From a bacterium (lineage in GTDB: Bacteria > Hinthialibacterota > Hinthialibacteria > Hinthialibacterales > Hinthialibacteraceae): DNA of 64,000 bases. Positions 1 through 64,000 of this stretch are shown one piece after another. The translations under genes were made by a program, and so were the position numbers. The stretch is from NCBI GenBank assembly GCA_963662285.2, contig CAXXMV010000003.1:320001-384000 (forward strand), written 5' to 3'. Every line of letters starts with the position of its first letter. The first letter of the stretch is position 1. The notes beneath the pieces were generated by a model. It did not search any database. It had not been told where the DNA came from and saw only the letters and a list, made by a program, of their open reading frames with translations.

Positions 1-91
1 GAGCATCACCATTCAGAACTTTTAACCCATCAGAGAAGACGAGAGAGTTTATAAACAGAAGGAATATGGTATAAATAGATAGCCTAAACAT
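1..91 (-). CDS. 5' end of a secreted protein, truncated by the window edge
   Basis: Minus strand reads GGAG-aacaaca-ATG then MFRLSIYTIFLLFINSLVFSDGLKVLNGDA (signal-peptide-like), open to position 1. Confidence 0.7.
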   Translation of the reverse strand, partial: MFRLSIYTIFLLFINSLVFSDGLKVLNGDA

Positions 92-213
92 TGTTGTTCT
101 CCTTTAACCGATAGTATGTCGAGTCTATATGGTATATGGAATTGAGGATGAGATGTCAAGCGAAACTGAGGAGTGCGGTGGCAATTATTTTTTTCAATAG
201 GTTATTTTTTTAT

Positions 214-300
214 TCCTCTCCCAAGCCTGGGGGAGGTTAGGAGGGGGTTGGTTGATATAGGCTCAACCCCCCTCTAACTCCCCCCAGGCTTGGGGGGAGA
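214..300. repeat. Inverted pair of REP-like elements (CCTCTCCC...GGGAGAGG.TAGG.GAGGG family)
   Basis: cctctcccaagcctgggggaggttaggagggggttg followed by a near reverse-complement copy caacccccctctaactccccccaggcttggggggaga; intergenic between divergent genes. Confidence 0.75.
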
Positions 301-414
301 ATTTTATCAACAATGTTTTATGTAAAACATTGCTTTTATCTTATCATTTAATACGGCTAAATTGTTTCATAATCTATTAAACACAGGAAACTCATAAAAA
401 ATTGGAATCCAACC

Positions 415-2250
415 ATGATAAATAATCTACCAACCAAAAGCATTATCCTTCTGCTTACGCTAACATTGAGCGCCATGCAATCTTATAGCGTCCAGAATAT
501 CACGTACGTCGAAGATGATGCTCTGTCAGCAGCCAAATTGCATATAGTAGTATCGGATGAAAAGGGCGATAGATTGCCGTGCTGCATCGCATTGACAAAT
601 TCCAAGGGCGAACCCCTATGGGGTCTTGATGCTCATGGCAAGCCGCTGCATTACCGCGCTGAACCGAGGATATGGATATCGGGAGACTCTATACTAAGCA
701 TCACGCCTGACGTATATCAATATGTCATATCGCGCCCTTATCGCTATAAAACTATTTATGGAACATGCACATTTCAGGCTGGTCAAAGCAAGACGCTGCA
801 AGCAGAACTGGAATGCGTAGTTGATTTGCCCAAGCATGGATGGTATGGCGGCGACGCTCATCAACATATTGTGCATGGCGAGAAAGAGTTCGCCATCAAT
901 GTTGAGACGGCGGCGAGGATCGCCCAGTCAGAAGGCGGCGATTGGAGCAGTTTCAATGGTTACTGGTCCAGCGTTGACGGCGATAATCCCACCCTAGGTG
1001 AACTGCGGGCTAGATGCGCAGCGCTCTCAAATGACCGTTTTTTAGCATTACTGGGTGAAGAGTATCCCAAGGATCACATGGGGCACATGGCATTCATGGC
1101 CGGACCTATCAAAGACTGGGTAAAAGAAATTGGTAAGAATGAATATGACTATCCTGCTGGTCAACATGAGAAACTGGCCCATTTTGAGATATTGCGGTCT
1201 GTGTTTCGAGCGGGGGGGCTATCGGTTTATACTCACCCCATCCGGGAATGGGGTGGAACCAAACAGAGCGTGGGCAATATCGCCAGAGAGTTGCCTTTTG
1301 ACCTTATCACCAGTCCTGAACTGATCCCATCCATCGACTGGATGACTGATGATCCCACAAGCCAGCAAATTATGGATGTATGGTCGATGTACTTGAATTG
1401 GGGCTATAAAATCGGTATATGCGCCTTCACTGATTCATGCTATGACCGTAATGACGCCAGACCATTCAATAAAAAGACCTTCGTTTTTTTAGGAGATAAA
1501 GAATTAACTGCGGCTAATATTATTACTGCAATCAATCAAGGCGCCACCTATGGTTCATCCGGCCCATTGCTGCTGATTGATATGGATAACCAGCCGCCGG
1601 GATCAACCTTCAGGCCTGACGGTATGGATCATATCCTTTCCATAGACGCCTATGCGCCAGAGGTGGATTATGATCAACGCATGGAGCAACCTACGCTCGA
1701 CCGTATCGAGATAATCCGTAATGGTGAGATATATAAAACTATTAAGTTACGGAAACAAAACATCAGACGGCATAAAACCAAAGTCGCCATTATTGAAAAA
1801 GAGACTGCGTGGTATATCATCAAAGTATTCGCCACAGGAAAACGTCAGGTTGCCATAACCAGCCCGTTCTATTTCCGCAGTGATGATTATAAGGCGCCAA
1901 CCGCCGAGATAGCGCTTGTTAAGGGAGTCATTAAAGATTCGCAAAGCGGAGAGAAACTGGACGCCGCAATTGAACTTGTTGAATTTAATCAAAACAATGT
2001 CTGCGTTATAGAAACTATCCAGGTAAATGATGGCGCCATTGATATTCAATGTTCTGCGACGTTCCGGCTACGGATTAAAGCGCCAGGTTATAAAGAGCAG
2101 ATAAAGAGCATCTTTTTTGATGATCCAAATCTATATACCGACCTGATCTTACCATTGAAACGCACTGATATGCTTGATGCCGAGTACTATAATCGCATCA
2201 AAACATCTCTGCAAAATATTACTCTGGATTTCGATTTGACGCGTGAATGA
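415..2250 (+). CDS. Secreted CehA/McbA-like PHP-fold metallohydrolase
   Basis: Signal peptide; GWYGGDAHQH, GEEY..DHMGH, YTHP and FTDS motifs; SSGPLL and AITSPFYF at the C-terminal part. Confidence 0.75.
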   Translation: MINNLPTKSIILLLTLTLSAMQSYSVQNITYVEDDALSAAKLHIVVSDEKGDRLPCCIALTNSKGEPLWGLDAHGKPLHYRAEPRIWISGDSILSITPDVYQYVISRPYRYKTIYGTCTFQAGQSKTLQAELECVVDLPKHGWYGGDAHQHIVHGEKEFAINVETAARIAQSEGGDWSSFNGYWSSVDGDNPTLGELRARCAALSNDRFLALLGEEYPKDHMGHMAFMAGPIKDWVKEIGKNEYDYPAGQHEKLAHFEILRSVFRAGGLSVYTHPIREWGGTKQSVGNIARELPFDLITSPELIPSIDWMTDDPTSQQIMDVWSMYLNWGYKIGICAFTDSCYDRNDARPFNKKTFVFLGDKELTAANIITAINQGATYGSSGPLLLIDMDNQPPGSTFRPDGMDHILSIDAYAPEVDYDQRMEQPTLDRIEIIRNGEIYKTIKLRKQNIRRHKTKVAIIEKETAWYIIKVFATGKRQVAITSPFYFRSDDYKAPTAEIALVKGVIKDSQSGEKLDAAIELVEFNQNNVCVIETIQVNDGAIDIQCSATFRLRIKAPGYKEQIKSIFFDDPNLYTDLILPLKRTDMLDAEYYNRIKTSLQNITLDFDLTRE

Positions 2251-2350
2251 TAACCATGTTACTCTCTGATTGATTTAATGTTTTTAGGCAGAATAAAAAT
2301 TCAGCCTTATTCGTCAAATGATAAGTCAACCAACTATACAGGAGGGTAGT

Positions 2351-2767
2351 ATGAAGCGATTTGTTATAGGTTCTATTTGCGCTGCTTTAGTTATTGCCGG
2401 CGTCGTGGGAGTAATTGCGTCGGAACAATTATCGGTCAAGACGGCGCCGCCGGTAGTGATCAAGACATTCCCCAAAGCTGGAGACGATAAAGTTGATCCC
2501 AATATCAAACAGATCAGGGTGACTTACAGCAAAGAGATGATGGATAAAAGCTGGTCACCGACTCAAATCAGTAGTGATTTATTTCCAGAGGTTGGCGGTG
2601 ATCTTTATTATGATAAAGACAAATGCACCTTTGTTATGCCGGTCAAACTAAAACCGGGATCAACCTACGCCGTGATGCTAAATTCCCAGAAGTATAGAAA
2701 TTTCAAAGATAAACAGGGACGTCCAGCAATGCCTTATTTATTAGTATTTGAAACCAGAGTGGATTAA
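2351..2767 (+). CDS. Exported Ig-like (Big_5/SbsA-type) domain protein
   Basis: GGAGG RBS before ATG 2351; hydrophobic N-terminus; PPVVIKTFPKAGDDKVDP..IRVTYSKEM pattern. Confidence 0.7.
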   Translation: MKRFVIGSICAALVIAGVVGVIASEQLSVKTAPPVVIKTFPKAGDDKVDPNIKQIRVTYSKEMMDKSWSPTQISSDLFPEVGGDLYYDKDKCTFVMPVKLKPGSTYAVMLNSQKYRNFKDKQGRPAMPYLLVFETRVD

Positions 2768-2789
2768 TCAGAGGATTAGATATTATATT

Positions 2790-2816
2790 CGCCCCGATAT
2801 ATTACCGGGGCGTTTT
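2790..2816 (+). terminator. Rho-independent terminator
   Basis: cgccccg-loop-cggggcg followed by TTTT just after the stop codon. Confidence 0.65.
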
Positions 2817-2847
2817 AATATTTAAAAACGGGGGAAGGGAAGAATAA

Positions 2848-3102
2848 GTGATGTTTTTCTATTATCGGGGGTTAATGGCTCTGTTCGCTTGTTATGCTAT
2901 TTATTTCGTTATAGCGACTATGATTAGAATTCCGCGTGACTTGGCTAGCCTTATAACGTTATATAACCAAAGAAAAATGACGGATTTCTACGTAGATGGA
3001 ACAGTGATGTTGGGATTCTGGTTGGCGTCGGCCATTTTCGCATACCTCTTTATGTACCCGTTAGTTAAGTTTGCTAAAGATATGGTGGAAATATATTCGT
3101 GA
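2848..3102 (+). CDS. Small two-TM membrane protein, unknown family (paralog 1)
   Basis: Purine-rich RBS; two hydrophobic segments around IPRDL..MTDFYV; similar to the next ORF. Confidence 0.65.
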   Translation: MMFFYYRGLMALFACYAIYFVIATMIRIPRDLASLITLYNQRKMTDFYVDGTVMLGFWLASAIFAYLFMYPLVKFAKDMVEIYS

Positions 3103-3143
3103 TAGGCGCCGTTTTAGGCGGATCAAATATTCCGGGAGAGATT

Positions 3144-3419
3144 ATGTATATCTATTTTTCCAAATTTTTCTTTGTTTTTGCGCTTTTTGCGCTTTTAATT
3201 GTCGGCCAGACCATCAACAAATTACCTCGCGACCTCATAACCCTCAGAGAGTATTATGAGGAACGGAATATGACGGAATTTTACGTCCATTTGGCCATTA
3301 TGGCGGGATTCTGGATGGTGACGATTCTGCTGATCTATTTCTTAATTTATCCTGCGGGAAAGATGGCGCTATTCGGATTAGGGCAATTATTTAAGTTGGT
3401 TTCACCTTTGTTTGGATGA
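3144..3419 (+). CDS. Small two-TM membrane protein, unknown family (paralog 2)
   Basis: GGAG RBS before ATG 3144; LPRDL..MTEFYV..AGFW aligns with the previous ORF. Confidence 0.65.
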   Translation: MYIYFSKFFFVFALFALLIVGQTINKLPRDLITLREYYEERNMTEFYVHLAIMAGFWMVTILLIYFLIYPAGKMALFGLGQLFKLVSPLFG

Positions 3420-4300
3420 AAAAATAGTATACCTTTCTTTATCATCCAGTTTGTTGCGGGAAATATGAGCAACATACCTATCATGGGGATGATACCGTCA
3501 AACAATCGGCTTCCTCCGATCCATAGTTCGCTGACGTCTCCGGTGGTTTGAAACAGGGAACTGCGAAAAGAGAAAAACCATACCCAGCCGCCATGCAATC
3601 CTGCACCGTACCATAATGAACCGCTGCGGTATGCGCCATGACATAGCGCCATACCTACAATGAATAGCGCAACCGCATCGGGAAACAAAGTGAATTTATG
3701 AGCCATGTTAGAAAGCAACATGCCGCATATCTTGAAACCTGCCAGCCATGAATCAGGATTTACTAAATTTTCGTTGCCGCGACCTTCGATGAAATGCAGC
3801 GATGCGAATATCAGACTGGTAACCACCGCCGCTTTCTTCCAGCCCCATGCACTGCATAGTGAATAGAAGATCAATCCACGGAAGATATATTCCTCAATGC
3901 CGCTGACCAAGGCGCCGCGCAGCAGACCTTCAATAAATCGTTTACGCAGTTTCGGCGTGTTAAATGTTTCTGGAATCTCCCAAGCCCCGATCATCATATA
4001 GAACAAGGATAGGGCTGAAAGAAAAATGAATACCGAACCGAGTCCGATGAACAGGTTTTTGAGATTGCCTTTGCAAAAAGAGAAACCGACATTACCCGGC
4101 CTGCGCATGGCTAGAAACTTGCGGAAAACAATCAAACTTATAATGACGGCGATCATCCACACCCGGCGGAATACCCGTGCGGCGGGGTAGGTCATTTGCA
4201 ATCCGTCCACCATATTTTGAATAAACGGATAGGCCAGGCAAGCGGCGATGCTTGAGCCGAGTAGTATGATTAGTATTTTTAAGAATCTTTTCCAAAACAT
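3347..4300 (-). CDS. CPBP (CAAX/Abi) family intramembrane metalloprotease
   Basis: Multi-TM; EEYIFRG, FASLH and LHGGW motifs. Confidence 0.9.
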   Translation of the reverse strand: MFWKRFLKILIILLGSSIAACLAYPFIQNMVDGLQMTYPAARVFRRVWMIAVIISLIVFRKFLAMRRPGNVGFSFCKGNLKNLFIGLGSVFIFLSALSLFYMMIGAWEIPETFNTPKLRKRFIEGLLRGALVSGIEEYIFRGLIFYSLCSAWGWKKAAVVTSLIFASLHFIEGRGNENLVNPDSWLAGFKICGMLLSNMAHKFTLFPDAVALFIVGMALCHGAYRSGSLWYGAGLHGGWVWFFSFRSSLFQTTGDVSELWIGGSRLFDGIIPMIGMLLIFPATNWMIKKGILFFHPNKGETNLNNCPNPNSAIFPAG

Positions 4301-4383
4301 AGAGCATAAGATGACATCAGCCTATCAAAGCGCCAAGGGGAGTAAAGGATGATTTTATAGATTTTAGAAGATTGTGAAATATG

Positions 4384-4413
4384 AAACCGCCAGCGGGGAA
4401 GCGCTGGCGGTTT
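4384..4413 (-). terminator. Terminator hairpin after the sigma factor gene
   Basis: aaaccgccagcg-gggaag-cgctggcggttt perfect stem. Confidence 0.7.
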
Positions 4414-4475
4414 ACAGGGAGAAAGAAAAGAAAAATAAGAGTGTGTGTGCGTGTTTGTTTTAATATAACGATTGA

Positions 4476-5318
4476 TTAAGCAGCGAATAACTCTTCCATT
4501 TTTGCGCGAACGGTCGGGCGGCGAAGTTTTTCCATGGCCTGCTCTTCGATGCGTCGAACGCCTTCAGCGCTTAATCCCAGAATTTGGCCGACTTTGCGCA
4601 GGCTGAGTTTTTTGCCGCCATTTTCCAGGTTGTAGCGATGAGTCAGTACGTCACGTTCACGGGTATTAAGAATTCTCATGGCTGAAGCAAGACGTTTTAA
4701 TGCTTCTTTGTTCCATACTGTATCACGGGCGTCTTCATGATCCTCATCAACCAGAACGCTTTCCCAGCCGTTATGTTCATCAGTACTGGCATGCAGCGTG
4801 TGGAATGAGGGTGAATGATTATCGATTTCTTCCACTTTTTTGGCATCAATGCCGAGTTTTTCAGAAACCTCATTCATGGTAGGTCTGCGTCCGTTAGTTT
4901 TAACAAAATCATCTTGACATATGCGGATTTTGCGTAGTATCTCAGTTTTGTTAATAGGAAGATTTATCTGACGGGTTTTTTGCTCCAGAGCGCGTTGTAG
5001 ATAAAGCCGAATCCACCAGGATGCGTATGTTATTAACCGGCAATTCCGGGCTGGATCGAATTTTTCCAATGCTTCGATCAGTCCCAGGTTGCCTTCCTGA
5101 ATCAGGTCGGCCAAGGAAAGACCCTGGTTGCGGAAATTGAGAGATATTTTAATTACAAATCGTAGATTGCTCTCAATGAGTCGTCTGCGAGCATCCATAT
5201 CGCCTTTATGGTACTTTATAACCATCTCCCGCTCTTCAGTGACGCTTAACGGGGTTGTCGTTGTTTCAGCGTAAATTTGATGATTTATATTTGAAAAGTC
5301 CATTTTCTTAATCTCCAT
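4476..5318 (-). CDS. Sigma-70 family alternative sigma factor (RpoD/RpoS-like, lacks region 1.1)
   Basis: LIESNLRFV, DLIQEGNLGLIEALEKFDP, TYASWWIR, region 4 SLRKVGQILGLSAEGVRRIE. Confidence 0.92.
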   Translation of the reverse strand: MEIKKMDFSNINHQIYAETTTTPLSVTEEREMVIKYHKGDMDARRRLIESNLRFVIKISLNFRNQGLSLADLIQEGNLGLIEALEKFDPARNCRLITYASWWIRLYLQRALEQKTRQINLPINKTEILRKIRICQDDFVKTNGRRPTMNEVSEKLGIDAKKVEEIDNHSPSFHTLHASTDEHNGWESVLVDEDHEDARDTVWNKEALKRLASAMRILNTRERDVLTHRYNLENGGKKLSLRKVGQILGLSAEGVRRIEEQAMEKLRRPTVRAKMEELFAA

Positions 5319-5353
5319 TCAACTAACATTGCATGTTGTTGTAGTTCTTATAA

Positions 5354-5370
5354 CACAAGGATTGTGCCAA
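5354..5370 (-). promoter_or_regulatory. Possible sigma-54-type -24/-12 promoter
   Basis: Minus strand TTGGCACAATCCTTGTG versus consensus YTGGCAC-N5-TTGCW; GT instead of GC at -12. Confidence 0.35.
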
Positions 5371-5611
5371 CATCTTTTCTTGTTTAGGTAAAGTATATTT
5401 ACCAGTACAGGAAAGGATATGTAAGTGTAATTAATACAGTATAATAAAAAGTTTTGTAATAAGTTTCATCAAGTAAATAACTTAAAAAATCATTACATTA
5501 TTGGAGTTAAATAAATGTGGTTTGGAAGGATTCTGCACAGAGATATTCTTCACACCTGCGCATTATTCTGCACACTTGGGGGGGGGTATTTATTATGAAG
5601 GTTTGAGCTAA

Positions 5612-5754
5612 CAACCCCCTCTTGAATTCTCCCCCAACTTGGGGGAGAGGGATTTTGAGATATAACCAGTTATATTGTTTTGACTTAGTTATACAAAAAT
5701 ACTTTGGTCTAACATTCCTCTCCCAAGATTGGGAGAGGATAGGTGAGGGTTGAT
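5612..5754. repeat. Two REP-like elements in opposite orientation
   Basis: 5612-5652 caaccccctcttgaattctcccccaacttgggggagaggga and 5715-5754 ttcctctcccaagattgggagaggataggtgagggttgat; same family as 214-300. Confidence 0.75.
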
Positions 5755-5772
5755 ACTGTTTATTATTCAGTT

Positions 5773-6936
5773 TCAATGTTTATACATCTCAATCGCCGCT
5801 GCATAGGCCGATTCGAGTGAATCGACATGGGATTTCCAGTTGTATATCTCTTTAGCTTGTATTTGACCTGCTGATGACATGCTTTTTTGAATATCCTTAT
5901 TATTTAGTATCCATTCGACCTTTTCAGCCATGGCCTGGACATTACCGCATGGCGCGATGGCGCCCGCCTGGCTTGCCATTCTTCTTACATCACCAACGTC
6001 TGATGCGACAATAGGTAATCCCATGGCCATATATTCGGCTATTTTAAGCGGTGATTTTGCGCGGGTTACGTCATTTTCCTCAAATGGCGCCAGGGCAATA
6101 TCAGCTATTGACAGATATTTGGGGATTTCATCGGCAGGAACATAATCGGTAAACAGAATATGTTGAGAAACGCCGATTTCATCAGCCCGTTGGCGAATGG
6201 CCTCTAGCTTCCTGCCTCCTCCAAGCACCAGCAGGTTTGCTTCAATACTCTTATTTATAACCTGTTTCAGGGTTTCAACTGCTTGTTCGGCGTAACTGGC
6301 TACTTCCAACTGCCCGCTATAAACCAGGAGAGGTTTCTTTAGGTTCAATTGTTTAAGCAATGCATCGTCGCATGGCCTGGGGTAGAATCGTTCTAAATCG
6401 GCGCCGACCGGGGCGTCCCATATTTTATGGGGATCAGCGCCCCATTCGATAGCCTTTTGATTAAGAAACTGACTGGCGGTAGTCATGGTATGACAGAGCC
6501 TGGGCAGCAATCTATCCCATTTTCCTGCGATCCAACCGGCGGTTTTTGATCCGGTAAGTTCAGCGGCTATGCCGGTTTCCCAGTCATCCCAATCGTAATG
6601 CAGCGGGATTTTACCCAGTTTAGAAAGAGCGAGGGCGGGTAGGGAAGCGTCGGGATATGATTTCCAAAGATGAATGATGTCCGGTTTAGGATCAATCTGC
6701 AAAAGTCTTTTAATATTATAAGGATAACGATGGACTTTTCTGTCTAAATGAAGCATTTTAACGCCCATTTCAGACAGATTCACAAATGCCGGGATGCTTT
6801 CATGGCGTTGGCTATGCACGAAATCGGCCAGAAAAACTTCGCGTCCCCGGCGTAATAATTCCTCAGCCTGACAGATAACGCGTCTGGCGCAGGAAACTGA
6901 GGATAAATCGAAGCGTTGAATCATCAAAATTCGCAT
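5773..6936 (-). CDS. GT4 family glycosyltransferase
   Basis: KSPLKIAEYMAMGLPIVASDVG motif; GT-B layout. Confidence 0.92.
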   Translation of the reverse strand: MRILMIQRFDLSSVSCARRVICQAEELLRRGREVFLADFVHSQRHESIPAFVNLSEMGVKMLHLDRKVHRYPYNIKRLLQIDPKPDIIHLWKSYPDASLPALALSKLGKIPLHYDWDDWETGIAAELTGSKTAGWIAGKWDRLLPRLCHTMTTASQFLNQKAIEWGADPHKIWDAPVGADLERFYPRPCDDALLKQLNLKKPLLVYSGQLEVASYAEQAVETLKQVINKSIEANLLVLGGGRKLEAIRQRADEIGVSQHILFTDYVPADEIPKYLSIADIALAPFEENDVTRAKSPLKIAEYMAMGLPIVASDVGDVRRMASQAGAIAPCGNVQAMAEKVEWILNNKDIQKSMSSAGQIQAKEIYNWKSHVDSLESAYAAAIEMYKH

Positions 6937-7282
6937 AGTTTCACTTTTTTATTGATAAGTCGGTAAAAAGGGGATGAAGGCCGAAATTTACACTGTATCT
7001 TGTATGAATCTCCCTCGTATAACCACATAATATTGTGATTATACTATACTTTTTTAACTTTTTACCGTTTCGTCATAATATGTTTTTTTAATGAACCGTA
7101 AAACCCGTTGGATCAAAAAGAAAGGCGTTGAATTGTAATATTGAATAAAAATATGGAAAATAATGAAAATATAGGTTGAATAATGGTCTGATTTTATATA
7201 TTGTAGATGACGTATATTTATAAGTCGGGAAAACTGTGTTTATCCCGTGGTTTTTTGTACGCCCAAGAATACGGAGGCACCG

Positions 7283-10123
7283 ATGTTGAAATCCATGATG
7301 AAACCCATCGCACTGCTAACCATAATGATGGTTTGCTGTGCGAGTGCATCTTTCGGAGATGCATCGATTACTCTTCAACCTAAAGCCGAATCGGTTAATG
7401 TGGGAGGGGATATTGTATACGATGTTCTCCTTTCCGCTGATCAACCATTCAGCGCTTATATGTTGAAAGTAGAATTCAATTCTGCTGATGGAGCCGCCGT
7501 TTCCGCGCACCAATACAGTATCGATACAGCAGTATGGACTGCCGCCAATCAGGCCCATGAAGCGATTTTGCTTCCGCCTGAAGTGGATGGCAACACCATT
7601 CTTCTGCAATCGTCATTGGTTGGTCCGGATACGGAAGCCGCCTACGCAGACGCAGTCTCTATCGGCCAGTTAAGCGTTAAGGCCGATAACCAGGGGACGC
7701 TGATTGCATCTATCGCCGGCGCTAATTTTTTCACTGACGGGTTGCAACAACCCGAAGGCGCAAATATTGGCGTGCTGATAACTGATGCAGCGCCTGTTTC
7801 AATTCAGCCAGCGGCCCAGATGGTCTTTGGAGACGCCAGCGGAAATGGAACATTGGGAATTGAAGACTCTTTGATGATCAGACAGTATCTGGCTGGCTTC
7901 AGAGATTCAGTACCCGATCCAGTCGCTGCTGATATTAATCCGGGAATCCCCGGCATAGATATCACCGATGCGTTGTTCATTCAGCAGATTCTTGCTCAAT
8001 TACGGCCTGATCCTAACAATCCAGAGGCGGCAACGCCTGCGGGTAAAGTAGCGAAATCAATCGGGATCAGAAATCTAATCGTTTCACCTTTCGCAGTGCC
8101 TGATAATACAATTACTTTTGTTGTTGAAGGCGGACCTTATGGGGTTGGCGATAACGTGACGGCTGCTTTGACCGCAAATGTCGGAGCAAGCGTCTTTGGT
8201 AGTTATAATGTCAGCGTTACTTATGATCCCGCTGTTTTAACTTATCAGAGCATTGCTTCTGGCGCTGCAGAACTTGGATTGCCTGTTGCTAACGCCAACA
8301 CGGCAGGCCTGATTCTGATGAATGGCGTAAACGCGGCTAGTTTTTCTTCTCCAACAGGAGAAGTTGTACTTGCTAACATCACATTCCAGGTTGCTGCTGT
8401 CTCTGGTGGTTCAACTAATTTGAGTGTTGCAGTTACACAAATGACTGATGTGAATTTCACTCCAATTAACGTAGCATCTCAAGCGACTGCCGTTGCTTTA
8501 GCGGGTGCTGAGCCAACGCCTACTGAGACGCCTACAGCGACTCCAGTGCCACCGACTCCGACTAATACGCCGGAGCCGCCAACGCCGACCGCAACCGAGT
8601 CTGCTGTTCCGACGCCAACCGAGTCTGCTGTTCCGACTCCTACTAACACGCCGGAACCACCGACACCGACGGCAACAGAATCTGCGGTTCCAACACCAAC
8701 CGAGTCTGAAGTTCCGACTCCTACTAACACGCCGGTGCCGCCAACTCCGACTCCAACCGAGTCTGTAGTTCCAACACCAACTCCAACCGAGTCTGTAGTT
8801 CCGACACCGACTCCAACAGAGTCAGAGGTTCCAACACCGACGCCTGTACCTCCAACACCGACTCCAACCGAGTCAGAGGTACCGACGCCAACTCCAACAG
8901 AGTCTGAGGTACCAACACCGACGCCTGTACCTCCAACACCGACTCCAACCGAGTCAGAGGTACCGACGCCAACTCCGACAGAGTCTGAGGTTCCAACACC
9001 GACTCCAACCGAGTCAGAAGTACCGACGCCGACGCCTACAGAGTCAGAAGTTCCGACTCCAACTAACACGCCAGTGCCGCCAACACCGACTCCAACTGAG
9101 TCAGAGGTTCCGACACCGACGCCTACAGAGTCAGAAGTTCCGACACCGACGCCAGTGCCACCAACACCGACTATAGAGCCACCGACGCCGACTCCTACAG
9201 TTGAGCCGCCAACACCGACTCCGACTGTGACACCAATACCACCTACACCTACGCCAACTGTTGGTGAGGTTGAGGTAACTATGGATAGCGGCTTGATTGC
9301 CATGTCTCACGAAGGACTATTCCTAAGCCGTGGCATCGATTCCGGTGCTGAAGTTGATACAGGCGAAGTACTTCGCGGACGACCGATAGATATTGAAGTG
9401 ATCAACGGCGAACTGGTCTATGTAACAATGGACGGAACCGTTTATCCTGAATCAATGCGCAAAGACAGCGCAGGCGGAACAGCTCTGAAAGTCAATGACG
9501 TGATTGATCTGGAACCACTGGGCGATGGCGCAGGTTATCTGCTGCTGGATCGCTGGGGTAACGTACATGCTTATGGCACGGCGACGCATCAAGGCGACGC
9601 GGTATATAAGCAAAGCGTTTCTTTTGGCTCCAAACCATTTACTGTTACAGTTCCATTGGCGGTTGATCTCGAAGTTGTTGCTGATCCTGCTAATCCAAAC
9701 ACAAACCTCGGTTACTACATCCTAGGTTCTGACGGAAGCATAACCTCTGTTGGTAATGTTCCCGCTATGCCTGCTGCAATGGATGAACCATCTGACGTTC
9801 TTGGCGCAAGAGCGCTTGAACTCAGTGTGACCGGCGGCATTGTAACCGGATACGAAGTTCTTCTACAGAACGGTACTATTGTGTTCTGGAATGGAACTAT
9901 TAAAGCACTTGGCGCTCCGATCAATCACAGTGTGAATGATCCGGAAATTGTTGACTTCACGAGAGCCGGAGGAGCCATCTTCCTGCTTAACGAGCAAGGC
10001 GTTGTATACGGTCCAGATTATCTGGAACTATCCAACGATCCAGGCGCGTTTGGCGGCCTTATAGGAAAGTATGGATTCTTCGATATCGAAGCTGGATTCT
10101 TAACTCCCGCACCGGGTGAATAA
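7283..10123 (+). CDS. Secreted cohesin-dockerin-cohesin protein with long Pro/Thr linker and C-terminal repeat domain
   Basis: GGAGG RBS before ATG 7283; signal peptide; dockerin [22 protein letters not shown]...[17 protein letters not shown]; cohesin-like [13 protein letters not shown]...[12 protein letters not shown]; about 250-aa PT linker. Confidence 0.85.
8513..9259 (+). repeat. Coding tandem repeat (PTPTESEV / PTPVPP units)
   Basis: Imperfect repeats with varied synonymous codons encoding a Pro/Thr/Glu/Ser linker. Confidence 0.95.
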
Positions 10124-10151
10124 CAAAACCAGGTAAAGGATTGGTAGAAGA

Positions 10152-11306
10152 ATGAACAGGAACACAAATAAACTCTTGACCTTTTGGGGGTTCATGAATA
10201 TGAGTCGACTACATACGCTACTTTTGGCTCTTGGCATCATCTCAGCCTTTATGGTGGGACCGTCTCCTGCTGAAGCCCAAAACGATTTCCATGCGTTGTA
10301 TAACCGCTATCGCTTCCACCATGTGGGGTATTCACCCCGCTCGGCGGCGATGGGCGGGGCCTATAGCGCTCTGCAAGACAACGAAAACGGACTGGTTGGA
10401 AACCCGGCCAGCCTTGGTTTCAAGACAGCTCCGTTCATCGTTGGTGGTTATGATTGGGAAAACGTCTCAAGTGACTTAACCCTTCTCAATCCTAACGCGC
10501 CGGTCGAAGGCGAAGCCGATTTGATGACAGTCAACGTCGGTGGAGCTTATCCATTCGAATGGGGCGCTGTTGGTCTCCAATATGCGTACCGTTGGGATGA
10601 ACTAGATTCCGATGACGCTCCTTCCGCCGTTGGTTTTATGAACCAGGACGGCGAACTGGATCGCTCTTATATCGGACTTGGCGTTGGTTACAAGATGATG
10701 GAAGATATTGCGCTTGGTTATCGTTTCGGATACTTTGATTGGGATCTGGAACGGGATATCAACGTAGTTCGTCCAGCGCCTTTCCAACTAGCTCAGATCG
10801 ATGAAGATTTCTCAGGACATCGTCACCAGTTCGGCGTTCAGTATTTAGCGCATGAACAATTGGTGTTGGGTCTTGATGGATACTTCGCATTAGGCGACCG
10901 TGATTCGGGTACGCTTGGTGATGCGGATGCAGATTCTTACGCCGTTCGCGGTGGTCTGGCATGGCAGGTAACTCCTGATCTTCCATTGACCGTTGCAATG
11001 GATTTGAATTATGAAATCCGTGATCTGGATGGCGCCGGTAATGACGCTGAAGAAGATCTCTTCGGAATTCACCTGGGCGTTGAGTATGAGGTTTATGAAA
11101 ATCTCTTCCTGCGCGGTGGATATCAATTCGAAGATATCGATTATGAAGACGTTCCTGCTAACATTGATGAATCGCTATCAATCAGCGGTTTCAGTTTAGG
11201 ACTCGGTTACGAGTACGAAAACATTACCTTTGATTATGCATTCCAATTCATTGATACCGGCAGCGGCGACTTGGCTCATTACTTTGGCATCGGCTATCAG
11301 TTCTAA
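10152..11306 (+). CDS. Outer-membrane beta-barrel, PorV/FadL-like (true start may be 10194 or 10200)
   Basis: Signal peptide ending AEA; SPRSAAMGGAYSAL...NPASL N-terminal motif; alternating amphipathic strands; C-terminal GIGYQF beta-signal. Confidence 0.8.
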   Translation: MNRNTNKLLTFWGFMNMSRLHTLLLALGIISAFMVGPSPAEAQNDFHALYNRYRFHHVGYSPRSAAMGGAYSALQDNENGLVGNPASLGFKTAPFIVGGYDWENVSSDLTLLNPNAPVEGEADLMTVNVGGAYPFEWGAVGLQYAYRWDELDSDDAPSAVGFMNQDGELDRSYIGLGVGYKMMEDIALGYRFGYFDWDLERDINVVRPAPFQLAQIDEDFSGHRHQFGVQYLAHEQLVLGLDGYFALGDRDSGTLGDADADSYAVRGGLAWQVTPDLPLTVAMDLNYEIRDLDGAGNDAEEDLFGIHLGVEYEVYENLFLRGGYQFEDIDYEDVPANIDESLSISGFSLGLGYEYENITFDYAFQFIDTGSGDLAHYFGIGYQF

Positions 11307-11347
11307 TTGCTGAATGACAAAGTAACTGAGTAGTAAAAGTGATTATC

Positions 11348-11384
11348 AATAGAGGGTCGGATTTTTTCGACCCTCTATTTTTTT
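11348..11384 (+). terminator. Rho-independent terminator of the cohesin/barrel operon
   Basis: aatagagggtcg-loop-cgaccctctatt followed by a T-run. Confidence 0.85.
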
Positions 11385-11461
11385 GTTGCGCCCAGCAACG
11401 CTTCTACGAACAGTATGATATGAATAATTCTAAATGTACAAAATGATGGAGAATTACAATA

Positions 11462-13138
11462 ATGTGGATTTTACTAAACTGTTGTTTGCTATTTCTTATT
11501 GTGGGGTTCTTTTCACCTGCGACATTGGCCAAAGATGTCTACCTACGGGATTTCGGCGCCTTGCCTGATGACAATGAAAGGGATGACCAATCCATTAACC
11601 GTGCGGTAGAAACTTGCCAACCCGGCGACCGTTTGATCTTTGAAAAAGGGACTTACGATTTATGGCGTTCGATTAAAATCAGCGGTAAAGAGAACCTGGA
11701 TGTTGATGGAAACGGCGCTGTTTTAATGCTGCGCGGCTTTGACCGGAACAAAGGCGGGCCGACATTCAGCGCTATACAATTGACTTCATCCAAGCTCGTG
11801 ACCATCCACGGTTTCACCGTTGATATGGATGTCTCCCCTAACTCTGCTGGAGAAATAATCCAAGTTCGAGAAAAATCTTTCGATGTTAAAGTATTTGATG
11901 AGTTTCCTTTGACTGATGACTTGTTCGTCGATCATATCATGACCTTTCATCCCGATGGGCGACCCAATGGAAAAAATCTTGATCTCTATGGGAATTTCAC
12001 TTTAACTAAGACTGCTGATCATATTTTACGTATTGACTTAAAAGCAAAAAAGAATGTGAAACAGGGAGAACTGCTCTGCTTCTATCACAAAGTATACGGC
12101 GGCAGCGCTATCTATTTCGGCGATTCCTCCGATTGCACATTACGGGATGTAACGATTAATGCATTCGCAGGCATGGGATTCGTCGCCTCAGACCGCTCAA
12201 TAAACGTCACCCTGGAGAGGTATCGGGTTGAGCGCCCCAAGAATAGTAAAAGGTTAACTTCCACCAACGCAGATGGATCGAAATTTATTTTCACTGGTGG
12301 ACTCCTCACAGTTAAGGATTGCCAATATGAAGGCATGGGAGATGACGCCATAAATGTTCATAGCTCGTTTGGACAAATTACTGAAATAGATAAAGAACAG
12401 GCATTGCTTGAAATAATACGTCCTCACCGGGATGGACCGCATCAAATTTCTAAAAGATATGTATTGCCGGGCGATAAGATAGAAATCTATGACGGGATAA
12501 CTCTGCTTGCAAAGGGCATAGCTACAGTTTTAAAGAGAGATGATAACAAAATTACACTTGATGCCTTACCGGAAGATGTTGCCGTCAACGACTTGTTCAA
12601 TAATTTGACCATGAGTCCACGAGTACGTATTTCAGATGTATCGGTGCGGCGTAACCGGGCGCGTGGTTTTCTGTTGCAAACCCAGGATGTGATTGTCGAA
12701 AACTGCAAAATTTCCGATCCGACAGGCGTTGGCATATTTGTGACCACCGATATCAACTATTGGTATGAATCAGGTCCGGGAAAAGATATAATTATCCGCA
12801 ATAACATTATCGAAAACGCCAACAACCATCTTATCAGGGAGGGCGCCATAAATGTGAAATGCGGGCATGACTCCGGCGGCGTCGACAATCCTGCGGGAGT
12901 TCACCGCAATATAAAGATTACCGGAAATACTATTATTAATACATCTGGTTCAGGAATATTCGTAAGTGCAACAGATGGTATTGAGATCACTGGTAATGTT
13001 ATCAAGCAGTGCAGTACGTCGCCTAAACAGGATAGCGGTAAATACGCTGTCTTCTTGAAAAACTGCAAAAATACCAATGTAACCGATAATACCCTTTCGA
13101 ATGGAGAATTACTATTTGGAAGCATGGATTGTCAATAG
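11462..13138 (+). CDS. Secreted right-handed beta-helix protein, GH110 alpha-galactosidase-like
   Basis: Signal peptide; DFGALPDD, TNADG, GDDAINVH, NRARGFL and WYESG motifs. Confidence 0.75.
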   Translation: MWILLNCCLLFLIVGFFSPATLAKDVYLRDFGALPDDNERDDQSINRAVETCQPGDRLIFEKGTYDLWRSIKISGKENLDVDGNGAVLMLRGFDRNKGGPTFSAIQLTSSKLVTIHGFTVDMDVSPNSAGEIIQVREKSFDVKVFDEFPLTDDLFVDHIMTFHPDGRPNGKNLDLYGNFTLTKTADHILRIDLKAKKNVKQGELLCFYHKVYGGSAIYFGDSSDCTLRDVTINAFAGMGFVASDRSINVTLERYRVERPKNSKRLTSTNADGSKFIFTGGLLTVKDCQYEGMGDDAINVHSSFGQITEIDKEQALLEIIRPHRDGPHQISKRYVLPGDKIEIYDGITLLAKGIATVLKRDDNKITLDALPEDVAVNDLFNNLTMSPRVRISDVSVRRNRARGFLLQTQDVIVENCKISDPTGVGIFVTTDINYWYESGPGKDIIIRNNIIENANNHLIREGAINVKCGHDSGGVDNPAGVHRNIKITGNTIINTSGSGIFVSATDGIEITGNVIKQCSTSPKQDSGKYAVFLKNCKNTNVTDNTLSNGELLFGSMDCQ

Positions 13139-13166
13139 CAGGCAAACGTTAGTATAGAATAACGAA

Positions 13167-13206
13167 TGTGGGCGCCTACGCTAATTAATCGGCGAGGGCG
13201 CCCACA
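13167..13206. repeat. Inverted repeat between convergent genes (REP-like or terminator)
   Basis: tgtgggcgcc...ggcgcccaca arms. Confidence 0.5.
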
Positions 13207-13224
13207 AGAATATCACACTATACA

Positions 13225-15123
13225 TTATGGTTCCAGCGTTAAATATCCATCGCGGCGTTTGACCTTTAATAGTTTATCTACGCGGGCGTCTAGTGGATCG
13301 ATGCCCTTCATGCCCAGGTTTTTTCGGATTTCCCGACGCAGCCACCAGTATCCGGAGTTCCAGGAATAAAGGTGGTGTCCGTGGGGTTTTCCGTTTACAG
13401 TGCTGATTGATTCATGAAAGGCCGGAATCCAGGCCAGTTCTTTCTCAAGCCGCCACAGCAGTTTGTCATCCACCCATTGAGGGTCCATGCCATGAATCAA
13501 GCCGTCCAGGTAATTGGCTGCGTCATTGAGGAACCATGAGCCGCCATAGACGTAGACTCCGCTATGTCCATCCAGCAGGTCGCCATTGGCTTTGGATATC
13601 ACCCTCATTCCATAAGGCGACTGAATGCGCATGGTGGTTTCGAGGTGACGCCGCACCATGTCATCCGGCAGCAGTTTCTTGCCGAACACGGCATAGGTCA
13701 GAACTTCTCCGTAGAGGCTGTCCTGTCCGATATTTTCCTGTTGCTTCAAACTGGTGGCGAAGTAGCCGCCTTTTTCATTGAACATCCTGCGGTAGCCAGC
13801 GATAGCCTTATCTATATCCTCATCAGTTACATCGAAACCCAGTTCGCGGGCCGCCATCAGGGCGCCGCAGTGAAATCCCTGGTTCGATGAGGGTGCGTCG
13901 TCGTCATCATAGGGCAACTGGTCGTGGTAGGTCTTAAAACAAGCCAGTTCCGGTTTTAGACGCGGTGGAATATACAGACCGTCTTTCTCATGCTTGCGGA
14001 TGAAATTATAGGCGCGGGCCACGGTTCGATAATCAGGCGTACCGCCAGCCTGTTTTACAATGTATGACCAGATCAGGAAATACTGCGCGTTGTCCTCATA
14101 ATTTATCCTCTCAAAAAATGTCGCCATATTGGCTTCGGCGTCGTATTTGGGATCATCCAGACCACGCGACATCCAGAATCCGTCGCTGACCCATTGCTTC
14201 CAGCCATAACCAACGCCTGAGATGAAGATGTAATCGCTCTCGGGACGCATGTAGTTGCGCCGTAGCAGTAAGTAGGACGTATTGCGCAGAATGGCTTCAA
14301 CAGAGCCGCTGTTCCAGCCCTTGCCATTGGCCAGAGCCAGGGTGGCAGCTACTTGAACATCGTATAGAGAACTAACCGGCGATGAGAATACCCAGGTAGT
14401 GAATGATTGCTCTTCGCCTGATTCAATATGCTGCCAACCGTCAAACGTAGTGCGGTAGATATTAGTGGCATCTACTTCAAAGGGGATCATGCGAACCTGT
14501 TTGGCCGATCCATCACCATTAGCTATTGAAATCTGATGCTTCTCGCAATCAAATTTCAGAAAACTCCGGTTTTCCCACAATCCAGGACTGTCCCCGATAA
14601 AACCATAAAACTGATCTCCGTCGCGAACGCCAACCATGGGGAAGGTTTGCCCTGAGTTATCAGAAAACCCGGGTCCAGTGCAACCGGGGCTGTATTTGGT
14701 TGATTCCGTTTCCTTCTTAATATAAGAGTAATATTCTCCATTGGGCGAGGTTTTCCATGCCATATCAAGATAATAGCGCCCATCGGCGAGCGCTATTACT
14801 GATATTGTTCGTTCCCAAAGAGAAGGAGTAATACGCTTCCATGTTTCGGATAATTCAAAGCCAGGCGCAACGCCGCCTGTGAAATTGAAGGCGTCGGGTT
14901 GTTTATCGATTTGGGAATAGCGTACCGGGGTTTTGCCCTGTGGTTGAACAATGGACAAAGCGGCATTGGCTTCTGTGGGATTAAATACTGTATTTCCATC
15001 ATCAACAATCTCGATAGATGTTACATCATTATTAGTGACAGATCTGACATCCAAATTAGCGGCTTTCAAATCAACGGCGCATGTTACCAGCATCAATCCT
15101 GCTATTGCAATCCATTTAAGCAT
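13225..15123 (-). CDS. Secreted protein, possible six-hairpin glycosidase-like enzyme
   Basis: Signal peptide; QWVSDGFW and SPYGMR...YVYGGSW resemble (alpha/alpha)6 glycosidase motifs; family not assignable. Confidence 0.5.
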   Translation of the reverse strand: MLKWIAIAGLMLVTCAVDLKAANLDVRSVTNNDVTSIEIVDDGNTVFNPTEANAALSIVQPQGKTPVRYSQIDKQPDAFNFTGGVAPGFELSETWKRITPSLWERTISVIALADGRYYLDMAWKTSPNGEYYSYIKKETESTKYSPGCTGPGFSDNSGQTFPMVGVRDGDQFYGFIGDSPGLWENRSFLKFDCEKHQISIANGDGSAKQVRMIPFEVDATNIYRTTFDGWQHIESGEEQSFTTWVFSSPVSSLYDVQVAATLALANGKGWNSGSVEAILRNTSYLLLRRNYMRPESDYIFISGVGYGWKQWVSDGFWMSRGLDDPKYDAEANMATFFERINYEDNAQYFLIWSYIVKQAGGTPDYRTVARAYNFIRKHEKDGLYIPPRLKPELACFKTYHDQLPYDDDDAPSSNQGFHCGALMAARELGFDVTDEDIDKAIAGYRRMFNEKGGYFATSLKQQENIGQDSLYGEVLTYAVFGKKLLPDDMVRRHLETTMRIQSPYGMRVISKANGDLLDGHSGVYVYGGSWFLNDAANYLDGLIHGMDPQWVDDKLLWRLEKELAWIPAFHESISTVNGKPHGHHLYSWNSGYWWLRREIRKNLGMKGIDPLDARVDKLLKVKRRDGYLTLEP

Positions 15124-15188
15124 TGGTTTTTCCCTTTGGTTATTGTGATTAAATTAACCTTATTATGTGTAATTGGTTATTGGAATAT

Positions 15189-15393
15189 CCCCCTCACCCT
15201 AGCTCTCCCGGCTGGAGAGGGGTTTGCGCAGACGACCATGAGAGGCACGTCCTACGCGTAGGCTTGTTTAATCGCAGGTGGTTTTCAAGGGAAGAAAATA
15301 CACTTCCCTTGGCACCCATGCGCAACCTACTTAGGTGTATTGTATATCCCCCTTACCTTAGCTGTATGGGCGCCGATGAGAGGCGCACCCTAC
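15189..15393. repeat. Cluster of REP-like elements
   Basis: One ccctcaccctagctctccc..ggagagggg copy (15189-15222) plus three CCTAC-terminated (GTAG-family) palindromic units ending at 15255, 15330 and 15393. Confidence 0.6.
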
Positions 15394-15396
15394 ATA

Positions 15397-16653
15397 TCAA
15401 GCAAACTGTGGAACCCATCGGGGGTGATCGGCGCCTTTATCATCTATACCTTTGGTTAGCATACGGGCGTTACGTCCATTGGAGTCGCATACCCAAATGG
15501 CGGGAGATTCACCTGTTTTGGCACGGCAAAAGACTATTTGCTTGCCGTCGGACGACTCGCTCTGTCTGAAATCCCACACTGGAGGGTTGGAATGGGTGAT
15601 TTTGGTTATCGATCCATCGCGGGGATTGATGCGGCATATTTCCGTTCCCCCACGCGCCAGTTCCGGTTTGTAATCCCGGTTAAAATGGTCTTGATCGGGG
15701 CGATTGGTTTGGAATTCCCACGGAACCTTGGAACCGGGCAAGCGGTGGGAGCATAGAATCTCACCGTCACTAGTCCAGACCGGGACATTAGAGCCGCCGC
15801 TACGGTTACCGGGATATCCATAGGTCGCCCCAAACCACAGTGATTGATTTTTGGTCAATAAGCGATTTTCTGAGCCATCCGGGCGGCAGAGATATAAATC
15901 CGACCAGTCGTGTCCCGGATCATTACGGAATTGGCAATCCTGAAAGGCCAGCCATTGACCATCAGGAGACCATTCCGGACAGAAATACAGGTGGTCGGAA
16001 TGTCCAGCGACAAAGGTTCGGTCGCCTCCTTCAATGTTACTAGTCCAGATTTGATAGCCTTTGGGGCTTGCCAGATGATAGGCCACATGTTTGCCATCCG
16101 GGCTGAGGTTCATTCCATAAGGCATTCCTTCACCTGCTTTGGTGAACTCCTTTGCGTCGGATCCGTCCAGATTCATGCTGAATGTCTGGGCTACCTTATT
16201 GCGAACTACCTGCACCAGGAGACGCTCATCTTTAATAAGTACTTGAGGCGAATAAAAAGGCGCCAGGTTATGCTTGTTGGCGATTTCGGTTAATGATCCG
16301 CTGTCCAGGTCATGAATCCAGATATGGGTGGGCGTCTTATGGTAGTACTCGTCGAAAGGCTTTCCGGGGCCGTCCAGCCGTTTTTCCATACTCAAGAACA
16401 TCACCCGGCGTCCATCGGAAAAGAAAGCCGAGGGCTGCCATGTTACCTGCTTGGGAACATCAAACTCGAAATAACGCAAGCCGCCGCCATCGGCGTTCAT
16501 CATCGCCGTCTTGCCCTGGGTTGTGAAAAAGAACCGGCCTGGATGCTTTTTACTGGAGCGGTTTTTGGTTAAAGAACCAGTTGAGGCGCATGCAGCCATT
16601 GATGATAGAGCTGTGGTGGTTATGAATTGGCGGCGGTTGATAATTGTACTCAT
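15397..16653 (-). CDS. Tat-exported TolB-like (PD40) beta-propeller protein, possible lipoprotein
   Basis: NRRQFI twin-arginine motif; MAAC; repeated SPDG/WSPDG blades. Confidence 0.8.
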   Translation of the reverse strand: MSTIINRRQFITTTALSSMAACASTGSLTKNRSSKKHPGRFFFTTQGKTAMMNADGGGLRYFEFDVPKQVTWQPSAFFSDGRRVMFLSMEKRLDGPGKPFDEYYHKTPTHIWIHDLDSGSLTEIANKHNLAPFYSPQVLIKDERLLVQVVRNKVAQTFSMNLDGSDAKEFTKAGEGMPYGMNLSPDGKHVAYHLASPKGYQIWTSNIEGGDRTFVAGHSDHLYFCPEWSPDGQWLAFQDCQFRNDPGHDWSDLYLCRPDGSENRLLTKNQSLWFGATYGYPGNRSGGSNVPVWTSDGEILCSHRLPGSKVPWEFQTNRPDQDHFNRDYKPELARGGTEICRINPRDGSITKITHSNPPVWDFRQSESSDGKQIVFCRAKTGESPAIWVCDSNGRNARMLTKGIDDKGADHPRWVPQFA

Positions 16654-16826
16654 TAATTTTCTCCCATATCATTGAATTTCAACAACTAATAATACTCTAA
16701 CATATCGGAGTCTAGGTTTTTAGTTCGATATTGCATATTCCCGCATAAAGAATGAGGGTGATGGTAGGCTAAATTAAAATCGTAATGGTCAGTCTTTGAG
16801 CGATTAATATAAATCCAACTTAGCAT

Positions 16827-16870
16827 AAAAAAAAAAGTGGCGGGAATCAAAACGAAACCCGCCACTTTTT
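16827..16870 (-). terminator. Rho-independent terminator (bidirectional shape)
   Basis: A-run, gtggcggg-loop-cccgccac, T-run. Confidence 0.85.
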
Positions 16871-16891
16871 AAAAACATGTCTAATAGAATG

Positions 16892-18034
16892 CTATTTGAT
16901 AGACCAATCATCAACAGCAGTTTGTAATGTGTTTATTACAAAAATGCTGTCGCTGGCATTGTGGGAACTGAAAAAGGCATAGGCCTGATCGTCAGTCACT
17001 TCAAAAGCGCGGCAGTGGCTGCTGAATGCATCGGTTCCAGTTATATCATTGAGGTCGCTATTGGTGATAAACGCTACGGGAACGCTATTGTTTTCAACTT
17101 GCAATCCATCTGATGAAAGTTTATATATTTTTAAACCAGCGATATTACCTAAAATATACAGATACGGTTCGCCAGAGGCTACGCCTGCGATTTTTACGCT
17201 TACTGCATCTGCATCTTCCGCTTCACCAGGCTCAAAGACCAAACTTACCAGTAATGTTTCTACGCCTGTTTCTGGATCAAGTACGTAAGCCGAAGAAGTC
17301 TTGGTCAATGTATCTCCTTCGCAGTAATAGATCAGGTCTTTGCCATCGATATATTTGACCTCGAAATTACGCAACCGGGCGAGTGAGGTAAAGAATGTTC
17401 CGCCATCCTGCCAATCCGTATCCAGTATAAAAGGCATTCCATCTTCGGCTAACGAAGCTGTAACTTTATAGCGGTGAATCTTCATGCGGTTTTCGCCGCC
17501 GGAATAATGATTGGTGTACAGATAGGTTCCATCATGATTGAAATTCAAGGTGTCACAGGCTGGGAGTACATCAGCTTCGAGCCAGCTGTCTGATTCGTTG
17601 CCAATATTGTAATCATCGGGATATCCGGTGAATGTGACTTCTTCTTGACCACCATTGCCGATGACCAGACGGGTTCCAAATTGCGAACTTCCCTTGGGTA
17701 ATCCATACATGTGATTGGTAGCCCAACGGTGCGCAACCTGATCTGCGTTATCGGCGTCTCGCAACTCTTGAACTACATATTGCGAGAAAAATGCATTAGC
17801 GTTGGAGTCTGATGTGTATAAATAAGTCTGGTCAGATGTTGAATCCGTTGTACTGGGTCCGCCGAAACTCCAGTAATGAGGTGAAGGACCATGGGTTTCC
17901 TCATCCATTACTTCCACATATTTCAGGTTTGGAGCATTCCACCAATATGACTTAGCTGCTCCATAGTTACAAATAAATCCAAGAAATAAAACACCCCATA
18001 AGCTGCGAAGAAAAATTGATTTGTTTAATGCCAT
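16892..18034 (-). CDS. Secreted beta-rich hypothetical protein with C-terminal TAVDDWSIK tail
   Basis: GGAG RBS, signal peptide, acidic beta-strand-rich sequence; no recognised family. Confidence 0.7.
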   Translation of the reverse strand: MALNKSIFLRSLWGVLFLGFICNYGAAKSYWWNAPNLKYVEVMDEETHGPSPHYWSFGGPSTTDSTSDQTYLYTSDSNANAFFSQYVVQELRDADNADQVAHRWATNHMYGLPKGSSQFGTRLVIGNGGQEEVTFTGYPDDYNIGNESDSWLEADVLPACDTLNFNHDGTYLYTNHYSGGENRMKIHRYKVTASLAEDGMPFILDTDWQDGGTFFTSLARLRNFEVKYIDGKDLIYYCEGDTLTKTSSAYVLDPETGVETLLVSLVFEPGEAEDADAVSVKIAGVASGEPYLYILGNIAGLKIYKLSSDGLQVENNSVPVAFITNSDLNDITGTDAFSSHCRAFEVTDDQAYAFFSSHNASDSIFVINTLQTAVDDWSIK

Positions 18035-18135
18035 TATCTTACTCCTGTTAATGATGTATTTGAATCATACGACAATATTATAATAAGATAACAAGTATTT
18101 TGTTACTAGGATTAGAAGGTCATAATCAGTATTAA

Positions 18136-19521
18136 TTAGTTCTTAATAGCTGTTGCAGCCTTCAATCTATTTACAATCGAAAAAGCGATAAAATTACTCG
18201 CCACACCCACGACCAGCCCATCAATTCCGGTGGAGGCGGAGAATAGTTTGTTCCATAGAATCATTCCAGTTATACCCGCCAGGGTTCCAGTTATAAAACC
18301 AAGTTTTGAAGTCCTGAAGCCAAGCAGCACAGCGGCCAGAGGGATCAATATGATAGGCGCCCAGAAGTTGTATGCATAAAGCAAAATATCAAGTACGCTC
18401 TCGATTGACACTGCGAAAATTATCGCTGATATTCCAACTAACATATTGGTTAGTTTGGCAAGGTTCAGTTCGGCTCTATCTGATAGTGGCTTGCGGCGCA
18501 ATGGTTTTACGATATCGTTGATTAATCCGGAAGACGCTCCATTCAAGAATGAGTCAGCCGAAGACATTACTATAGAGATCACACCTGCTATTACGATACC
18601 GCGTAATCCGATGGGAAGCGCATTTTGGATTAAATAGGGCATAGATAAATTTGGATCGAGTTCAGGATTTAAGGTCAGCGCCACGAGTCCGATCAGGCCG
18701 GTAATGGCGAAAAACGGGATGGAGAAGAGTCCGCTCAGCAGAGTCCCACGGGCGGTTTCGCGCGAATTTTTACCTATAAAGAGCCTTTGTACATATGGCG
18801 GCACTAATGTTTCACCTAAAACAAATGTCAGGAAGAGCGAGATAAGAGCGATCCAGGTCATGCTGTCGCCGGGAATCGATAAATGACCAGCGGGCGCTGA
18901 TTGAATAATCGCTTCGATTCCACCGGCCTGGCTGATTCCAAAGAATAAAGTTAGCGGGATGCCGATTCCCAGCACAAGAAATTGGATAACATCGGTCAAG
19001 ACAACAGCACGCATACCTCCAATGGTCGAGTAGGTAATAACGATGCCGCATCCAATCAGAATGCCCCAGATTTCGCTGATATTTAGAAAAACGTTGAAGA
19101 TTTTCCCCATTGCGCCGACTTGAGCGCCAACGATGCCAGCACAGAGGAAAACTGAAAATATTCCGGTTACGATCTTTCCAAATTTCCCATAGGCCGGTTC
19201 CATTATGTCTCCGGTAGAAATGAAACCGGGGAAATTCTTGGTTCTGGGAGCGATATATTTGGCGACCAGAATTTCCTTCAAACTGAATCCCCAAAGGGCG
19301 ACGATATTGACGATGCCAAAGCGGAAGACTTTTTCAGCATTGCCGATGGAGAAGCCTCCTCCAATAAACGAAGCCGAGAGCGTAGCGAATATTATCCATG
19401 AAGAATAGGATTGATGGGATACGGAGAAATCGCGTAAATTTTTTAAGCCTTTTCCACTATATATTCCAACACTGAGAATGAGAAGTAAATAAACGGCGAC
19501 GATGCCATGATCAATTTGCAT
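18136..19521 (-). CDS. Sodium:solute symporter family protein
   Basis: About 13 TM segments; YSTIGGMRAVVLTDVIQF, YVQRLF and MSSADSFL motifs. Confidence 0.93.
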   Translation of the reverse strand: MQIDHGIVAVYLLLILSVGIYSGKGLKNLRDFSVSHQSYSSWIIFATLSASFIGGGFSIGNAEKVFRFGIVNIVALWGFSLKEILVAKYIAPRTKNFPGFISTGDIMEPAYGKFGKIVTGIFSVFLCAGIVGAQVGAMGKIFNVFLNISEIWGILIGCGIVITYSTIGGMRAVVLTDVIQFLVLGIGIPLTLFFGISQAGGIEAIIQSAPAGHLSIPGDSMTWIALISLFLTFVLGETLVPPYVQRLFIGKNSRETARGTLLSGLFSIPFFAITGLIGLVALTLNPELDPNLSMPYLIQNALPIGLRGIVIAGVISIVMSSADSFLNGASSGLINDIVKPLRRKPLSDRAELNLAKLTNMLVGISAIIFAVSIESVLDILLYAYNFWAPIILIPLAAVLLGFRTSKLGFITGTLAGITGMILWNKLFSASTGIDGLVVGVASNFIAFSIVNRLKAATAIKN

Positions 19522-20066
19522 AGGTAATATTTCCTTTGGTTAAAGTCTTAAAAGTGTAACTGGAGGTGAATCAAGATCAAGTGTTGTCTTGGTTTGATGA
19601 GATTGTATAAAGTCTGATTGGGGATTTCGGGGGATTTGATATGTCGTGAATTATTATTTTTAATAAATTGATGAAGTTATAGATAAATTAAAATCTAAGC
19701 ATAATAATAAATTATTTTTTATTAAAAAATGTCAAATATTTTAATAAAAGTTTATTTTTAAAATAAATTCATATTATAAAAAAAATCTAATCTATTAAGG
19801 TCTAATATTATAAATTAATGGTTAAAAATGATATTATTTTTGGTAAAATACTTTATAGTCTGATCTATTTTTGTTTCAACTGAAAACGAGTTGTCAATAT
19901 TTAGGAATCAAGATATATTTAGACAAATATAGTTATCGTTAATTAAAATTAAATAAATATCTAAATTTACGTCAAGAACTAAATAATAAGTAGTTCTATA
20001 CATTCATGAGAGGAAATATTTAGTATGATGAAAAACAATAAAATATAGTTGTGGAGGTATTTTATT

Positions 20067-20789
20067 ATGGAGAAGACTGATTCCGTCTTTCACTCTCAAT
20101 CGGATTACAAACTCATCGTGGATATTATTACAAAAATTGTTAACTCACGTCTAAGAGATAATCCAGAACTGGCAAAAGATATTATCTCTGAAAGTTCCTT
20201 ACGAGCATGGTTATCTATTAGTTCTAATCCGAACATAAAAGATCCATTGGCGTATGCAGCAAGAATTACCTTCAACACAATGAGTTCAATGCTGTCGATA
20301 AACACAAAGATCAGAGACGCACATTGCTCATTTGATAATGATAACAATGAAGAATCTTATCAAACCTTCCATAAGATGTTCATCCCGCACGATAATCCAT
20401 TAACTTATTTAGAAACAAGAGAATACATAGCGGGTTTGGCGAGAATCATTGGCATAACTCATTCTTTTGTACATAATCAATGCACTCCTGAAGAAACACT
20501 GATTTATCAGGAAATAATCCGTAGAAAAACAAACATAACTGTATTAGCCGAAATAATGGATTTATCAGAAGATGCATTAAACCAGCGTGTATTCAGGTTT
20601 ATGAGAAAAATTTCCGATCATGTCGAAAATGAAGTTAGAAATAATTCTCATTTATATGAATTACTCACAAGGATATTAAAGAATGAGGCAATACCTTTTT
20701 ACAGATTTGTCACTCTTCTTCTTAGAGTGGTAAAAGAAAATGGTTTAGAGACAATAGGTTTTGCCTTAAAGTCTCTAATAGGAGGATAA
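20067..20789 (+). CDS. Divergent ECF-type sigma-70 factor with C-terminal extension
   Basis: GGAGG RBS; region 2-like LAKDIISESSLRAW..YAARITFN; region 4-like LAEIMDLSEDALNQRVFRFMRKI. Confidence 0.6.
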   Translation: MEKTDSVFHSQSDYKLIVDIITKIVNSRLRDNPELAKDIISESSLRAWLSISSNPNIKDPLAYAARITFNTMSSMLSINTKIRDAHCSFDNDNNEESYQTFHKMFIPHDNPLTYLETREYIAGLARIIGITHSFVHNQCTPEETLIYQEIIRRKTNITVLAEIMDLSEDALNQRVFRFMRKISDHVENEVRNNSHLYELLTRILKNEAIPFYRFVTLLLRVVKENGLETIGFALKSLIGG

Positions 20790-20818
20790 TTCGTATTAAT
20801 AATTATTGTTGTAAACGC

Positions 20819-21067
20819 TCAGTGATCTATTAATGATCGCTGAGCGTTTTTTTTTGCATCTACAAATGCAGATTGCAGGGAATCTTCTATACCCCATAAC
20901 AAACCAAACATATTGATATTTCTTTTCAAATCATCTCGAACCATTTGATCATCACCGCATTTATCCAAAATTTGGTCAGGAGCAATAGATTCACCTTTAT
21001 TTAATCTGTTTACGTATTCTCCAAAAAGTTTTGCAGCAATTTCTATTTGCTTTTCAGTCAGATTCAT
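20819..21067 (-). CDS. 82-aa hypothetical protein, possible anti-sigma-like module
   Basis: GGAGG RBS; EYVNRLNKGESIAPDQIL...DDL helix pattern. Confidence 0.6.
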   Translation of the reverse strand: MNLTEKQIEIAAKLFGEYVNRLNKGESIAPDQILDKCGDDQMVRDDLKRNINMFGLLWGIEDSLQSAFVDAKKNAQRSLIDH

Positions 21068-21261
21068 TATTCCCTCCGCGAATATTTTTATCCAATGGCG
21101 AAAATATTTTCTCTTTTATAGAATATAGAGAAGTGTTTGAACATTTTTTGACAAAAAAAATGAACTTTTTTTATCTTTGCCATTGTAAACGTAAGAATAG
21201 ATAAAGTAATATTCATTGCTTATCAGGAATATTTTTTATCTTTTGTAGATGGAGAATACAC

Positions 21262-21903
21262 ATGAAATTACCTAGACCAAGAGATTTAGGAGAAAAATTA
21301 CGTGTATGGAGAGAAAAAAAAGGACTATCTGTAAAGGATGTGGTTAATAAAAGTAAAAATTCTGATGTTTGCCAAAAACCATTTGCTGCGGGAGATGTTT
21401 CTAAATGGGAGACGAAGAAATCTCTACCTACATATAGAAGGCTAGTTAGAGATATCTTTCCTGCATATGAAATTGATGACATCTCTGAGTTCCTTTTAGA
21501 AATTACTCCAGAATATGATTCAATAAATGATGTCATTCATATTACAAGAGACAAAATTTCGATTAAAAATGATCCCGAACTTTGTACTAGAAGTCTTTAT
21601 ATTGATCCACATTACATCCAGAAATATCCATTGAGAGTTGACTTCTTGTATATCGAATCAAATAAATGCAGTGAATGGAGACAACATAAAGGTTGTGAAT
21701 ATTTGCTGGTCACGAAAGGCCAGTTGAATGTGATGATTTCAGAATCTGAAGATAACATAAATGCTATATCCTATGAATTAAATGAAGGCGACGCAATCGC
21801 ATTCTCAGGTCATTTATTTCACAAACTTCAGGTTACTAAAGGTGAAAGAGCTAAAATTGTAGTAGGAAGGCCTGTGTGGAGTGGACGAGAAGTTGAACCA
21901 TAA
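21262..21903 (+). CDS. XRE-family HTH transcriptional regulator with cupin domain
   Basis: LGEKLRVWREKKGLS...VSKWET HTH; HKGCEYLLVTKGQL...LNEGDAIAF...H cupin. Confidence 0.85.
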   Translation: MKLPRPRDLGEKLRVWREKKGLSVKDVVNKSKNSDVCQKPFAAGDVSKWETKKSLPTYRRLVRDIFPAYEIDDISEFLLEITPEYDSINDVIHITRDKISIKNDPELCTRSLYIDPHYIQKYPLRVDFLYIESNKCSEWRQHKGCEYLLVTKGQLNVMISESEDNINAISYELNEGDAIAFSGHLFHKLQVTKGERAKIVVGRPVWSGREVEP

Positions 21904-22195
21904 TAAAAGAAAAGCATTATGTGACAAAGCGAGAGTTGCTCTGAATGAGATTAGAATCATACAATGCGGTAGGTATACACGGCTTTGAGTCCGAATAGAT
22001 ACTCGATGTATTTCTCTCCGTAATAACACCAGCCCAGGATGGTTAAATCGGCGAATAAGACTAATCCTAATAATACTATAAAAACATAGCATTTTATAAA
22101 CATTACGATTATTCGCTTTGTCTTCCATAATACAAGCGCATGGTATATTATCATATACGTAATATAATGAATTGGTTAACATATACTTATTTATA

Positions 22196-22209
22196 TTCGG
22201 AACTCCGAA
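22196..22209. promoter_or_regulatory. Palindrome upstream of parB, candidate binding site
   Basis: TTCGG-AACT-CCGAA about 50 bp before the ATG. Confidence 0.35.
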
Positions 22210-22259
22210 CTTCTCAAATTCTTGATTAACATATCCTCTTGATTTTTCGAGGCAGATGA

Positions 22260-23087
22260 ATGAGCGATATTTCAAATATTGAGCAGTATAAAACAGGTTG
22301 TTTATATCAGGTTCCCCTGGGTGAGATAGAGGCTGATCCCAATCAGCCCAGAAAATTCTTTGATAAAAAAGAATTGAACAAGTTATCTCAATCGATAAAG
22401 AATAAGGGCGTACTGCAGCCAGTTATTATCAGGGTTTGTGATAATCAATTGCTTCTGATTGCTGGAGAGCGGCGCCTGCGGGCCTCAAAAATTGCAAGAC
22501 TTAAATCAATTCCGGCTATTGTAGTCGAGGGCGACTCGGCGGAAATATCACTAATCGAGAATATCCAGCGTGAAGACCTGAATCCTATCGAAGAAGCTGA
22601 AGCCATTGCTAAACTTATTGAAATTAATGGATATAAAGATAAAGACCTCGTTCCAATTCTAGGTAAAGCCAAATCAACCATCAGCGAGATGAAGAAGTTG
22701 AATCTTCTGCCAGCCAGGATTAAAGACCAGTGCCGCAAGAGCAATCAATGGTCGCGCAACGTTCTACTGGAAATCGCCAAACAACCCACCAAAAAGAAAA
22801 TGCTCGAACTCTTTAATGAGGTGAAAAAGAATAATCTCAAGGGAAGAGAAGTGCGCACCATCACCCGTGGCAGAAGCCGGAAACGTAATAAAGCCTCAAT
22901 CATCGTCGATAAACTGCATAACGTTTTCAACTCCTTCACAGAATTGAAATTTGATGAGATTGAAGACGAGCAGAAGAAAAATCTCCGCACTGAACTAAGG
23001 GATATCAGAAAAAAAATCGATTCCATGCTGGATAATTTGAAAACTCAGGACGCTCCTGAAGAGTTGTCTTTATTTGATGATTTGTAG
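22260..23087 (+). CDS. parB: ParB/RepB/Spo0J family protein (orphan, no adjacent parA)
   Basis: DPNQPRK, GVLQPV, LIAGERRLRA, SLIENIQREDLNPIEEA and HTH GKAKSTISE. Confidence 0.92.
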   Translation: MSDISNIEQYKTGCLYQVPLGEIEADPNQPRKFFDKKELNKLSQSIKNKGVLQPVIIRVCDNQLLLIAGERRLRASKIARLKSIPAIVVEGDSAEISLIENIQREDLNPIEEAEAIAKLIEINGYKDKDLVPILGKAKSTISEMKKLNLLPARIKDQCRKSNQWSRNVLLEIAKQPTKKKMLELFNEVKKNNLKGREVRTITRGRSRKRNKASIIVDKLHNVFNSFTELKFDEIEDEQKKNLRTELRDIRKKIDSMLDNLKTQDAPEELSLFDDL

Positions 23088-23195
23088 GAATCAATTAATT
23101 GTGCGCCTGGTTGGATCGAAGGTGATTGCAACAAGGTCTGACAGAATTCCGTGGTCTTGCCCTTGCCACTTGTCAAATCTGGCAAATTTATTAAA

Positions 23196-23230
23196 AAGGG
23201 TGAGCTAAATATCAAATTCAGCCCACCCTT
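23196..23230 (-). terminator. Terminator hairpin, homologous to 25862-25896
   Basis: aagggtgagct...agcccaccctt with an A-run on the plus strand. Confidence 0.65.
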
Positions 23231-23260
23231 AATAGAAATTTTTGTCTTGGATTCAGGAGA

Positions 23261-25752
23261 TTAGAATAAAGACCATTCCTTAACAACTGTTCCTGTATCC
23301 TCGTAGTTGAACAATGCTTCTCCATTGAATTGATAGGAATATTTAGCGGTCATAGTCCAATACGGTCCGCTTGCTCTATCCACCAGTTTGTAAAAATCGG
23401 TATATCCATATATAGAGTCGCCGGACGAGTTGAATGTGTAGAATTGGTATGGCGCCAGTATGTGATCGACTAAACTGATCAGAATTTCTTTGCTGGTTGA
23501 ATCGGTTTGGGGATAATCTTCTTTTACGGAGATCATAGTGAGAAACCATGCGGCATCGTAGGCCATATAATCATAATCGGTTGGTTTGATGCCGATAAAA
23601 TCTTCCAAGACTTTTCGATAGGCTTTTTCAAACATACTAAATAAGTCCTGTGAAACGGTTCCAGGTGAAAAGGCGGTGAAATTGGTCTCTAGAGCGAAAG
23701 CAAAAGATGCTGGATCGTTGGCGATAGACGAGTTTTTGGCTAATCCATCTCCACCGAACCAACGGACGTCTCGCAATATTGAATCCTCAGGAATAGCGTT
23801 GAATAAGCCAACCGCTTCATCCAAAGATATAGCCAGGACTGCGGTTTTTTCTGTTCCTGAAATTGCTGCGGCGGATGTGATTCCATCTGTAATTAATCCG
23901 ATGGTCCCGGTGAAATCAGTAGTATCAACGCTATATGAAATGCCCTCGGCGCAGGTTCCACCGATTGCTTCGAATTTATCTTTGAAAAGCGAATATAAAT
24001 CGGCGCCATAATTATCATCGCGGTATACGGGTTGAACAAACTCAATCCCTAAATCTTGGAGATATACAGCTAAGGCATTAGCCAGTTTTTCGTTATCTAA
24101 AGCAAGACGGAATATGTTATCATCGACGGCCAGATCGAGCGATGTGCTGCTGGGTGAGATTAGGATTAGATCATTCTCGTTGGCGTAGGTTGCTACGGCG
24201 CTTAGTTCGCTGCTTTTCAATGGGCCGACGAACAATTCAACTCCCTGACTGTGCAATTCCTGGATTTTTTCCAGAGCAATTTGCGGATCAGAGGCCGTAT
24301 CTGCAACAACAATATCGATTGATGAATTCTCGGTGAAATTACGTTTTAGATAATGAGTTAAATCCGAAGACGCCATATCCAGAACTTTTTGAATTTCTAA
24401 ACCCATTGTGGAGTTATCGCCCGTTAAAGGCAGCAACGCTCCAATTTTTACCATGCGGTCGGTATACAATGGAGGATACTCATAATAGTTATACGTTTCG
24501 TATAAGTCCCCCAGTTCTGGTTGTGGCTTTTGATAGGAAGCAATCAGAGTCCATCATAATGGCCATTAGATTCCATGAAACTATGGAATGCTGTAACGCC
24601 ATTTGAACTATCTCCGTTAACATCGAAAACCAAAAAGTTGTTGACGCCAAATACTTCATAGGAGACTTTAATAAATTCTTCTTTGACATCAAAAACATCG
24701 GCCATCAAAGCGACGAAAGAAGCAATTTGGAAGGCATCATAAACAAAAGTAACAATATCTTCCTGTAATATTTCATCGGTCGATTTGTAGATTCGAGTCA
24801 AAAGGTTTTCGCATGTAGGAACGTGCGGATAAAAAGGATGGTATAAATCCTTAACAGAAGCAGCTGCAAAGGTGAAATTGGTTTGCAGCGCGAACGCTTT
24901 AACATCTTCGTCATTGGTGAAAGCAGAAATATGAGCGGCGTCATCATTATTAATCCACCGGGTTTGTTTAAGAGCGTCATGTTGGTAAGATAATTTGACA
25001 ATAGCCCCGATTTCATCATATGAGATGGAGATAACTGCTGTGCGGGATGAACTATCGGCGTTGATGCTCTCTTCAACAACCTGGTTGAGTTGTTGAACCG
25101 TGTCTGCAAAATCAGTTTGTTCGGGTGAATATTTAACTTCTCCGGCAATGGTTCCCCCTGCAGCAACCCATAAAGGCTTAAAAGCATTGGCGTATTCATT
25201 ACCATAGGTATCATCACGGAACAAAAGCGCTACGGATTTATGATCATGCCTTTGCAAGAATTCTGAGACCGCTGTGGCTTTTTCAATATCATTCATGTGC
25301 ATCCGGAAAATCATATCGTCAATGGCCAATGAAGGGGATGTACTGGTTGGCGATATGATCAAAATATGATTTTCATCAGCAAAAGGTTTGATTTTCTCTA
25401 CGCATGAACTTGAGAACGGGCCAATGATGACCTGAATGCCTTGATCATGCAATTGCTGGATCTTCTCCAGTGCCACATCTGGATTGGTCTCTGTATCTTC
25501 AGCGACCAATTGAATATTCATATCAGAAAATAAACGTTCTATGTCTGCTTCAGCAATATCTAAAACAGCCTGCGTTGTTTGGCCCATGACGGATAAACCG
25601 CCGGTAAAGGGCGCCAAAACTCCAATTTTAACAATTTCCTGGGCGAATAAATTCGGGGTGATCGTCACGAGAAGCAACATGATTATGCCAAACAAAAAAA
25701 ACGATTTAATTTTTGTTTGACATTTGTTTGAGTGCAATAGTTTGTTATGCAT
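23261..25752 (-). pseudogene. Frameshifted paralog of the double type I periplasmic-binding-fold protein (ORFs 24544-25752 and 23261-24469)
   Basis: Both halves align with 25937-28459; one missing base near 24553 splits the frame. Confidence 0.85.
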
Positions 25753-25861
25753 AGGACTTATTTTTTAATCTATCCTTTCATTTTAAAATATATATTAAAT
25801 ATTATGATCTTACTATATAGTTCATATTGCTTATAGCGCATGGGAAGTCTAAAAAGCAAAA

Positions 25862-25896
25862 AAAGGTGAGTTACATATAAAATTCAACCCACCTTT
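25862..25896 (-). terminator. Terminator hairpin
   Basis: aaaggtgagtt...aacccaccttt with an A-run on the plus strand. Confidence 0.6.
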
Positions 25897-25936
25897 AATA
25901 TTAATTTGCTTATCAGGCGCAAATCCTTACGCAGTA

Positions 25937-28459
25937 TTAATATAAAGACCATTCCGCAACAGCTGTTCCTGGTGCAGGATCGAAATTATATAATTTCTCT
26001 CCATTGAACTGATAGGAATATTTGGCGGTTGTACTCCAATAGGCGCCGTTAGTTCCATCCTTCAACCGATAAAAGTCAGTGTATCCATATTGTGAATCAC
26101 CGAACGAGTTGAATGTATAGAATTGAAACGGACCTTGTGCATGGTTGACCAGGTCAAATAGTAATTCACTTTGGGAAGCGCCAGTTTGGTCGTAATCTTC
26201 TTTGACAGTTAGCATCGTCAGGAACCATGCTGCATCATAAGCCATATAATCATAAGCGGCTGGTTTGCTTCCGATGAAATCACGTAATACATTACGCCAT
26301 GATCTTTCAAACATCCCGAAAATATCGTATGAGGTGTTTCCCGGTGAGAATGCCGTGAAATGTGTTTTGAGCGCGAAACTGTAGGCTGAAGGATCGTTGG
26401 CTATTGATGCATTTTCAGATAGGCCATCACCACCGAACCAGCGTACTTCACGCAATATCGAATCCTCTGGTATTGTGTTGAATAAATTTACCGCTTCATC
26501 TAAAGCAATGACTAATACAGCAGTGTTTGTTGTTTCATGAATTGCTGCTGCCGATGCAATACCATCTTTAAGAAAATCAACGGTTTCACTAAAATCAGAG
26601 GTATCAATGCTGTATGAGACGCCTTCAGCGCAGATTCCGCCGACGGCCTCGAACTTTTCCTTAAATACCGTATAGAAATCAGCGCCGTAAATATCATCGC
26701 GGTAAACCGTCTGGACGAACTCAATGCCGATATCCTTGAGATACGCAGCCAGGGCATTGGCCATTTTTCCATTATCCAAGGCAAGACGGAAGATATTATC
26801 ATCGAGAGCCAGATCAAGAGACGTGCTGCTGGGAGAGAGCAGGGTAAGTCCATTGTCATTGGCATAGGTTGCTACAGAACTTAACTCACTGCTGGTTAGA
26901 GGGCCGATGAAAAGTTCCACTCCCTGACTGTGCAGTTCCTGAATTTTTTCTAATGCAACTTGTGGATCAGAGGCCGTATCAACCGACACTATCTCAATGG
27001 ATGAATTTTCTGTAAATTGTCTTTTCAGATATTTCGTTAAATCTGAACCGGCCATCTCCAAGGTTTTTTGCATCTGCAATCCCATAGAAGCATTATCACC
27101 GGTTATCGACAAGAGCGCGCCGATTTTTACGGAGCGATCTGTAAAGATGGGAGGATATTCGCTATAGTTATAAGGTATATACAATTCATAGGGCGGTTGG
27201 GGCGTTCGGTAGGTTGCGACCAATCCCCATCCTGCTTGACCATCAGAGACCATGAAACGATGGAATCCGGTTGTACCATTACTGCGGTCTCCGTTTTCAT
27301 CAAAAATTAAAAAACTGCTGATTCCAAAAAGTTCTTGAGAAAGTTCAATAAAACTTTCTTTTGTATCAATGAAATCGACCAGCAAAGCGGCAAAGCAACC
27401 TACCTGGAAGGAATCGTAAACATAAAAAATGATATCTTCCTGAAGTTTTTCATTGGTCGATTCATATATTTGCGTCAGGAGGTTTTCACATTTTGGAACA
27501 TGTAGATAATAGGGGTGGTACAGTTCCTGGACGGCAACTGAGGCAAAGGTGAATTCAGTTTGCAGGGCGAAATTTTTCACATCTGCGTCATTCAAGAACG
27601 CATCAATGTGGGAAGCGGATTCATTTTCAATCCATTTCACTTGCGAAAGCGCCTCATGTTGTGAAGCCGCTTTGGCGATGTCGCCGATCTCTTCGTATGA
27701 AATAGACAGGACGACAGTTTGTGATGCGCTATTTGCATCGATGTTATCTTGCACTATTTGGTTGAGTTGTTGGACAGTTTCAGTAAAATCAGTTTGATCC
27801 GTTGAATATTTAACCTCATCAATAACCGTTCCGCCCAATTCAATCCACAAAGGCTTGAAGGTATTAGCGTATTCATTGCCATAAGTATCATCACGGTATA
27901 GCAGCGCAACGGATTGATAATCTTGTTGCTGTATGAATTCAGCAACAGCAGCGGCTTTGTTGTTATCATTCGGGTGCATCCGGAAAATCATATCATCCTC
28001 AGCCAGGGAAGGGGCTGTGCTGGTCGGAGATATGATCAAAATGTGGTTTTCATCAGCAAAAGGTTTAATCTTCTCGACGCATGAACTGGAGAACGGTCCA
28101 ATGATTACCTTTATGCCTTGATCATATAATATTTTAATTTTTTCCAATGCGACATCGGGATTAGTCTCCGTATCTTCGACGACAATTTCGAATTCTATGT
28201 CGTTAAATAATTTCTCTACATTTGATTTAGCAGTTTCAAGCGCAGCCTGGGCAGTTTTCCCCATAATAGATAGACCGCCGCTAAATGGGATCAAGGCGCC
28301 AACTTTAACAATTTCTTGGGCGAACGAATTTGGAGTGAGCGTACCTTGAAGCAAAATAATCATCCCAAACACCAACAGCGATTTCATTCCACGTTGTATG
28401 ATTCGATTTTGTGATAAACCAGAATACAAAAAAATCATCTTCTTATTAATTCCTCTCAT
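25937..28459 (-). CDS. Secreted protein with two tandem LivJ/ANF-receptor-like substrate-binding domains and TAVAEWSLY tail
   Basis: Signal peptide ending SFA-QE; VKVGALIPFSG..IIGPFSS..ISPTSTAP occurs again as VKIGALLSITG..FIGPLTS..LSPSSTS. Confidence 0.88.
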   Translation of the reverse strand: MRGINKKMIFLYSGLSQNRIIQRGMKSLLVFGMIILLQGTLTPNSFAQEIVKVGALIPFSGGLSIMGKTAQAALETAKSNVEKLFNDIEFEIVVEDTETNPDVALEKIKILYDQGIKVIIGPFSSSCVEKIKPFADENHILIISPTSTAPSLAEDDMIFRMHPNDNNKAAAVAEFIQQQDYQSVALLYRDDTYGNEYANTFKPLWIELGGTVIDEVKYSTDQTDFTETVQQLNQIVQDNIDANSASQTVVLSISYEEIGDIAKAASQHEALSQVKWIENESASHIDAFLNDADVKNFALQTEFTFASVAVQELYHPYYLHVPKCENLLTQIYESTNEKLQEDIIFYVYDSFQVGCFAALLVDFIDTKESFIELSQELFGISSFLIFDENGDRSNGTTGFHRFMVSDGQAGWGLVATYRTPQPPYELYIPYNYSEYPPIFTDRSVKIGALLSITGDNASMGLQMQKTLEMAGSDLTKYLKRQFTENSSIEIVSVDTASDPQVALEKIQELHSQGVELFIGPLTSSELSSVATYANDNGLTLLSPSSTSLDLALDDNIFRLALDNGKMANALAAYLKDIGIEFVQTVYRDDIYGADFYTVFKEKFEAVGGICAEGVSYSIDTSDFSETVDFLKDGIASAAAIHETTNTAVLVIALDEAVNLFNTIPEDSILREVRWFGGDGLSENASIANDPSAYSFALKTHFTAFSPGNTSYDIFGMFERSWRNVLRDFIGSKPAAYDYMAYDAAWFLTMLTVKEDYDQTGASQSELLFDLVNHAQGPFQFYTFNSFGDSQYGYTDFYRLKDGTNGAYWSTTAKYSYQFNGEKLYNFDPAPGTAVAEWSLY

Positions 28460-28636
28460 GTTTGTTTTATAAGACAGTTAATAGTTTACTACTTCCAATT
28501 AATTATCTAATCCTTTGTATCTTTTTTTTAAATTATTTGTGTATTATGTAAAAAATAAATACATAAATACATTCGGATATTCGAATTATGTTTGAGATGA
28601 TATCCAGGGATATTGTTTAAGGAAAAGATTTTCAGG

Positions 28637-28672
28637 AAAAAAAAACAAGGAGCTTGCAATAAGCCCCTTGTT
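28637..28672 (-). terminator. Rho-independent terminator
   Basis: Minus strand aacaaggggctt-loop-aagctccttgtt followed by a T-run. Confidence 0.75.
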
Positions 28673-28704
28673 GTATGCGTATTTCTATTCAATTGAAACA
28701 GGAA

Positions 28705-30897
28705 TTAGAACAAACTCCAATCCTGCACAGCAGTTCCGCCATCGAGTAAATTCAAAATAGTCCAACCCGATTCGTTGTTGTATGGTTCAAAGACATTTCC
28801 GTTTGCTTCGCTGGAGTGCCATCCCCATTTTCCAGTGCGCACGCCGGGATTGTCGGCATCGCTGCTGTTCATCATGATGTCGAATCCGATCTGTGTGCGG
28901 GAAGCCGGATCAAGAATTGCGTCTTTAATCACGCGGTATTCAACTACGAAGCCTGAATTGTCATCTTTGACTTTAGCGCCGACAGCCCAATAGATAATTA
29001 GGTCTTCTCCGTCGCGGCCATTTTCCATATACTTACCACCGCCTGGAGCATCAAGCATTTCCGGGAAATACTTGTTGTTGGATGCGGCAATCCTACCGTC
29101 GCCCACAACCGTCAGCTGGCATCCTAAATTATTGCTTTCGATGGAAGCACTGCGTGATAGATTTCCATCAAAGTATAATTCCGTGCTATCAGCGTTCCAG
29201 AAGCTTGCATCGGGATATTCAAAACTGAGGTTTGGATCGGTAACGTCGAGACTTACGTACAAATAATCCGTATCGTGAAATACGTAGAAGGAGACGTTTT
29301 CTTCATCAGCGGGATACTCAACGCCGGAAATATGAACGCCCGGCGCGGTATTACCATCAGAAGTGTCGTGATTGAATGAATAGACATTGGCGTCTTGGTA
29401 TTCACCATCACTGATGATGCCGTCCAGGGTTACTGTGTTGGAAAGGAATGGAGCTTCCACCATCGTATCTTTGACATATTGGCTGAAATATAGAGGCGTA
29501 TTTACACCAAAAATGGATTCGCCGTCCACTGTTCCAGACCAGACCGGAGCTAGAGTAATCTCGCTAGGAGAAACAGCATTATAGGTCAAGTTTACAGCCG
29601 CATCAGAAGCGACTTCAACTTCCCAGGAAATTACGCCATCAGCAACTGTTCCGCCATTACTGATATCAGATGCCGACCAGCCTTCAGGTAGGGTTTCCAG
29701 TACGGTTACGGTATCGGTTTCACCTTTCATGGTTAATGAAAGTTCAATGCCTAAAGTCGCTGAATCTCCTTGATAAATGGTAGCGTCATCGGAAAAGGAT
29801 CTCACTGCCAGACAGAAAGAAGAGACCAAACCGAAACGGATGTTATCAATCAAAAGATTTTGACCATCCGCGGTATTGGCGTCGCTGCCCTGATCATGAT
29901 GAAAACCAATAGCGAAATCGCCGCCTTCAATGATTGAATTCATGTGCGGCCCCAAATCCAAAGAGAAACCAAGAGGTCTCCAATTGGCTTGGTTGCCGCT
30001 GATGCCTCTAAATTCCACAGGAACGCTTGTTCCTCCTGAGGTGGAGACCAAGTAGGGGCGTATTACGCACCAGGTAGAGAAATCTGAGGTCACGCAGGCA
30101 TCAAAATAGATAGCGCGAACTCTGGACCAATCTACGTCTTCTTTGGTGTTGATAGTCTTGGCGGAGCGCATGTTACCCTGAGTAATTGAAATCAACATGC
30201 AGTTGTCGCCTTCAGACGGCGTGACGAAATCAGCGCCCAATACGGGAGGTAGTGCAGCCTGATCTTTCATCCAACCCAGAGGAGCGTCATCACCGGGATT
30301 GGTTTCGTTTAAGCCGTAAACCGGGATAATTTCCAATTCGATAGGATTAAGTGGACGAACGGCATAGATGTTGTCCAGGTAAAAACGTCCTGTTCCAATC
30401 GTTCCGGCGCTGATGACCATATTGATTCTATTGAAGTCAGCCATCTCGTTTGATGAGCGGTAAGGATCAATAGGCATAACGACTTCATACCATTCACCCG
30501 GGGTAATGTAATCGAAGGACAGGCAATCATCCGGCGGCAAATGTATACGCATGGGAACATGTCCGTTACCATCGGTTGCACTGTCATCCAGAAAATACAT
30601 AGAGAAACGTAGTTCTGTGACGCCAGTCAAATCATGAGACTCAGGCAATGTGATATTGGCCTGTGACCATGAATTGCTGCTGGTGCAATCATACTCTACG
30701 TATACCGCCCAGGGACTATCGATCTCTGGTACATTCTCTGCTGCTACTTCGTCGATCATAGAGAACGTAACTGAACCACCAGCCATCGCTACATCAGATA
30801 ATTCAAAACTGTCAACAAATACGTTTTCGGTCTGGGCAAAGCCCTGACTCACAATCAGTGATACAAATAGTACGCACATCGCAAATCTTTTTGTCAT
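28705..30897 (-). CDS. Secreted multi-domain carbohydrate-binding-like protein (C-terminal CBM9/DOMON-like) with TAVQDWSLF tail
   Basis: GGAGG RBS, signal peptide; two jelly-roll-like units ending FYLDNI and LIDNIRF; TLDG..DYLYVSLDVTD..DSTELYFDG..IGFDIMMN CBM9-like pattern. Confidence 0.7.
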   Translation of the reverse strand: MTKRFAMCVLFVSLIVSQGFAQTENVFVDSFELSDVAMAGGSVTFSMIDEVAAENVPEIDSPWAVYVEYDCTSSNSWSQANITLPESHDLTGVTELRFSMYFLDDSATDGNGHVPMRIHLPPDDCLSFDYITPGEWYEVVMPIDPYRSSNEMADFNRINMVISAGTIGTGRFYLDNIYAVRPLNPIELEIIPVYGLNETNPGDDAPLGWMKDQAALPPVLGADFVTPSEGDNCMLISITQGNMRSAKTINTKEDVDWSRVRAIYFDACVTSDFSTWCVIRPYLVSTSGGTSVPVEFRGISGNQANWRPLGFSLDLGPHMNSIIEGGDFAIGFHHDQGSDANTADGQNLLIDNIRFGLVSSFCLAVRSFSDDATIYQGDSATLGIELSLTMKGETDTVTVLETLPEGWSASDISNGGTVADGVISWEVEVASDAAVNLTYNAVSPSEITLAPVWSGTVDGESIFGVNTPLYFSQYVKDTMVEAPFLSNTVTLDGIISDGEYQDANVYSFNHDTSDGNTAPGVHISGVEYPADEENVSFYVFHDTDYLYVSLDVTDPNLSFEYPDASFWNADSTELYFDGNLSRSASIESNNLGCQLTVVGDGRIAASNNKYFPEMLDAPGGGKYMENGRDGEDLIIYWAVGAKVKDDNSGFVVEYRVIKDAILDPASRTQIGFDIMMNSSDADNPGVRTGKWGWHSSEANGNVFEPYNNESGWTILNLLDGGTAVQDWSLF

Positions 30898-31050
30898 GTA
30901 AAACCTCCAATAGTGGAATTAATTAGCGCCGTTTCAAAAAACGGCCTGCTATTGATTTTACTAGCCGGACAAATGCTATAAAGCCCTGTTTACCTAGAAA
31001 AAAAATTAAAAAAAATATTTTAATCTCATTATCGATTCAATCATGATAAT

Positions 31051-33498
31051 TTATTCTATTTCTTTTAAATCCAGTTCCATGTGGGGTTTGGTGATGTAAT
31101 AGAGGTCGAATTCCCACCAGCTTCTGCCGCCCTCTACATCATTTAGATAAATCGTAACTGTATAATCATTATCTTCACAAGGTTGTTCCAGGATGAAAGG
31201 ATGCATTGGTCGGCTATCAACTGAATGGGCAATTACCGAAACCTCACTGGAGGGAAGTGGATTGACAACAGTCGATTCGGCAACGGTCATACCATCCCAG
31301 CGTAAGTGCTCTAATGCAATTTTACTGCCTCGAATCCGAATTAAGTCACGCCCATCCACTTTACAGAGCCAATGTCCAAGATGGATCAAACTTTCCGCAT
31401 GAGTATCGAAAATACGCTTGTATTTTTCCTGTTCTTCTCCGATGCGCTGCTCAATGGTTTTGATGTCCGGAGCGGATGCAAAAAGCCTTTCAGCTTCTTT
31501 TAGATTACTCAAAACCTGCCTACAGTTTTTGATAAGTTGGTTTACGCCGAATAATTGATAGCGAAATCCGGGAGTTTCCGAAAACATTTTACATGTTGTC
31601 TCTAACTCATCACACAGATTTTGTAAAATGGTTTTGTTTTCACTGGTAGGATTTTCTCTGTAATGGAAAAAAGCGAAACATGTTTTAATATAAAGATTGT
31701 TGGTCAGGACAAGCAGGCGAGTCAGTTCCAATGAGTTTTCCACCTGTCCGGCAAGAGATTGATTGGTGATTAATGACTTGATGTTTTGAAACGAGCGGGA
31801 CATGACAATTGCAGTTTCTAAACCGTGATCCAGGTCTTGCAGGGTTTCAGGAATCCAAGGTTTACAGCGCAGATAAATCTTACGTAAGAACTCAAGATGC
31901 ACTTTCCCGTTATCGATGCTGGGGTAACCATCCGCGATGAACATGCCCACGCGGATATGGGGCAGTGAGTTGAATTCACCATAGGCAACCGGTTCAATAT
32001 ACAATCCATATTTATACACAGTGGGCGACTGTAATAAAATCTGCGCCATTCCCGGCGCCGCCGCCGAACCAAAATGGATGGATGCAAAATCTTCAGCGAT
32101 ATTCCTGACATCTTGGTGATGATCCCAGGAAAGACGAAAAACCGTGTATGCCGTCAGGTTTCTCGTATTCCAACCATCACCGCCGGGCATATCCAGACTG
32201 CATCCCTTCAGATTGCTGTTATCTACATCCAGCATCATCTGTAATCCGGATTGGTAATAATGTCCGGGAAAAGTTGGAAACAGGTTGCCTCCTGCGTGAT
32301 AGTCCATAGATTCGAAAACAACCATCATATTATGAGAGGTTTGATTCAACGTCGGGTTATACCGTTGATGCCACCAGCGGTCATTCTGGGTGAAACTGGG
32401 AATCAGATAAAGGTTTTTCACCGGAACCTCGTCAGTAAAAATACTGCGGTAAACCTCAGGTTGAGACTGTTGTTCGTAACTTGTGGTGGTCCAGGTGCGA
32501 TGCATATATATTTTATCGAATTCACCCACCACAACGCTCCAAACGTTTTTAATATAGGTGCGGTATCTCTTAGCCAGGCTCCAATCACAATGCGCGCCGT
32601 CATGCATGAGGTCGAAGGTCTTGTAGTTACCCCAATAATGTTGTTCGGGTCCGGTGAAAGTTGCTACGCCATCCAGTTCGGGCATTGCTTGCAGAAGCCT
32701 TCTGTATTTCGCTTTTACCGCTTCCCAAAAACTTGGATCGCTTGGAGATAATCCGGCGCCGAATTCTTTCAATAGTGATGGATGATAGGTGAAATCTGTT
32801 CCGAAAGCGACGCATTTAATGTGTAAAGCATGGGCGTAACGCACTAACTCCATCGCCTGGACGCGGCTTTTTGCGTTCTCGCTCTTTTCCGGTTCTATAT
32901 TCCAGGGAACCAAATTCAATACAGAACTAATGAATACAAGATTCAATCCATAACGAAGCGCACGGCGAATATCATCCTTGCTGGATACGGCGACTCTTGT
33001 ATAACGGATATCCAATTCCGGTTCATGTTTCACGTTGATATCAGACATGGATTTGCGCACTCTGAGACGATCCCAAATCCAATATAATCCATAAACATCA
33101 CCAAGGACTGAACCTCCGGATACGACAATTATCTTGCTATCGCCGCGCGACGCTGTAACGATTTCATATCCGTCGGGATTATTAATACCTTCGAGTGATA
33201 TGCTGCCTTGTTGGTACAAATTTGCAGTTATCTGATTCCGTGTACGATTTCCAAGCACGATTGCATTGGCCGGAAGATTGCTCGAGTCAGGGGCAACGTT
33301 GAAAGTTATTCCGTATTTTTTACCAGTGTTTCTCAAATCTTCAAGCGCAACTTTTACTGCTTCATCATCTAGACTTTCAGGTGAAGCAACAATCGTCCAT
33401 TCTTCATTTGGTTGTGAAAATGTTTGTAATGATGACGCTGTAAGAATGATGAAAATCGTCAGATAACGTAACATAAGAGGTTGACTCCTTGAAATCAT
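31051..33498 (-). CDS. Secreted putative glycoside hydrolase with GH67/GH20-type N-terminal domain
   Basis: Signal peptide; PDGYEI...IIVVSGGSVLGDVYGLY; AMPELDG; catalytic family unclear. Confidence 0.55.
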   Translation of the reverse strand: MISRSQPLMLRYLTIFIILTASSLQTFSQPNEEWTIVASPESLDDEAVKVALEDLRNTGKKYGITFNVAPDSSNLPANAIVLGNRTRNQITANLYQQGSISLEGINNPDGYEIVTASRGDSKIIVVSGGSVLGDVYGLYWIWDRLRVRKSMSDINVKHEPELDIRYTRVAVSSKDDIRRALRYGLNLVFISSVLNLVPWNIEPEKSENAKSRVQAMELVRYAHALHIKCVAFGTDFTYHPSLLKEFGAGLSPSDPSFWEAVKAKYRRLLQAMPELDGVATFTGPEQHYWGNYKTFDLMHDGAHCDWSLAKRYRTYIKNVWSVVVGEFDKIYMHRTWTTTSYEQQSQPEVYRSIFTDEVPVKNLYLIPSFTQNDRWWHQRYNPTLNQTSHNMMVVFESMDYHAGGNLFPTFPGHYYQSGLQMMLDVDNSNLKGCSLDMPGGDGWNTRNLTAYTVFRLSWDHHQDVRNIAEDFASIHFGSAAAPGMAQILLQSPTVYKYGLYIEPVAYGEFNSLPHIRVGMFIADGYPSIDNGKVHLEFLRKIYLRCKPWIPETLQDLDHGLETAIVMSRSFQNIKSLITNQSLAGQVENSLELTRLLVLTNNLYIKTCFAFFHYRENPTSENKTILQNLCDELETTCKMFSETPGFRYQLFGVNQLIKNCRQVLSNLKEAERLFASAPDIKTIEQRIGEEQEKYKRIFDTHAESLIHLGHWLCKVDGRDLIRIRGSKIALEHLRWDGMTVAESTVVNPLPSSEVSVIAHSVDSRPMHPFILEQPCEDNDYTVTIYLNDVEGGRSWWEFDLYYITKPHMELDLKEIE

Positions 33499-33508
33499 TC
33501 GACTGGAT

Positions 33509-36500
33509 TCAATGTTGGATATCTATAACAACTTTTTTATAAGCCCTGATGGTGACTGGTCCTATTAATCCAGAAGGCGGTAATGGTTCAAAACCTATTG
33601 GACTATGAGAACCTTTTGGTAATGGGGGTACGGCGCTGCCGTAAATTGGAACCAGATGTTCTGGAATTGGTCTGGGATTTTTATAATTGGATACGCGGTT
33701 GATTAAAGTATTGGTGACCAGGACAGTCATCCTGTTTCCGATAGGTTGCAGCGTATTGGTTATGTCCAGTGTTTGTCCTCTCATCCACACCGTACCCATT
33801 GATGCGTCATTGATCTGGAATTCGGCGATGTTGCCGATTTTCCCAGGGACTAATTCCAATATTATGTTATCACTGAGATAGGATGAAGGTATGTCAAACG
33901 ATATGTCATAACGGGCTGTTCCGCTGAAATATTTTGTTTGTGGATCAAGCGTCCATGAATCTAATTGATCTATTGTTTTCTCAATGCGGGGAAACTCTAC
34001 GCCTTCAAATGTAAGTTTCCATTCACCTTCAATGGCGAAGGGCGCAGGAATATTTTCTACCAGGACTGGCTTGGTTTTTCCCAAATCGTGAGATAACTGT
34101 ATATGGAAGGTTCCGTTATGATCGGTTATGGCTTCAACCGCATCGTAGGTAATCCGTTCGATGCGTTTGAATGGACTTTGCAAGGCGTGAATCTTCGCTC
34201 TTCCGTATTCGAACATGATAAAGGTAGATTCATAAGGCGCGAGAGTCAGAGGTATCTCGATGCCATTCTGGTTTTCATGGAATTGATATATTTGACGAAT
34301 ATCCCCTGTGTAGGGATTCCATTGTTGCGGTATAGCTTGATGAACTCGGAAGGTTACCGGCAAATCGACTGGCTGATCTTGAACATTGGTAACGAAGTAG
34401 AGTTCGGCGTTCTTCAATTTTCGATGGACGTGAATCAAGCCGTTGTTTCTTCGTAGACTTTCACGATTGAAGTCGATGCCGAAATCCGGGGTTACATGCT
34501 GTCGCAAAGTATTGACGAAGGGATCAAGCAGGCTGCTTTTCCAATCTAATTTATCTGTCCGGTGCATAACGTTTTTAATGTAATATGTTGTCCCGCTGCC
34601 GTATTGCTTCGGCCCGGTTCCGAATTCGCCTTGGGGTTCATCGAACATTTCACTGATGATCTCATGAACAGCCCGGTCATTCTTATGATAGTTAATTAAT
34701 CCAGTGGAACTATCAGGTACTTGTTCCAAGGCAATCGCCACTCCTCCCTTTTGAACAAAGGTTTGGATTCTTTCCAGTGTGTTGAGCGGAAGGGCTTTGA
34801 TATCGGGAAGAATGATGACTTTATAGTCAAATTGTATTTGGTCGTTTATACGCCAAATTTTCAGCTGACCTGGTTCGATAGCAGTGCAGTTTTGTAAAAT
34901 ATCATCATTGATCAGATCAAAATCGTAGCCGTTGGCGGTTATCAACTTACCCAGGTCGCCCCACTGGAAATCTCGCGTCCAACGCCGGGCGTTCAAAACA
35001 TCAAGCGTCCATTGGTTGGCTAAGGGAGAATAGACGGCGATGTCCGCAGTAAATTCTCCCTGACGCAGCATCCAGCAGCAACGGGCCAGATACTCAGCCA
35101 AGCGGGGATAGTGTTTCCACCATACGTTATCATGACTGATATGAATGGCGGCGCCCATGCTTCGCGATGGAACAGCGTCGCGTTCGGGAGAACAGGTATA
35201 GCCGTGATTATAAAATTTATTGGCCCCGTTTTTGAGAAAAATATCACTGGCGATTTTGAGTTCTTCCAGCGTGGCGCGGTAGGGCTGCCAATGAAGAAAG
35301 GTATAGGCTTCAGTAGATACAATGTTTTTGCCATAGAGATGAGCGCCGGAAGCTACGTACTTTTTGGGTCCGATACGCGTGTCGAACCAGGGTACGGCGT
35401 CTTTTTCCCCGGCGGTGATCTCCATTTCGGGGATGTCAGTAATTCCTGCGCCTTCAATATTATCTGTAGCGAAACCGTAGGGTTGGATACGTCCTTGTAC
35501 GCCATTAGCGCTGCACCATCCCAGAAAAGAGTCGAAGAAAGATTCCATGCCGGTTTGATGCAGGAACTGGTTTACATCATAGCGGATTTTGGAAGTCGCT
35601 TCGCCAATGTTCCACCATATTGCCGGAAGGTAATGCGTAAGGTTATAGCCTTTTTTAATCTTGAATTCATCCAGTAAACCGTTTGACCAATATATGCCAT
35701 TAGGCGCCAGAGCCACTTCAAAACTATCGCAGAAGAATGAATCTACTGTTTTACCAAATTCATCGCCAAATGTTTTATGGAATTGTTTACCCAGAAAGTC
35801 GCAATAACGGCGCATGGCGGCTAGATTGAAATGATCCACCGTCTCGCCTTGGCCGGTATATTTCAGCCAGAAGGCCATCAAGCGCCAACGCCCTTCGGGA
35901 ACGCTCCATTTAAGTGAACGGCCTTCGGTTTGCTGGGTGAGAATTGTAATAGAGTTCTGGTCTATACTTTCGTCTAACAGTTTTGCCGCGACTACTGCGA
36001 TGAGTTCATCTTCAGCTGTGATTTGTTTGAGTGGTAATTCCCATGAGTGGGTGGGAGCGCTTAACTGGATGGGTAAATCTCCCTTGAAAGTTTGAGGGCC
36101 TTCCAGATCGATGAAGGTGGGAACCAGTGATTTGCTGCGATCCTGAGGAGGAACCCAGGCGCCGCCGATCACCCAACCGGGGCCGCCGAAATTGACGGAA
36201 AGATTCATGCCAAGCCGTTTGGCTGTTTTTACGGCATGATTCAGTTTTTCAAGATAATCGTCTGAGAGATAGGGAACGTTGCCTTTTTCGTATACAGCCT
36301 CCATCGAGATTTGTTCAACTCCGCCAATCCCCTTGGCGAACATCTCTTCCAGTTGCCAGGTGATTTCATCCTTGGTCACAGCGTTCCCCATCCACCACCA
36401 ACGGGTATGGGGACGACAATCGATTGGCGGATCAACAAACATGCGCTGTATTTCATTGATGCCAATATCAGTGGCGGCATAACTGGATGAAACGCTGAAT

Positions 36501-36577
36501 ATAAAAACCGAAAAAACGAAAGTAACTAACATCATTTTAATCAAACTTGGGAATTTGAAAATATTATGGATCATCAA
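33509..36577 (-). CDS. GH106-like glycoside hydrolase (alpha-L-rhamnosidase family)
   Basis: RPHTRWWWMGN, KGIGGVE, FFCDSFE, ASGAHLYGKNIVSTEAYT, YFSGTARY, PSGLIGPV. Confidence 0.85.
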   Translation of the reverse strand: MMIHNIFKFPSLIKMMLVTFVFSVFIFSVSSSYAATDIGINEIQRMFVDPPIDCRPHTRWWWMGNAVTKDEITWQLEEMFAKGIGGVEQISMEAVYEKGNVPYLSDDYLEKLNHAVKTAKRLGMNLSVNFGGPGWVIGGAWVPPQDRSKSLVPTFIDLEGPQTFKGDLPIQLSAPTHSWELPLKQITAEDELIAVVAAKLLDESIDQNSITILTQQTEGRSLKWSVPEGRWRLMAFWLKYTGQGETVDHFNLAAMRRYCDFLGKQFHKTFGDEFGKTVDSFFCDSFEVALAPNGIYWSNGLLDEFKIKKGYNLTHYLPAIWWNIGEATSKIRYDVNQFLHQTGMESFFDSFLGWCSANGVQGRIQPYGFATDNIEGAGITDIPEMEITAGEKDAVPWFDTRIGPKKYVASGAHLYGKNIVSTEAYTFLHWQPYRATLEELKIASDIFLKNGANKFYNHGYTCSPERDAVPSRSMGAAIHISHDNVWWKHYPRLAEYLARCCWMLRQGEFTADIAVYSPLANQWTLDVLNARRWTRDFQWGDLGKLITANGYDFDLINDDILQNCTAIEPGQLKIWRINDQIQFDYKVIILPDIKALPLNTLERIQTFVQKGGVAIALEQVPDSSTGLINYHKNDRAVHEIISEMFDEPQGEFGTGPKQYGSGTTYYIKNVMHRTDKLDWKSSLLDPFVNTLRQHVTPDFGIDFNRESLRRNNGLIHVHRKLKNAELYFVTNVQDQPVDLPVTFRVHQAIPQQWNPYTGDIRQIYQFHENQNGIEIPLTLAPYESTFIMFEYGRAKIHALQSPFKRIERITYDAVEAITDHNGTFHIQLSHDLGKTKPVLVENIPAPFAIEGEWKLTFEGVEFPRIEKTIDQLDSWTLDPQTKYFSGTARYDISFDIPSSYLSDNIILELVPGKIGNIAEFQINDASMGTVWMRGQTLDITNTLQPIGNRMTVLVTNTLINRVSNYKNPRPIPEHLVPIYGSAVPPLPKGSHSPIGFEPLPPSGLIGPVTIRAYKKVVIDIQH

Positions 36578-36996
36578 TCAGTTTCCTTATATATAGCGGT
36601 TAACAAAAATATATTCATTTATTATCACGTTTGGTCTTAGAAGACGCCAATTTTTGATGGCATTTTCTAAGTTATAGTAAAGTATGCACTAGACCAATTA
36701 AAGGATCATATGTCTCGAGATAGTAACACCATTAATAGACATGGGAAAATAATTTTTCATAAAAAAACCGTTAGAACATTTTCTTTCTAAGACACAATCA
36801 TTTTGCAATAGGCTTATTTATTTGATAATTTTTTATAAAATAATGAGACATCATGAGTTGTTTGAGATATATTTTATAAAAAAGTATGCTGTTTTTATTT
36901 GTTTTGAGCAATAAGAGCATGATTGATTAAAATGAGTTATTGCCATATAGTTATCGAAAAATCATAAACTTTACAAACCAGCGGGGGGATCATCAA

Positions 36997-39882
36997 ATGG
37001 GTCGGTCATTATGGTTGTTGGCGATTATTGGTTGTGCGCTTTGGGTTAACGGGATTGCTTCTTGCGAAGAAATTGTACAAAATCCTCAACATTCGTTGAT
37101 GGTTAATAGTGAAACGTCTATTGAGACTCCAACGGTCACGCCTCTATCTACCATTACGCCTATTCCTTCTCCAACGCCTACTGAAACTCAGGTGGATTAT
37201 GTAAACAAATTCCCCGTATGTGGGGATGTTCCTGGAAATATACACGACCTGGATTTCATTCCTGAAAGTAACCGGATTATAACGCTGGATGAAGTAAACA
37301 ACTTACGTTTTTGGGAAAAAAATCCAGTTAGCCTGCTTTTGCAGCCAAACGTGGAAATTGGTGATGTAACAAAAATTGAACTGACCTGTAATGGAAAGTT
37401 TGTTTGGGTAAGTGGATGTATTGAGTTGAATTTAATAATAATAAAAGTAGATGCAATCACAGGGTTAATTATCAAGGAAATTGAAATTGGCGAAAATATT
37501 ACTACATGGGATATTGATAATGATGAAAAACATCTATTTTACGCAAAACCAAATAAAGGCATTTTTGAAATTGATTTGGAAACGGATCAGCGTAAGCAGA
37601 TATACCAATTATCTGAAGGTTTTGATTATCTTTATAATTTAATACTCTCTCCTGATAATAGTGAATTAGCCATTGTTGAATGGACTAATAGTTATGACCA
37701 GATATATGAATCCAGAGTAGTGATCTGGGATATTACTCAGAATCAGACGAAGCGTGAGTTTCATTACCATAAATACTATGTAGATAAAGTGCTGTGGACT
37801 CAAGATGGAGATTACTTATATTTTCAGACTATTGATAGAACTGATGGCTCATATCGTTCATATAGTATGGAATTGTTCGAGAAATCGACTGGTCATCATA
37901 TTGGACATCTTTACCTAGGTGATAAAAAAGGTGAAGTGGAATTAGCTCCCGATGGAGTTCGTCTTTTATTTTCGGAATGGAATAAAAAAGGCGTTGTCGC
38001 CTTGGTGGATTTTTTCTCTGGTGAAATATTACATAAGTTCCATCATCAGGGTCATGTATATTCAATGGCATTTAACCAGGATGGAACAGAAATCCTAACA
38101 GGAACCTATTCCTCGTCAAAAGAGATAGCCGCTGCATATTTATGGGATATCTGCGACATCCCGGCAGGGGAATTTCCAGATTCGTTTGTTGCGTCGACCC
38201 CCACTCCGACAATGACTATTACTCCTACAATGACTTTCACGCCTACGCGAACACCGGATCGACCACATAGTTATCCCACAGAGTATCAGTTGATGGAGAC
38301 CGACCTGAAAGCAGATCTTCTGGCGATTAATCCCGTGACTGATGATATTGTAAGTACTTATTTCGAGACTTATCCCCGCAGATTTTTTATTACTACGCCG
38401 TCGGGCGATAAAACCGAAATCACTCCAGATTCTGAAGAAGCCCAGCAGATTTTGAGTCAATCCTTTAACGATATGTGCGTATCAGAACAAGGCGTCATTT
38501 ATTTTATAGGTGACGAATTAGTGGAATTTGATCCCAACCGGATTTATAATCCCGTGCGGCAATTTGATATCAGCGGTCGTAAAATACATGTTGTTGCTGA
38601 AACAGATAGAATCCCCGGAGCAACGCCTGGGATGTTGATAATCCTCCGCACGCCAGATAATAAAAATGAAAGGGATGAATTCTTCTATTTGGGCCATAAA
38701 GAAAATGAACTGCTTCTGTTTAATCCACAGAGCGATCCTGCTACGCGTGAGATTCTTTTTACCGGGGAAGAATTTCTAAGAGGCGTTATTATAGCGGATA
38801 TGACTATTGGCCCCGAAAATCGGTTGTTCTTTATAACCAGTGGATACATAAACAAAATCATATTCCTTAATGATAAAGGATGCATTGAAGAATATTCTCA
38901 TTTATTATTTGATTTTGGATATTTATTCTCCAATTCACATTTCTATTCATTCATTTACAGCCCGATAGAACGTTCTTTCTTTTTGCAAACATATTGTATA
39001 TTTAAGATACCTATTGATGATTTATCTGAAATAAAATTTGCTTCAACGTCATATTCATCAAAAGGAATATTAGAATCATCAATATCAGGTGATAAGATTT
39101 TCGTTTCTCATCGAAAACGATTTCCTTTTGAAGATTCAATTTATGTATTAACTACTGAAACGGCGCCTGCAACTCCCACGCCTCCAGCCATAATCCCGAA
39201 ACCCACGCCAACGCCGATCAAGGCATGGTTTGTGCTTGATGGATTTGGCGGGATTCATACCACTAATGATGACGTGAAGCCTCCCGTATTACCCTATTTC
39301 ATGAATTACAACATAGTCAGAGATATCGAACCCGATCCTCAAGGCAAGGGCTGGTACATGCTGGATGGTTTTGGAGGCATACATCAATCATCAACAGAGA
39401 TGCAGAGACCTCCTATTGAAATGCCCTATTTCGGATTTGATATTGCGCGGAATCTGGAAGTTAAATTTACTGATGGCGAGTATAAGTTCTATATGCTGGA
39501 TGGCTATGGCGGAATTCACACCAACGATGAGGACTTTAAGTTTATCAATTTACCCTGGAATGATCGTGATGTAATGCGTGATCTTGAACCGGTGGATGAT
39601 AGCAATGATTGGATGGTTATGGACGATAGAGGATTAATTTATCGTAATGATACTCCTCAGATAGATCGTATTTATTACTGTTTCTTTTCAAGTAAAATCA
39701 TGAGAAGTTTCGTCCGGTTCCCGGATGATCGAACCGTCATGATCGATTTCTATGGCGGGCGGCATACCAATAGTTATTATCCGGCCAACGATGTAATCAA
39801 CGGTTTACCACCGGGATTCTATTTCCCAGGTTGGGAGATTATCTGGGATGTTGAGATTGTTCCCGAAAATATGATTGAATGA
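36997..39882 (+). CDS. Exported WD40/beta-propeller protein with PT linkers and C-terminal LDGFGGIH-repeat domain
   Basis: ATG 36997 after GGGGGA gives a signal peptide; WD40-like blades (LSPDNSELA..IWDI, AFNQDGTEILTG..LWDI). Confidence 0.8.
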   Translation: MGRSLWLLAIIGCALWVNGIASCEEIVQNPQHSLMVNSETSIETPTVTPLSTITPIPSPTPTETQVDYVNKFPVCGDVPGNIHDLDFIPESNRIITLDEVNNLRFWEKNPVSLLLQPNVEIGDVTKIELTCNGKFVWVSGCIELNLIIIKVDAITGLIIKEIEIGENITTWDIDNDEKHLFYAKPNKGIFEIDLETDQRKQIYQLSEGFDYLYNLILSPDNSELAIVEWTNSYDQIYESRVVIWDITQNQTKREFHYHKYYVDKVLWTQDGDYLYFQTIDRTDGSYRSYSMELFEKSTGHHIGHLYLGDKKGEVELAPDGVRLLFSEWNKKGVVALVDFFSGEILHKFHHQGHVYSMAFNQDGTEILTGTYSSSKEIAAAYLWDICDIPAGEFPDSFVASTPTPTMTITPTMTFTPTRTPDRPHSYPTEYQLMETDLKADLLAINPVTDDIVSTYFETYPRRFFITTPSGDKTEITPDSEEAQQILSQSFNDMCVSEQGVIYFIGDELVEFDPNRIYNPVRQFDISGRKIHVVAETDRIPGATPGMLIILRTPDNKNERDEFFYLGHKENELLLFNPQSDPATREILFTGEEFLRGVIIADMTIGPENRLFFITSGYINKIIFLNDKGCIEEYSHLLFDFGYLFSNSHFYSFIYSPIERSFFLQTYCIFKIPIDDLSEIKFASTSYSSKGILESSISGDKIFVSHRKRFPFEDSIYVLTTETAPATPTPPAIIPKPTPTPIKAWFVLDGFGGIHTTNDDVKPPVLPYFMNYNIVRDIEPDPQGKGWYMLDGFGGIHQSSTEMQRPPIEMPYFGFDIARNLEVKFTDGEYKFYMLDGYGGIHTNDEDFKFINLPWNDRDVMRDLEPVDDSNDWMVMDDRGLIYRNDTPQIDRIYYCFFSSKIMRSFVRFPDDRTVMIDFYGGRHTNSYYPANDVINGLPPGFYFPGWEIIWDVEIVPENMIE

Positions 39883-39953
39883 TCAGGGCGTATTTATATA
39901 TTAATCTTTTTAACGATAATTTATCTTATTTTAAACTATGGAGGGATCATCAA

Positions 39954-41801
39954 GTGAGCAGTACATTATGGTTGTTAGCGATTATTGGGTATGTGGTTTT
40001 ATCTTATGGGATTGGGTTTTGCGGAAAAATTACAAAACAATCTCAATATTCTTTAATTTCAGTAGATATTTATAATAACGTAACTGGCGCAAGGCAAGGC
40101 CGTAATTTGTATCATGCCAATAGTGAGACTCCAACTGAGACTCCAACCATGACGCCTACGCCGGATCAACCCAATGGCTTTCCTGCAGATTACCAGCTGG
40201 TAAAGAGCTACCTGAAAGCTGATCTTCTGGCCATTAATCCCAGAACGGATGATATTATCAGTACTTATTACGATAACTACTCCCGCAAACTGAACATCAC
40301 AATTCCGTCAGGAGATCAAATCGGAATCACACCTGATTCCGAACAAGCGCAGCAGATTTTGAATCAATCCTTTGGGGATATGTGCGTATCAGAAGAAGGC
40401 GTCATTTATCTTATTGGCGGGAAATTAGTGGAATATGATCCAAACCGCATTGATAGTCCCGTGCGGCAGTTTGATATTAGCGGTCGCAAAATTCATGTTG
40501 TTTCTGAAACGGATAGAATCCCCGGAACTAAACCCGGGATGTTAATAATTCTGAGTACTCCAAATAATCCTAGCGACGATGATGTGTGGTATATGAATGG
40601 CCGCAAGAATAATAAACTAGTTATGTTTAATCCACTTTCTGATCCCGTTGAAACCGAGATTCTTTTCGCTGGTGAAGAATTTTTGAGGGGTGTTAGCATA
40701 AACGATATGACTGTAGGTCCCGAAAATCGGTTGTTCTTTATAACCAGAGGTTACAAGAGCAAACTTTTATTCCTTAACGATGAAGGATATATAGAAGAAT
40801 ATGCCCATTTCTTGTATGATTTTGGATATCCTACTTTCCTTTCTCTTACATACAGCCCAATAGAGCGTTCTTTCTTTATATTATCTAATCATAAATTATT
40901 TAAAATATTTTCTGATGATTTATCTATTTCAGAATTCGCTTCATTAAGCCTATCATCCTTTATGTTCTCTTCTGTAAATGCAGTTTTGCAATCATCAAAA
41001 ACAGGTGATAAGATATTTTTTCCTCATGGGGAAAAAATAAATGAACAATGGATTTTTACATTAAATACTGATAAAACTCTTCCAACACCAACCCCTACGC
41101 CTCCAGCCATTATCCCGACTCCCACACCAACGCCGATCAAGGCCTGGTACGTGCTGGATGGATTTGGCGGGATTCATACTACTAATGCTGATGTGAAGCC
41201 TCCCGTGCTACCTTATTTCATGGATTACAACATAGTCAGAGATATCGAACCCGATCCTCAAGGCAAAGGCTGGTATATGCTTGATGGATATGGCGGTATT
41301 CATCAATCTTCTGCCGAGATGCAGAGACCTCCTATTGAAATGCCATATTTTGGATTTGATATTGCCCGGAATCTGGAAGTGAAATTTACCGATGGTGAGT
41401 ATAAGTTCTATATGCTGGATGGCTATGGCGGAATTCACACCAACGATGAGGACTTTAAGTTTATCAATTTACCCTGGAATAATGACGATGTGATGCGTGA
41501 TCTTGAACCAATTGAAGATAGCGACGATTGGTTGGCGCTGGATGATAGAGGATTCATTTATCGTAATAATATTCCGCAGATAGATAGTATCTTTAATATG
41601 TATTATGCAAATAAAATTATAAGAAGTTTCGTCCGGTTCCCGGATGATCGAACCGTCATGATTGATGTTTTCGGCGGACGTCATAGCAACATTTATTATC
41701 CAGCCAACGATGTTATCAACGGTTTGCCGGAGGGATTCTATTTCCCCGGTTGGGAGATTATCTGGGATGTTGAGATTGTTCCCGAAAATATGATTGAATG
41801 A
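39954..41801 (+). CDS. Paralog of the previous gene lacking the WD40 region
   Basis: GGAGG RBS before GTG 39954 with the same gggatcatcaa context; shares the middle and C-terminal domains. Confidence 0.8.
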   Translation: MSSTLWLLAIIGYVVLSYGIGFCGKITKQSQYSLISVDIYNNVTGARQGRNLYHANSETPTETPTMTPTPDQPNGFPADYQLVKSYLKADLLAINPRTDDIISTYYDNYSRKLNITIPSGDQIGITPDSEQAQQILNQSFGDMCVSEEGVIYLIGGKLVEYDPNRIDSPVRQFDISGRKIHVVSETDRIPGTKPGMLIILSTPNNPSDDDVWYMNGRKNNKLVMFNPLSDPVETEILFAGEEFLRGVSINDMTVGPENRLFFITRGYKSKLLFLNDEGYIEEYAHFLYDFGYPTFLSLTYSPIERSFFILSNHKLFKIFSDDLSISEFASLSLSSFMFSSVNAVLQSSKTGDKIFFPHGEKINEQWIFTLNTDKTLPTPTPTPPAIIPTPTPTPIKAWYVLDGFGGIHTTNADVKPPVLPYFMDYNIVRDIEPDPQGKGWYMLDGYGGIHQSSAEMQRPPIEMPYFGFDIARNLEVKFTDGEYKFYMLDGYGGIHTNDEDFKFINLPWNNDDVMRDLEPIEDSDDWLALDDRGFIYRNNIPQIDSIFNMYYANKIIRSFVRFPDDRTVMIDVFGGRHSNIYYPANDVINGLPEGFYFPGWEIIWDVEIVPENMIE

Positions 41802-41962
41802 TCAGAGTAATTCTAACAACTTATCGGCTTGGTTAACTTGACGATGCATAATGTTTTGTGTGATGATTGTCTTGAATGAATCATTGAAGATGATTCGTAT
41901 TGTTCAACATTATGCAGATAACTCTATACTGCTGAAAAGCAAAACTGGTTGGAGTCGATAAA

Positions 41963-42835
41963 ATGTTAGAAAAACAGAAATTTTCGCGTCGCACCGCATT
42001 ACAAACCCTAGTACTGGGCGCCGCCGGAGTCATGTTTCCCATATCTGAAGCCAAGGCTCAGTTAAAAGGCCGCATCAAACAATCCGTCACATCAGGGATT
42101 GGCAATAAACTCCCTCCTGATCAGTTTTTTCAACTCTGTAAGGAGATGGGATTAGTCGGGCTGGATTTCGTCGGCGCCGACAAATGGCCTCTGCTGAAAA
42201 AACATGGCCTGGTCTGCACTCTGGCCAGTGGAGCGGGTTCCATACTGCATGGCGCCGCTGATAAGCGTAATCACGCTGGCATGTTGCAACAATTTAATTC
42301 CAACATCAAAGCCGCCGCTGAATATAAATGGCGTAATGTCATCACTATGTCCGGTCAATGTCATGGCATGAGCGATGAAGAAGGTATGGATAACTGTTTG
42401 ATCGTTCTGAAGGAAGCAGTGAAAATTGCTGAAGATTACGGCGTCACCATCTGCATGGAACTTCTCAACAGTAAAGTGAATCACCCCGACTACATGTGCG
42501 ACCATACGGCCTGGGGCGTTGAACTGTGCAAGCGCGTCGGCTCGCCCCGCTTCAAACTGCTCTACGATATATACCACATGCAGATTCAGGAAGGCGATAT
42601 CATTCGCACCATACGCCAAAGCATCGACTACATCGGGCATTTCCATACCGCAGGAAATCCGGGGCGCAATGACCTGGATGATGAGCAGGAACTCTACTAT
42701 CCAGCCATAATGCGCGCTATAGCCCGCCTGACCGAAGAAGGCCGTTATGACGGCTATGTCGCCCATGAATTCGGCGCTAAAAGCAAAAACAAACTCGATT
42801 CCCTGAGACACGCCGTGCAGGTTTGTGATGTTTAA
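41963..42835 (+). CDS. Tat-exported hydroxypyruvate isomerase / xylose-isomerase-like TIM-barrel protein
   Basis: SRRTAL Tat motif; MELLNS, LLYDIYHMQIQEG, HFHTAGNPGR, HEF. Confidence 0.88.
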   Translation: MLEKQKFSRRTALQTLVLGAAGVMFPISEAKAQLKGRIKQSVTSGIGNKLPPDQFFQLCKEMGLVGLDFVGADKWPLLKKHGLVCTLASGAGSILHGAADKRNHAGMLQQFNSNIKAAAEYKWRNVITMSGQCHGMSDEEGMDNCLIVLKEAVKIAEDYGVTICMELLNSKVNHPDYMCDHTAWGVELCKRVGSPRFKLLYDIYHMQIQEGDIIRTIRQSIDYIGHFHTAGNPGRNDLDDEQELYYPAIMRAIARLTEEGRYDGYVAHEFGAKSKNKLDSLRHAVQVCDV

Positions 42836-42880
42836 GTCTCTCTAGATACTACTGACGATTTTCGGCAAAGGAGTAATCCC

Positions 42881-44584
42881 ATGAAAATTCGTACCTTGAT
42901 GCTGTTATTAATATTAAACGCTCTGGTTCTTCCTGCTTTTTCGCAAAACCATCTATACCGTGGACTGACCGGCCGCGAATGCCCGGATGGCTCCGCTTTC
43001 ATAAGTTGGCGGATGCTGGACACCGATGACCATGACGTAGCATTTTTGCTTACGCGAAGAACCCTGGGCGATCCCGGTTCTTTCGAAGACCTTAAATTGG
43101 TCAATAACGGAAACATTAACAACTTCGCCGATAAGGATGTCGAACAAGGCAAAGAATATGAATACTATCTGTTCGACAAAAAACGTCCCCGGCGGGCTAT
43201 CCAGAAAACCCGGCTTAAAATTACCGGTAAAGCACTACCTTATATATCCATACCGCTCCAAGGCAACTATGATTTCCAGAAAATCGCCATAGGCGATCTG
43301 GATGGTGATGGCGAATATGAATACGTCATCAAGCAACCCAATTTCAACACCGATCCATATCAACAGCCCGGCTATTGGAAAAAGAGCATCGATACCTACA
43401 AACTCGAAGCCTATGACGGTAATGGCCGTTTCATGTGGCGTTACGATATGGGATGGTCTATCGAAGCGGGCATCTGGTATTCACCCTGGATCGTTTATGA
43501 CGTCGATGGAGACGGCAAAGCGGAAGTCTATTGCAAAGCGGGTGAAGGCGATCCGCGTGATGAGAAAGGTCTGGTTCAATCCGGCCCCGAATGGCTGGTC
43601 AAACTGGATGGACAAACCGGCAAAGTAGTCGCCAAGACCGATTGGTTAAGCCGCGATGGATTTAGTTCATACAACTACTATTGTCGTAATTTCCTGACCG
43701 TGGCCTATCTGGATGGAGTCAATCCATCCCTGGTCATGCAGCGCGGAACTTACCGATTGATCAAAATGCAGGCGCTGGATAAGAACTTCAATCAAATATG
43801 GTATTGGGACGCCAAAGAAGATGGGCCATATAAGAAATACCGCGGTCAGAGTTCGCACGGTTTGATTTCGGCTGACGTCGACCAGGATGGCAAAGACGAA
43901 CTGGTCATGGGCGCCGCTGTGATTGATAACGATGGAACAGGATTATGGACCCTGGCTATGGGGCATCCCGATGAATGTTATTGCGCCGATATTGATCCAG
44001 ATAATCCCGGCCTGGAAATATTCTATGGTTTTGAAACCCGCCAAAAAACTGATGGATTCTGCGTGGTAGATGCTCAAACAGGAAAAAAACTGTGGACTCA
44101 TAAAGAACCGACCAAACACCTTCACGGTCAGGGCATGTGCGGCGACGTTCTGGCTGACTTTCCCGGAATGGAAGTCTACGGCGGCGAACGCGACACTGAA
44201 GACCGCTGGTTGTACAGCGCTAAAGGCGATTTGATCAAACTATATCAGGGCGGAACCTTATCCCCGCGTCCGGTATGGTGGGACGCTGATCCAACCAAAG
44301 AAGTAGTAATGAACGGGGCTATTAGCGACTGGGGTGGAGAGGCCATGCAAAAGTTAGAGGGACGTATGATAGCAGTGGTTGATTGCATCGGCGATCACCG
44401 CGAAGAGGTTATCACTACCGTAAAAGGGAAGGGCGACGAAAAAGGCGAATTGCGCATCTACACTACTTCTATACCAACGCAAACAATGCGCCCCTGTCTG
44501 ATGCAGGACCGTCAATACCGGCTGGGCGTATGCGCTCAGACTATGGGGTATTACTATCCTGCGCAGCTGGGATTGGAGAAATGA
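42881..44584 (+). CDS. Rhamnogalacturonan lyase-like protein (PL11, YesW/YesX-like)
   Basis: FISWRML, GDLDGDGEYEYVIK, VYDVDGDGKAEV, AYLDG..PS, GQSSH, GHPD, LMQDRQYR. Confidence 0.8.
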   Translation: MKIRTLMLLLILNALVLPAFSQNHLYRGLTGRECPDGSAFISWRMLDTDDHDVAFLLTRRTLGDPGSFEDLKLVNNGNINNFADKDVEQGKEYEYYLFDKKRPRRAIQKTRLKITGKALPYISIPLQGNYDFQKIAIGDLDGDGEYEYVIKQPNFNTDPYQQPGYWKKSIDTYKLEAYDGNGRFMWRYDMGWSIEAGIWYSPWIVYDVDGDGKAEVYCKAGEGDPRDEKGLVQSGPEWLVKLDGQTGKVVAKTDWLSRDGFSSYNYYCRNFLTVAYLDGVNPSLVMQRGTYRLIKMQALDKNFNQIWYWDAKEDGPYKKYRGQSSHGLISADVDQDGKDELVMGAAVIDNDGTGLWTLAMGHPDECYCADIDPDNPGLEIFYGFETRQKTDGFCVVDAQTGKKLWTHKEPTKHLHGQGMCGDVLADFPGMEVYGGERDTEDRWLYSAKGDLIKLYQGGTLSPRPVWWDADPTKEVVMNGAISDWGGEAMQKLEGRMIAVVDCIGDHREEVITTVKGKGDEKGELRIYTTSIPTQTMRPCLMQDRQYRLGVCAQTMGYYYPAQLGLEK

Positions 44585-44588
44585 AATC

Positions 44589-44627
44589 GTCGGGTGGGCT
44601 AAAAGCCGCAAAGCGGCGTAGCCCATC
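44589..44627. repeat. REP-like palindrome between convergent genes
   Basis: gtcgggtgggcta-aaa-gccgc-aaa-gcggc-g-tagcccatc. Confidence 0.55.
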
Positions 44628-44657
44628 AAAACCACCTGCGTTTTGTTAGTCGTAGTA

Positions 44658-44942
44658 TTAATTGGCGATCACGATGTCTTCGATAATTTCCTGACCGTGA
44701 TCCCGCTGAGCGATGGCAAGGTCATAATGCATCTGGAGGTTCATCCAAAACTCCGGGGAGTTGTCAAAATAACGCCCGAGACGAAGCGCTGTATCGGGAC
44801 TGACGGAGCGTTTTCCGTGAATGATCTGACTGATCCTTCCGGGAGGGACGCCGAGCATTTGGGCGAAGCGATTGATCGAGAGTTCTCTCGCTTCCAATTC
44901 GTCTTTCAAGATTTCACCTGGATGAGAGGGTATACGTTTCAT
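44658..44942 (-). CDS. higA: HigA family antitoxin
   Basis: HPGEIL, HTH, TALRLGRYF..SPEFWMNLQ..YDL. Confidence 0.95.
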   Translation of the reverse strand: MKRIPSHPGEILKDELEARELSINRFAQMLGVPPGRISQIIHGKRSVSPDTALRLGRYFDNSPEFWMNLQMHYDLAIAQRDHGQEIIEDIVIAN

Positions 44943-44947
44943 GGATT

Positions 44948-45235
44948 TTAACCTTCGTGATAATCAACTAATTCAACATTATATGCGTCACCGTCATGAA
45001 AGTCGAAACAGATGCGCCAAGGTCCGTTCACGGAAATCGCCCATTGTCCTTTTCGCTCACCTTTCAGTGAGTGAAGATTGACGCTTTTGAGAGGCGGGAT
45101 GTCCGACAGCCTACTAGCGGCATGGAGAATATCAAACCGCTTGATAGCCAATTGGACATTCACCGTACGGAATTGACGGACTTCATCTCCCTCATAGAAC
45201 TTTCGTGTTATCGTGTTTTTGAACGATTTGATCAT
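44948..45235 (-). CDS. higB: HigB (RelE-like) toxin
   Basis: MIKSFK, LHSLKGERKGQWAISVNGPWRICF, VELVDYH; toxin upstream of antitoxin. Confidence 0.95.
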   Translation of the reverse strand: MIKSFKNTITRKFYEGDEVRQFRTVNVQLAIKRFDILHAASRLSDIPPLKSVNLHSLKGERKGQWAISVNGPWRICFDFHDGDAYNVELVDYHEG

Positions 45236-45240
45236 AGAAT

Positions 45241-45269
45241 AGAGTAGAACGTATTACGTTACACGTCAA
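45241..45269 (-). promoter_or_regulatory. higBA promoter with operator palindrome
   Basis: TTGACG-17 bp-TACTCT; the spacer holds AACGTA-T-TACGTT (45248-45260). Confidence 0.7.
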
Positions 45270-45308
45270 GAAAATAATTCTAATCAATTAGATATTTAGG
45301 ATGGAGAT

Positions 45309-48110
45309 ATGATGAAATTTTTTATTAACCTAATGAATAGTTTATTACTCACTTTATGCTTCCTGTTTATTTCGACCTTCTCGCTTATGAGCAGCCAGGC
45401 GGCTTCAATCCAAGTCGACTCTATTTGGTGCAACGACAAAATCAATCCTATGGGAGTATCCATAAATGATGTTGATTTCAGTTGGAAATTGACCTCTGAA
45501 GAGAGAAATCAGCATCAAACAGCCCTGCGTATAGTGGTATCTTCTTCGAGGACTTTGCTCGAATCCGGCGCTTATGATGTCTGGGATTCTGGGAAGATCG
45601 AAACTCAACAAAACCTCAATACGCCTTATGTTGGAACTGCATTAGGCTCAGGAAAAACCTACTATTGGCAGGTGAAGGTTTGGGACAAGGATCAAACTGA
45701 ATCTGAATGGAGTCAGGTTGGTAAGTTTGTAACTGGTTTAGATCAATCTGAAGATTGGGCGCCAGCTACGTGGATTGGTTATGAAAAGATGTCTGATGCG
45801 GAAATTGTGGTTCCCGGTATTCATGGAAATGGCGATAATCTTGGCGACCGCGCTTTGAAACGGCCAGTCGCTCCATTGTTTCGCAAAGAGTTTCAGGTAA
45901 AGAAAAAAGTGGTCAGCGCATTGCTCTTCATCAGCGGCTTGGGGCATTATGAAGCCAGCATCAATGGTGAAAAAGTGGGTGACGCTTTCTTATCTCCAGG
46001 TTGGACTAAGTATGATAAAACCTGCCTCTATAACACCTATGATGTCACGGAAAACCTGAAGTCCGGGGATAATGCGCTGGGAATCATTGTCGGCAATGGC
46101 TTCTATAATATCAATAGGGAAAGATACCGTAAATTAGTCATCGCCTATGGAATGCCGAAAACCATCTGTAAATTGAGCATAAAATACGATGATGGTTCGG
46201 TTCAAACTGTTGCAACAGAGGACAGTTGGAAAACCTCTCCATCACCGATCACATACAACAGCATATTCGGCGGCGAGGATTATGACGCCCGCATGGAACA
46301 ATCCGGCTGGGATCAAACGGGATTTGATGATTCTAAATGGAAAACAGCCATTAGCGCCAAGGTTCCCCAAGGGAAATTAGTCGCAGAAATTGATTATCCT
46401 CTTAATGTCATGCAGACGATTAAGGTTAAGGAAATCACTAAATTGTCGTCTGATTCATATCTATATGATTACGGTCAAAACGCTTCCGGCATAATTGAAT
46501 TGAAGGTTAAAGGTAAAAAAGGCCATAAGATTATTCTTCAGCCTGGTGAATTGATTGACGACAAACATCACGCCAATCAAAATGCATCTGGTAAACCATA
46601 TATATACAGTTATATATTAAAAGGCGATGGAGAAGAGGTATGGAGGCCGCGATTCACGTACTATGGTTTCCGCTATGTACAAGTTGATGGCGCCACACCC
46701 CATGAAAACCAGGCGTTGCCTCAGATATTGAGCCTTAAATTGCTTCATACCCGTAATGCAGCCCCCTTAAACGGTCAATTCAGTTGCTCAAGTCCTTTGT
46801 TTAACCGGATTTATACATTGATCCAATGGGCTATCAAAAGCAATCTCCAAAGCGTTGTGACAGATTGCCCCCACCGGGAAAAATTGGGTTGGATGGAACA
46901 AACCCACTTGATGGGCGGAGGAATTCACTACAATTTCTCTATCAATCATTTATATCAACAGCTGGTCATGGATATGATTGATTCACAGGAATCCAATGGC
47001 CTGGTTCCTGATATCGCGCCTGAGTATGTTGAATTTGATGGAGGTTTCAGGGATTCTCCTGAATGGGGCAGCGCGGCGGTAATACTGCCTTGGTATATCT
47101 ATAAGTGGTATGGAAATCAGGGAGTTATTGAAAATGCCTGGCCTATGATGAAAAAATACGTGGATTATCTGAGAAGCAAAGCTGAGGATAATATCCTGTC
47201 CCATGGACTGGGGGACTGGTATGATTTGGGTCCGAAATTCCCCGGCGAAGCGCAACTGACCCCGAAAGCGCTGACAGCAACCGCTACATATTATTATGAT
47301 GCCGCCCTTCTAAGTAAGATGTCGCGTCTCATAGGTAAAGTGGATGATTCAGAGAAATATTTCGATTTGTCTGAAAAAATCAAAAACTCGTTCAATCAAA
47401 AATTCTTTGATGAAAATACCAATATCTATTCAACTGGCAGCCAAACAGCTATGGCCATGCCGTTATGCGTCGGTTTGGTTGATGAGAAAAACCGTCAGAA
47501 AGTATTCAATAATCTAGTATTATCAATCGAAAACTCAGATAAAGCCTTAACTGCCGGAGATGTTGGCTTCCATTATCTGATTAAAGCCCTGGAAGAAGGC
47601 GGGGCGGCGCAGTTAATTTTTGAAATGAATAACCGTGATGATATTCCAGGCTATGGTTATCAATTAAAAAAAGGCGCTACGGCCTTAACAGAATCATGGG
47701 CCGCCCTAAGGGAAGTGTCGAATAACCACTTGATGTTGGGTCACATTATGGAATGGTTCTATAGTGGATTAGCGGGTATCGGTCAAACCGAAGATTCGGT
47801 GGCTTATAAGACGATAGAAATCAAACCACAGTTCGTAGAGGGTATTAATTGGGCTAAAGCCAGCTATGATTGTCCCAGTGGAACTATCAAATCAGGCTGG
47901 AGAACAACAAAAGATAGTATATTCCTAAGTGTAACAATTCCAGTTAATTCTGGCGCTCTAGTACATCTCCCGGCGCAAGATATATCCAGTATAATGGAAT
48001 CGGGAAAGAGATTAAAAGATATAAAGGATATTATTATAGAATCCTCTCCAGGAGACGAGATCATTCTGCGCTTAGGATGTGGGTCTTATGATTTCGAAAT
48101 TATCCGATAA
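45309..48110 (+). CDS. GH78 alpha-L-rhamnosidase
   Basis: WDSGK, APLFRKEF, FTYYGFRYVQ, TDCPHREKLGW, GLGDW, GATALTESW, NHLMLG. Confidence 0.93.
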   Translation: MMKFFINLMNSLLLTLCFLFISTFSLMSSQAASIQVDSIWCNDKINPMGVSINDVDFSWKLTSEERNQHQTALRIVVSSSRTLLESGAYDVWDSGKIETQQNLNTPYVGTALGSGKTYYWQVKVWDKDQTESEWSQVGKFVTGLDQSEDWAPATWIGYEKMSDAEIVVPGIHGNGDNLGDRALKRPVAPLFRKEFQVKKKVVSALLFISGLGHYEASINGEKVGDAFLSPGWTKYDKTCLYNTYDVTENLKSGDNALGIIVGNGFYNINRERYRKLVIAYGMPKTICKLSIKYDDGSVQTVATEDSWKTSPSPITYNSIFGGEDYDARMEQSGWDQTGFDDSKWKTAISAKVPQGKLVAEIDYPLNVMQTIKVKEITKLSSDSYLYDYGQNASGIIELKVKGKKGHKIILQPGELIDDKHHANQNASGKPYIYSYILKGDGEEVWRPRFTYYGFRYVQVDGATPHENQALPQILSLKLLHTRNAAPLNGQFSCSSPLFNRIYTLIQWAIKSNLQSVVTDCPHREKLGWMEQTHLMGGGIHYNFSINHLYQQLVMDMIDSQESNGLVPDIAPEYVEFDGGFRDSPEWGSAAVILPWYIYKWYGNQGVIENAWPMMKKYVDYLRSKAEDNILSHGLGDWYDLGPKFPGEAQLTPKALTATATYYYDAALLSKMSRLIGKVDDSEKYFDLSEKIKNSFNQKFFDENTNIYSTGSQTAMAMPLCVGLVDEKNRQKVFNNLVLSIENSDKALTAGDVGFHYLIKALEEGGAAQLIFEMNNRDDIPGYGYQLKKGATALTESWAALREVSNNHLMLGHIMEWFYSGLAGIGQTEDSVAYKTIEIKPQFVEGINWAKASYDCPSGTIKSGWRTTKDSIFLSVTIPVNSGALVHLPAQDISSIMESGKRLKDIKDIIIESSPGDEIILRLGCGSYDFEIIR

Positions 48111-48485
48111 AACATATAACTATGAGCATATTATCTATGGAAGAGATAGTATTTATTTGATATGAATGATTGCAATGATCTTATTTGAAGCAAACGGCTG
48201 GAATTCCTGTGTAATTGATTATTGCATGAATTCATCCCAAATTTATTTCTTAGGAATTTAGGAGACTTGAGAAGTTGTATTTTGTGAAAAATGGGTAATA
48301 TGAAAAAAAGTGAAAAAAAATCATTTTTCTATTACAAATACTTGAAAGATAGTATATACTGTCTTTGTCTACCAGCTTTTTCTGCATTACCGGATCATAC
48401 AAAATTTCTTTGGTTTCACCATTGTTGTTTTGGCATCCTTTAGTAGAACAGGGAAAGCGGAGCGTTATCACAAAGGAGGCCGAAA

Positions 48486-48689
48486 ATGGCAACTGGAAAA
48501 GTAAAATGGTTTAACGAGCAAAAAGGTTTTGGTTTTATTGAGCAATCAGACGGACAAGAATTGTTTGTACATCACACAGGCATTGCTGGAGATGGATTCA
48601 AAAACTTGTACGAAAATCAAGAAGTTGAGTTTGACACAGAACAAGGCGACAAGGGTCTAAAGGCTATTAACGTTAGAGTCATGTCCTAA
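48486..48689 (+). CDS. cspA: Cold-shock protein
   Basis: GKVKWFNEQKGFGFI, LFVHH; AAGGAGG RBS. Confidence 0.95.
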   Translation: MATGKVKWFNEQKGFGFIEQSDGQELFVHHTGIAGDGFKNLYENQEVEFDTEQGDKGLKAINVRVMS

Positions 48690-48738
48690 TTACTCAACAT
48701 CTTATTAGATTTTTCTAATAAACTCAATTCTGTATTTG

Positions 48739-48776
48739 AAACCGCTATGCGTCACATAATTCATAGCGGTTTTTTT
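48739..48776 (+). terminator. Rho-independent terminator
   Basis: aaaccgctatg-loop-catagcggttt followed by a T-run. Confidence 0.85.
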
Positions 48777-48909
48777 AATGTATAAAATTATAAAAATCTC
48801 ATTCTGTGAACTCGTGTTTGCGGAGCATCTCGCATTTATGTGGTTCGTCTATTGCGGAATAGTTCTCCATTATGAGCTGGAAAAGGCGTTGAAAGGGTAG
48901 GGGAGGCGT

Positions 48910-49170
48910 TTAGTATACTTGGGTGTGAGTTCCGACACGATAAAACATGACCGTTTGATAATTATTCCCTTCTTCGAAAACCAATCGTAAATCTCCCCCA
49001 GCAGAGATTGCGCGTTTCCCCGTTTCTTTTCCATGTAGAGCATGATTTCTGAGTTGTGAATCAAACGGATTCTGTATAAAGATGGTTATGGTTTCATCAA
49101 CTTTCATTTGTTGTTTTGGGGTGAGTTTTACAAAGGCTTTATCAAAATTTTTGTGATAAATTATCTCCAT
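48910..49170 (-). CDS. RelE/StbE/YafQ-family mRNA interferase toxin
   Basis: F.KAF.KL, NPFDSQLRNHALHG, DLRLVF, VGTHTQVY. Confidence 0.88.
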   Translation of the reverse strand: MEIIYHKNFDKAFVKLTPKQQMKVDETITIFIQNPFDSQLRNHALHGKETGKRAISAGGDLRLVFEEGNNYQTVMFYRVGTHTQVY

Positions 49171-49428
49171 CTAGGGTTTTCTCATTAATCTGCGTAAATG
49201 CTCGTTGGCTTCTTCCCCCACAAAAGGCCCGCTAACATTGATGCCTTGCTTGGCCTCTCGTGCGTCTTGTTCGATCTTAGCCATGTCTTCATCTGAATAG
49301 TTCGTGATTTTAAACGATTCGTTTTTTACGGCATTTACAAAATCGGCAACTATCCGCATTTTTTCCGGAGACAATGTTTTGATAGTAAGAGTGAGTTCTT
49401 CGACTGTATTCACTTTTGTTCTCTCCAT
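49171..49428 (-). CDS. Putative antitoxin
   Basis: Stop directly abuts the toxin ATG; acidic C-terminal half ending SGPF...EHLR; TTGACA and TATAAT-like boxes at 49453-49483. Confidence 0.7.
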   Translation of the reverse strand: MERTKVNTVEELTLTIKTLSPEKMRIVADFVNAVKNESFKITNYSDEDMAKIEQDAREAKQGINVSGPFVGEEANEHLRRLMRKP

Positions 49429-49583
49429 TTTTTATTAGAAGTTCTATAACCTATTATATTACGTAAAAACCCGATTTTGTCAAAAGAAATATGTTTTTTG
49501 AAAGGATAAGGCGGGGCATAACTTCTAACCACAGGATAAAAGAGATATTGGGCATGTTCTGGTTTATAATTGTCGGTTTATGA

Positions 49584-49613
49584 GACTGGGGGAGCGCGGC
49601 GGCTCCCCCAGTC
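49584..49613. repeat. Perfect 12-bp inverted repeat (terminator or REP derivative)
   Basis: gactgggggagc-gcggcg-gctcccccagtc; arm resembles gctccccagtc at 56231. Confidence 0.55.
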
Positions 49614-49681
49614 AAACAGAGTGACAAGATTGATAATTCGTTATCTTATGCTAATAAGTTAGTCAGAGTACTAGAACTTAT

Positions 49682-52600
49682 CTAATAAACCTTGAACGGT
49701 TTGTATAAACCGTAATCCATTACGTCATACTTTTCGCCGGATGGCTGCCCTTCTTTGGGTCCGTTTCGGAACATGCCAGGCCATGCAGCGCCCCGGCCTG
49801 ATCCATTGTGATATGGTCCTAACAGATTCTTGAGGCTGCCGAATACTGTAACAGTAATGGTATTTTCACCGGACTTCATCTGGTCGCTGATATCCAGCTG
49901 CCAGGGCTGCCAGCCGATATAACCGGCGGTTTCGCCATTGACATCAACCCGCGCCGCTGTTCCTTCCCATTCATCCAGAGCAACATAGTGAGCCTTGGAT
50001 TGACCATCACATTGGAATTTCTGGGTATATGATACTTGGTGAGCGTAATGAGGTTTGCCTTGTTTCGCCCAGGAACCCAGTTCTAATTGCGACGGCTTCT
50101 CAATGCTCCATCCCTTAACTGCGCTTTTCAGATTGAAATCTCCCACCAGATAGACTGACTCAGGTTCATGATGAAGAGTAAAGGGACTGGCAATGGTTGT
50201 AATAACATTGCGTCCTTTTTTCAGTTGATCTGATTTTAAGATGTAAACATTAAAAAAGTGATCCAGCCACCATTGATCTTTTTCAGGCTCTATAATGGCG
50301 CCATTAATCTTCACCTGATAACGGTCGCCGCGTTCGACAACCAGTTTCAAATCAGAACTGGAAGAGAAATCACCAATTACGAAGGGGTAGCGTAACTCAA
50401 AGCCGCTATCCTTGGGGAACTTATCTTTTTTGATAAGTTCATCCTTGAACTGAACTGCGCTGTCCCAGGGATTTCCGTTGAATCCATGCGCCTTATAGAT
50501 TTTGTTTTGCGCTTGGTAGAAATACAGCCCTTCGGTGGTTTCGCCATTCAAAACCAGGTCGACGTAATCCAATGGCAATGCATTCTCCTGCTGCATTGCT
50601 ATGCTTAGATCACCAACAGCTTTGAGCGGTTTTGTGCTGTATTCTATTTTAGCGATAGCATCAGTATGCCCTTTTTTCTTGGGATAGATAACGTACATCG
50701 CGCTGCCCGCCGGATAGAGTTTTGCACTCCAGTTGATAGATGCTTTGGCATCCTTTTTACCCTGAGTGAAATCAACCGTATGGATAGTTCCATCTACCAG
50801 ATTCCATTCTTCAACCAATCTACCTTGTGCGTTCATCTCTACATCAGCGTTATGAGTTATGCTGGTGTTTGTTACGAACAAAATGTTGGCGTCATCCAGT
50901 TCACGCAGATAGTGAAATACGCGTTCGCCGGACGGTGATTTGGAATTTACAGTAACCTTGGGATTGCCCCAGTCTTCTTTTAGTTGCTGGTTTGATATTT
51001 TTTCAATCCATCTCTTACCAGCTATTTTCTTGATCTCTTGAGCGGCGTCATCTTCTTGTCCATCAACGTAAGGAGGCGTTCCAACATAACTGATGATGGT
51101 TCCGCCGTTTTTAGCGAACTTATTAAGTAATTTAATGGTGGCGCTTTCCAGATTATCCAATCCGGGAGGAAGCACGACAACCTGATACTTGCATTCTCCA
51201 ATAACAAGGTTTTTGCCTTTGACTTTGGCGTGATCGGCCATTACCGGTTCACTGCCCAGGTCATAGGAAACATGATCTGAAGCAAGGTCTGTTGAATATT
51301 TCTGGAATTCGACTCCTAGTTTATTTAATGCATCTCCTTGAGTCGCGCTCCAGTTATACGGCCATCCTGATGTGGTTGGTTCGATAACCAGAATGGGATT
51401 GCGTTCTTTACCAGCTGACAAAGCCCAGGATAGGCGGCCAAAATAATCCATTGAAATATGGTAAGCTTCCCAATATGGGGCGTGGTATGAAAATGACTGT
51501 GGATGGTCGCGTTTACGGGCGCCGCGTATGGTGTAGTAGCTGAGATGTGGATTCATCAGATTGATGCCGCCGACATAGAGAAAATCGCCGATGCGCTTCA
51601 TATCTTCAATTGTCAGTTCCCAACCGCCAGCGCCATAGGTCTCGCATAATTTTCTGACGCGACCGAACTGGTTGGCGATGCTGGAAATTTCTTTGCTAGC
51701 CCGATAGTTGCCGAATTGGGCTCCGGGGCCTTCGCTGTATTGATTCATCAGACAATCGATGCCGGGCCAGTGCTGCCATGAGTTGTAACTCATTACGTCT
51801 GGATTATGAGAAGCGTTGGGCCATCCATGTTCCCAGATATGTCCTGTGGTTGGTAGGCCGCGTTTTTCGCAGGCTTCATAATAGGGTTTGGCGAAGTTAT
51901 TCATGAACAAATCTAGGATAGTAACCGCATAGTCATGGCGGATTTTCCGCCAGTCGCCTAAATCGGCGTGAATCGAGGGCAGGTGATCCAGAATATCGTA
52001 TCCCCAGCGTTTTTCAAATGCTTTGGCCAATACGGGAGACCAACAACCAGCCACTTGGGGTTCATCGGTGAAACAGGCTAAAACCTGGTTTCCATATAAA
52101 TCAGAAAGGGCTGAATCATAAGCGCCTAAGGTAACCTTGATAAACTCATCGGCCACTTTAGGATTCATCAAATCAACGTAAGTCCGGTTGCCGTACCAGG
52201 GCGCGTTTTGTGAAAAACGAATGTCGTATTGAATATAAGAGCCGGATTTAAGCCCTAAATCTTTAGCGGATTTTTCGCCTTGAGTTATTTCCGGCAACGC
52301 AACCCGCTCATATTCGCCGTTCTGCTCATCGACAATCCGGTACAAGCCTTCGGTATTAGCGCTTACACTGATTTGATCCATCTGGTCGGCGGAATATTGT
52401 TTACGGTTTAATGACGCCTGTTGTACATTGGGTAAATTTTCCGGTACATGGCCGCCAGCAAAGCCTGAGGGGTAACTGTTCTCATCATAAATATAGGTTA
52501 CCATACCTCTTTTTTTAGACTCATCCGCCGTAAAGCGCCACATTTCAAGCCAACGCTCAGATAGATAAGGCGTAATCAAACCGGGGCGGGGATGTACGAA

Positions 52601-52843
52601 CACGCCGCCATAACCTTGCGCCTTGAATTCATCTAACTGCGAGGCGAGTTCTTCTTCCTGCATGTCATCATTCCAGACGTACAAAGGCGCTGGACGATAG
52701 GCCGCTGGAGGATCCATGAAATGCTCGCCAACATCGTTGATCTTGCTGATGCGCAATTCTGCAGGATTCTCTGCGCTGAATCCAATACCCGAAACGAAGA
52801 AAAGCATAATGAACAATAAACAACTTCTCCTACCAAATTTCAT
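49682..52843 (-). CDS. GH106-like glycoside hydrolase (second, divergent type)
   Basis: GAGG RBS before ATG 52843, signal peptide; RPAPLYVWN, GGVFVHPRPGL, IYDENSYPSGFAGG, FTDEP, PGIDCL, CETYG. Confidence 0.8.
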   Translation of the reverse strand: MKFGRRSCLLFIMLFFVSGIGFSAENPAELRISKINDVGEHFMDPPAAYRPAPLYVWNDDMQEEELASQLDEFKAQGYGGVFVHPRPGLITPYLSERWLEMWRFTADESKKRGMVTYIYDENSYPSGFAGGHVPENLPNVQQASLNRKQYSADQMDQISVSANTEGLYRIVDEQNGEYERVALPEITQGEKSAKDLGLKSGSYIQYDIRFSQNAPWYGNRTYVDLMNPKVADEFIKVTLGAYDSALSDLYGNQVLACFTDEPQVAGCWSPVLAKAFEKRWGYDILDHLPSIHADLGDWRKIRHDYAVTILDLFMNNFAKPYYEACEKRGLPTTGHIWEHGWPNASHNPDVMSYNSWQHWPGIDCLMNQYSEGPGAQFGNYRASKEISSIANQFGRVRKLCETYGAGGWELTIEDMKRIGDFLYVGGINLMNPHLSYYTIRGARKRDHPQSFSYHAPYWEAYHISMDYFGRLSWALSAGKERNPILVIEPTTSGWPYNWSATQGDALNKLGVEFQKYSTDLASDHVSYDLGSEPVMADHAKVKGKNLVIGECKYQVVVLPPGLDNLESATIKLLNKFAKNGGTIISYVGTPPYVDGQEDDAAQEIKKIAGKRWIEKISNQQLKEDWGNPKVTVNSKSPSGERVFHYLRELDDANILFVTNTSITHNADVEMNAQGRLVEEWNLVDGTIHTVDFTQGKKDAKASINWSAKLYPAGSAMYVIYPKKKGHTDAIAKIEYSTKPLKAVGDLSIAMQQENALPLDYVDLVLNGETTEGLYFYQAQNKIYKAHGFNGNPWDSAVQFKDELIKKDKFPKDSGFELRYPFVIGDFSSSSDLKLVVERGDRYQVKINGAIIEPEKDQWWLDHFFNVYILKSDQLKKGRNVITTIASPFTLHHEPESVYLVGDFNLKSAVKGWSIEKPSQLELGSWAKQGKPHYAHQVSYTQKFQCDGQSKAHYVALDEWEGTAARVDVNGETAGYIGWQPWQLDISDQMKSGENTITVTVFGSLKNLLGPYHNGSGRGAAWPGMFRNGPKEGQPSGEKYDVMDYGLYKPFKVY

Positions 52844-52928
52844 AATATTTACCTCATCTATATTTGTAACAGTTAAGCCGTACAAAGCCACGATATGGCG
52901 CTTCAATTGGCAATACTATTACTTTTAT

Positions 52929-54074
52929 TTAATAAGCCCGGTATTTTTTAGCTGCATCCCATAATGCAATTATATTTTCCATCGGTACATCGGCCTGAGT
53001 ATTGTGAACTGTGTTGAAGACGTATCCACCTCCAGGTTTGAATATTTCCATCAGCTGTTTGACCTGCTCATCAACCTCTTGCGGCGTTCCACGGCTGAAA
53101 ACTTTTTGCGAATCAATGCCGCCTCCCCAGAAGACTAACTCTTTGCCATACTTCTCTTTCAGTGCAGCCGGATCCATATCAGTAGCGTTGATCTGAACTG
53201 GATTCAAAATATCTATCCCGTTATCGATTAAATCAGGGATTAATTTATTGAGCGAGCCGCATGAGTGATACCACAGTTTAGCACCGGTTTTTTTATGGAT
53301 GAAATCATATAACGCCTTGTGATATGGTTTTACCAGTTTTTGATATAACTTAGGAGAAAATAATGGTCCGGTCTGCATGGCCAGATCATCGCCCACGCTG
53401 AGAATATGCAGGCATCCGCCGACTTCATCTAAAAAAACATCCAGGTAATCAGTCCAATATTGCAGGGTATGTTCGAGCAGTTTTTCTACATATTTCGGTT
53501 GTTCGATCATATCCATGTAAAGGTTCTCGAATCCACGCATATACCAGCATATCTCAAAAACAACGCCGGTTATGCCGCTGATCAAGGCGTAATCGGTCTC
53601 TTCGGTTAATCTTTTTGTGTATTCCCGCAGACCTTTGAATGGCGCAGGATCTTTGCCATCAGGCCATTCATAGTGATCCAAATCTTCATAAGACATATTT
53701 GCGAGGGGATGATGGATTATATCGCAATAAAAACCTTCTCCCGGCTTTTGCCCCGGCATGGCCCAGGTTACGCCGAAACCATCAGTAATTCCCCAATATC
53801 CTTTTTTGACTTCTGTAAGTTCCGGGGTAGGGCAGAACATCCCCGGACGGATGTACCGCGTATCAATATCTAATAGTTCAAGCACCTTTTCACTGGGCGC
53901 CGCCAGTTGCTGAACTATATCCATAATCTGGATATCTTCATCCAGACCGTAATGATCCAGAATTTTCTGATATGCTATGTGATGGATTCCGGTTTGGTTG
54001 CCTCCCATATCCAGAGGAACTTTATCGGAAATCTTATGATTAAGCGCAGCAATCATGCGTTCTCGTGAATTCAT
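52929..54074 (-). CDS. Uroporphyrinogen decarboxylase / MtaA-CmuA methyltransferase family protein
   Basis: MNSRER, MRGFENLYMD, GDDLAMQ, YHSCG, LNPVQ, FWGGGIDSQ, PGGGYVFNTVHN. Confidence 0.9.
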   Translation of the reverse strand: MNSRERMIAALNHKISDKVPLDMGGNQTGIHHIAYQKILDHYGLDEDIQIMDIVQQLAAPSEKVLELLDIDTRYIRPGMFCPTPELTEVKKGYWGITDGFGVTWAMPGQKPGEGFYCDIIHHPLANMSYEDLDHYEWPDGKDPAPFKGLREYTKRLTEETDYALISGITGVVFEICWYMRGFENLYMDMIEQPKYVEKLLEHTLQYWTDYLDVFLDEVGGCLHILSVGDDLAMQTGPLFSPKLYQKLVKPYHKALYDFIHKKTGAKLWYHSCGSLNKLIPDLIDNGIDILNPVQINATDMDPAALKEKYGKELVFWGGGIDSQKVFSRGTPQEVDEQVKQLMEIFKPGGGYVFNTVHNTQADVPMENIIALWDAAKKYRAY

Positions 54075-54229
54075 TTGATATCCTTAATAATTTCTGAGAT
54101 ATTGAGATTATCTCAGAAAATGATGTTATAGGTCAATGGATAGAGATGAAGAGAACTATACGAAATCTATTACATCTGATTTAATTACATAAGCAGCGCA
54201 AACTAAAACATGAGGCTAACAGATATTTT

Positions 54230-55816
54230 ATGTACATCTTCAAAAAAATTAGAGACTTTTATCATACCGGTGAGGATCAACCCTTACTAACTGATTCAGC
54301 AGAGACCACCAGGGTCTATGAGAAGAAAAGGCGCAGTATTTTTATCGCCCTGGTTTTTGGATACAGTTTTTACTATGTGTGCCGCTTGAGCATTTCGGTA
54401 GTCAAACAGCCCATGTTTGACGCCGGCATCCTTACCCCTGAGCAGATGGGCAAGATTGGCTTCGCCCTGTTTATCGTTTATGCTTTCGGAAAATGCATCA
54501 ACGGTTTCATAGCGGATCACAGTAATATCCGAAAATTCCTATCAACCGGATTGCTGCTTTCAGCCCTGCTCAATCTGGCCTTTGGTTTTACCACTTCATT
54601 CGTATGCTTCGTTTTAATCTGGGGATTGAACGGTTGGTTCCAATCGATGGGATGCGCCCCGTGCGTGGTCTCCATGTCGCAATGGTTCAGCAACCGGGAG
54701 CGGGGAACCCGTTATGGTTTGTGGAGTGCGGCGCATAGCATCGGTGAAGGATTATCCTTTATATGTACGGCGGTGTTGGTATCTTATTTCGGTTGGCGCT
54801 GGGGATTCTGGGGAGCGGGTGGAATTTCTATTATTGCTGTAATACTTATGTATTTCATGACTGCTGACCGTCCGCAAACTTATGGTCTGCCAAACATATC
54901 CGATTATAAAAACGACCATTCACAGGAAAAAGAAGATAAACCCCTACCCATAAAAGAGGCTCAGCTGGAAGTGTTGAAGAACCCCTACGTTTGGATACTT
55001 GGCATCAGCAGCGCATTCATGTATGTGGCGCGTTACGGCGTTAACGGCTGGGGCGTTCCCTATTTGCAATCAGCCAAGGATTACTCGCTGATCTCCGCCG
55101 CTTTTATACTGGGCTGGGCCAAGATGATCGAGACATGCGGCGCCGTCAGTTCAGGATTCGTCTCTGACTACTTATTTAAGTCGCGGCGTAATGTTGTCAC
55201 TTTGACCTATGGTTTGATTGAAATATCTGGATTGGTGATCCTGTTGATGGCGCCTTCCACCCTGTTATTTACTCTGGATCAATCATATAACCAGTATTTG
55301 CAAGAGGGCGCCATAGCGGAAGAACTGAGCTCGGCCTTCTCTGAAAATCAAATTGAACTGCCGCCGAATATCAGCCTCGATTCATTCGTTTTAAAAGAGA
55401 CTACAACCTGGGTAGCCCATAGCGATAAGTGGTATCAGTGGTTGCAGAACTACTGCATCGAAGATGACGGAACGCAATTGAAGATATGCTCCCGTTATCA
55501 TCCATTGCATATACTGGGCATATCTTTATTCGGCTTTGGTTTGGGAGGATTGCTGGTATTTTTAGGCGGCTTGATCGCCGTCGATATCTGCTCGAAACGG
55601 GCTACCGGCGCCGCTATGGGAATAGTGGGCATGTTCAGTTACCTGGGCGCCGCTATTCAAGACTGGGTAAGCGGTAGTTTAGTGGGCATGACTGCGGTCA
55701 CGGTTGGAGATAAGGACGTCTATAGTTATGAATACGCCTTTTACTTCTGGCTGGCTTCAGCAACGATCGCTGTAGCGCTTTCTTCGACTTTGTGGAATGT
55801 GAAAGCTAAGACTTGA
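54230..55816 (+). CDS. MFS transporter, organophosphate:Pi antiporter (GlpT/UhpC) family, with inserted domain
   Basis: GYSFYYVCR, YAFGK, LNGWFQSMG, WFSNRERGT..WSAAHSIG; about 80 extra residues in a C-terminal-half loop. Confidence 0.9.
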   Translation: MYIFKKIRDFYHTGEDQPLLTDSAETTRVYEKKRRSIFIALVFGYSFYYVCRLSISVVKQPMFDAGILTPEQMGKIGFALFIVYAFGKCINGFIADHSNIRKFLSTGLLLSALLNLAFGFTTSFVCFVLIWGLNGWFQSMGCAPCVVSMSQWFSNRERGTRYGLWSAAHSIGEGLSFICTAVLVSYFGWRWGFWGAGGISIIAVILMYFMTADRPQTYGLPNISDYKNDHSQEKEDKPLPIKEAQLEVLKNPYVWILGISSAFMYVARYGVNGWGVPYLQSAKDYSLISAAFILGWAKMIETCGAVSSGFVSDYLFKSRRNVVTLTYGLIEISGLVILLMAPSTLLFTLDQSYNQYLQEGAIAEELSSAFSENQIELPPNISLDSFVLKETTTWVAHSDKWYQWLQNYCIEDDGTQLKICSRYHPLHILGISLFGFGLGGLLVFLGGLIAVDICSKRATGAAMGIVGMFSYLGAAIQDWVSGSLVGMTAVTVGDKDVYSYEYAFYFWLASATIAVALSSTLWNVKAKT

Positions 55817-55873
55817 TTCTTTCCTTCTCCCGGGGTCTGTACACATTGTTGTGTGATAGTGGGTAGTGGATAG

Positions 55874-56238
55874 TGGGGAGCATCGGCTTCTAGCCGGTGT
55901 GTCAATCCCTTTTTAACCGGAGTGGTTATATTGACGAATAACTTTTCAAGCGCTTGGGTTATGCATCCCTCTCCCAAGATTGGGAGAGGCTAGGTGAGGG
56001 TTGATAATAGGCGCTCTCGCAAATAAATCTCCATTATAGTTATTTCACTTTCCTGGTGATTTGGAGAAATTAATAAGATAAACTTTTCTGACTTATCGAA
56101 TGATATCCAAGGTTTGGAATTACTAATGTCGTCAGGAGGATATTGTATGTGAGGAAGGATTCTACGAGACATTCGGAATTGGTTAGGCTGGTTTATAGGT
56201 TTATTTGACGCACACCGGCTGGAAGCCGATGCTCCCCA
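55874..56238. mobile_element. REP-flanked relic, probably a deleted RAYT (IS200-like) element
   Basis: About 32-bp inverted ends tggggagcatcggcttc(t/c)agccggtgtg; minus-strand fragments SRRILPHIQ and TPVKKGL inside. Confidence 0.5.
55966..56004. repeat. REP-like element
   Basis: tccctctcccaagattgggagaggctaggtgagggttga, near-identical to 5715-5754. Confidence 0.8.
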
Positions 56239-56383
56239 GTCTATGATGCTCCCCAGTCTATGATATTACCCGTTTCATTCTCATCTCCTGATCTTTGTAT
56301 GGAGATTAGCCCGGCGGGATAGGGAACTTAGTTGACCGAAATTTATGGTTGGTAAGAGGACTAATGATATAAAGGAACTGATA

Positions 56384-57259
56384 ATGACAAACTGTGATAT
56401 TTTAGTAATAGGACATGTATCCAAGGATATAATTATTACCCCGACGGATGAGGCGTCCCTGCTGGGCGGCGCGGTTATCTACGCCGCTATCAACTTACAA
56501 AAACTAGGCGCCAAGGTTATTGCGCTGACCAAAGTTAATAACAGCGAAACTCATTTATTGGATGTTTTCAAGCAGCATGGAGTCCCTATCCATTGCAGCG
56601 ATACAGCCCAGACTACCTCGATACGCAATACCTACCACACCGCTGACCGCGAAAGAAGAACCTGTCAGGCCATAGCCGTAGGCGATCCTTTCACCCTGCA
56701 AGACATCCCTGCTGACATTGAACCGGATTGCTTTTACTTCGGCGGCCTCATCAAAGGCGAGTTCAGCGAAGAATTGGTGATTGCCTTGTCGAAGAAAGGT
56801 AAGACGGCGGTCGACGCTCAAGCCTGGCTGCGAGCCAATGATAACGGCGAGTTGGTCTTTACCGATTGGGATAAAAAGCGCGAAACCATTCCCCATTGCC
56901 ACTATTTCAAGACCGACGCAGCAGAGGCTGAAATCATAACCGGCATCAGCGATAGGGTGGCAGCTGCCAAAAAGATCAATGAATGGGGCGCCAGGGAAGT
57001 TATGCTAACCCATAACAGCGAGGTCATGATCTGCGCTGAAGGCAAAATCATCACATATCCATTCACCAGCCAAAAATTGGATGGCCGCACCGGACGGGGC
57101 GATACATGCTTCTCCACCTATTGCTATTGGCGTATGAAACACTCACCGGAAGAATCATGCTTATGGGCGGCGGCTCTAACCTCACTTAAGATGGAGACTC
57201 CAGGGCCGTTCACCGGATCGATTGAAGATGTGCAGAATATTATTAAAGAACGATATTAG
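56384..57259 (+). CDS. PfkB family carbohydrate kinase
   Basis: IGHVSKD, LGGAVIYA, VDAQ, GRTGRGDT; AAGGA RBS before ATG 56384. Confidence 0.88.
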   Translation: MTNCDILVIGHVSKDIIITPTDEASLLGGAVIYAAINLQKLGAKVIALTKVNNSETHLLDVFKQHGVPIHCSDTAQTTSIRNTYHTADRERRTCQAIAVGDPFTLQDIPADIEPDCFYFGGLIKGEFSEELVIALSKKGKTAVDAQAWLRANDNGELVFTDWDKKRETIPHCHYFKTDAAEAEIITGISDRVAAAKKINEWGAREVMLTHNSEVMICAEGKIITYPFTSQKLDGRTGRGDTCFSTYCYWRMKHSPEESCLWAAALTSLKMETPGPFTGSIEDVQNIIKERY

Positions 57260-57291
57260 ACTAAACAATCCTGTTGAGGAGGAAATGAGTT

Positions 57292-58080
57292 ATGCGCGTA
57301 CACCGACGTTCTTTTTTTCAATTAGCAAGTTTGGGCGCCTTATCTTCTGTAGTTCCTAAAACGTCACATTCCGGAGTGGGCGCAACTGCAATAGCAGATA
57401 AGACATCCTATATGAGGCGCGTTACATCCGCGCTTAAACAACAATGGCCCAATAACCGTCTGATCAATATTGTATGTCATGGACATAGCGTGCCCGCCGG
57501 ATTTTTCAAGACTCCGGTGGTTGACACTTTCAACGCCTATCCCCATCTGCTGCACCGCGCAATTAAGAACGTCTATCCCTATTGCGTCAGTAATGTGATT
57601 GTCACCGCAATCGGCGGCGAGAATTCACAGAGCGGTGCGTCACGATTCGAAAGCCAGGTGTTATGCCACCTTCCTGATGTGGTTACTATCGATTACGCAT
57701 TGAATGACCGGGGCATAGGTCTTGCAGCAGCCAGAACAGCATGGGTATCCATGATAGAGAAGGCGAAAACCGTCAGAGGATTAAGCGTCATTCTTCTAAC
57801 GCCCACGCCTGACGAAGCGCATATCCCCGATGATCCCAACGAACCCATAAATCAACATGCCGCGCAAATCCGCTCATTGGCCGAAGAATTTGAAGTGGGA
57901 TTAGTGGATAGCCTAGCTGGATTTGATCTGATCCAAAAAGAGACGGGCGATGTAACGGCTCTGCTTTCGCAGATTAATCACCCCAACCGTAAGGGACATG
58001 ATATTGTAGCCAAGGAATTATTCAGCTGGTTTTCTGATGAACCTTATCAAGCAGCGATTGATGATTGGGATGTTCATTAA
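57292..58080 (+). CDS. Tat-exported SGNH/GDSL hydrolase with AAIDDWDVH tail
   Basis: HRRSFF Tat motif; GHSV, AIGGENS, YALND and NHPN..GH blocks. Confidence 0.88.
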   Translation: MRVHRRSFFQLASLGALSSVVPKTSHSGVGATAIADKTSYMRRVTSALKQQWPNNRLINIVCHGHSVPAGFFKTPVVDTFNAYPHLLHRAIKNVYPYCVSNVIVTAIGGENSQSGASRFESQVLCHLPDVVTIDYALNDRGIGLAAARTAWVSMIEKAKTVRGLSVILLTPTPDEAHIPDDPNEPINQHAAQIRSLAEEFEVGLVDSLAGFDLIQKETGDVTALLSQINHPNRKGHDIVAKELFSWFSDEPYQAAIDDWDVH

Positions 58081-58271
58081 TCATCATTTTTATATACTGA
58101 TGACCATTGTTTATCCTGGATACATAGACTTTTGAGTGCAAATAAACAATATGTAGCATAATATTTTGTTTATGCTAATCTCAAGTTACTTTCATATCGT
58201 ATCTATAGTGAATTAGACATGATAGATAGGTAAATGATGTAAAGGTTTTTGAAGTGCGCCGGAATGGCTGT

Positions 58272-58386
58272 AATTGACAATGCTCACTAAATGCTTCTGC
58301 TTTTCTGTTAATAAGTCCGGTTCTTCTTATGAAAAATCAAAAAGATACCCTATAATTCTTCCTCTTATTTGCGATAGTAATTTCAC
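58272..58386 (-). pseudogene. Possible transposase N-terminal remnant
   Basis: AGGA RBS then VKLLSQIRGRIIGYLFDFS*EEPDLLTEKQKHLVSIV, resembling LSQ.W..IQ..LF..LEEE...LTEKQ..LV starts of IS5/IS1182-like transposases; in-frame TAA. Confidence 0.4.
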
Positions 58387-58852
58387 AAAGTCTTTCCTTT
58401 CTATTTGTTTCTGCTTGCTTTACGATAGATTAGTAAGGGCTTCTCTTCAATTTAAACAAGCAAAATTTTTTTAAAAACTGCCTTTTTTGTATTTTGCAAG
58501 AGGCTAATGAGTTTGAAAAGTTGAGAAATATTTAAACTCAAGATAAAATCTATGTTCCTTTTCCAATACTTACTTATAGTTGATAAATTTAGTATAGTTT
58601 GATTAAAAAGCAATGCGCTTTCAGTAAAATAGCAAGATAATAACAAAAATACAACTACGCAGGGTGTTTGTTTAAATTATATTTCATAATGATTATTATT
58701 ATATAAAATTATTTTTGAATATTTAAAAATAATGTTGCAAATACCACGACTGCCCTTACATAAATTTTATTCAATAATTAAATATATCTATAATTGCATC
58801 TAGTGTCTAAATAAAACACTATTGAGTGCTACTAAAAATCAGGAGGAATGCA

Positions 58853-59083
58853 ATGAGTGAAAAACCGGTTTATGAATTTACTGTAGAGGATGCTGTGTCC
58901 GGGATTACGATTAGTCCCAGTGAAGGTTCAATTTCATTGAATATGCCAAATGGTCAGAGAAACGACATCCCTCTCTTTAACGGAGATAAAACAAAAAAAC
59001 CTGGGATGCTCTGGATCGCTTTGCAATTCGATGAAAAGAATATTAACCAGTTGGACGTATCATTTGATAATCAAGTATTATAG
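58853..59083 (+). CDS. 76-aa hypothetical protein
   Basis: Strong AGGAGG RBS before ATG 58853; no recognised motif. Confidence 0.6.
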   Translation: MSEKPVYEFTVEDAVSGITISPSEGSISLNMPNGQRNDIPLFNGDKTKKPGMLWIALQFDEKNINQLDVSFDNQVL

Positions 59084-59189
59084 TAATATTTTGGTTCGTT
59101 ATCTTTCGTCATTTGAGGGATGGTTTTTTGAATGGCTAGATCATAAATAGATAAATCAATTAGCCATTTTTGCTGTTCTTTATCTTTGT

Positions 59190-59248
59190 GACTAACGATA
59201 CGGATCAGGCGCGGCTTTTTTTGCCGTCGCCTGCATCCGGAATTTTAT
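59190..59248 (-). other. Integron attC-like site (degenerate R'' box)
   Basis: Minus strand cggatGcaggcgAcggc-A7-gccgcgcctgatccg-tatc-GTTAGTC: stem with two extrahelical bases on the first arm and a GTT core. Confidence 0.55.
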
Positions 59249-59460
59249 TTTTTGATTATACGTAAAACTTGATTACACTCTCGCCCCTCTCCAGATTACC
59301 AAGTTATTATTGAACTTTTAATTACTCTTGTGTTGCTTGCTTAATCAATATGCTTTATCCCATGGTGTAAGCAGGATAATCATAAAAAATACCTATTTAC
59401 AATTGTTATCGTCAATATAAGTAGACGTTTTAAGAGTGTTCTCTGTTTTTAGAGAATCCC

Positions 59461-62001
59461 TTAAAGATGGTTCTTATCATTGTATGGTCCCAAAAACCTC
59501 TCTCCATTAAAATGGATAAGGTGACTGGGGGAGTCGGCTACCCATACTTCGGTTTCCCAACTGATTTCACTTAAATATTTTGCCATAGTCGGACGATCAG
59601 GGAAAGCCGTTACATAGACAATACCGGCAGTATTATCCTTAAAAAGTAAAGCCAACTCAGCATGTCGTTTAGCATCAACGGGACCATGACTTGTAACGGA
59701 TTCTATCAGTAACAACCAATTTTTGGATTGCAAGTAGAGTATTACATCAGGGAATTTTCCATGACTATCAAAGCATAAGCCTAAGTTCTTAAAGGTTCTC
59801 TTATTGAAATAGCCCATTTTTGAGCCAGTATCACCAACATAGATCACCTTTGCGCCCGGCGCATACCGTGGCCCGAACTCTGTGATTATTTCTTTGATAA
59901 GCTGACTATGCTTACCAGGTGAAAGAACTAACTCTTTTTCACCATTAATTATTAAAGGAATCATTTGTATATCACGTTCATTGGCGTATTGTGCTGCTAA
60001 AGCAGGCCTTTGTATAAGATAATCCGCAAGTTTTGCATCCCACAATTTTGAACCAAATGTACGGATAAGTTCTAACATATCTGGAGTGATCTGATAACAC
60101 CATTTTGGGCTGTTAATCGGACGATTTGGTTGATCTGGATTTGAACAAGCAATTCCTGCATCGATGAATTGATGCATTGTCTGGCGACGAATGGTTTCAC
60201 GAGTATTAGGTGCATACTCCTTACCATAATGATCTCTAATATAATCCATGATTGGGGTGATACCCATAAGAGGTTGACTCGCTTTTTTCCAACTAGTATC
60301 CGGTTTCAAATCGACCATCGCTAACAAGGTTAATGCTGACCGTTCATTGATTTGCCCTTTTGGAAGCCCAAGAGCCTTTAGAATAGATAACGTCTTCTTA
60401 ATTCGCTTCTGTATCGACAATGGATTTTGATTCTTCGGTTTTGCCATGTTATCGATTTCCTTATCTAAAATTAGATCAATTTCATCCTGTCCAGGAAAGA
60501 TGCATGATACATATGCGCCCAGCCGTCTAAGCGTCCTTAAATCAGGGTAATGCAGCATTCTAAGATCAGTTGCATTAACCTGTGTATGTCCTGAAAACTG
60601 ACGGAAATATAGATCTAGCAAGGTTGAATTTAGAAATAATGCCAAACCTTTTGCTATCTCAGGCTCCAAGCCTTGTTTTCGCTGATGGAATACATTCAGA
60701 TGGTTCTCGAAGCCTATCTTTTGACCAGGTACTTTATCAGGATTATGAAGTGCAGCGACAATACGCCGATTTTCCTCTTTAGAACTGAATCGGCGAGTAA
60801 TCACATACCAGCCGTTTTCCATTAACCAACGGCTACTTTGTTTACTTTCATTGATTGAGTTTGGTTTTTTGCCTTCCTGGTTCGGCCACTCCACATAGTT
60901 ATTGGAAAAATGTCCGGGATATACAAGCGGACATGCGCCCTCTTCTGCTACTTGCCTGATATCATCACGAAGACGGAAATCTACTACTGGTCCGGTGCAA
61001 ACTTCAATGTCGATTTCCTTTAATGAATTAGAGAATACACTGATACGATCAATCACCATTTGATCTAGATCGCAGGTGGCAATATGAATAAATAGGTCTG
61101 GATCATCCGGTTTAACCACCTTACTGAATGGTACTTCGCGCTGAGTCATCTCATCGAATTCAAAGCCGCTGCTGGATGTGATAACAACACTGCCTTGCTC
61201 TGCACCTTTTATCGCATGTAATATGATATTCTCTTGTAGAATGTCATCATCTTTGAATGCTTTATCTCTATCATCGAAAACATGTATATGATTAATCGCC
61301 ATATTTTTTAGTAATAGCTCACGGAATGGTCGAAAATACGGGCCATTACAGAAAGAGCGCGGAACAATGGCGACCAGTTCTCCACTAGGGGAGAGCATTT
61401 TGATAGCAATTGCCAAAAATCCGCTATATAGGTTACTTGTTTCGATTCCAATCTGCCTTAACCAAGTACGATAATCTGAATCACTTTTGATTTTTTTATA
61501 TGGTGGATTCATTATACAGTGAGTGAATTGAGGAATTGATTCCTCAAAAAGTCCACCTTTTGTACTAATTTTTTCAACTCCCCATTCAATAAAGTCTATT
61601 TGTTTGACTGTTCCTGAGAAAGAAATACCCATCGATTCGCTGGTGTAAAGGCAATCATCTAAAGTGGTTTTGAGATAGTTTTCCATGAGTGGTTCTAACT
61701 CATAGCATTCCGTATGGATACTATGAGGTTTCACAATTCGTCCGATCATCTCTTGGAAAAAGCAGGCGGTCAGTGTTCCCGTTCCTGCTCCTGGATCGAG
61801 CAAAACAATGTCATCAGAAGTAGAATTAAAGAGTGATGCCATAAAAGTGGCTACACTTAGAGGAGTAAGATATTGTCCAAGTTCACCTCGAGTCTTTGGA
61901 TCGAGTTTTTGGGATATTTCCAGACGGTAAATATCTGATTGTTCTGCGGGTGTAAGCCTATTATGACGTTCTTCTGTTAGAAATAGCGGATTCATTTTCA
62001 T
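59461..62001 (-). CDS. Fused N6-adenine methyltransferase and BsuBI/PstI-family restriction endonuclease
   Basis: GQYLTP, LDPGAGTG, MNPPY, RRFSSKEE and FSGHTQVNATDL (MTase); YAPNTRETIRRQTMHQF, HGKFPDV..IESVTSHGP and ISWETEVW (REase). Confidence 0.92.
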   Translation of the reverse strand: MKMNPLFLTEERHNRLTPAEQSDIYRLEISQKLDPKTRGELGQYLTPLSVATFMASLFNSTSDDIVLLDPGAGTGTLTACFFQEMIGRIVKPHSIHTECYELEPLMENYLKTTLDDCLYTSESMGISFSGTVKQIDFIEWGVEKISTKGGLFEESIPQFTHCIMNPPYKKIKSDSDYRTWLRQIGIETSNLYSGFLAIAIKMLSPSGELVAIVPRSFCNGPYFRPFRELLLKNMAINHIHVFDDRDKAFKDDDILQENIILHAIKGAEQGSVVITSSSGFEFDEMTQREVPFSKVVKPDDPDLFIHIATCDLDQMVIDRISVFSNSLKEIDIEVCTGPVVDFRLRDDIRQVAEEGACPLVYPGHFSNNYVEWPNQEGKKPNSINESKQSSRWLMENGWYVITRRFSSKEENRRIVAALHNPDKVPGQKIGFENHLNVFHQRKQGLEPEIAKGLALFLNSTLLDLYFRQFSGHTQVNATDLRMLHYPDLRTLRRLGAYVSCIFPGQDEIDLILDKEIDNMAKPKNQNPLSIQKRIKKTLSILKALGLPKGQINERSALTLLAMVDLKPDTSWKKASQPLMGITPIMDYIRDHYGKEYAPNTRETIRRQTMHQFIDAGIACSNPDQPNRPINSPKWCYQITPDMLELIRTFGSKLWDAKLADYLIQRPALAAQYANERDIQMIPLIINGEKELVLSPGKHSQLIKEIITEFGPRYAPGAKVIYVGDTGSKMGYFNKRTFKNLGLCFDSHGKFPDVILYLQSKNWLLLIESVTSHGPVDAKRHAELALLFKDNTAGIVYVTAFPDRPTMAKYLSEISWETEVWVADSPSHLIHFNGERFLGPYNDKNHL

Positions 62002-62402
62002 CCTTTAAGCGGCTAATAGGTTTACAGATTAGCATGGAACTTCGCACAGACATTATAATAAAGAATACTAACGGGAATAAGATATAACCGCATAGAATTT
62101 CAATATATCCCAATATGAATTATAGACAAATATTCTTCTATTATCAAATCGGCAAACCTAAGTATTTGCAGCATATGTTTAGTTAAGTTTGAGAAAAAGA
62201 GGTTATTATTCACGTAATCATAAACGAGCATATTTATCAAGAATCAAACTAATTAATTACTATTGATTTTGAAAGTGTGATATGATATTAATAAATAAGT
62301 TCAACTGGATATCTATCATTAAGTATTGCAGTCAATCGTTAAGGGGCTTGTAGTTTTGGTGGAATCCAGGTTTGCATCATTCGGTAAATACGGAGTATTA
62401 TA

Positions 62403-62927
62403 ATGAACCACAGAAGCGCTTTTACCCTTATCGAATTATTAATTGTTGTAGCGATTATCGGAATCCTGGCATCCATTGCAGTGCCGAATTTTCTGAATGC
62501 CAACATGAGAGCCAAGATCGCCCGGATGGAAGCCGATATGAAAGCGCTGGGTGATGCTCTGTTAATGTACCGGATTGATAACAAAACCTATTTTCCTCAA
62601 ATGGGCGGTAATCCCCAGGCGGAATTGCGGCGCTTGACCACTCCAATTACTTATATTAACGCTATACCTGAGGATCCCTACCGGGCCGCCAGTAAAAAAT
62701 ACCAGAGCGTCTCGAATAACTATGACTATTCCGCCTATGGTCCTGAAAAAGCTAAGAAGGATTGGTTATTGCATGGCCTTGGACCAGATACGGATGAGGA
62801 TATCGGGGTAGGTTCCTACGGCCCGAATACTTCTGATCTTTTTAAGAGATTGCTCTATCAACCATCCAATGGCATAGCCAGCAGTGGAGACGTTATTCAT
62901 ACCTCATGGCACGGCTTGTCATTTTAG
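62403..62927 (+). CDS. Prepilin-type N-terminal cleavage/methylation protein (GspG-like pseudopilin)
   Basis: SA/FTLIELLIVVAIIGILASIAVPNF; LTTPI.YI..IP.DP; GPD.D. Confidence 0.92.
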   Translation: MNHRSAFTLIELLIVVAIIGILASIAVPNFLNANMRAKIARMEADMKALGDALLMYRIDNKTYFPQMGGNPQAELRRLTTPITYINAIPEDPYRAASKKYQSVSNNYDYSAYGPEKAKKDWLLHGLGPDTDEDIGVGSYGPNTSDLFKRLLYQPSNGIASSGDVIHTSWHGLSF

Positions 62928-63020
62928 CATTACAATGATATCAAAGCTAACGAGTTCCAGCATTCAACACAGGTTTAGCATTGGTAAATTAACCGGTACT
63001 CTTACCATAATAATTCAAGT

Positions 63021-63053
63021 TCCCTCTCCCTCTGGAGAGGGTTAGGGTGAGGG
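63021..63053. repeat. REP-like element between convergent genes
   Basis: tccctctccctctggagagggttagggtgaggg. Confidence 0.75.
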
Positions 63054-63076
63054 TGAAAAAGGAATCGTCAGTTAAT

Positions 63077-63544
63077 TCAATGACATGAGTTACAACCGCG
63101 TTTTTCTAAATACTGCTGGTGATAATCTTCCGCCGGATAGAATATCGAAGCAGGGGTGATTTCCGTAACTATTTCTTTGTTAAAAGCGTCAGATTGCTGC
63201 AGCGCCTCTTTAGATGATTCCGCTGAGAATTGCTGCGCCGGAGTCAGGAAGAAAATGGCGGATCGATATTGCGTCCCCATATCAGGTCCCTGTTGGTTTA
63301 ACTGAGTGGGATTATGACAAATCCAGAAAATATCAAGCAACGCTTCATAAGTTGTCAGGCTGGGATCGTAAGTCACTTCGACTACTTCAGCATGCCCAGT
63401 TTGTCCGCTGCACACATCCTGATATGTCGGGTCTGGCTTGGTTCCGCCGCTATATCCGACTTGGGTTGAAACAACGCCGGGCTTATTACGAAACGCTGCT
63501 TCCACACCCCAAAAACATCCTGCCGCAAAAATCGCTTTTTCCAT
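63077..63544 (-). CDS. msrA: Peptide-methionine (S)-S-oxide reductase
   Basis: GCFWG, GHAEVV, QGPD.G.QYRS and AEDYHQQY; GAGGA RBS before ATG 63544. Confidence 0.96.
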   Translation of the reverse strand: MEKAIFAAGCFWGVEAAFRNKPGVVSTQVGYSGGTKPDPTYQDVCSGQTGHAEVVEVTYDPSLTTYEALLDIFWICHNPTQLNQQGPDMGTQYRSAIFFLTPAQQFSAESSKEALQQSDAFNKEIVTEITPASIFYPAEDYHQQYLEKRGCNSCH

Positions 63545-63737
63545 TTTTCTAATCCTCATTTTTTCATCATAACCTATTTTGTGGTCTTCTTTTGAGCGTC
63601 TTCGCCAGTTCTCTATATCGCCGTTTGACGCAGTATCTACCTCCATCCCCTGGCTGGATGGACCAACGTAAGAAGATATCACTGTTATTCTATTAATTTG
63701 TTCATATTTTCTAAAAGAATGTATTGAGATAGAAAAT

Positions 63738-64000
63738 TTATAAGGCTGACCGGCTAACGATCCCCAAGTCTTTACCTTCCATTGCTTTGGGAGGCTTCAG
63801 GCCGAAGTAGCGCACTACGGTCGGGGCGAAATCCATTATGGAAACGTCATTCTTTTTAATGGGGCGGTTGCAGAAGAATATGCCTGGAACCTGTTCGGCT
63901 GCCATGCTGCAATGATCTCCGCTCCAGGTTTCCATGTTGTCTTCCACCACATTACCGGGAGAAATCCCGCCCAGACAGGTTTGCCAGGAGACGCGGTATG
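63738..64000 (-). CDS. 3' end of an alkaline phosphatase / nucleotide pyrophosphatase family protein
   Basis: YRVSWQTCLGG...WSGDHC...SIMDFAPTV...MEGK; frame open past the window end. Confidence 0.8.
   Translation of the reverse strand, partial: YRVSWQTCLGGISPGNVVEDNMETWSGDHCSMAAEQVPGIFFCNRPIKKNDVSIMDFAPTVVRYFGLKPPKAMEGKDLGIVSRSAL

Follow-up and report, generated by a model that had tools for sequence, protein, structure and literature searches.

Unrelated exported proteins of this bacterium share a modular C-terminal tag, a conserved tail of 9-10 residues that is predicted to be disordered, and this tail is a lineage trait spanning two candidate phyla. It fits no described sorting signal, and we found no description of it in print. 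The explanation that we favor, and hold to be reasonably probable, is that the tail, which is lineage-specific, serves as a short linear address or docking tag at the C-terminus; we infer that a receptor reads it, as well as where it does so and what follows.

The window, which is the whole 64,000-nucleotide stretch of DNA analyzed here, encodes five carriers. An earlier note on this DNA had given five C-terminal tails, all of which are present as given on re-translation, and none of the other 29 translated window ORFs has such an ending, in agreement with that note. The carriers, their tails and one tail-less partner ORF are as follows.

16892..16921, minus strand: tail TAVDDWSIK and stop codon (translation; PSSM carrier)
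16892..18034, minus strand: carrier 1, exported 380-aa seven-bladed beta-propeller (AF2, Foldseek)
23261..23290, minus strand: tail TVVKEWSLF and stop codon (translation; PSSM score 22.1)
23261..24469, minus strand: carrier 2, C-terminal half of a split double binding protein, Peripla_BP_6 fold (Pfam)
24544..25752, minus strand: N-terminal half of the split gene, signal peptide and Peripla_BP_6, tail-less (Pfam)
25937..25966, minus strand: tail TAVAEWSLY and stop codon (translation; regular expression of the earlier note; DNA pattern match at G000:C3:345937-345960)
25937..28459, minus strand: carrier 3, exported 840-aa protein with two Peripla_BP_6/ANF_receptor domains (Pfam, two stretches)
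28705..28734, minus strand: tail TAVQDWSLF and stop codon (translation)
28705..30897, minus strand: carrier 4, exported 730-aa CBM9-domain protein (Pfam CBM9_1)
57292..58080, plus strand: carrier 5, 262-aa SGNH/GDSL esterase with a Tat-type RRSFF signal (Pfam Lipase_GDSL_2)
58051..58080, plus strand: degenerate tail AAIDDWDVH and stop codon (translation; PSSM score 14.6)

The carriers belong to unrelated types, as had been claimed: a seven-bladed beta-propeller by AF2 and Foldseek, and Peripla_BP_6, CBM9 and SGNH/GDSL proteins by Pfam. The accompanying claim of an N-terminal export signal on all five needs amending for the ORF at 23261-24469, which has none of its own; the signal sits on the ORF at 24544-25752. 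These two ORFs, with 71% identity to residues 438-840 and 64% identity to residues 11-408 of an 840-aa paralogue, respectively, are the two halves of a copy of the 840-aa double binding protein that has been split or frameshifted; the ORF at 24544-25752 closes with a stop codon, and the downstream half lies in another frame. Carrier 3 has a paralogue elsewhere in the genome (L132) with identical architecture, tail included.

Pfam domains of the window carriers end 13-24 residues ahead of the stop codon. The linker and tail of carrier 4 lie outside its domain because CBM9_1 ends at residue 717 of 730, and the tail is kept in 27 of 29 homologues, which range in identity to the query region from 100% to 32%. 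Carrier 1, for which neither Pfam nor NCBIfam gave a family match, has an AF2 model with a mean pLDDT of 83.4 and Foldseek matches to WD40/G-beta propellers at TM about 0.45-0.5; the propeller is modeled confidently, and the tail behind it (residues 371-380) has pLDDT below 50 and no secondary structure. Across 20 aligned homologues of this protein W377 is invariant, V374 is at least 90% conserved and the last three residues are polar. In carrier 5 the Lipase_GDSL_2 domain stops at residue 238 of 262, and the seven closest homologues among the matches listed have a 15-18-residue extension with V/I at -7 and W at -4; L/I at -2 is not kept, and one of the seven ends one residue later. Most of the 120 homologues among the matches listed, these being the more distant ones, stop extension-free at ...WFP. 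The ending of carrier 5, previously called weaker, is present and is better described as a degenerate variant within its protein family.

The earlier note had allowed that the tail might be limited to a few genes; genome-wide, we count 159 carriers. The genome scanned comprises 7.29 Mb, with 8171 six-frame ORFs of at least 100 aa and 5148 non-overlapping ORFs, genes being defined by ORF rules rather than by a gene caller. The regular expression suggested in that note, run proteome-wide, matches 81 of the 8171 six-frame ORFs, and at none of the last 12 positions is any residue more enriched than Trp at -4 (245/5148 ORFs, 3.1x background). We defined carriers by a 10-residue PSSM scoring at least 12 at, or one to two residues before, the C-terminus; the 159 carriers among 5148 ORFs comprise 137 exact ends and 22 with extra residues after the aromatic end, one residue in 21 carriers and two in 1, mostly D/E/N/Q. 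Internal matches to the PSSM number 14 in an exhaustive scan of 2,063,981 windows and 0 in 25,740 random windows. The consensus is an optional Pro followed by T-x-V-x-[D/N/E]-W-x-[L/I]-[Y/F/H], ending at the C-terminus or one residue short of it, and information content is restricted to the last 10 residues of carriers. The core [TSAV]-x-[VI]-x-x-W is followed by three residues in 139 proteins and by four in 34, and other offsets from 0 to 11 hold 1-6 proteins each, with 2.0 expected per offset. In two protein families, those of the propeller and the SGNH esterase, T-x-V-x-D-W is kept and the final three positions have become polar, which argues that a hydrophobic end is not universally needed.

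The association with exported proteins held at this scale: by our own signal-peptide heuristics, used in place of SignalP, 117/159 carriers versus 902/4881 other ORFs pass the strict version and 152/159 versus 2268/4989 the lenient one. Only six of the 159 have a TM-like segment past residue 70. When the tails are removed, BLAST groups the carriers into 77 clusters, of which 57 have a single member. Of 40 proteins drawn at random from the 154 carriers outside the window and compared with Pfam (E <= 1e-6), 23 have no Pfam family, and the other 17 include C1, S9 and S15 peptidases, CotH/LTD, CBM9, FG-GAP, BNR, beta-helix and binding-protein folds. Exported window proteins matching the GH106, GH78 and RGL11 families are tail-less, so the tail does not serve exported proteins in general as an exit signal.

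Searched for at the DNA level, the tail pattern gives 42 matches in this genome versus 0 for the control, and within the host phylum, Hinthialibacterota, 34 of 35 genomes have matches. In a second phylum, that of MAG G041, labeled Candidatus Sumerlaeota, three or more matches occur in 36 of 75 genomes (controls, 0-2), and an unbiased ORF scan over 400 kb of G041, on contigs picked for containing pattern matches, found the same tail on 8 of 313 ORFs. The GC content of G041 is 58%, versus 37-49% across the window.

Among described systems, the LPXTG/sortase, PEP-CTERM/exosortase, GlyGly-CTERM/rhombosortase and MYXO-CTERM/myxosortase pairs provide the tripartite signals with which we compared the tail. 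The tail shares with them criteria 1, 2, 3 and 6 of those listed for such signals in a preprint (bioRxiv 10.1101/2023.06.07.544157): it has many paralogous occurrences per genome, a C-terminal site and a few near-invariant residues, its carriers have N-terminal signal peptides, and it is restricted by lineage. Unlike them, it forms the entire signal in 9-10 residues, and none of the 159 carriers has a C-terminal hydrophobic helix or basic cluster. No exosortase was found in this genome, and no NCBIfam model, sorting models included, matched the tail, in keeping with the earlier view that no described CTERM family covers it. The OMP beta-signal, or C-terminal Y-x-F, is likewise short and linear, sits at the very end of the protein and closes with an aromatic residue; it is read in the periplasm by BAM and sensed by DegS. 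Its register differs: an OMP-like barrel of the window ends in ...GIGYQF and a second barrel in ...MTYAF, hydrophobic at -1, -3 and -5, versus W at -4, L/I at -2 and V at -7 in the tail, and the carriers are soluble folds, unlike the barrels that bear the beta-signal. Peroxisomal targeting signal 1, a eukaryotic C-terminal tripeptide read by the TPR domain of PEX5, offers an analogy in manner of working only, as a very short signal on unrelated folded proteins that depends on the free C-terminus; it serves another compartment and has no sequence likeness to the tail.

Phylogenetic profiling of six candidate readers (the PorV-like barrel, PorU-like C25 peptidases, a CPBP/Rce1-type protease, a TPR-secretin, cohesin-domain proteins and pseudopilins) returned none that tracks the tail. 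The CPBP/Rce1-type protease of the window and the cohesin-domain proteins were rejected on their distribution. The TPR-secretin was rejected too, since 44 of the 47 panel genomes have a homologue irrespective of the tail, a point of difference from PTS1 and its TPR reader. PorU-like proteins, found in 72 of 75 second-phylum genomes irrespective of the tail, were likewise set aside. Of the proposal that the tail is an address read in the periplasm, the proteome-wide C-terminal tag on exported proteins stands; the two partners suggested for it from the window, the PorV-like barrel and the pseudopilin-based machinery, do not.

A more specific version of our preferred explanation, unlikely in our estimate yet the best placed of the alternatives, is that the tail is an export signal for endopilus machinery of type II secretion-like or type IV pilus-like kind, in which a pseudopilin-like protein would bind the tail and push the cargo through a secretin. 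The genome encodes 108 pseudopilin-like genes, 8 secretin genes and three T2SS-like operons. A pseudopilin gene adjoins 22 of the 159 carriers, versus 5.7 +/- 2.4 (maximum 15) for random gene sets over 2000 draws and 57/902 for other exported proteins (odds ratio 2.4, p = 0.003); 20 of 23 carrier-pseudopilin pairs lie on the same strand, with gaps of -4 to 809 nt, all but one of at most 300 nt. This amounts to only about a twofold enrichment over other exported proteins (13.8% versus 6.3%), 137 of the 159 carriers have no adjacent pseudopilin, and a PDZ-type GspC was not found in the three T2SS-like operons. Pseudopilin-pattern counts in the 75 second-phylum genomes (10-131 each) do not follow the tail, tail-free genomes having 42-131. 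A possible precedent is Vibrio cholerae TcpF, whose disordered terminal export signal is bound by the minor pilin TcpB (PMC10120004): there too a folded, Sec-exported protein is addressed to a pilus-type machine by a short disordered peptide at its terminus. The signal of TcpF, experimentally proven, lies at the N-terminus of a single cargo, whereas the tail, a putative signal, lies at the C-terminus of about 160 cargoes.

Also unlikely, and ranked next, is that the tail is a degron, maturation site or stress signal rather than an address, as the recognition motif of a periplasmic PDZ-type protease or sensor such as the tail-specific protease Prc/CtpA or a DegS/DegP-like protein. The strictly C-terminal register would suit this, as would the hydrophobic or aromatic ends of most tails, with L/I at -2 and Y/F/H at -1; these ends resemble PDZ ligands in general and the Y-x-F ends by which DegS is activated. 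Against it, the 22 carriers with extra residues continue beyond the aromatic end, whole families hold T-x-V-x-D-W with polar last three residues (WKQE and WENQ, for example), the organism's own barrel proteins end in another Y-x-F register, and there is no obvious rationale for a degron that 3% of the proteome would carry and that purifying selection would keep on unrelated proteins. It is quite improbable that the tail is unread by other proteins and serves as an element of each carrier's own structure or function, be it a last beta-strand, an oligomerization strand or a glycan- or envelope-binding peptide. Peptides containing Trp or Tyr can bind sugars or membrane interfaces, and many carriers are binding modules (CBM9, LamG-like and binding-protein folds), but one peptide stands behind at least 77 unrelated sequence clusters, outside the Pfam domain ends and, in the AF2 model, disordered behind a complete propeller, at a fixed distance to the C-terminus that a sugar-binding peptide would not require.

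That the tail is a minimal type IX-like signal, with the PorV-like barrel at 10152-11306 as its reader and PorU-like C25 peptidases as the processing enzymes, is very improbable and disfavored by distribution: the barrel protein matches the PorV/PorQ family NF033709 (E 2.2e-16, 60.4 bits versus a cut-off of 90) and two PorU-like proteins are present (232 and 193 bits versus 420), as in T9SS, but a protein query finds no such barrel in G021, a tail-rich, 95% complete genome of the host's order, or in 39/39 second-phylum genomes, and the PorV_fam HMM finds 0/75 there, its positive control (Bacteroides) responding. T9SS CTDs (TIGR04183/PF18962; PorV, PorU, SprA) are likewise C-terminal signals on Sec-exported proteins of many folds; they are folded domains of about 70-80 residues, versus 9-10 for the tail, and neither SprA (TIGR04189) nor the type A CTD (TIGR04183) was found in this genome, control genomes being silent for both as well.

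We return to an address or docking tag as the preferred reading. After Sec or Tat export, the tail would be a flexible end behind a short linker on folded, unrelated proteins, where an envelope receptor may bind it, recognizing Val(-7) and Trp(-4) at their set spacing from the free C-terminus and probably taking up the tail as an added beta-strand. Binding would then route the protein across the outer membrane, or hold it at the outer membrane or cell surface. As binding-protein folds could act in the periplasm, docking would fit some carriers better than secretion.

The five C-terminal tails that the earlier note had picked out in the window read letter for letter as it described them, and when the 34 longest non-overlapping open reading frames (ORFs) of the window were translated and their C-termini compared, no other ended alike. 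Pfam and structure prediction bore out the accompanying claim that the carriers are of four unrelated types, whereas the claim that all five have export signals does not extend to the ORF at 23261-24469, which has no signal peptide.

Tail carriers of the window and features discussed with them (domains from Pfam; strand where assigned)
16892-18034: carrier without a Pfam family, modelled as a seven-bladed propeller
23261-24469 (-): 402-aa carrier with one Peripla_BP_6/ANF_receptor domain
24544-25752 (-): 402-aa ORF with a signal peptide and without a tail
25937-28459: 840-aa carrier with two Peripla_BP_6/ANF_receptor domains
28705-30897: 730-aa carrier whose CBM9 domain ends at residue 717
31051-58080: rhamnogalacturonan-type utilisation locus with two GH106-like proteins, a GH78 rhamnosidase, an RGL11 lyase, a DUF4838 protein and an SGNH esterase
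57292-58080: 262-aa carrier, the esterase of this locus, whose SGNH/GDSL domain ends at residue 238

The carrier at 23261-24469 is 71% identical to residues 438-840 of its 840-aa neighbour, and the adjoining ORF at 24544-25752 is 64% identical to residues 11-408 of the same protein. The two lie in different frames and are evidently one split or frameshifted paralogue of the double binding protein, one half bearing the signal peptide and the other the tail, the copy being either a pseudogene or the result of an assembly frameshift. The familyless carrier was modelled by AlphaFold2 with a mean pLDDT of 83.4, and its nearest solved folds are WD40/G-beta propellers. Exported window proteins matching the GH106, GH78 and RGL11 families are without the tail, and within the rhamnogalacturonan locus it is found, in degenerate form, on the esterase only. 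The same stretch holds adjacent exported proteins of 980 aa (with WD40-like repeats) and 640 aa at 36940-41801 (+), recent paralogues that share an identical 22-residue C-terminus, GFYFPGWEIIWDVEIVPENMIE, and whose stop and start overlap. Beyond it, at 59461-62001 (-), an N6-adenine methyltransferase and a BsuBI/PstI-type restriction endonuclease domain are fused in one protein of 846 aa, a predicted single-chain restriction-modification enzyme.

Across the whole genome (7.29 Mb in 8 contigs, the window being C3:320001-384000), the regular expression proposed in the earlier note matches 81 of the 8171 six-frame ORFs of at least 100 aa. Greedy overlap removal leaves 5148 ORFs, whose last 12 residues show their strongest positional enrichment for Trp at -4 (245 ORFs, 3.1x background). 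An iterated 10-residue position-specific scoring matrix converged on 137 ORFs scoring at least 12; none of 25,740 random internal windows scored even 8, and an exhaustive scan of 2,063,981 internal windows returned 36 that reached 12, 22 of them lying one or two residues from the end and 14 truly internal. The 137 exact ends, with 21 that have one extra residue and one that has two, make up the 159 carriers considered here. Their logo reads P(-10) T(-9) x V/I(-7) x D/N/E(-5) W(-4) S/M/E(-3) L/I(-2) Y/F/H(-1), the last position being Y, F or H in 149 carriers, and information is confined to these 10 residues, positions upstream contributing 0.1-0.3 bits each. When the core was relaxed to [TSAV]-x-[VI]-x-x-W, exactly three residues followed the Trp in 139 ORFs and four in 34, as against one to six ORFs at any other offset from 0 to 11 and an expectation of 2.0 per offset, which indicates that the distance from the Trp to the free C-terminus is under constraint. 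One 803-aa ORF (G000:C2:537179-539590, -) has a perfect tail, VPVNDWSIH, at residue 664 followed by 139 further residues, and may have arisen by read-through or by a fusion past what was once the C-terminus. The search for other recurrent C-terminal motifs yielded one outcome, R-x-P-W-x-x ends on 27 ORFs, with R at -6 and W at -3 in common; those looked at belong to Tat-signal proteins forming one paralogous neighbour cluster, and we rejected this end as a general tag because it is family-specific.

The tail is concentrated on exported proteins, as the earlier note had proposed from the window. By a strict form of our own signal-peptide heuristics, used in place of SignalP, 117 of the 159 carriers are predicted to be exported, non-membrane proteins compared with 902 of 4881 other ORFs, and by a lenient form the figures are 152 of 159 and 2268 of 4989. 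Tat-like RR motifs occur in six carriers and lipobox-like motifs in three. BLAST comparison of the carriers without their tails gives 77 single-linkage clusters; 57 contain a single carrier, and the largest contains 53. Of 40 carriers drawn at random from the 154 outside the window and searched against Pfam (E <= 1e-6), 23 matched no family; the other 17 comprise one C1, one S9 and one S15 peptidase, four CotH/LTD proteins, three with CBM9, two with FG-GAP, and one each of BNR, Kelch, DUF1349, beta-helix and a second double binding protein, with no match to a glycoside hydrolase family anywhere in the sample.

Comparisons within three families indicate that the tail is an add-on, composed of a T-x-V-x-D-W core and a fixed end piece of three or four residues. 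The CBM9 family keeps it in 27 of 29 database homologues, even where identity to the query region is as low as 32%. Among 20 aligned homologues of the propeller, W377 never varies and V374 hardly does, with the last three residues mostly polar (WLQK, WKQE and WENQ, for example). The SGNH family has an extension of 15-18 residues, with V/I and W kept, in the seven closest of the 120 homologues listed and in these only; the others inspected among them end in WFP or within a few residues of it, apart from a few unrelated extensions. In the AlphaFold2 model of the propeller, residues 371-380 lie behind the confident last strand with pLDDT below 50 and without secondary structure.

To follow the tail beyond this genome we used a degenerate 24-base DNA pattern encoding V-x-[D/E/N/K]-W-x-[L/I/M/F/V]-Y-stop, with the reversed pattern as control, and called genomes with at least three hits tail-rich. 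The pattern has 42 hits in the genome under study and the control none; within Hinthialibacterota it is found in 34 of 35 genomes, at 2-42 hits each against 0-2 for the controls. The one genome without a hit (G028) is 84% complete and has a GC content of 65.6%, compared with 37-49% in the window, and among 302 ORFs in 388 kb it has a single tail-like end, TSEVASWRLY (G028:C1:192096-192599); it thus appears tail-poor rather than tail-free, and we did not keep it as a clean negative control. Homologues of the window proteins carry NCBI labels such as 'Candidatus Hinthialibacter sp.' and 'Candidatus Omnitrophica'. A stricter 30-base pattern run over all species genomes gave at least 80 loci, and most of those listed lie in metagenome-assembled genomes (MAGs) titled Candidatus Sumerlaeota, Candidatus Omnitrophota, Candidatus Hinthialibacteria OLB16 or 'uncultured bacterium', the listed loci elsewhere being single, chance-level hits. 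In a second phylum of 75 genomes, 36 have at least three hits (maximum 30), nine have two, five have one and 25 have none. A member titled Candidatus Sumerlaeota (G041, 58% GC) has the tail, with signal-peptide-like starts, on 8 of 313 ORFs in a 400 kb scan, a density that cannot be extrapolated because the scanned contigs were picked for pattern hits. A MAG titled UBP4 UBA6127 (G120, locus L022) has six hits against one for the control, and the tail may reach this third candidate phylum.

Candidate readers of the tail were compared with its presence or absence inside the second phylum by a crude phylogenetic profile limited to a handful of genes. The PorV-like barrel at 10152-11306, which the earlier note had named as a candidate partner, matches NF033709 at 60 bits against a cut-off of 90 and was found in families f1, f4 and f5; we rejected it on distribution, since it was not detected in a tail-rich genome of the same order (G021) or in any of 39 second-phylum genomes. 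The PorV_fam model found nothing in any of the 75 second-phylum genomes and was positive in a Bacteroides control, whereas the models for the type IX secretion (T9SS) C-terminal domain (TIGR04183/PF18962) and SprA (TIGR04189), which have no match in the genome under study, were silent in the control genomes too. As a substitute signal in tail-free relatives, the type A C-terminal domain was set aside: a match occurs in 10 of the 75 genomes, and in none more than once. PorU-like C25 peptidases are uninformative, being present in 72 of the 75 with or without the tail, and the TPR-secretin at C8:420422-423595 was discarded as a C-terminus reader with homologues in 44 of 47 panel genomes, tail-free ones included. 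An Rce1/CPBP protease (3347-4300) was considered because W-x-x-x-COOH recalls the CAAX box (a 'W-A-A-X box'), and was rejected; it occurs in families f1, f3 and f6 and was not found in f4, f5 or any second-phylum genome. Exosortase (PF09721) has no match in the genome under study and makes no clean complement to the tail; in the second phylum it occurs in a single tail-free group of seven genomes (G058-G064) and gives weak matches in two tail-rich genomes. Neither it nor the CPBP protease is a cognate sorting enzyme co-distributed with the tail. Cohesin domains occur in the 958-aa protein (7247-10123) upstream of the barrel and beside the C8 secretin operon, and the share of genomes with PF00963 is 34 of 36 at three or more hits and 17 of 30 at one or none, a weak trend confounded by kinship that led us to set it aside. 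A PorV/PorQ-like barrel stands behind a large exported protein at two sites, 7247-11306 (+) in the window and G000:C8:1024798-1028449, the upstream protein being the cohesin protein at the first and one of 770 aa at the second. These two proteins finish in an 11-residue end and in TGSLFESG, and two nearby giants in PGSLFNGE, which may be a further class of C-terminal motif, smaller than the first and linked to these barrels.

The other partner suggested from the window was the pseudopilin machinery. Pseudopilin-like genes number 108 in the genome (median 207 aa, with G-F-T-L-I-E-L-L N-termini), an example in the window being 62403-62927 (+), and there are eight secretin genes; pseudopilin genes often adjoin those of exported proteins. 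A pseudopilin gene lies directly beside 22 of the 159 carriers, compared with 5.7 +/- 2.4 in random gene sets and with 57 of 902 other exported proteins (odds ratio 2.4, p = 0.003), mostly co-directionally and across short gaps, and this adjacency is the sole positive association of the tail among the candidates profiled. Pseudopilin counts per genome, however, do not follow the tail, and in the Sumerlaeota-titled genome a pseudopilin neighbours one of the eight carriers. No PDZ-type GspC was detected by Pfam among 23 proteins scanned from three T2SS-like operons, and a complex prediction pairing the soluble part of one pseudopilin with the last 35 residues of the carrier to which it is translationally coupled scored 0.00, which counts neither way. 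Pilin-based reading of a terminal signal has a precedent in TcpF-TcpB, as presented in the accessible part of that report (PMC10120004), and by this analogy a pilin might read the tail; among the ways in which an address or docking tag could be recognized, we judge this one unlikely. A classical PDZ ligand or substrate of tail-specific proteases must present a free hydrophobic C-terminal residue for binding; 137 of the 159 carriers end directly at position -1, and the 22 with extra residues, mostly acidic or amide, together with the polar ends tolerated in the propeller and SGNH families, make a PDZ reading less likely.

Described C-terminal signals fit the tail poorly. It resembles tripartite signals (LPXTG, PEP-CTERM, GlyGly-CTERM, MYXO-CTERM) in its many copies, its C-terminal location and the signal-peptide-like starts of its carriers, but these signals have a basic cluster and no carrier has two or more R/K in its last five residues. 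The earlier note's exclusion of signals with a transmembrane helix also holds, none of the 159 carriers having a 15-residue window with mean Kyte-Doolittle hydropathy of at least 1.8 within the last 45 residues. The T9SS type A domain is a folded domain of about 70-80 residues, for which the tail is far too short. The beta-signal of outer-membrane proteins is the terminal strand of a barrel, hydrophobic at -1, -3 and -5 with F, Y or W last, whereas the tail is conserved at -1, -2, -4, -7 and -9 and sits on propeller, CBM9, binding-protein and SGNH folds; the true barrels of this genome end in YQF or YAF, a Y-x-F register that differs from it. Peroxisomal PTS1, a short signal dependent on a free C-terminus, may be likened to the tail in logic. 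As anticipated in the earlier note, no described CTERM family covers the tail, in that neither two full-length carriers nor 15 C-terminal 60-mers matched an NCBIfam sorting model; the 60-mers gave one match, to a leader-peptide model at E = 0.03, which we regard as noise. The accessible part of a preprint on tripartite sorting signals takes a membrane helix and a basic cluster as their defining criteria (bioRxiv 10.1101/2023.06.07.544157). Full-text literature outside subscription journals and supplements yielded no description of such a tail, and a term search of the accessible text of the paper describing Hinthialibacterota (PMC9324843) returned none of 'C-terminal', 'sorting' and 'T9SS'.

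Many copies, unrelated exported carriers, a fixed end, few invariant residues, lineage restriction and modular gain are traits of a sorting tag, which makes this the most likely identity of the tail, and we think it fairly probable that it acts as an address or docking tag read by a putative envelope receptor. On a putative strand, T, V and Y would point to one side and W and L to the other, and conserved residues would occupy both faces. Given this two-faced conservation and a Trp fixed three residues from the end, we favor a receptor groove that would take the tail by strand addition and would also sense the C-terminus. The outcome for the carriers may be secretion or surface retention. We propose more tentatively, as a possibility that we rate below even, that the tail is the address of an undescribed, PTS1-like route with a dedicated receptor for folded Sec- and Tat-exported proteins in two candidate phyla, Hinthialibacterota and part of Sumerlaeota. 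Such a route would read the tail through a Trp pocket of the envelope receptor, held at a fixed distance from the carboxylate, and, with no membrane anchor, folded sorting domain or known sortase involved, would deliver some 3% of the proteome to the outer membrane or cell surface.

To our knowledge, every C-terminal sorting signal described in bacteria belongs to one of two kinds, the tripartite tag that is anchored in the membrane and cleaved by a sortase-like enzyme, or the folded domain, of which that of T9SS is an example. The choice of folded periplasmic proteins for passage across or attachment to the outer membrane is, as far as we know, still poorly defined, notably in type II secretion. 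For work on this choice, a linear tag nine residues long and shared by about 160 unrelated exported proteins would offer a handle that is simple, can be transplanted and is easily mutated. The tail is conserved in two uncultured, polysaccharide-degrading phyla, and it offers a means to predict the surface and secreted proteome of these organisms from sequence alone.
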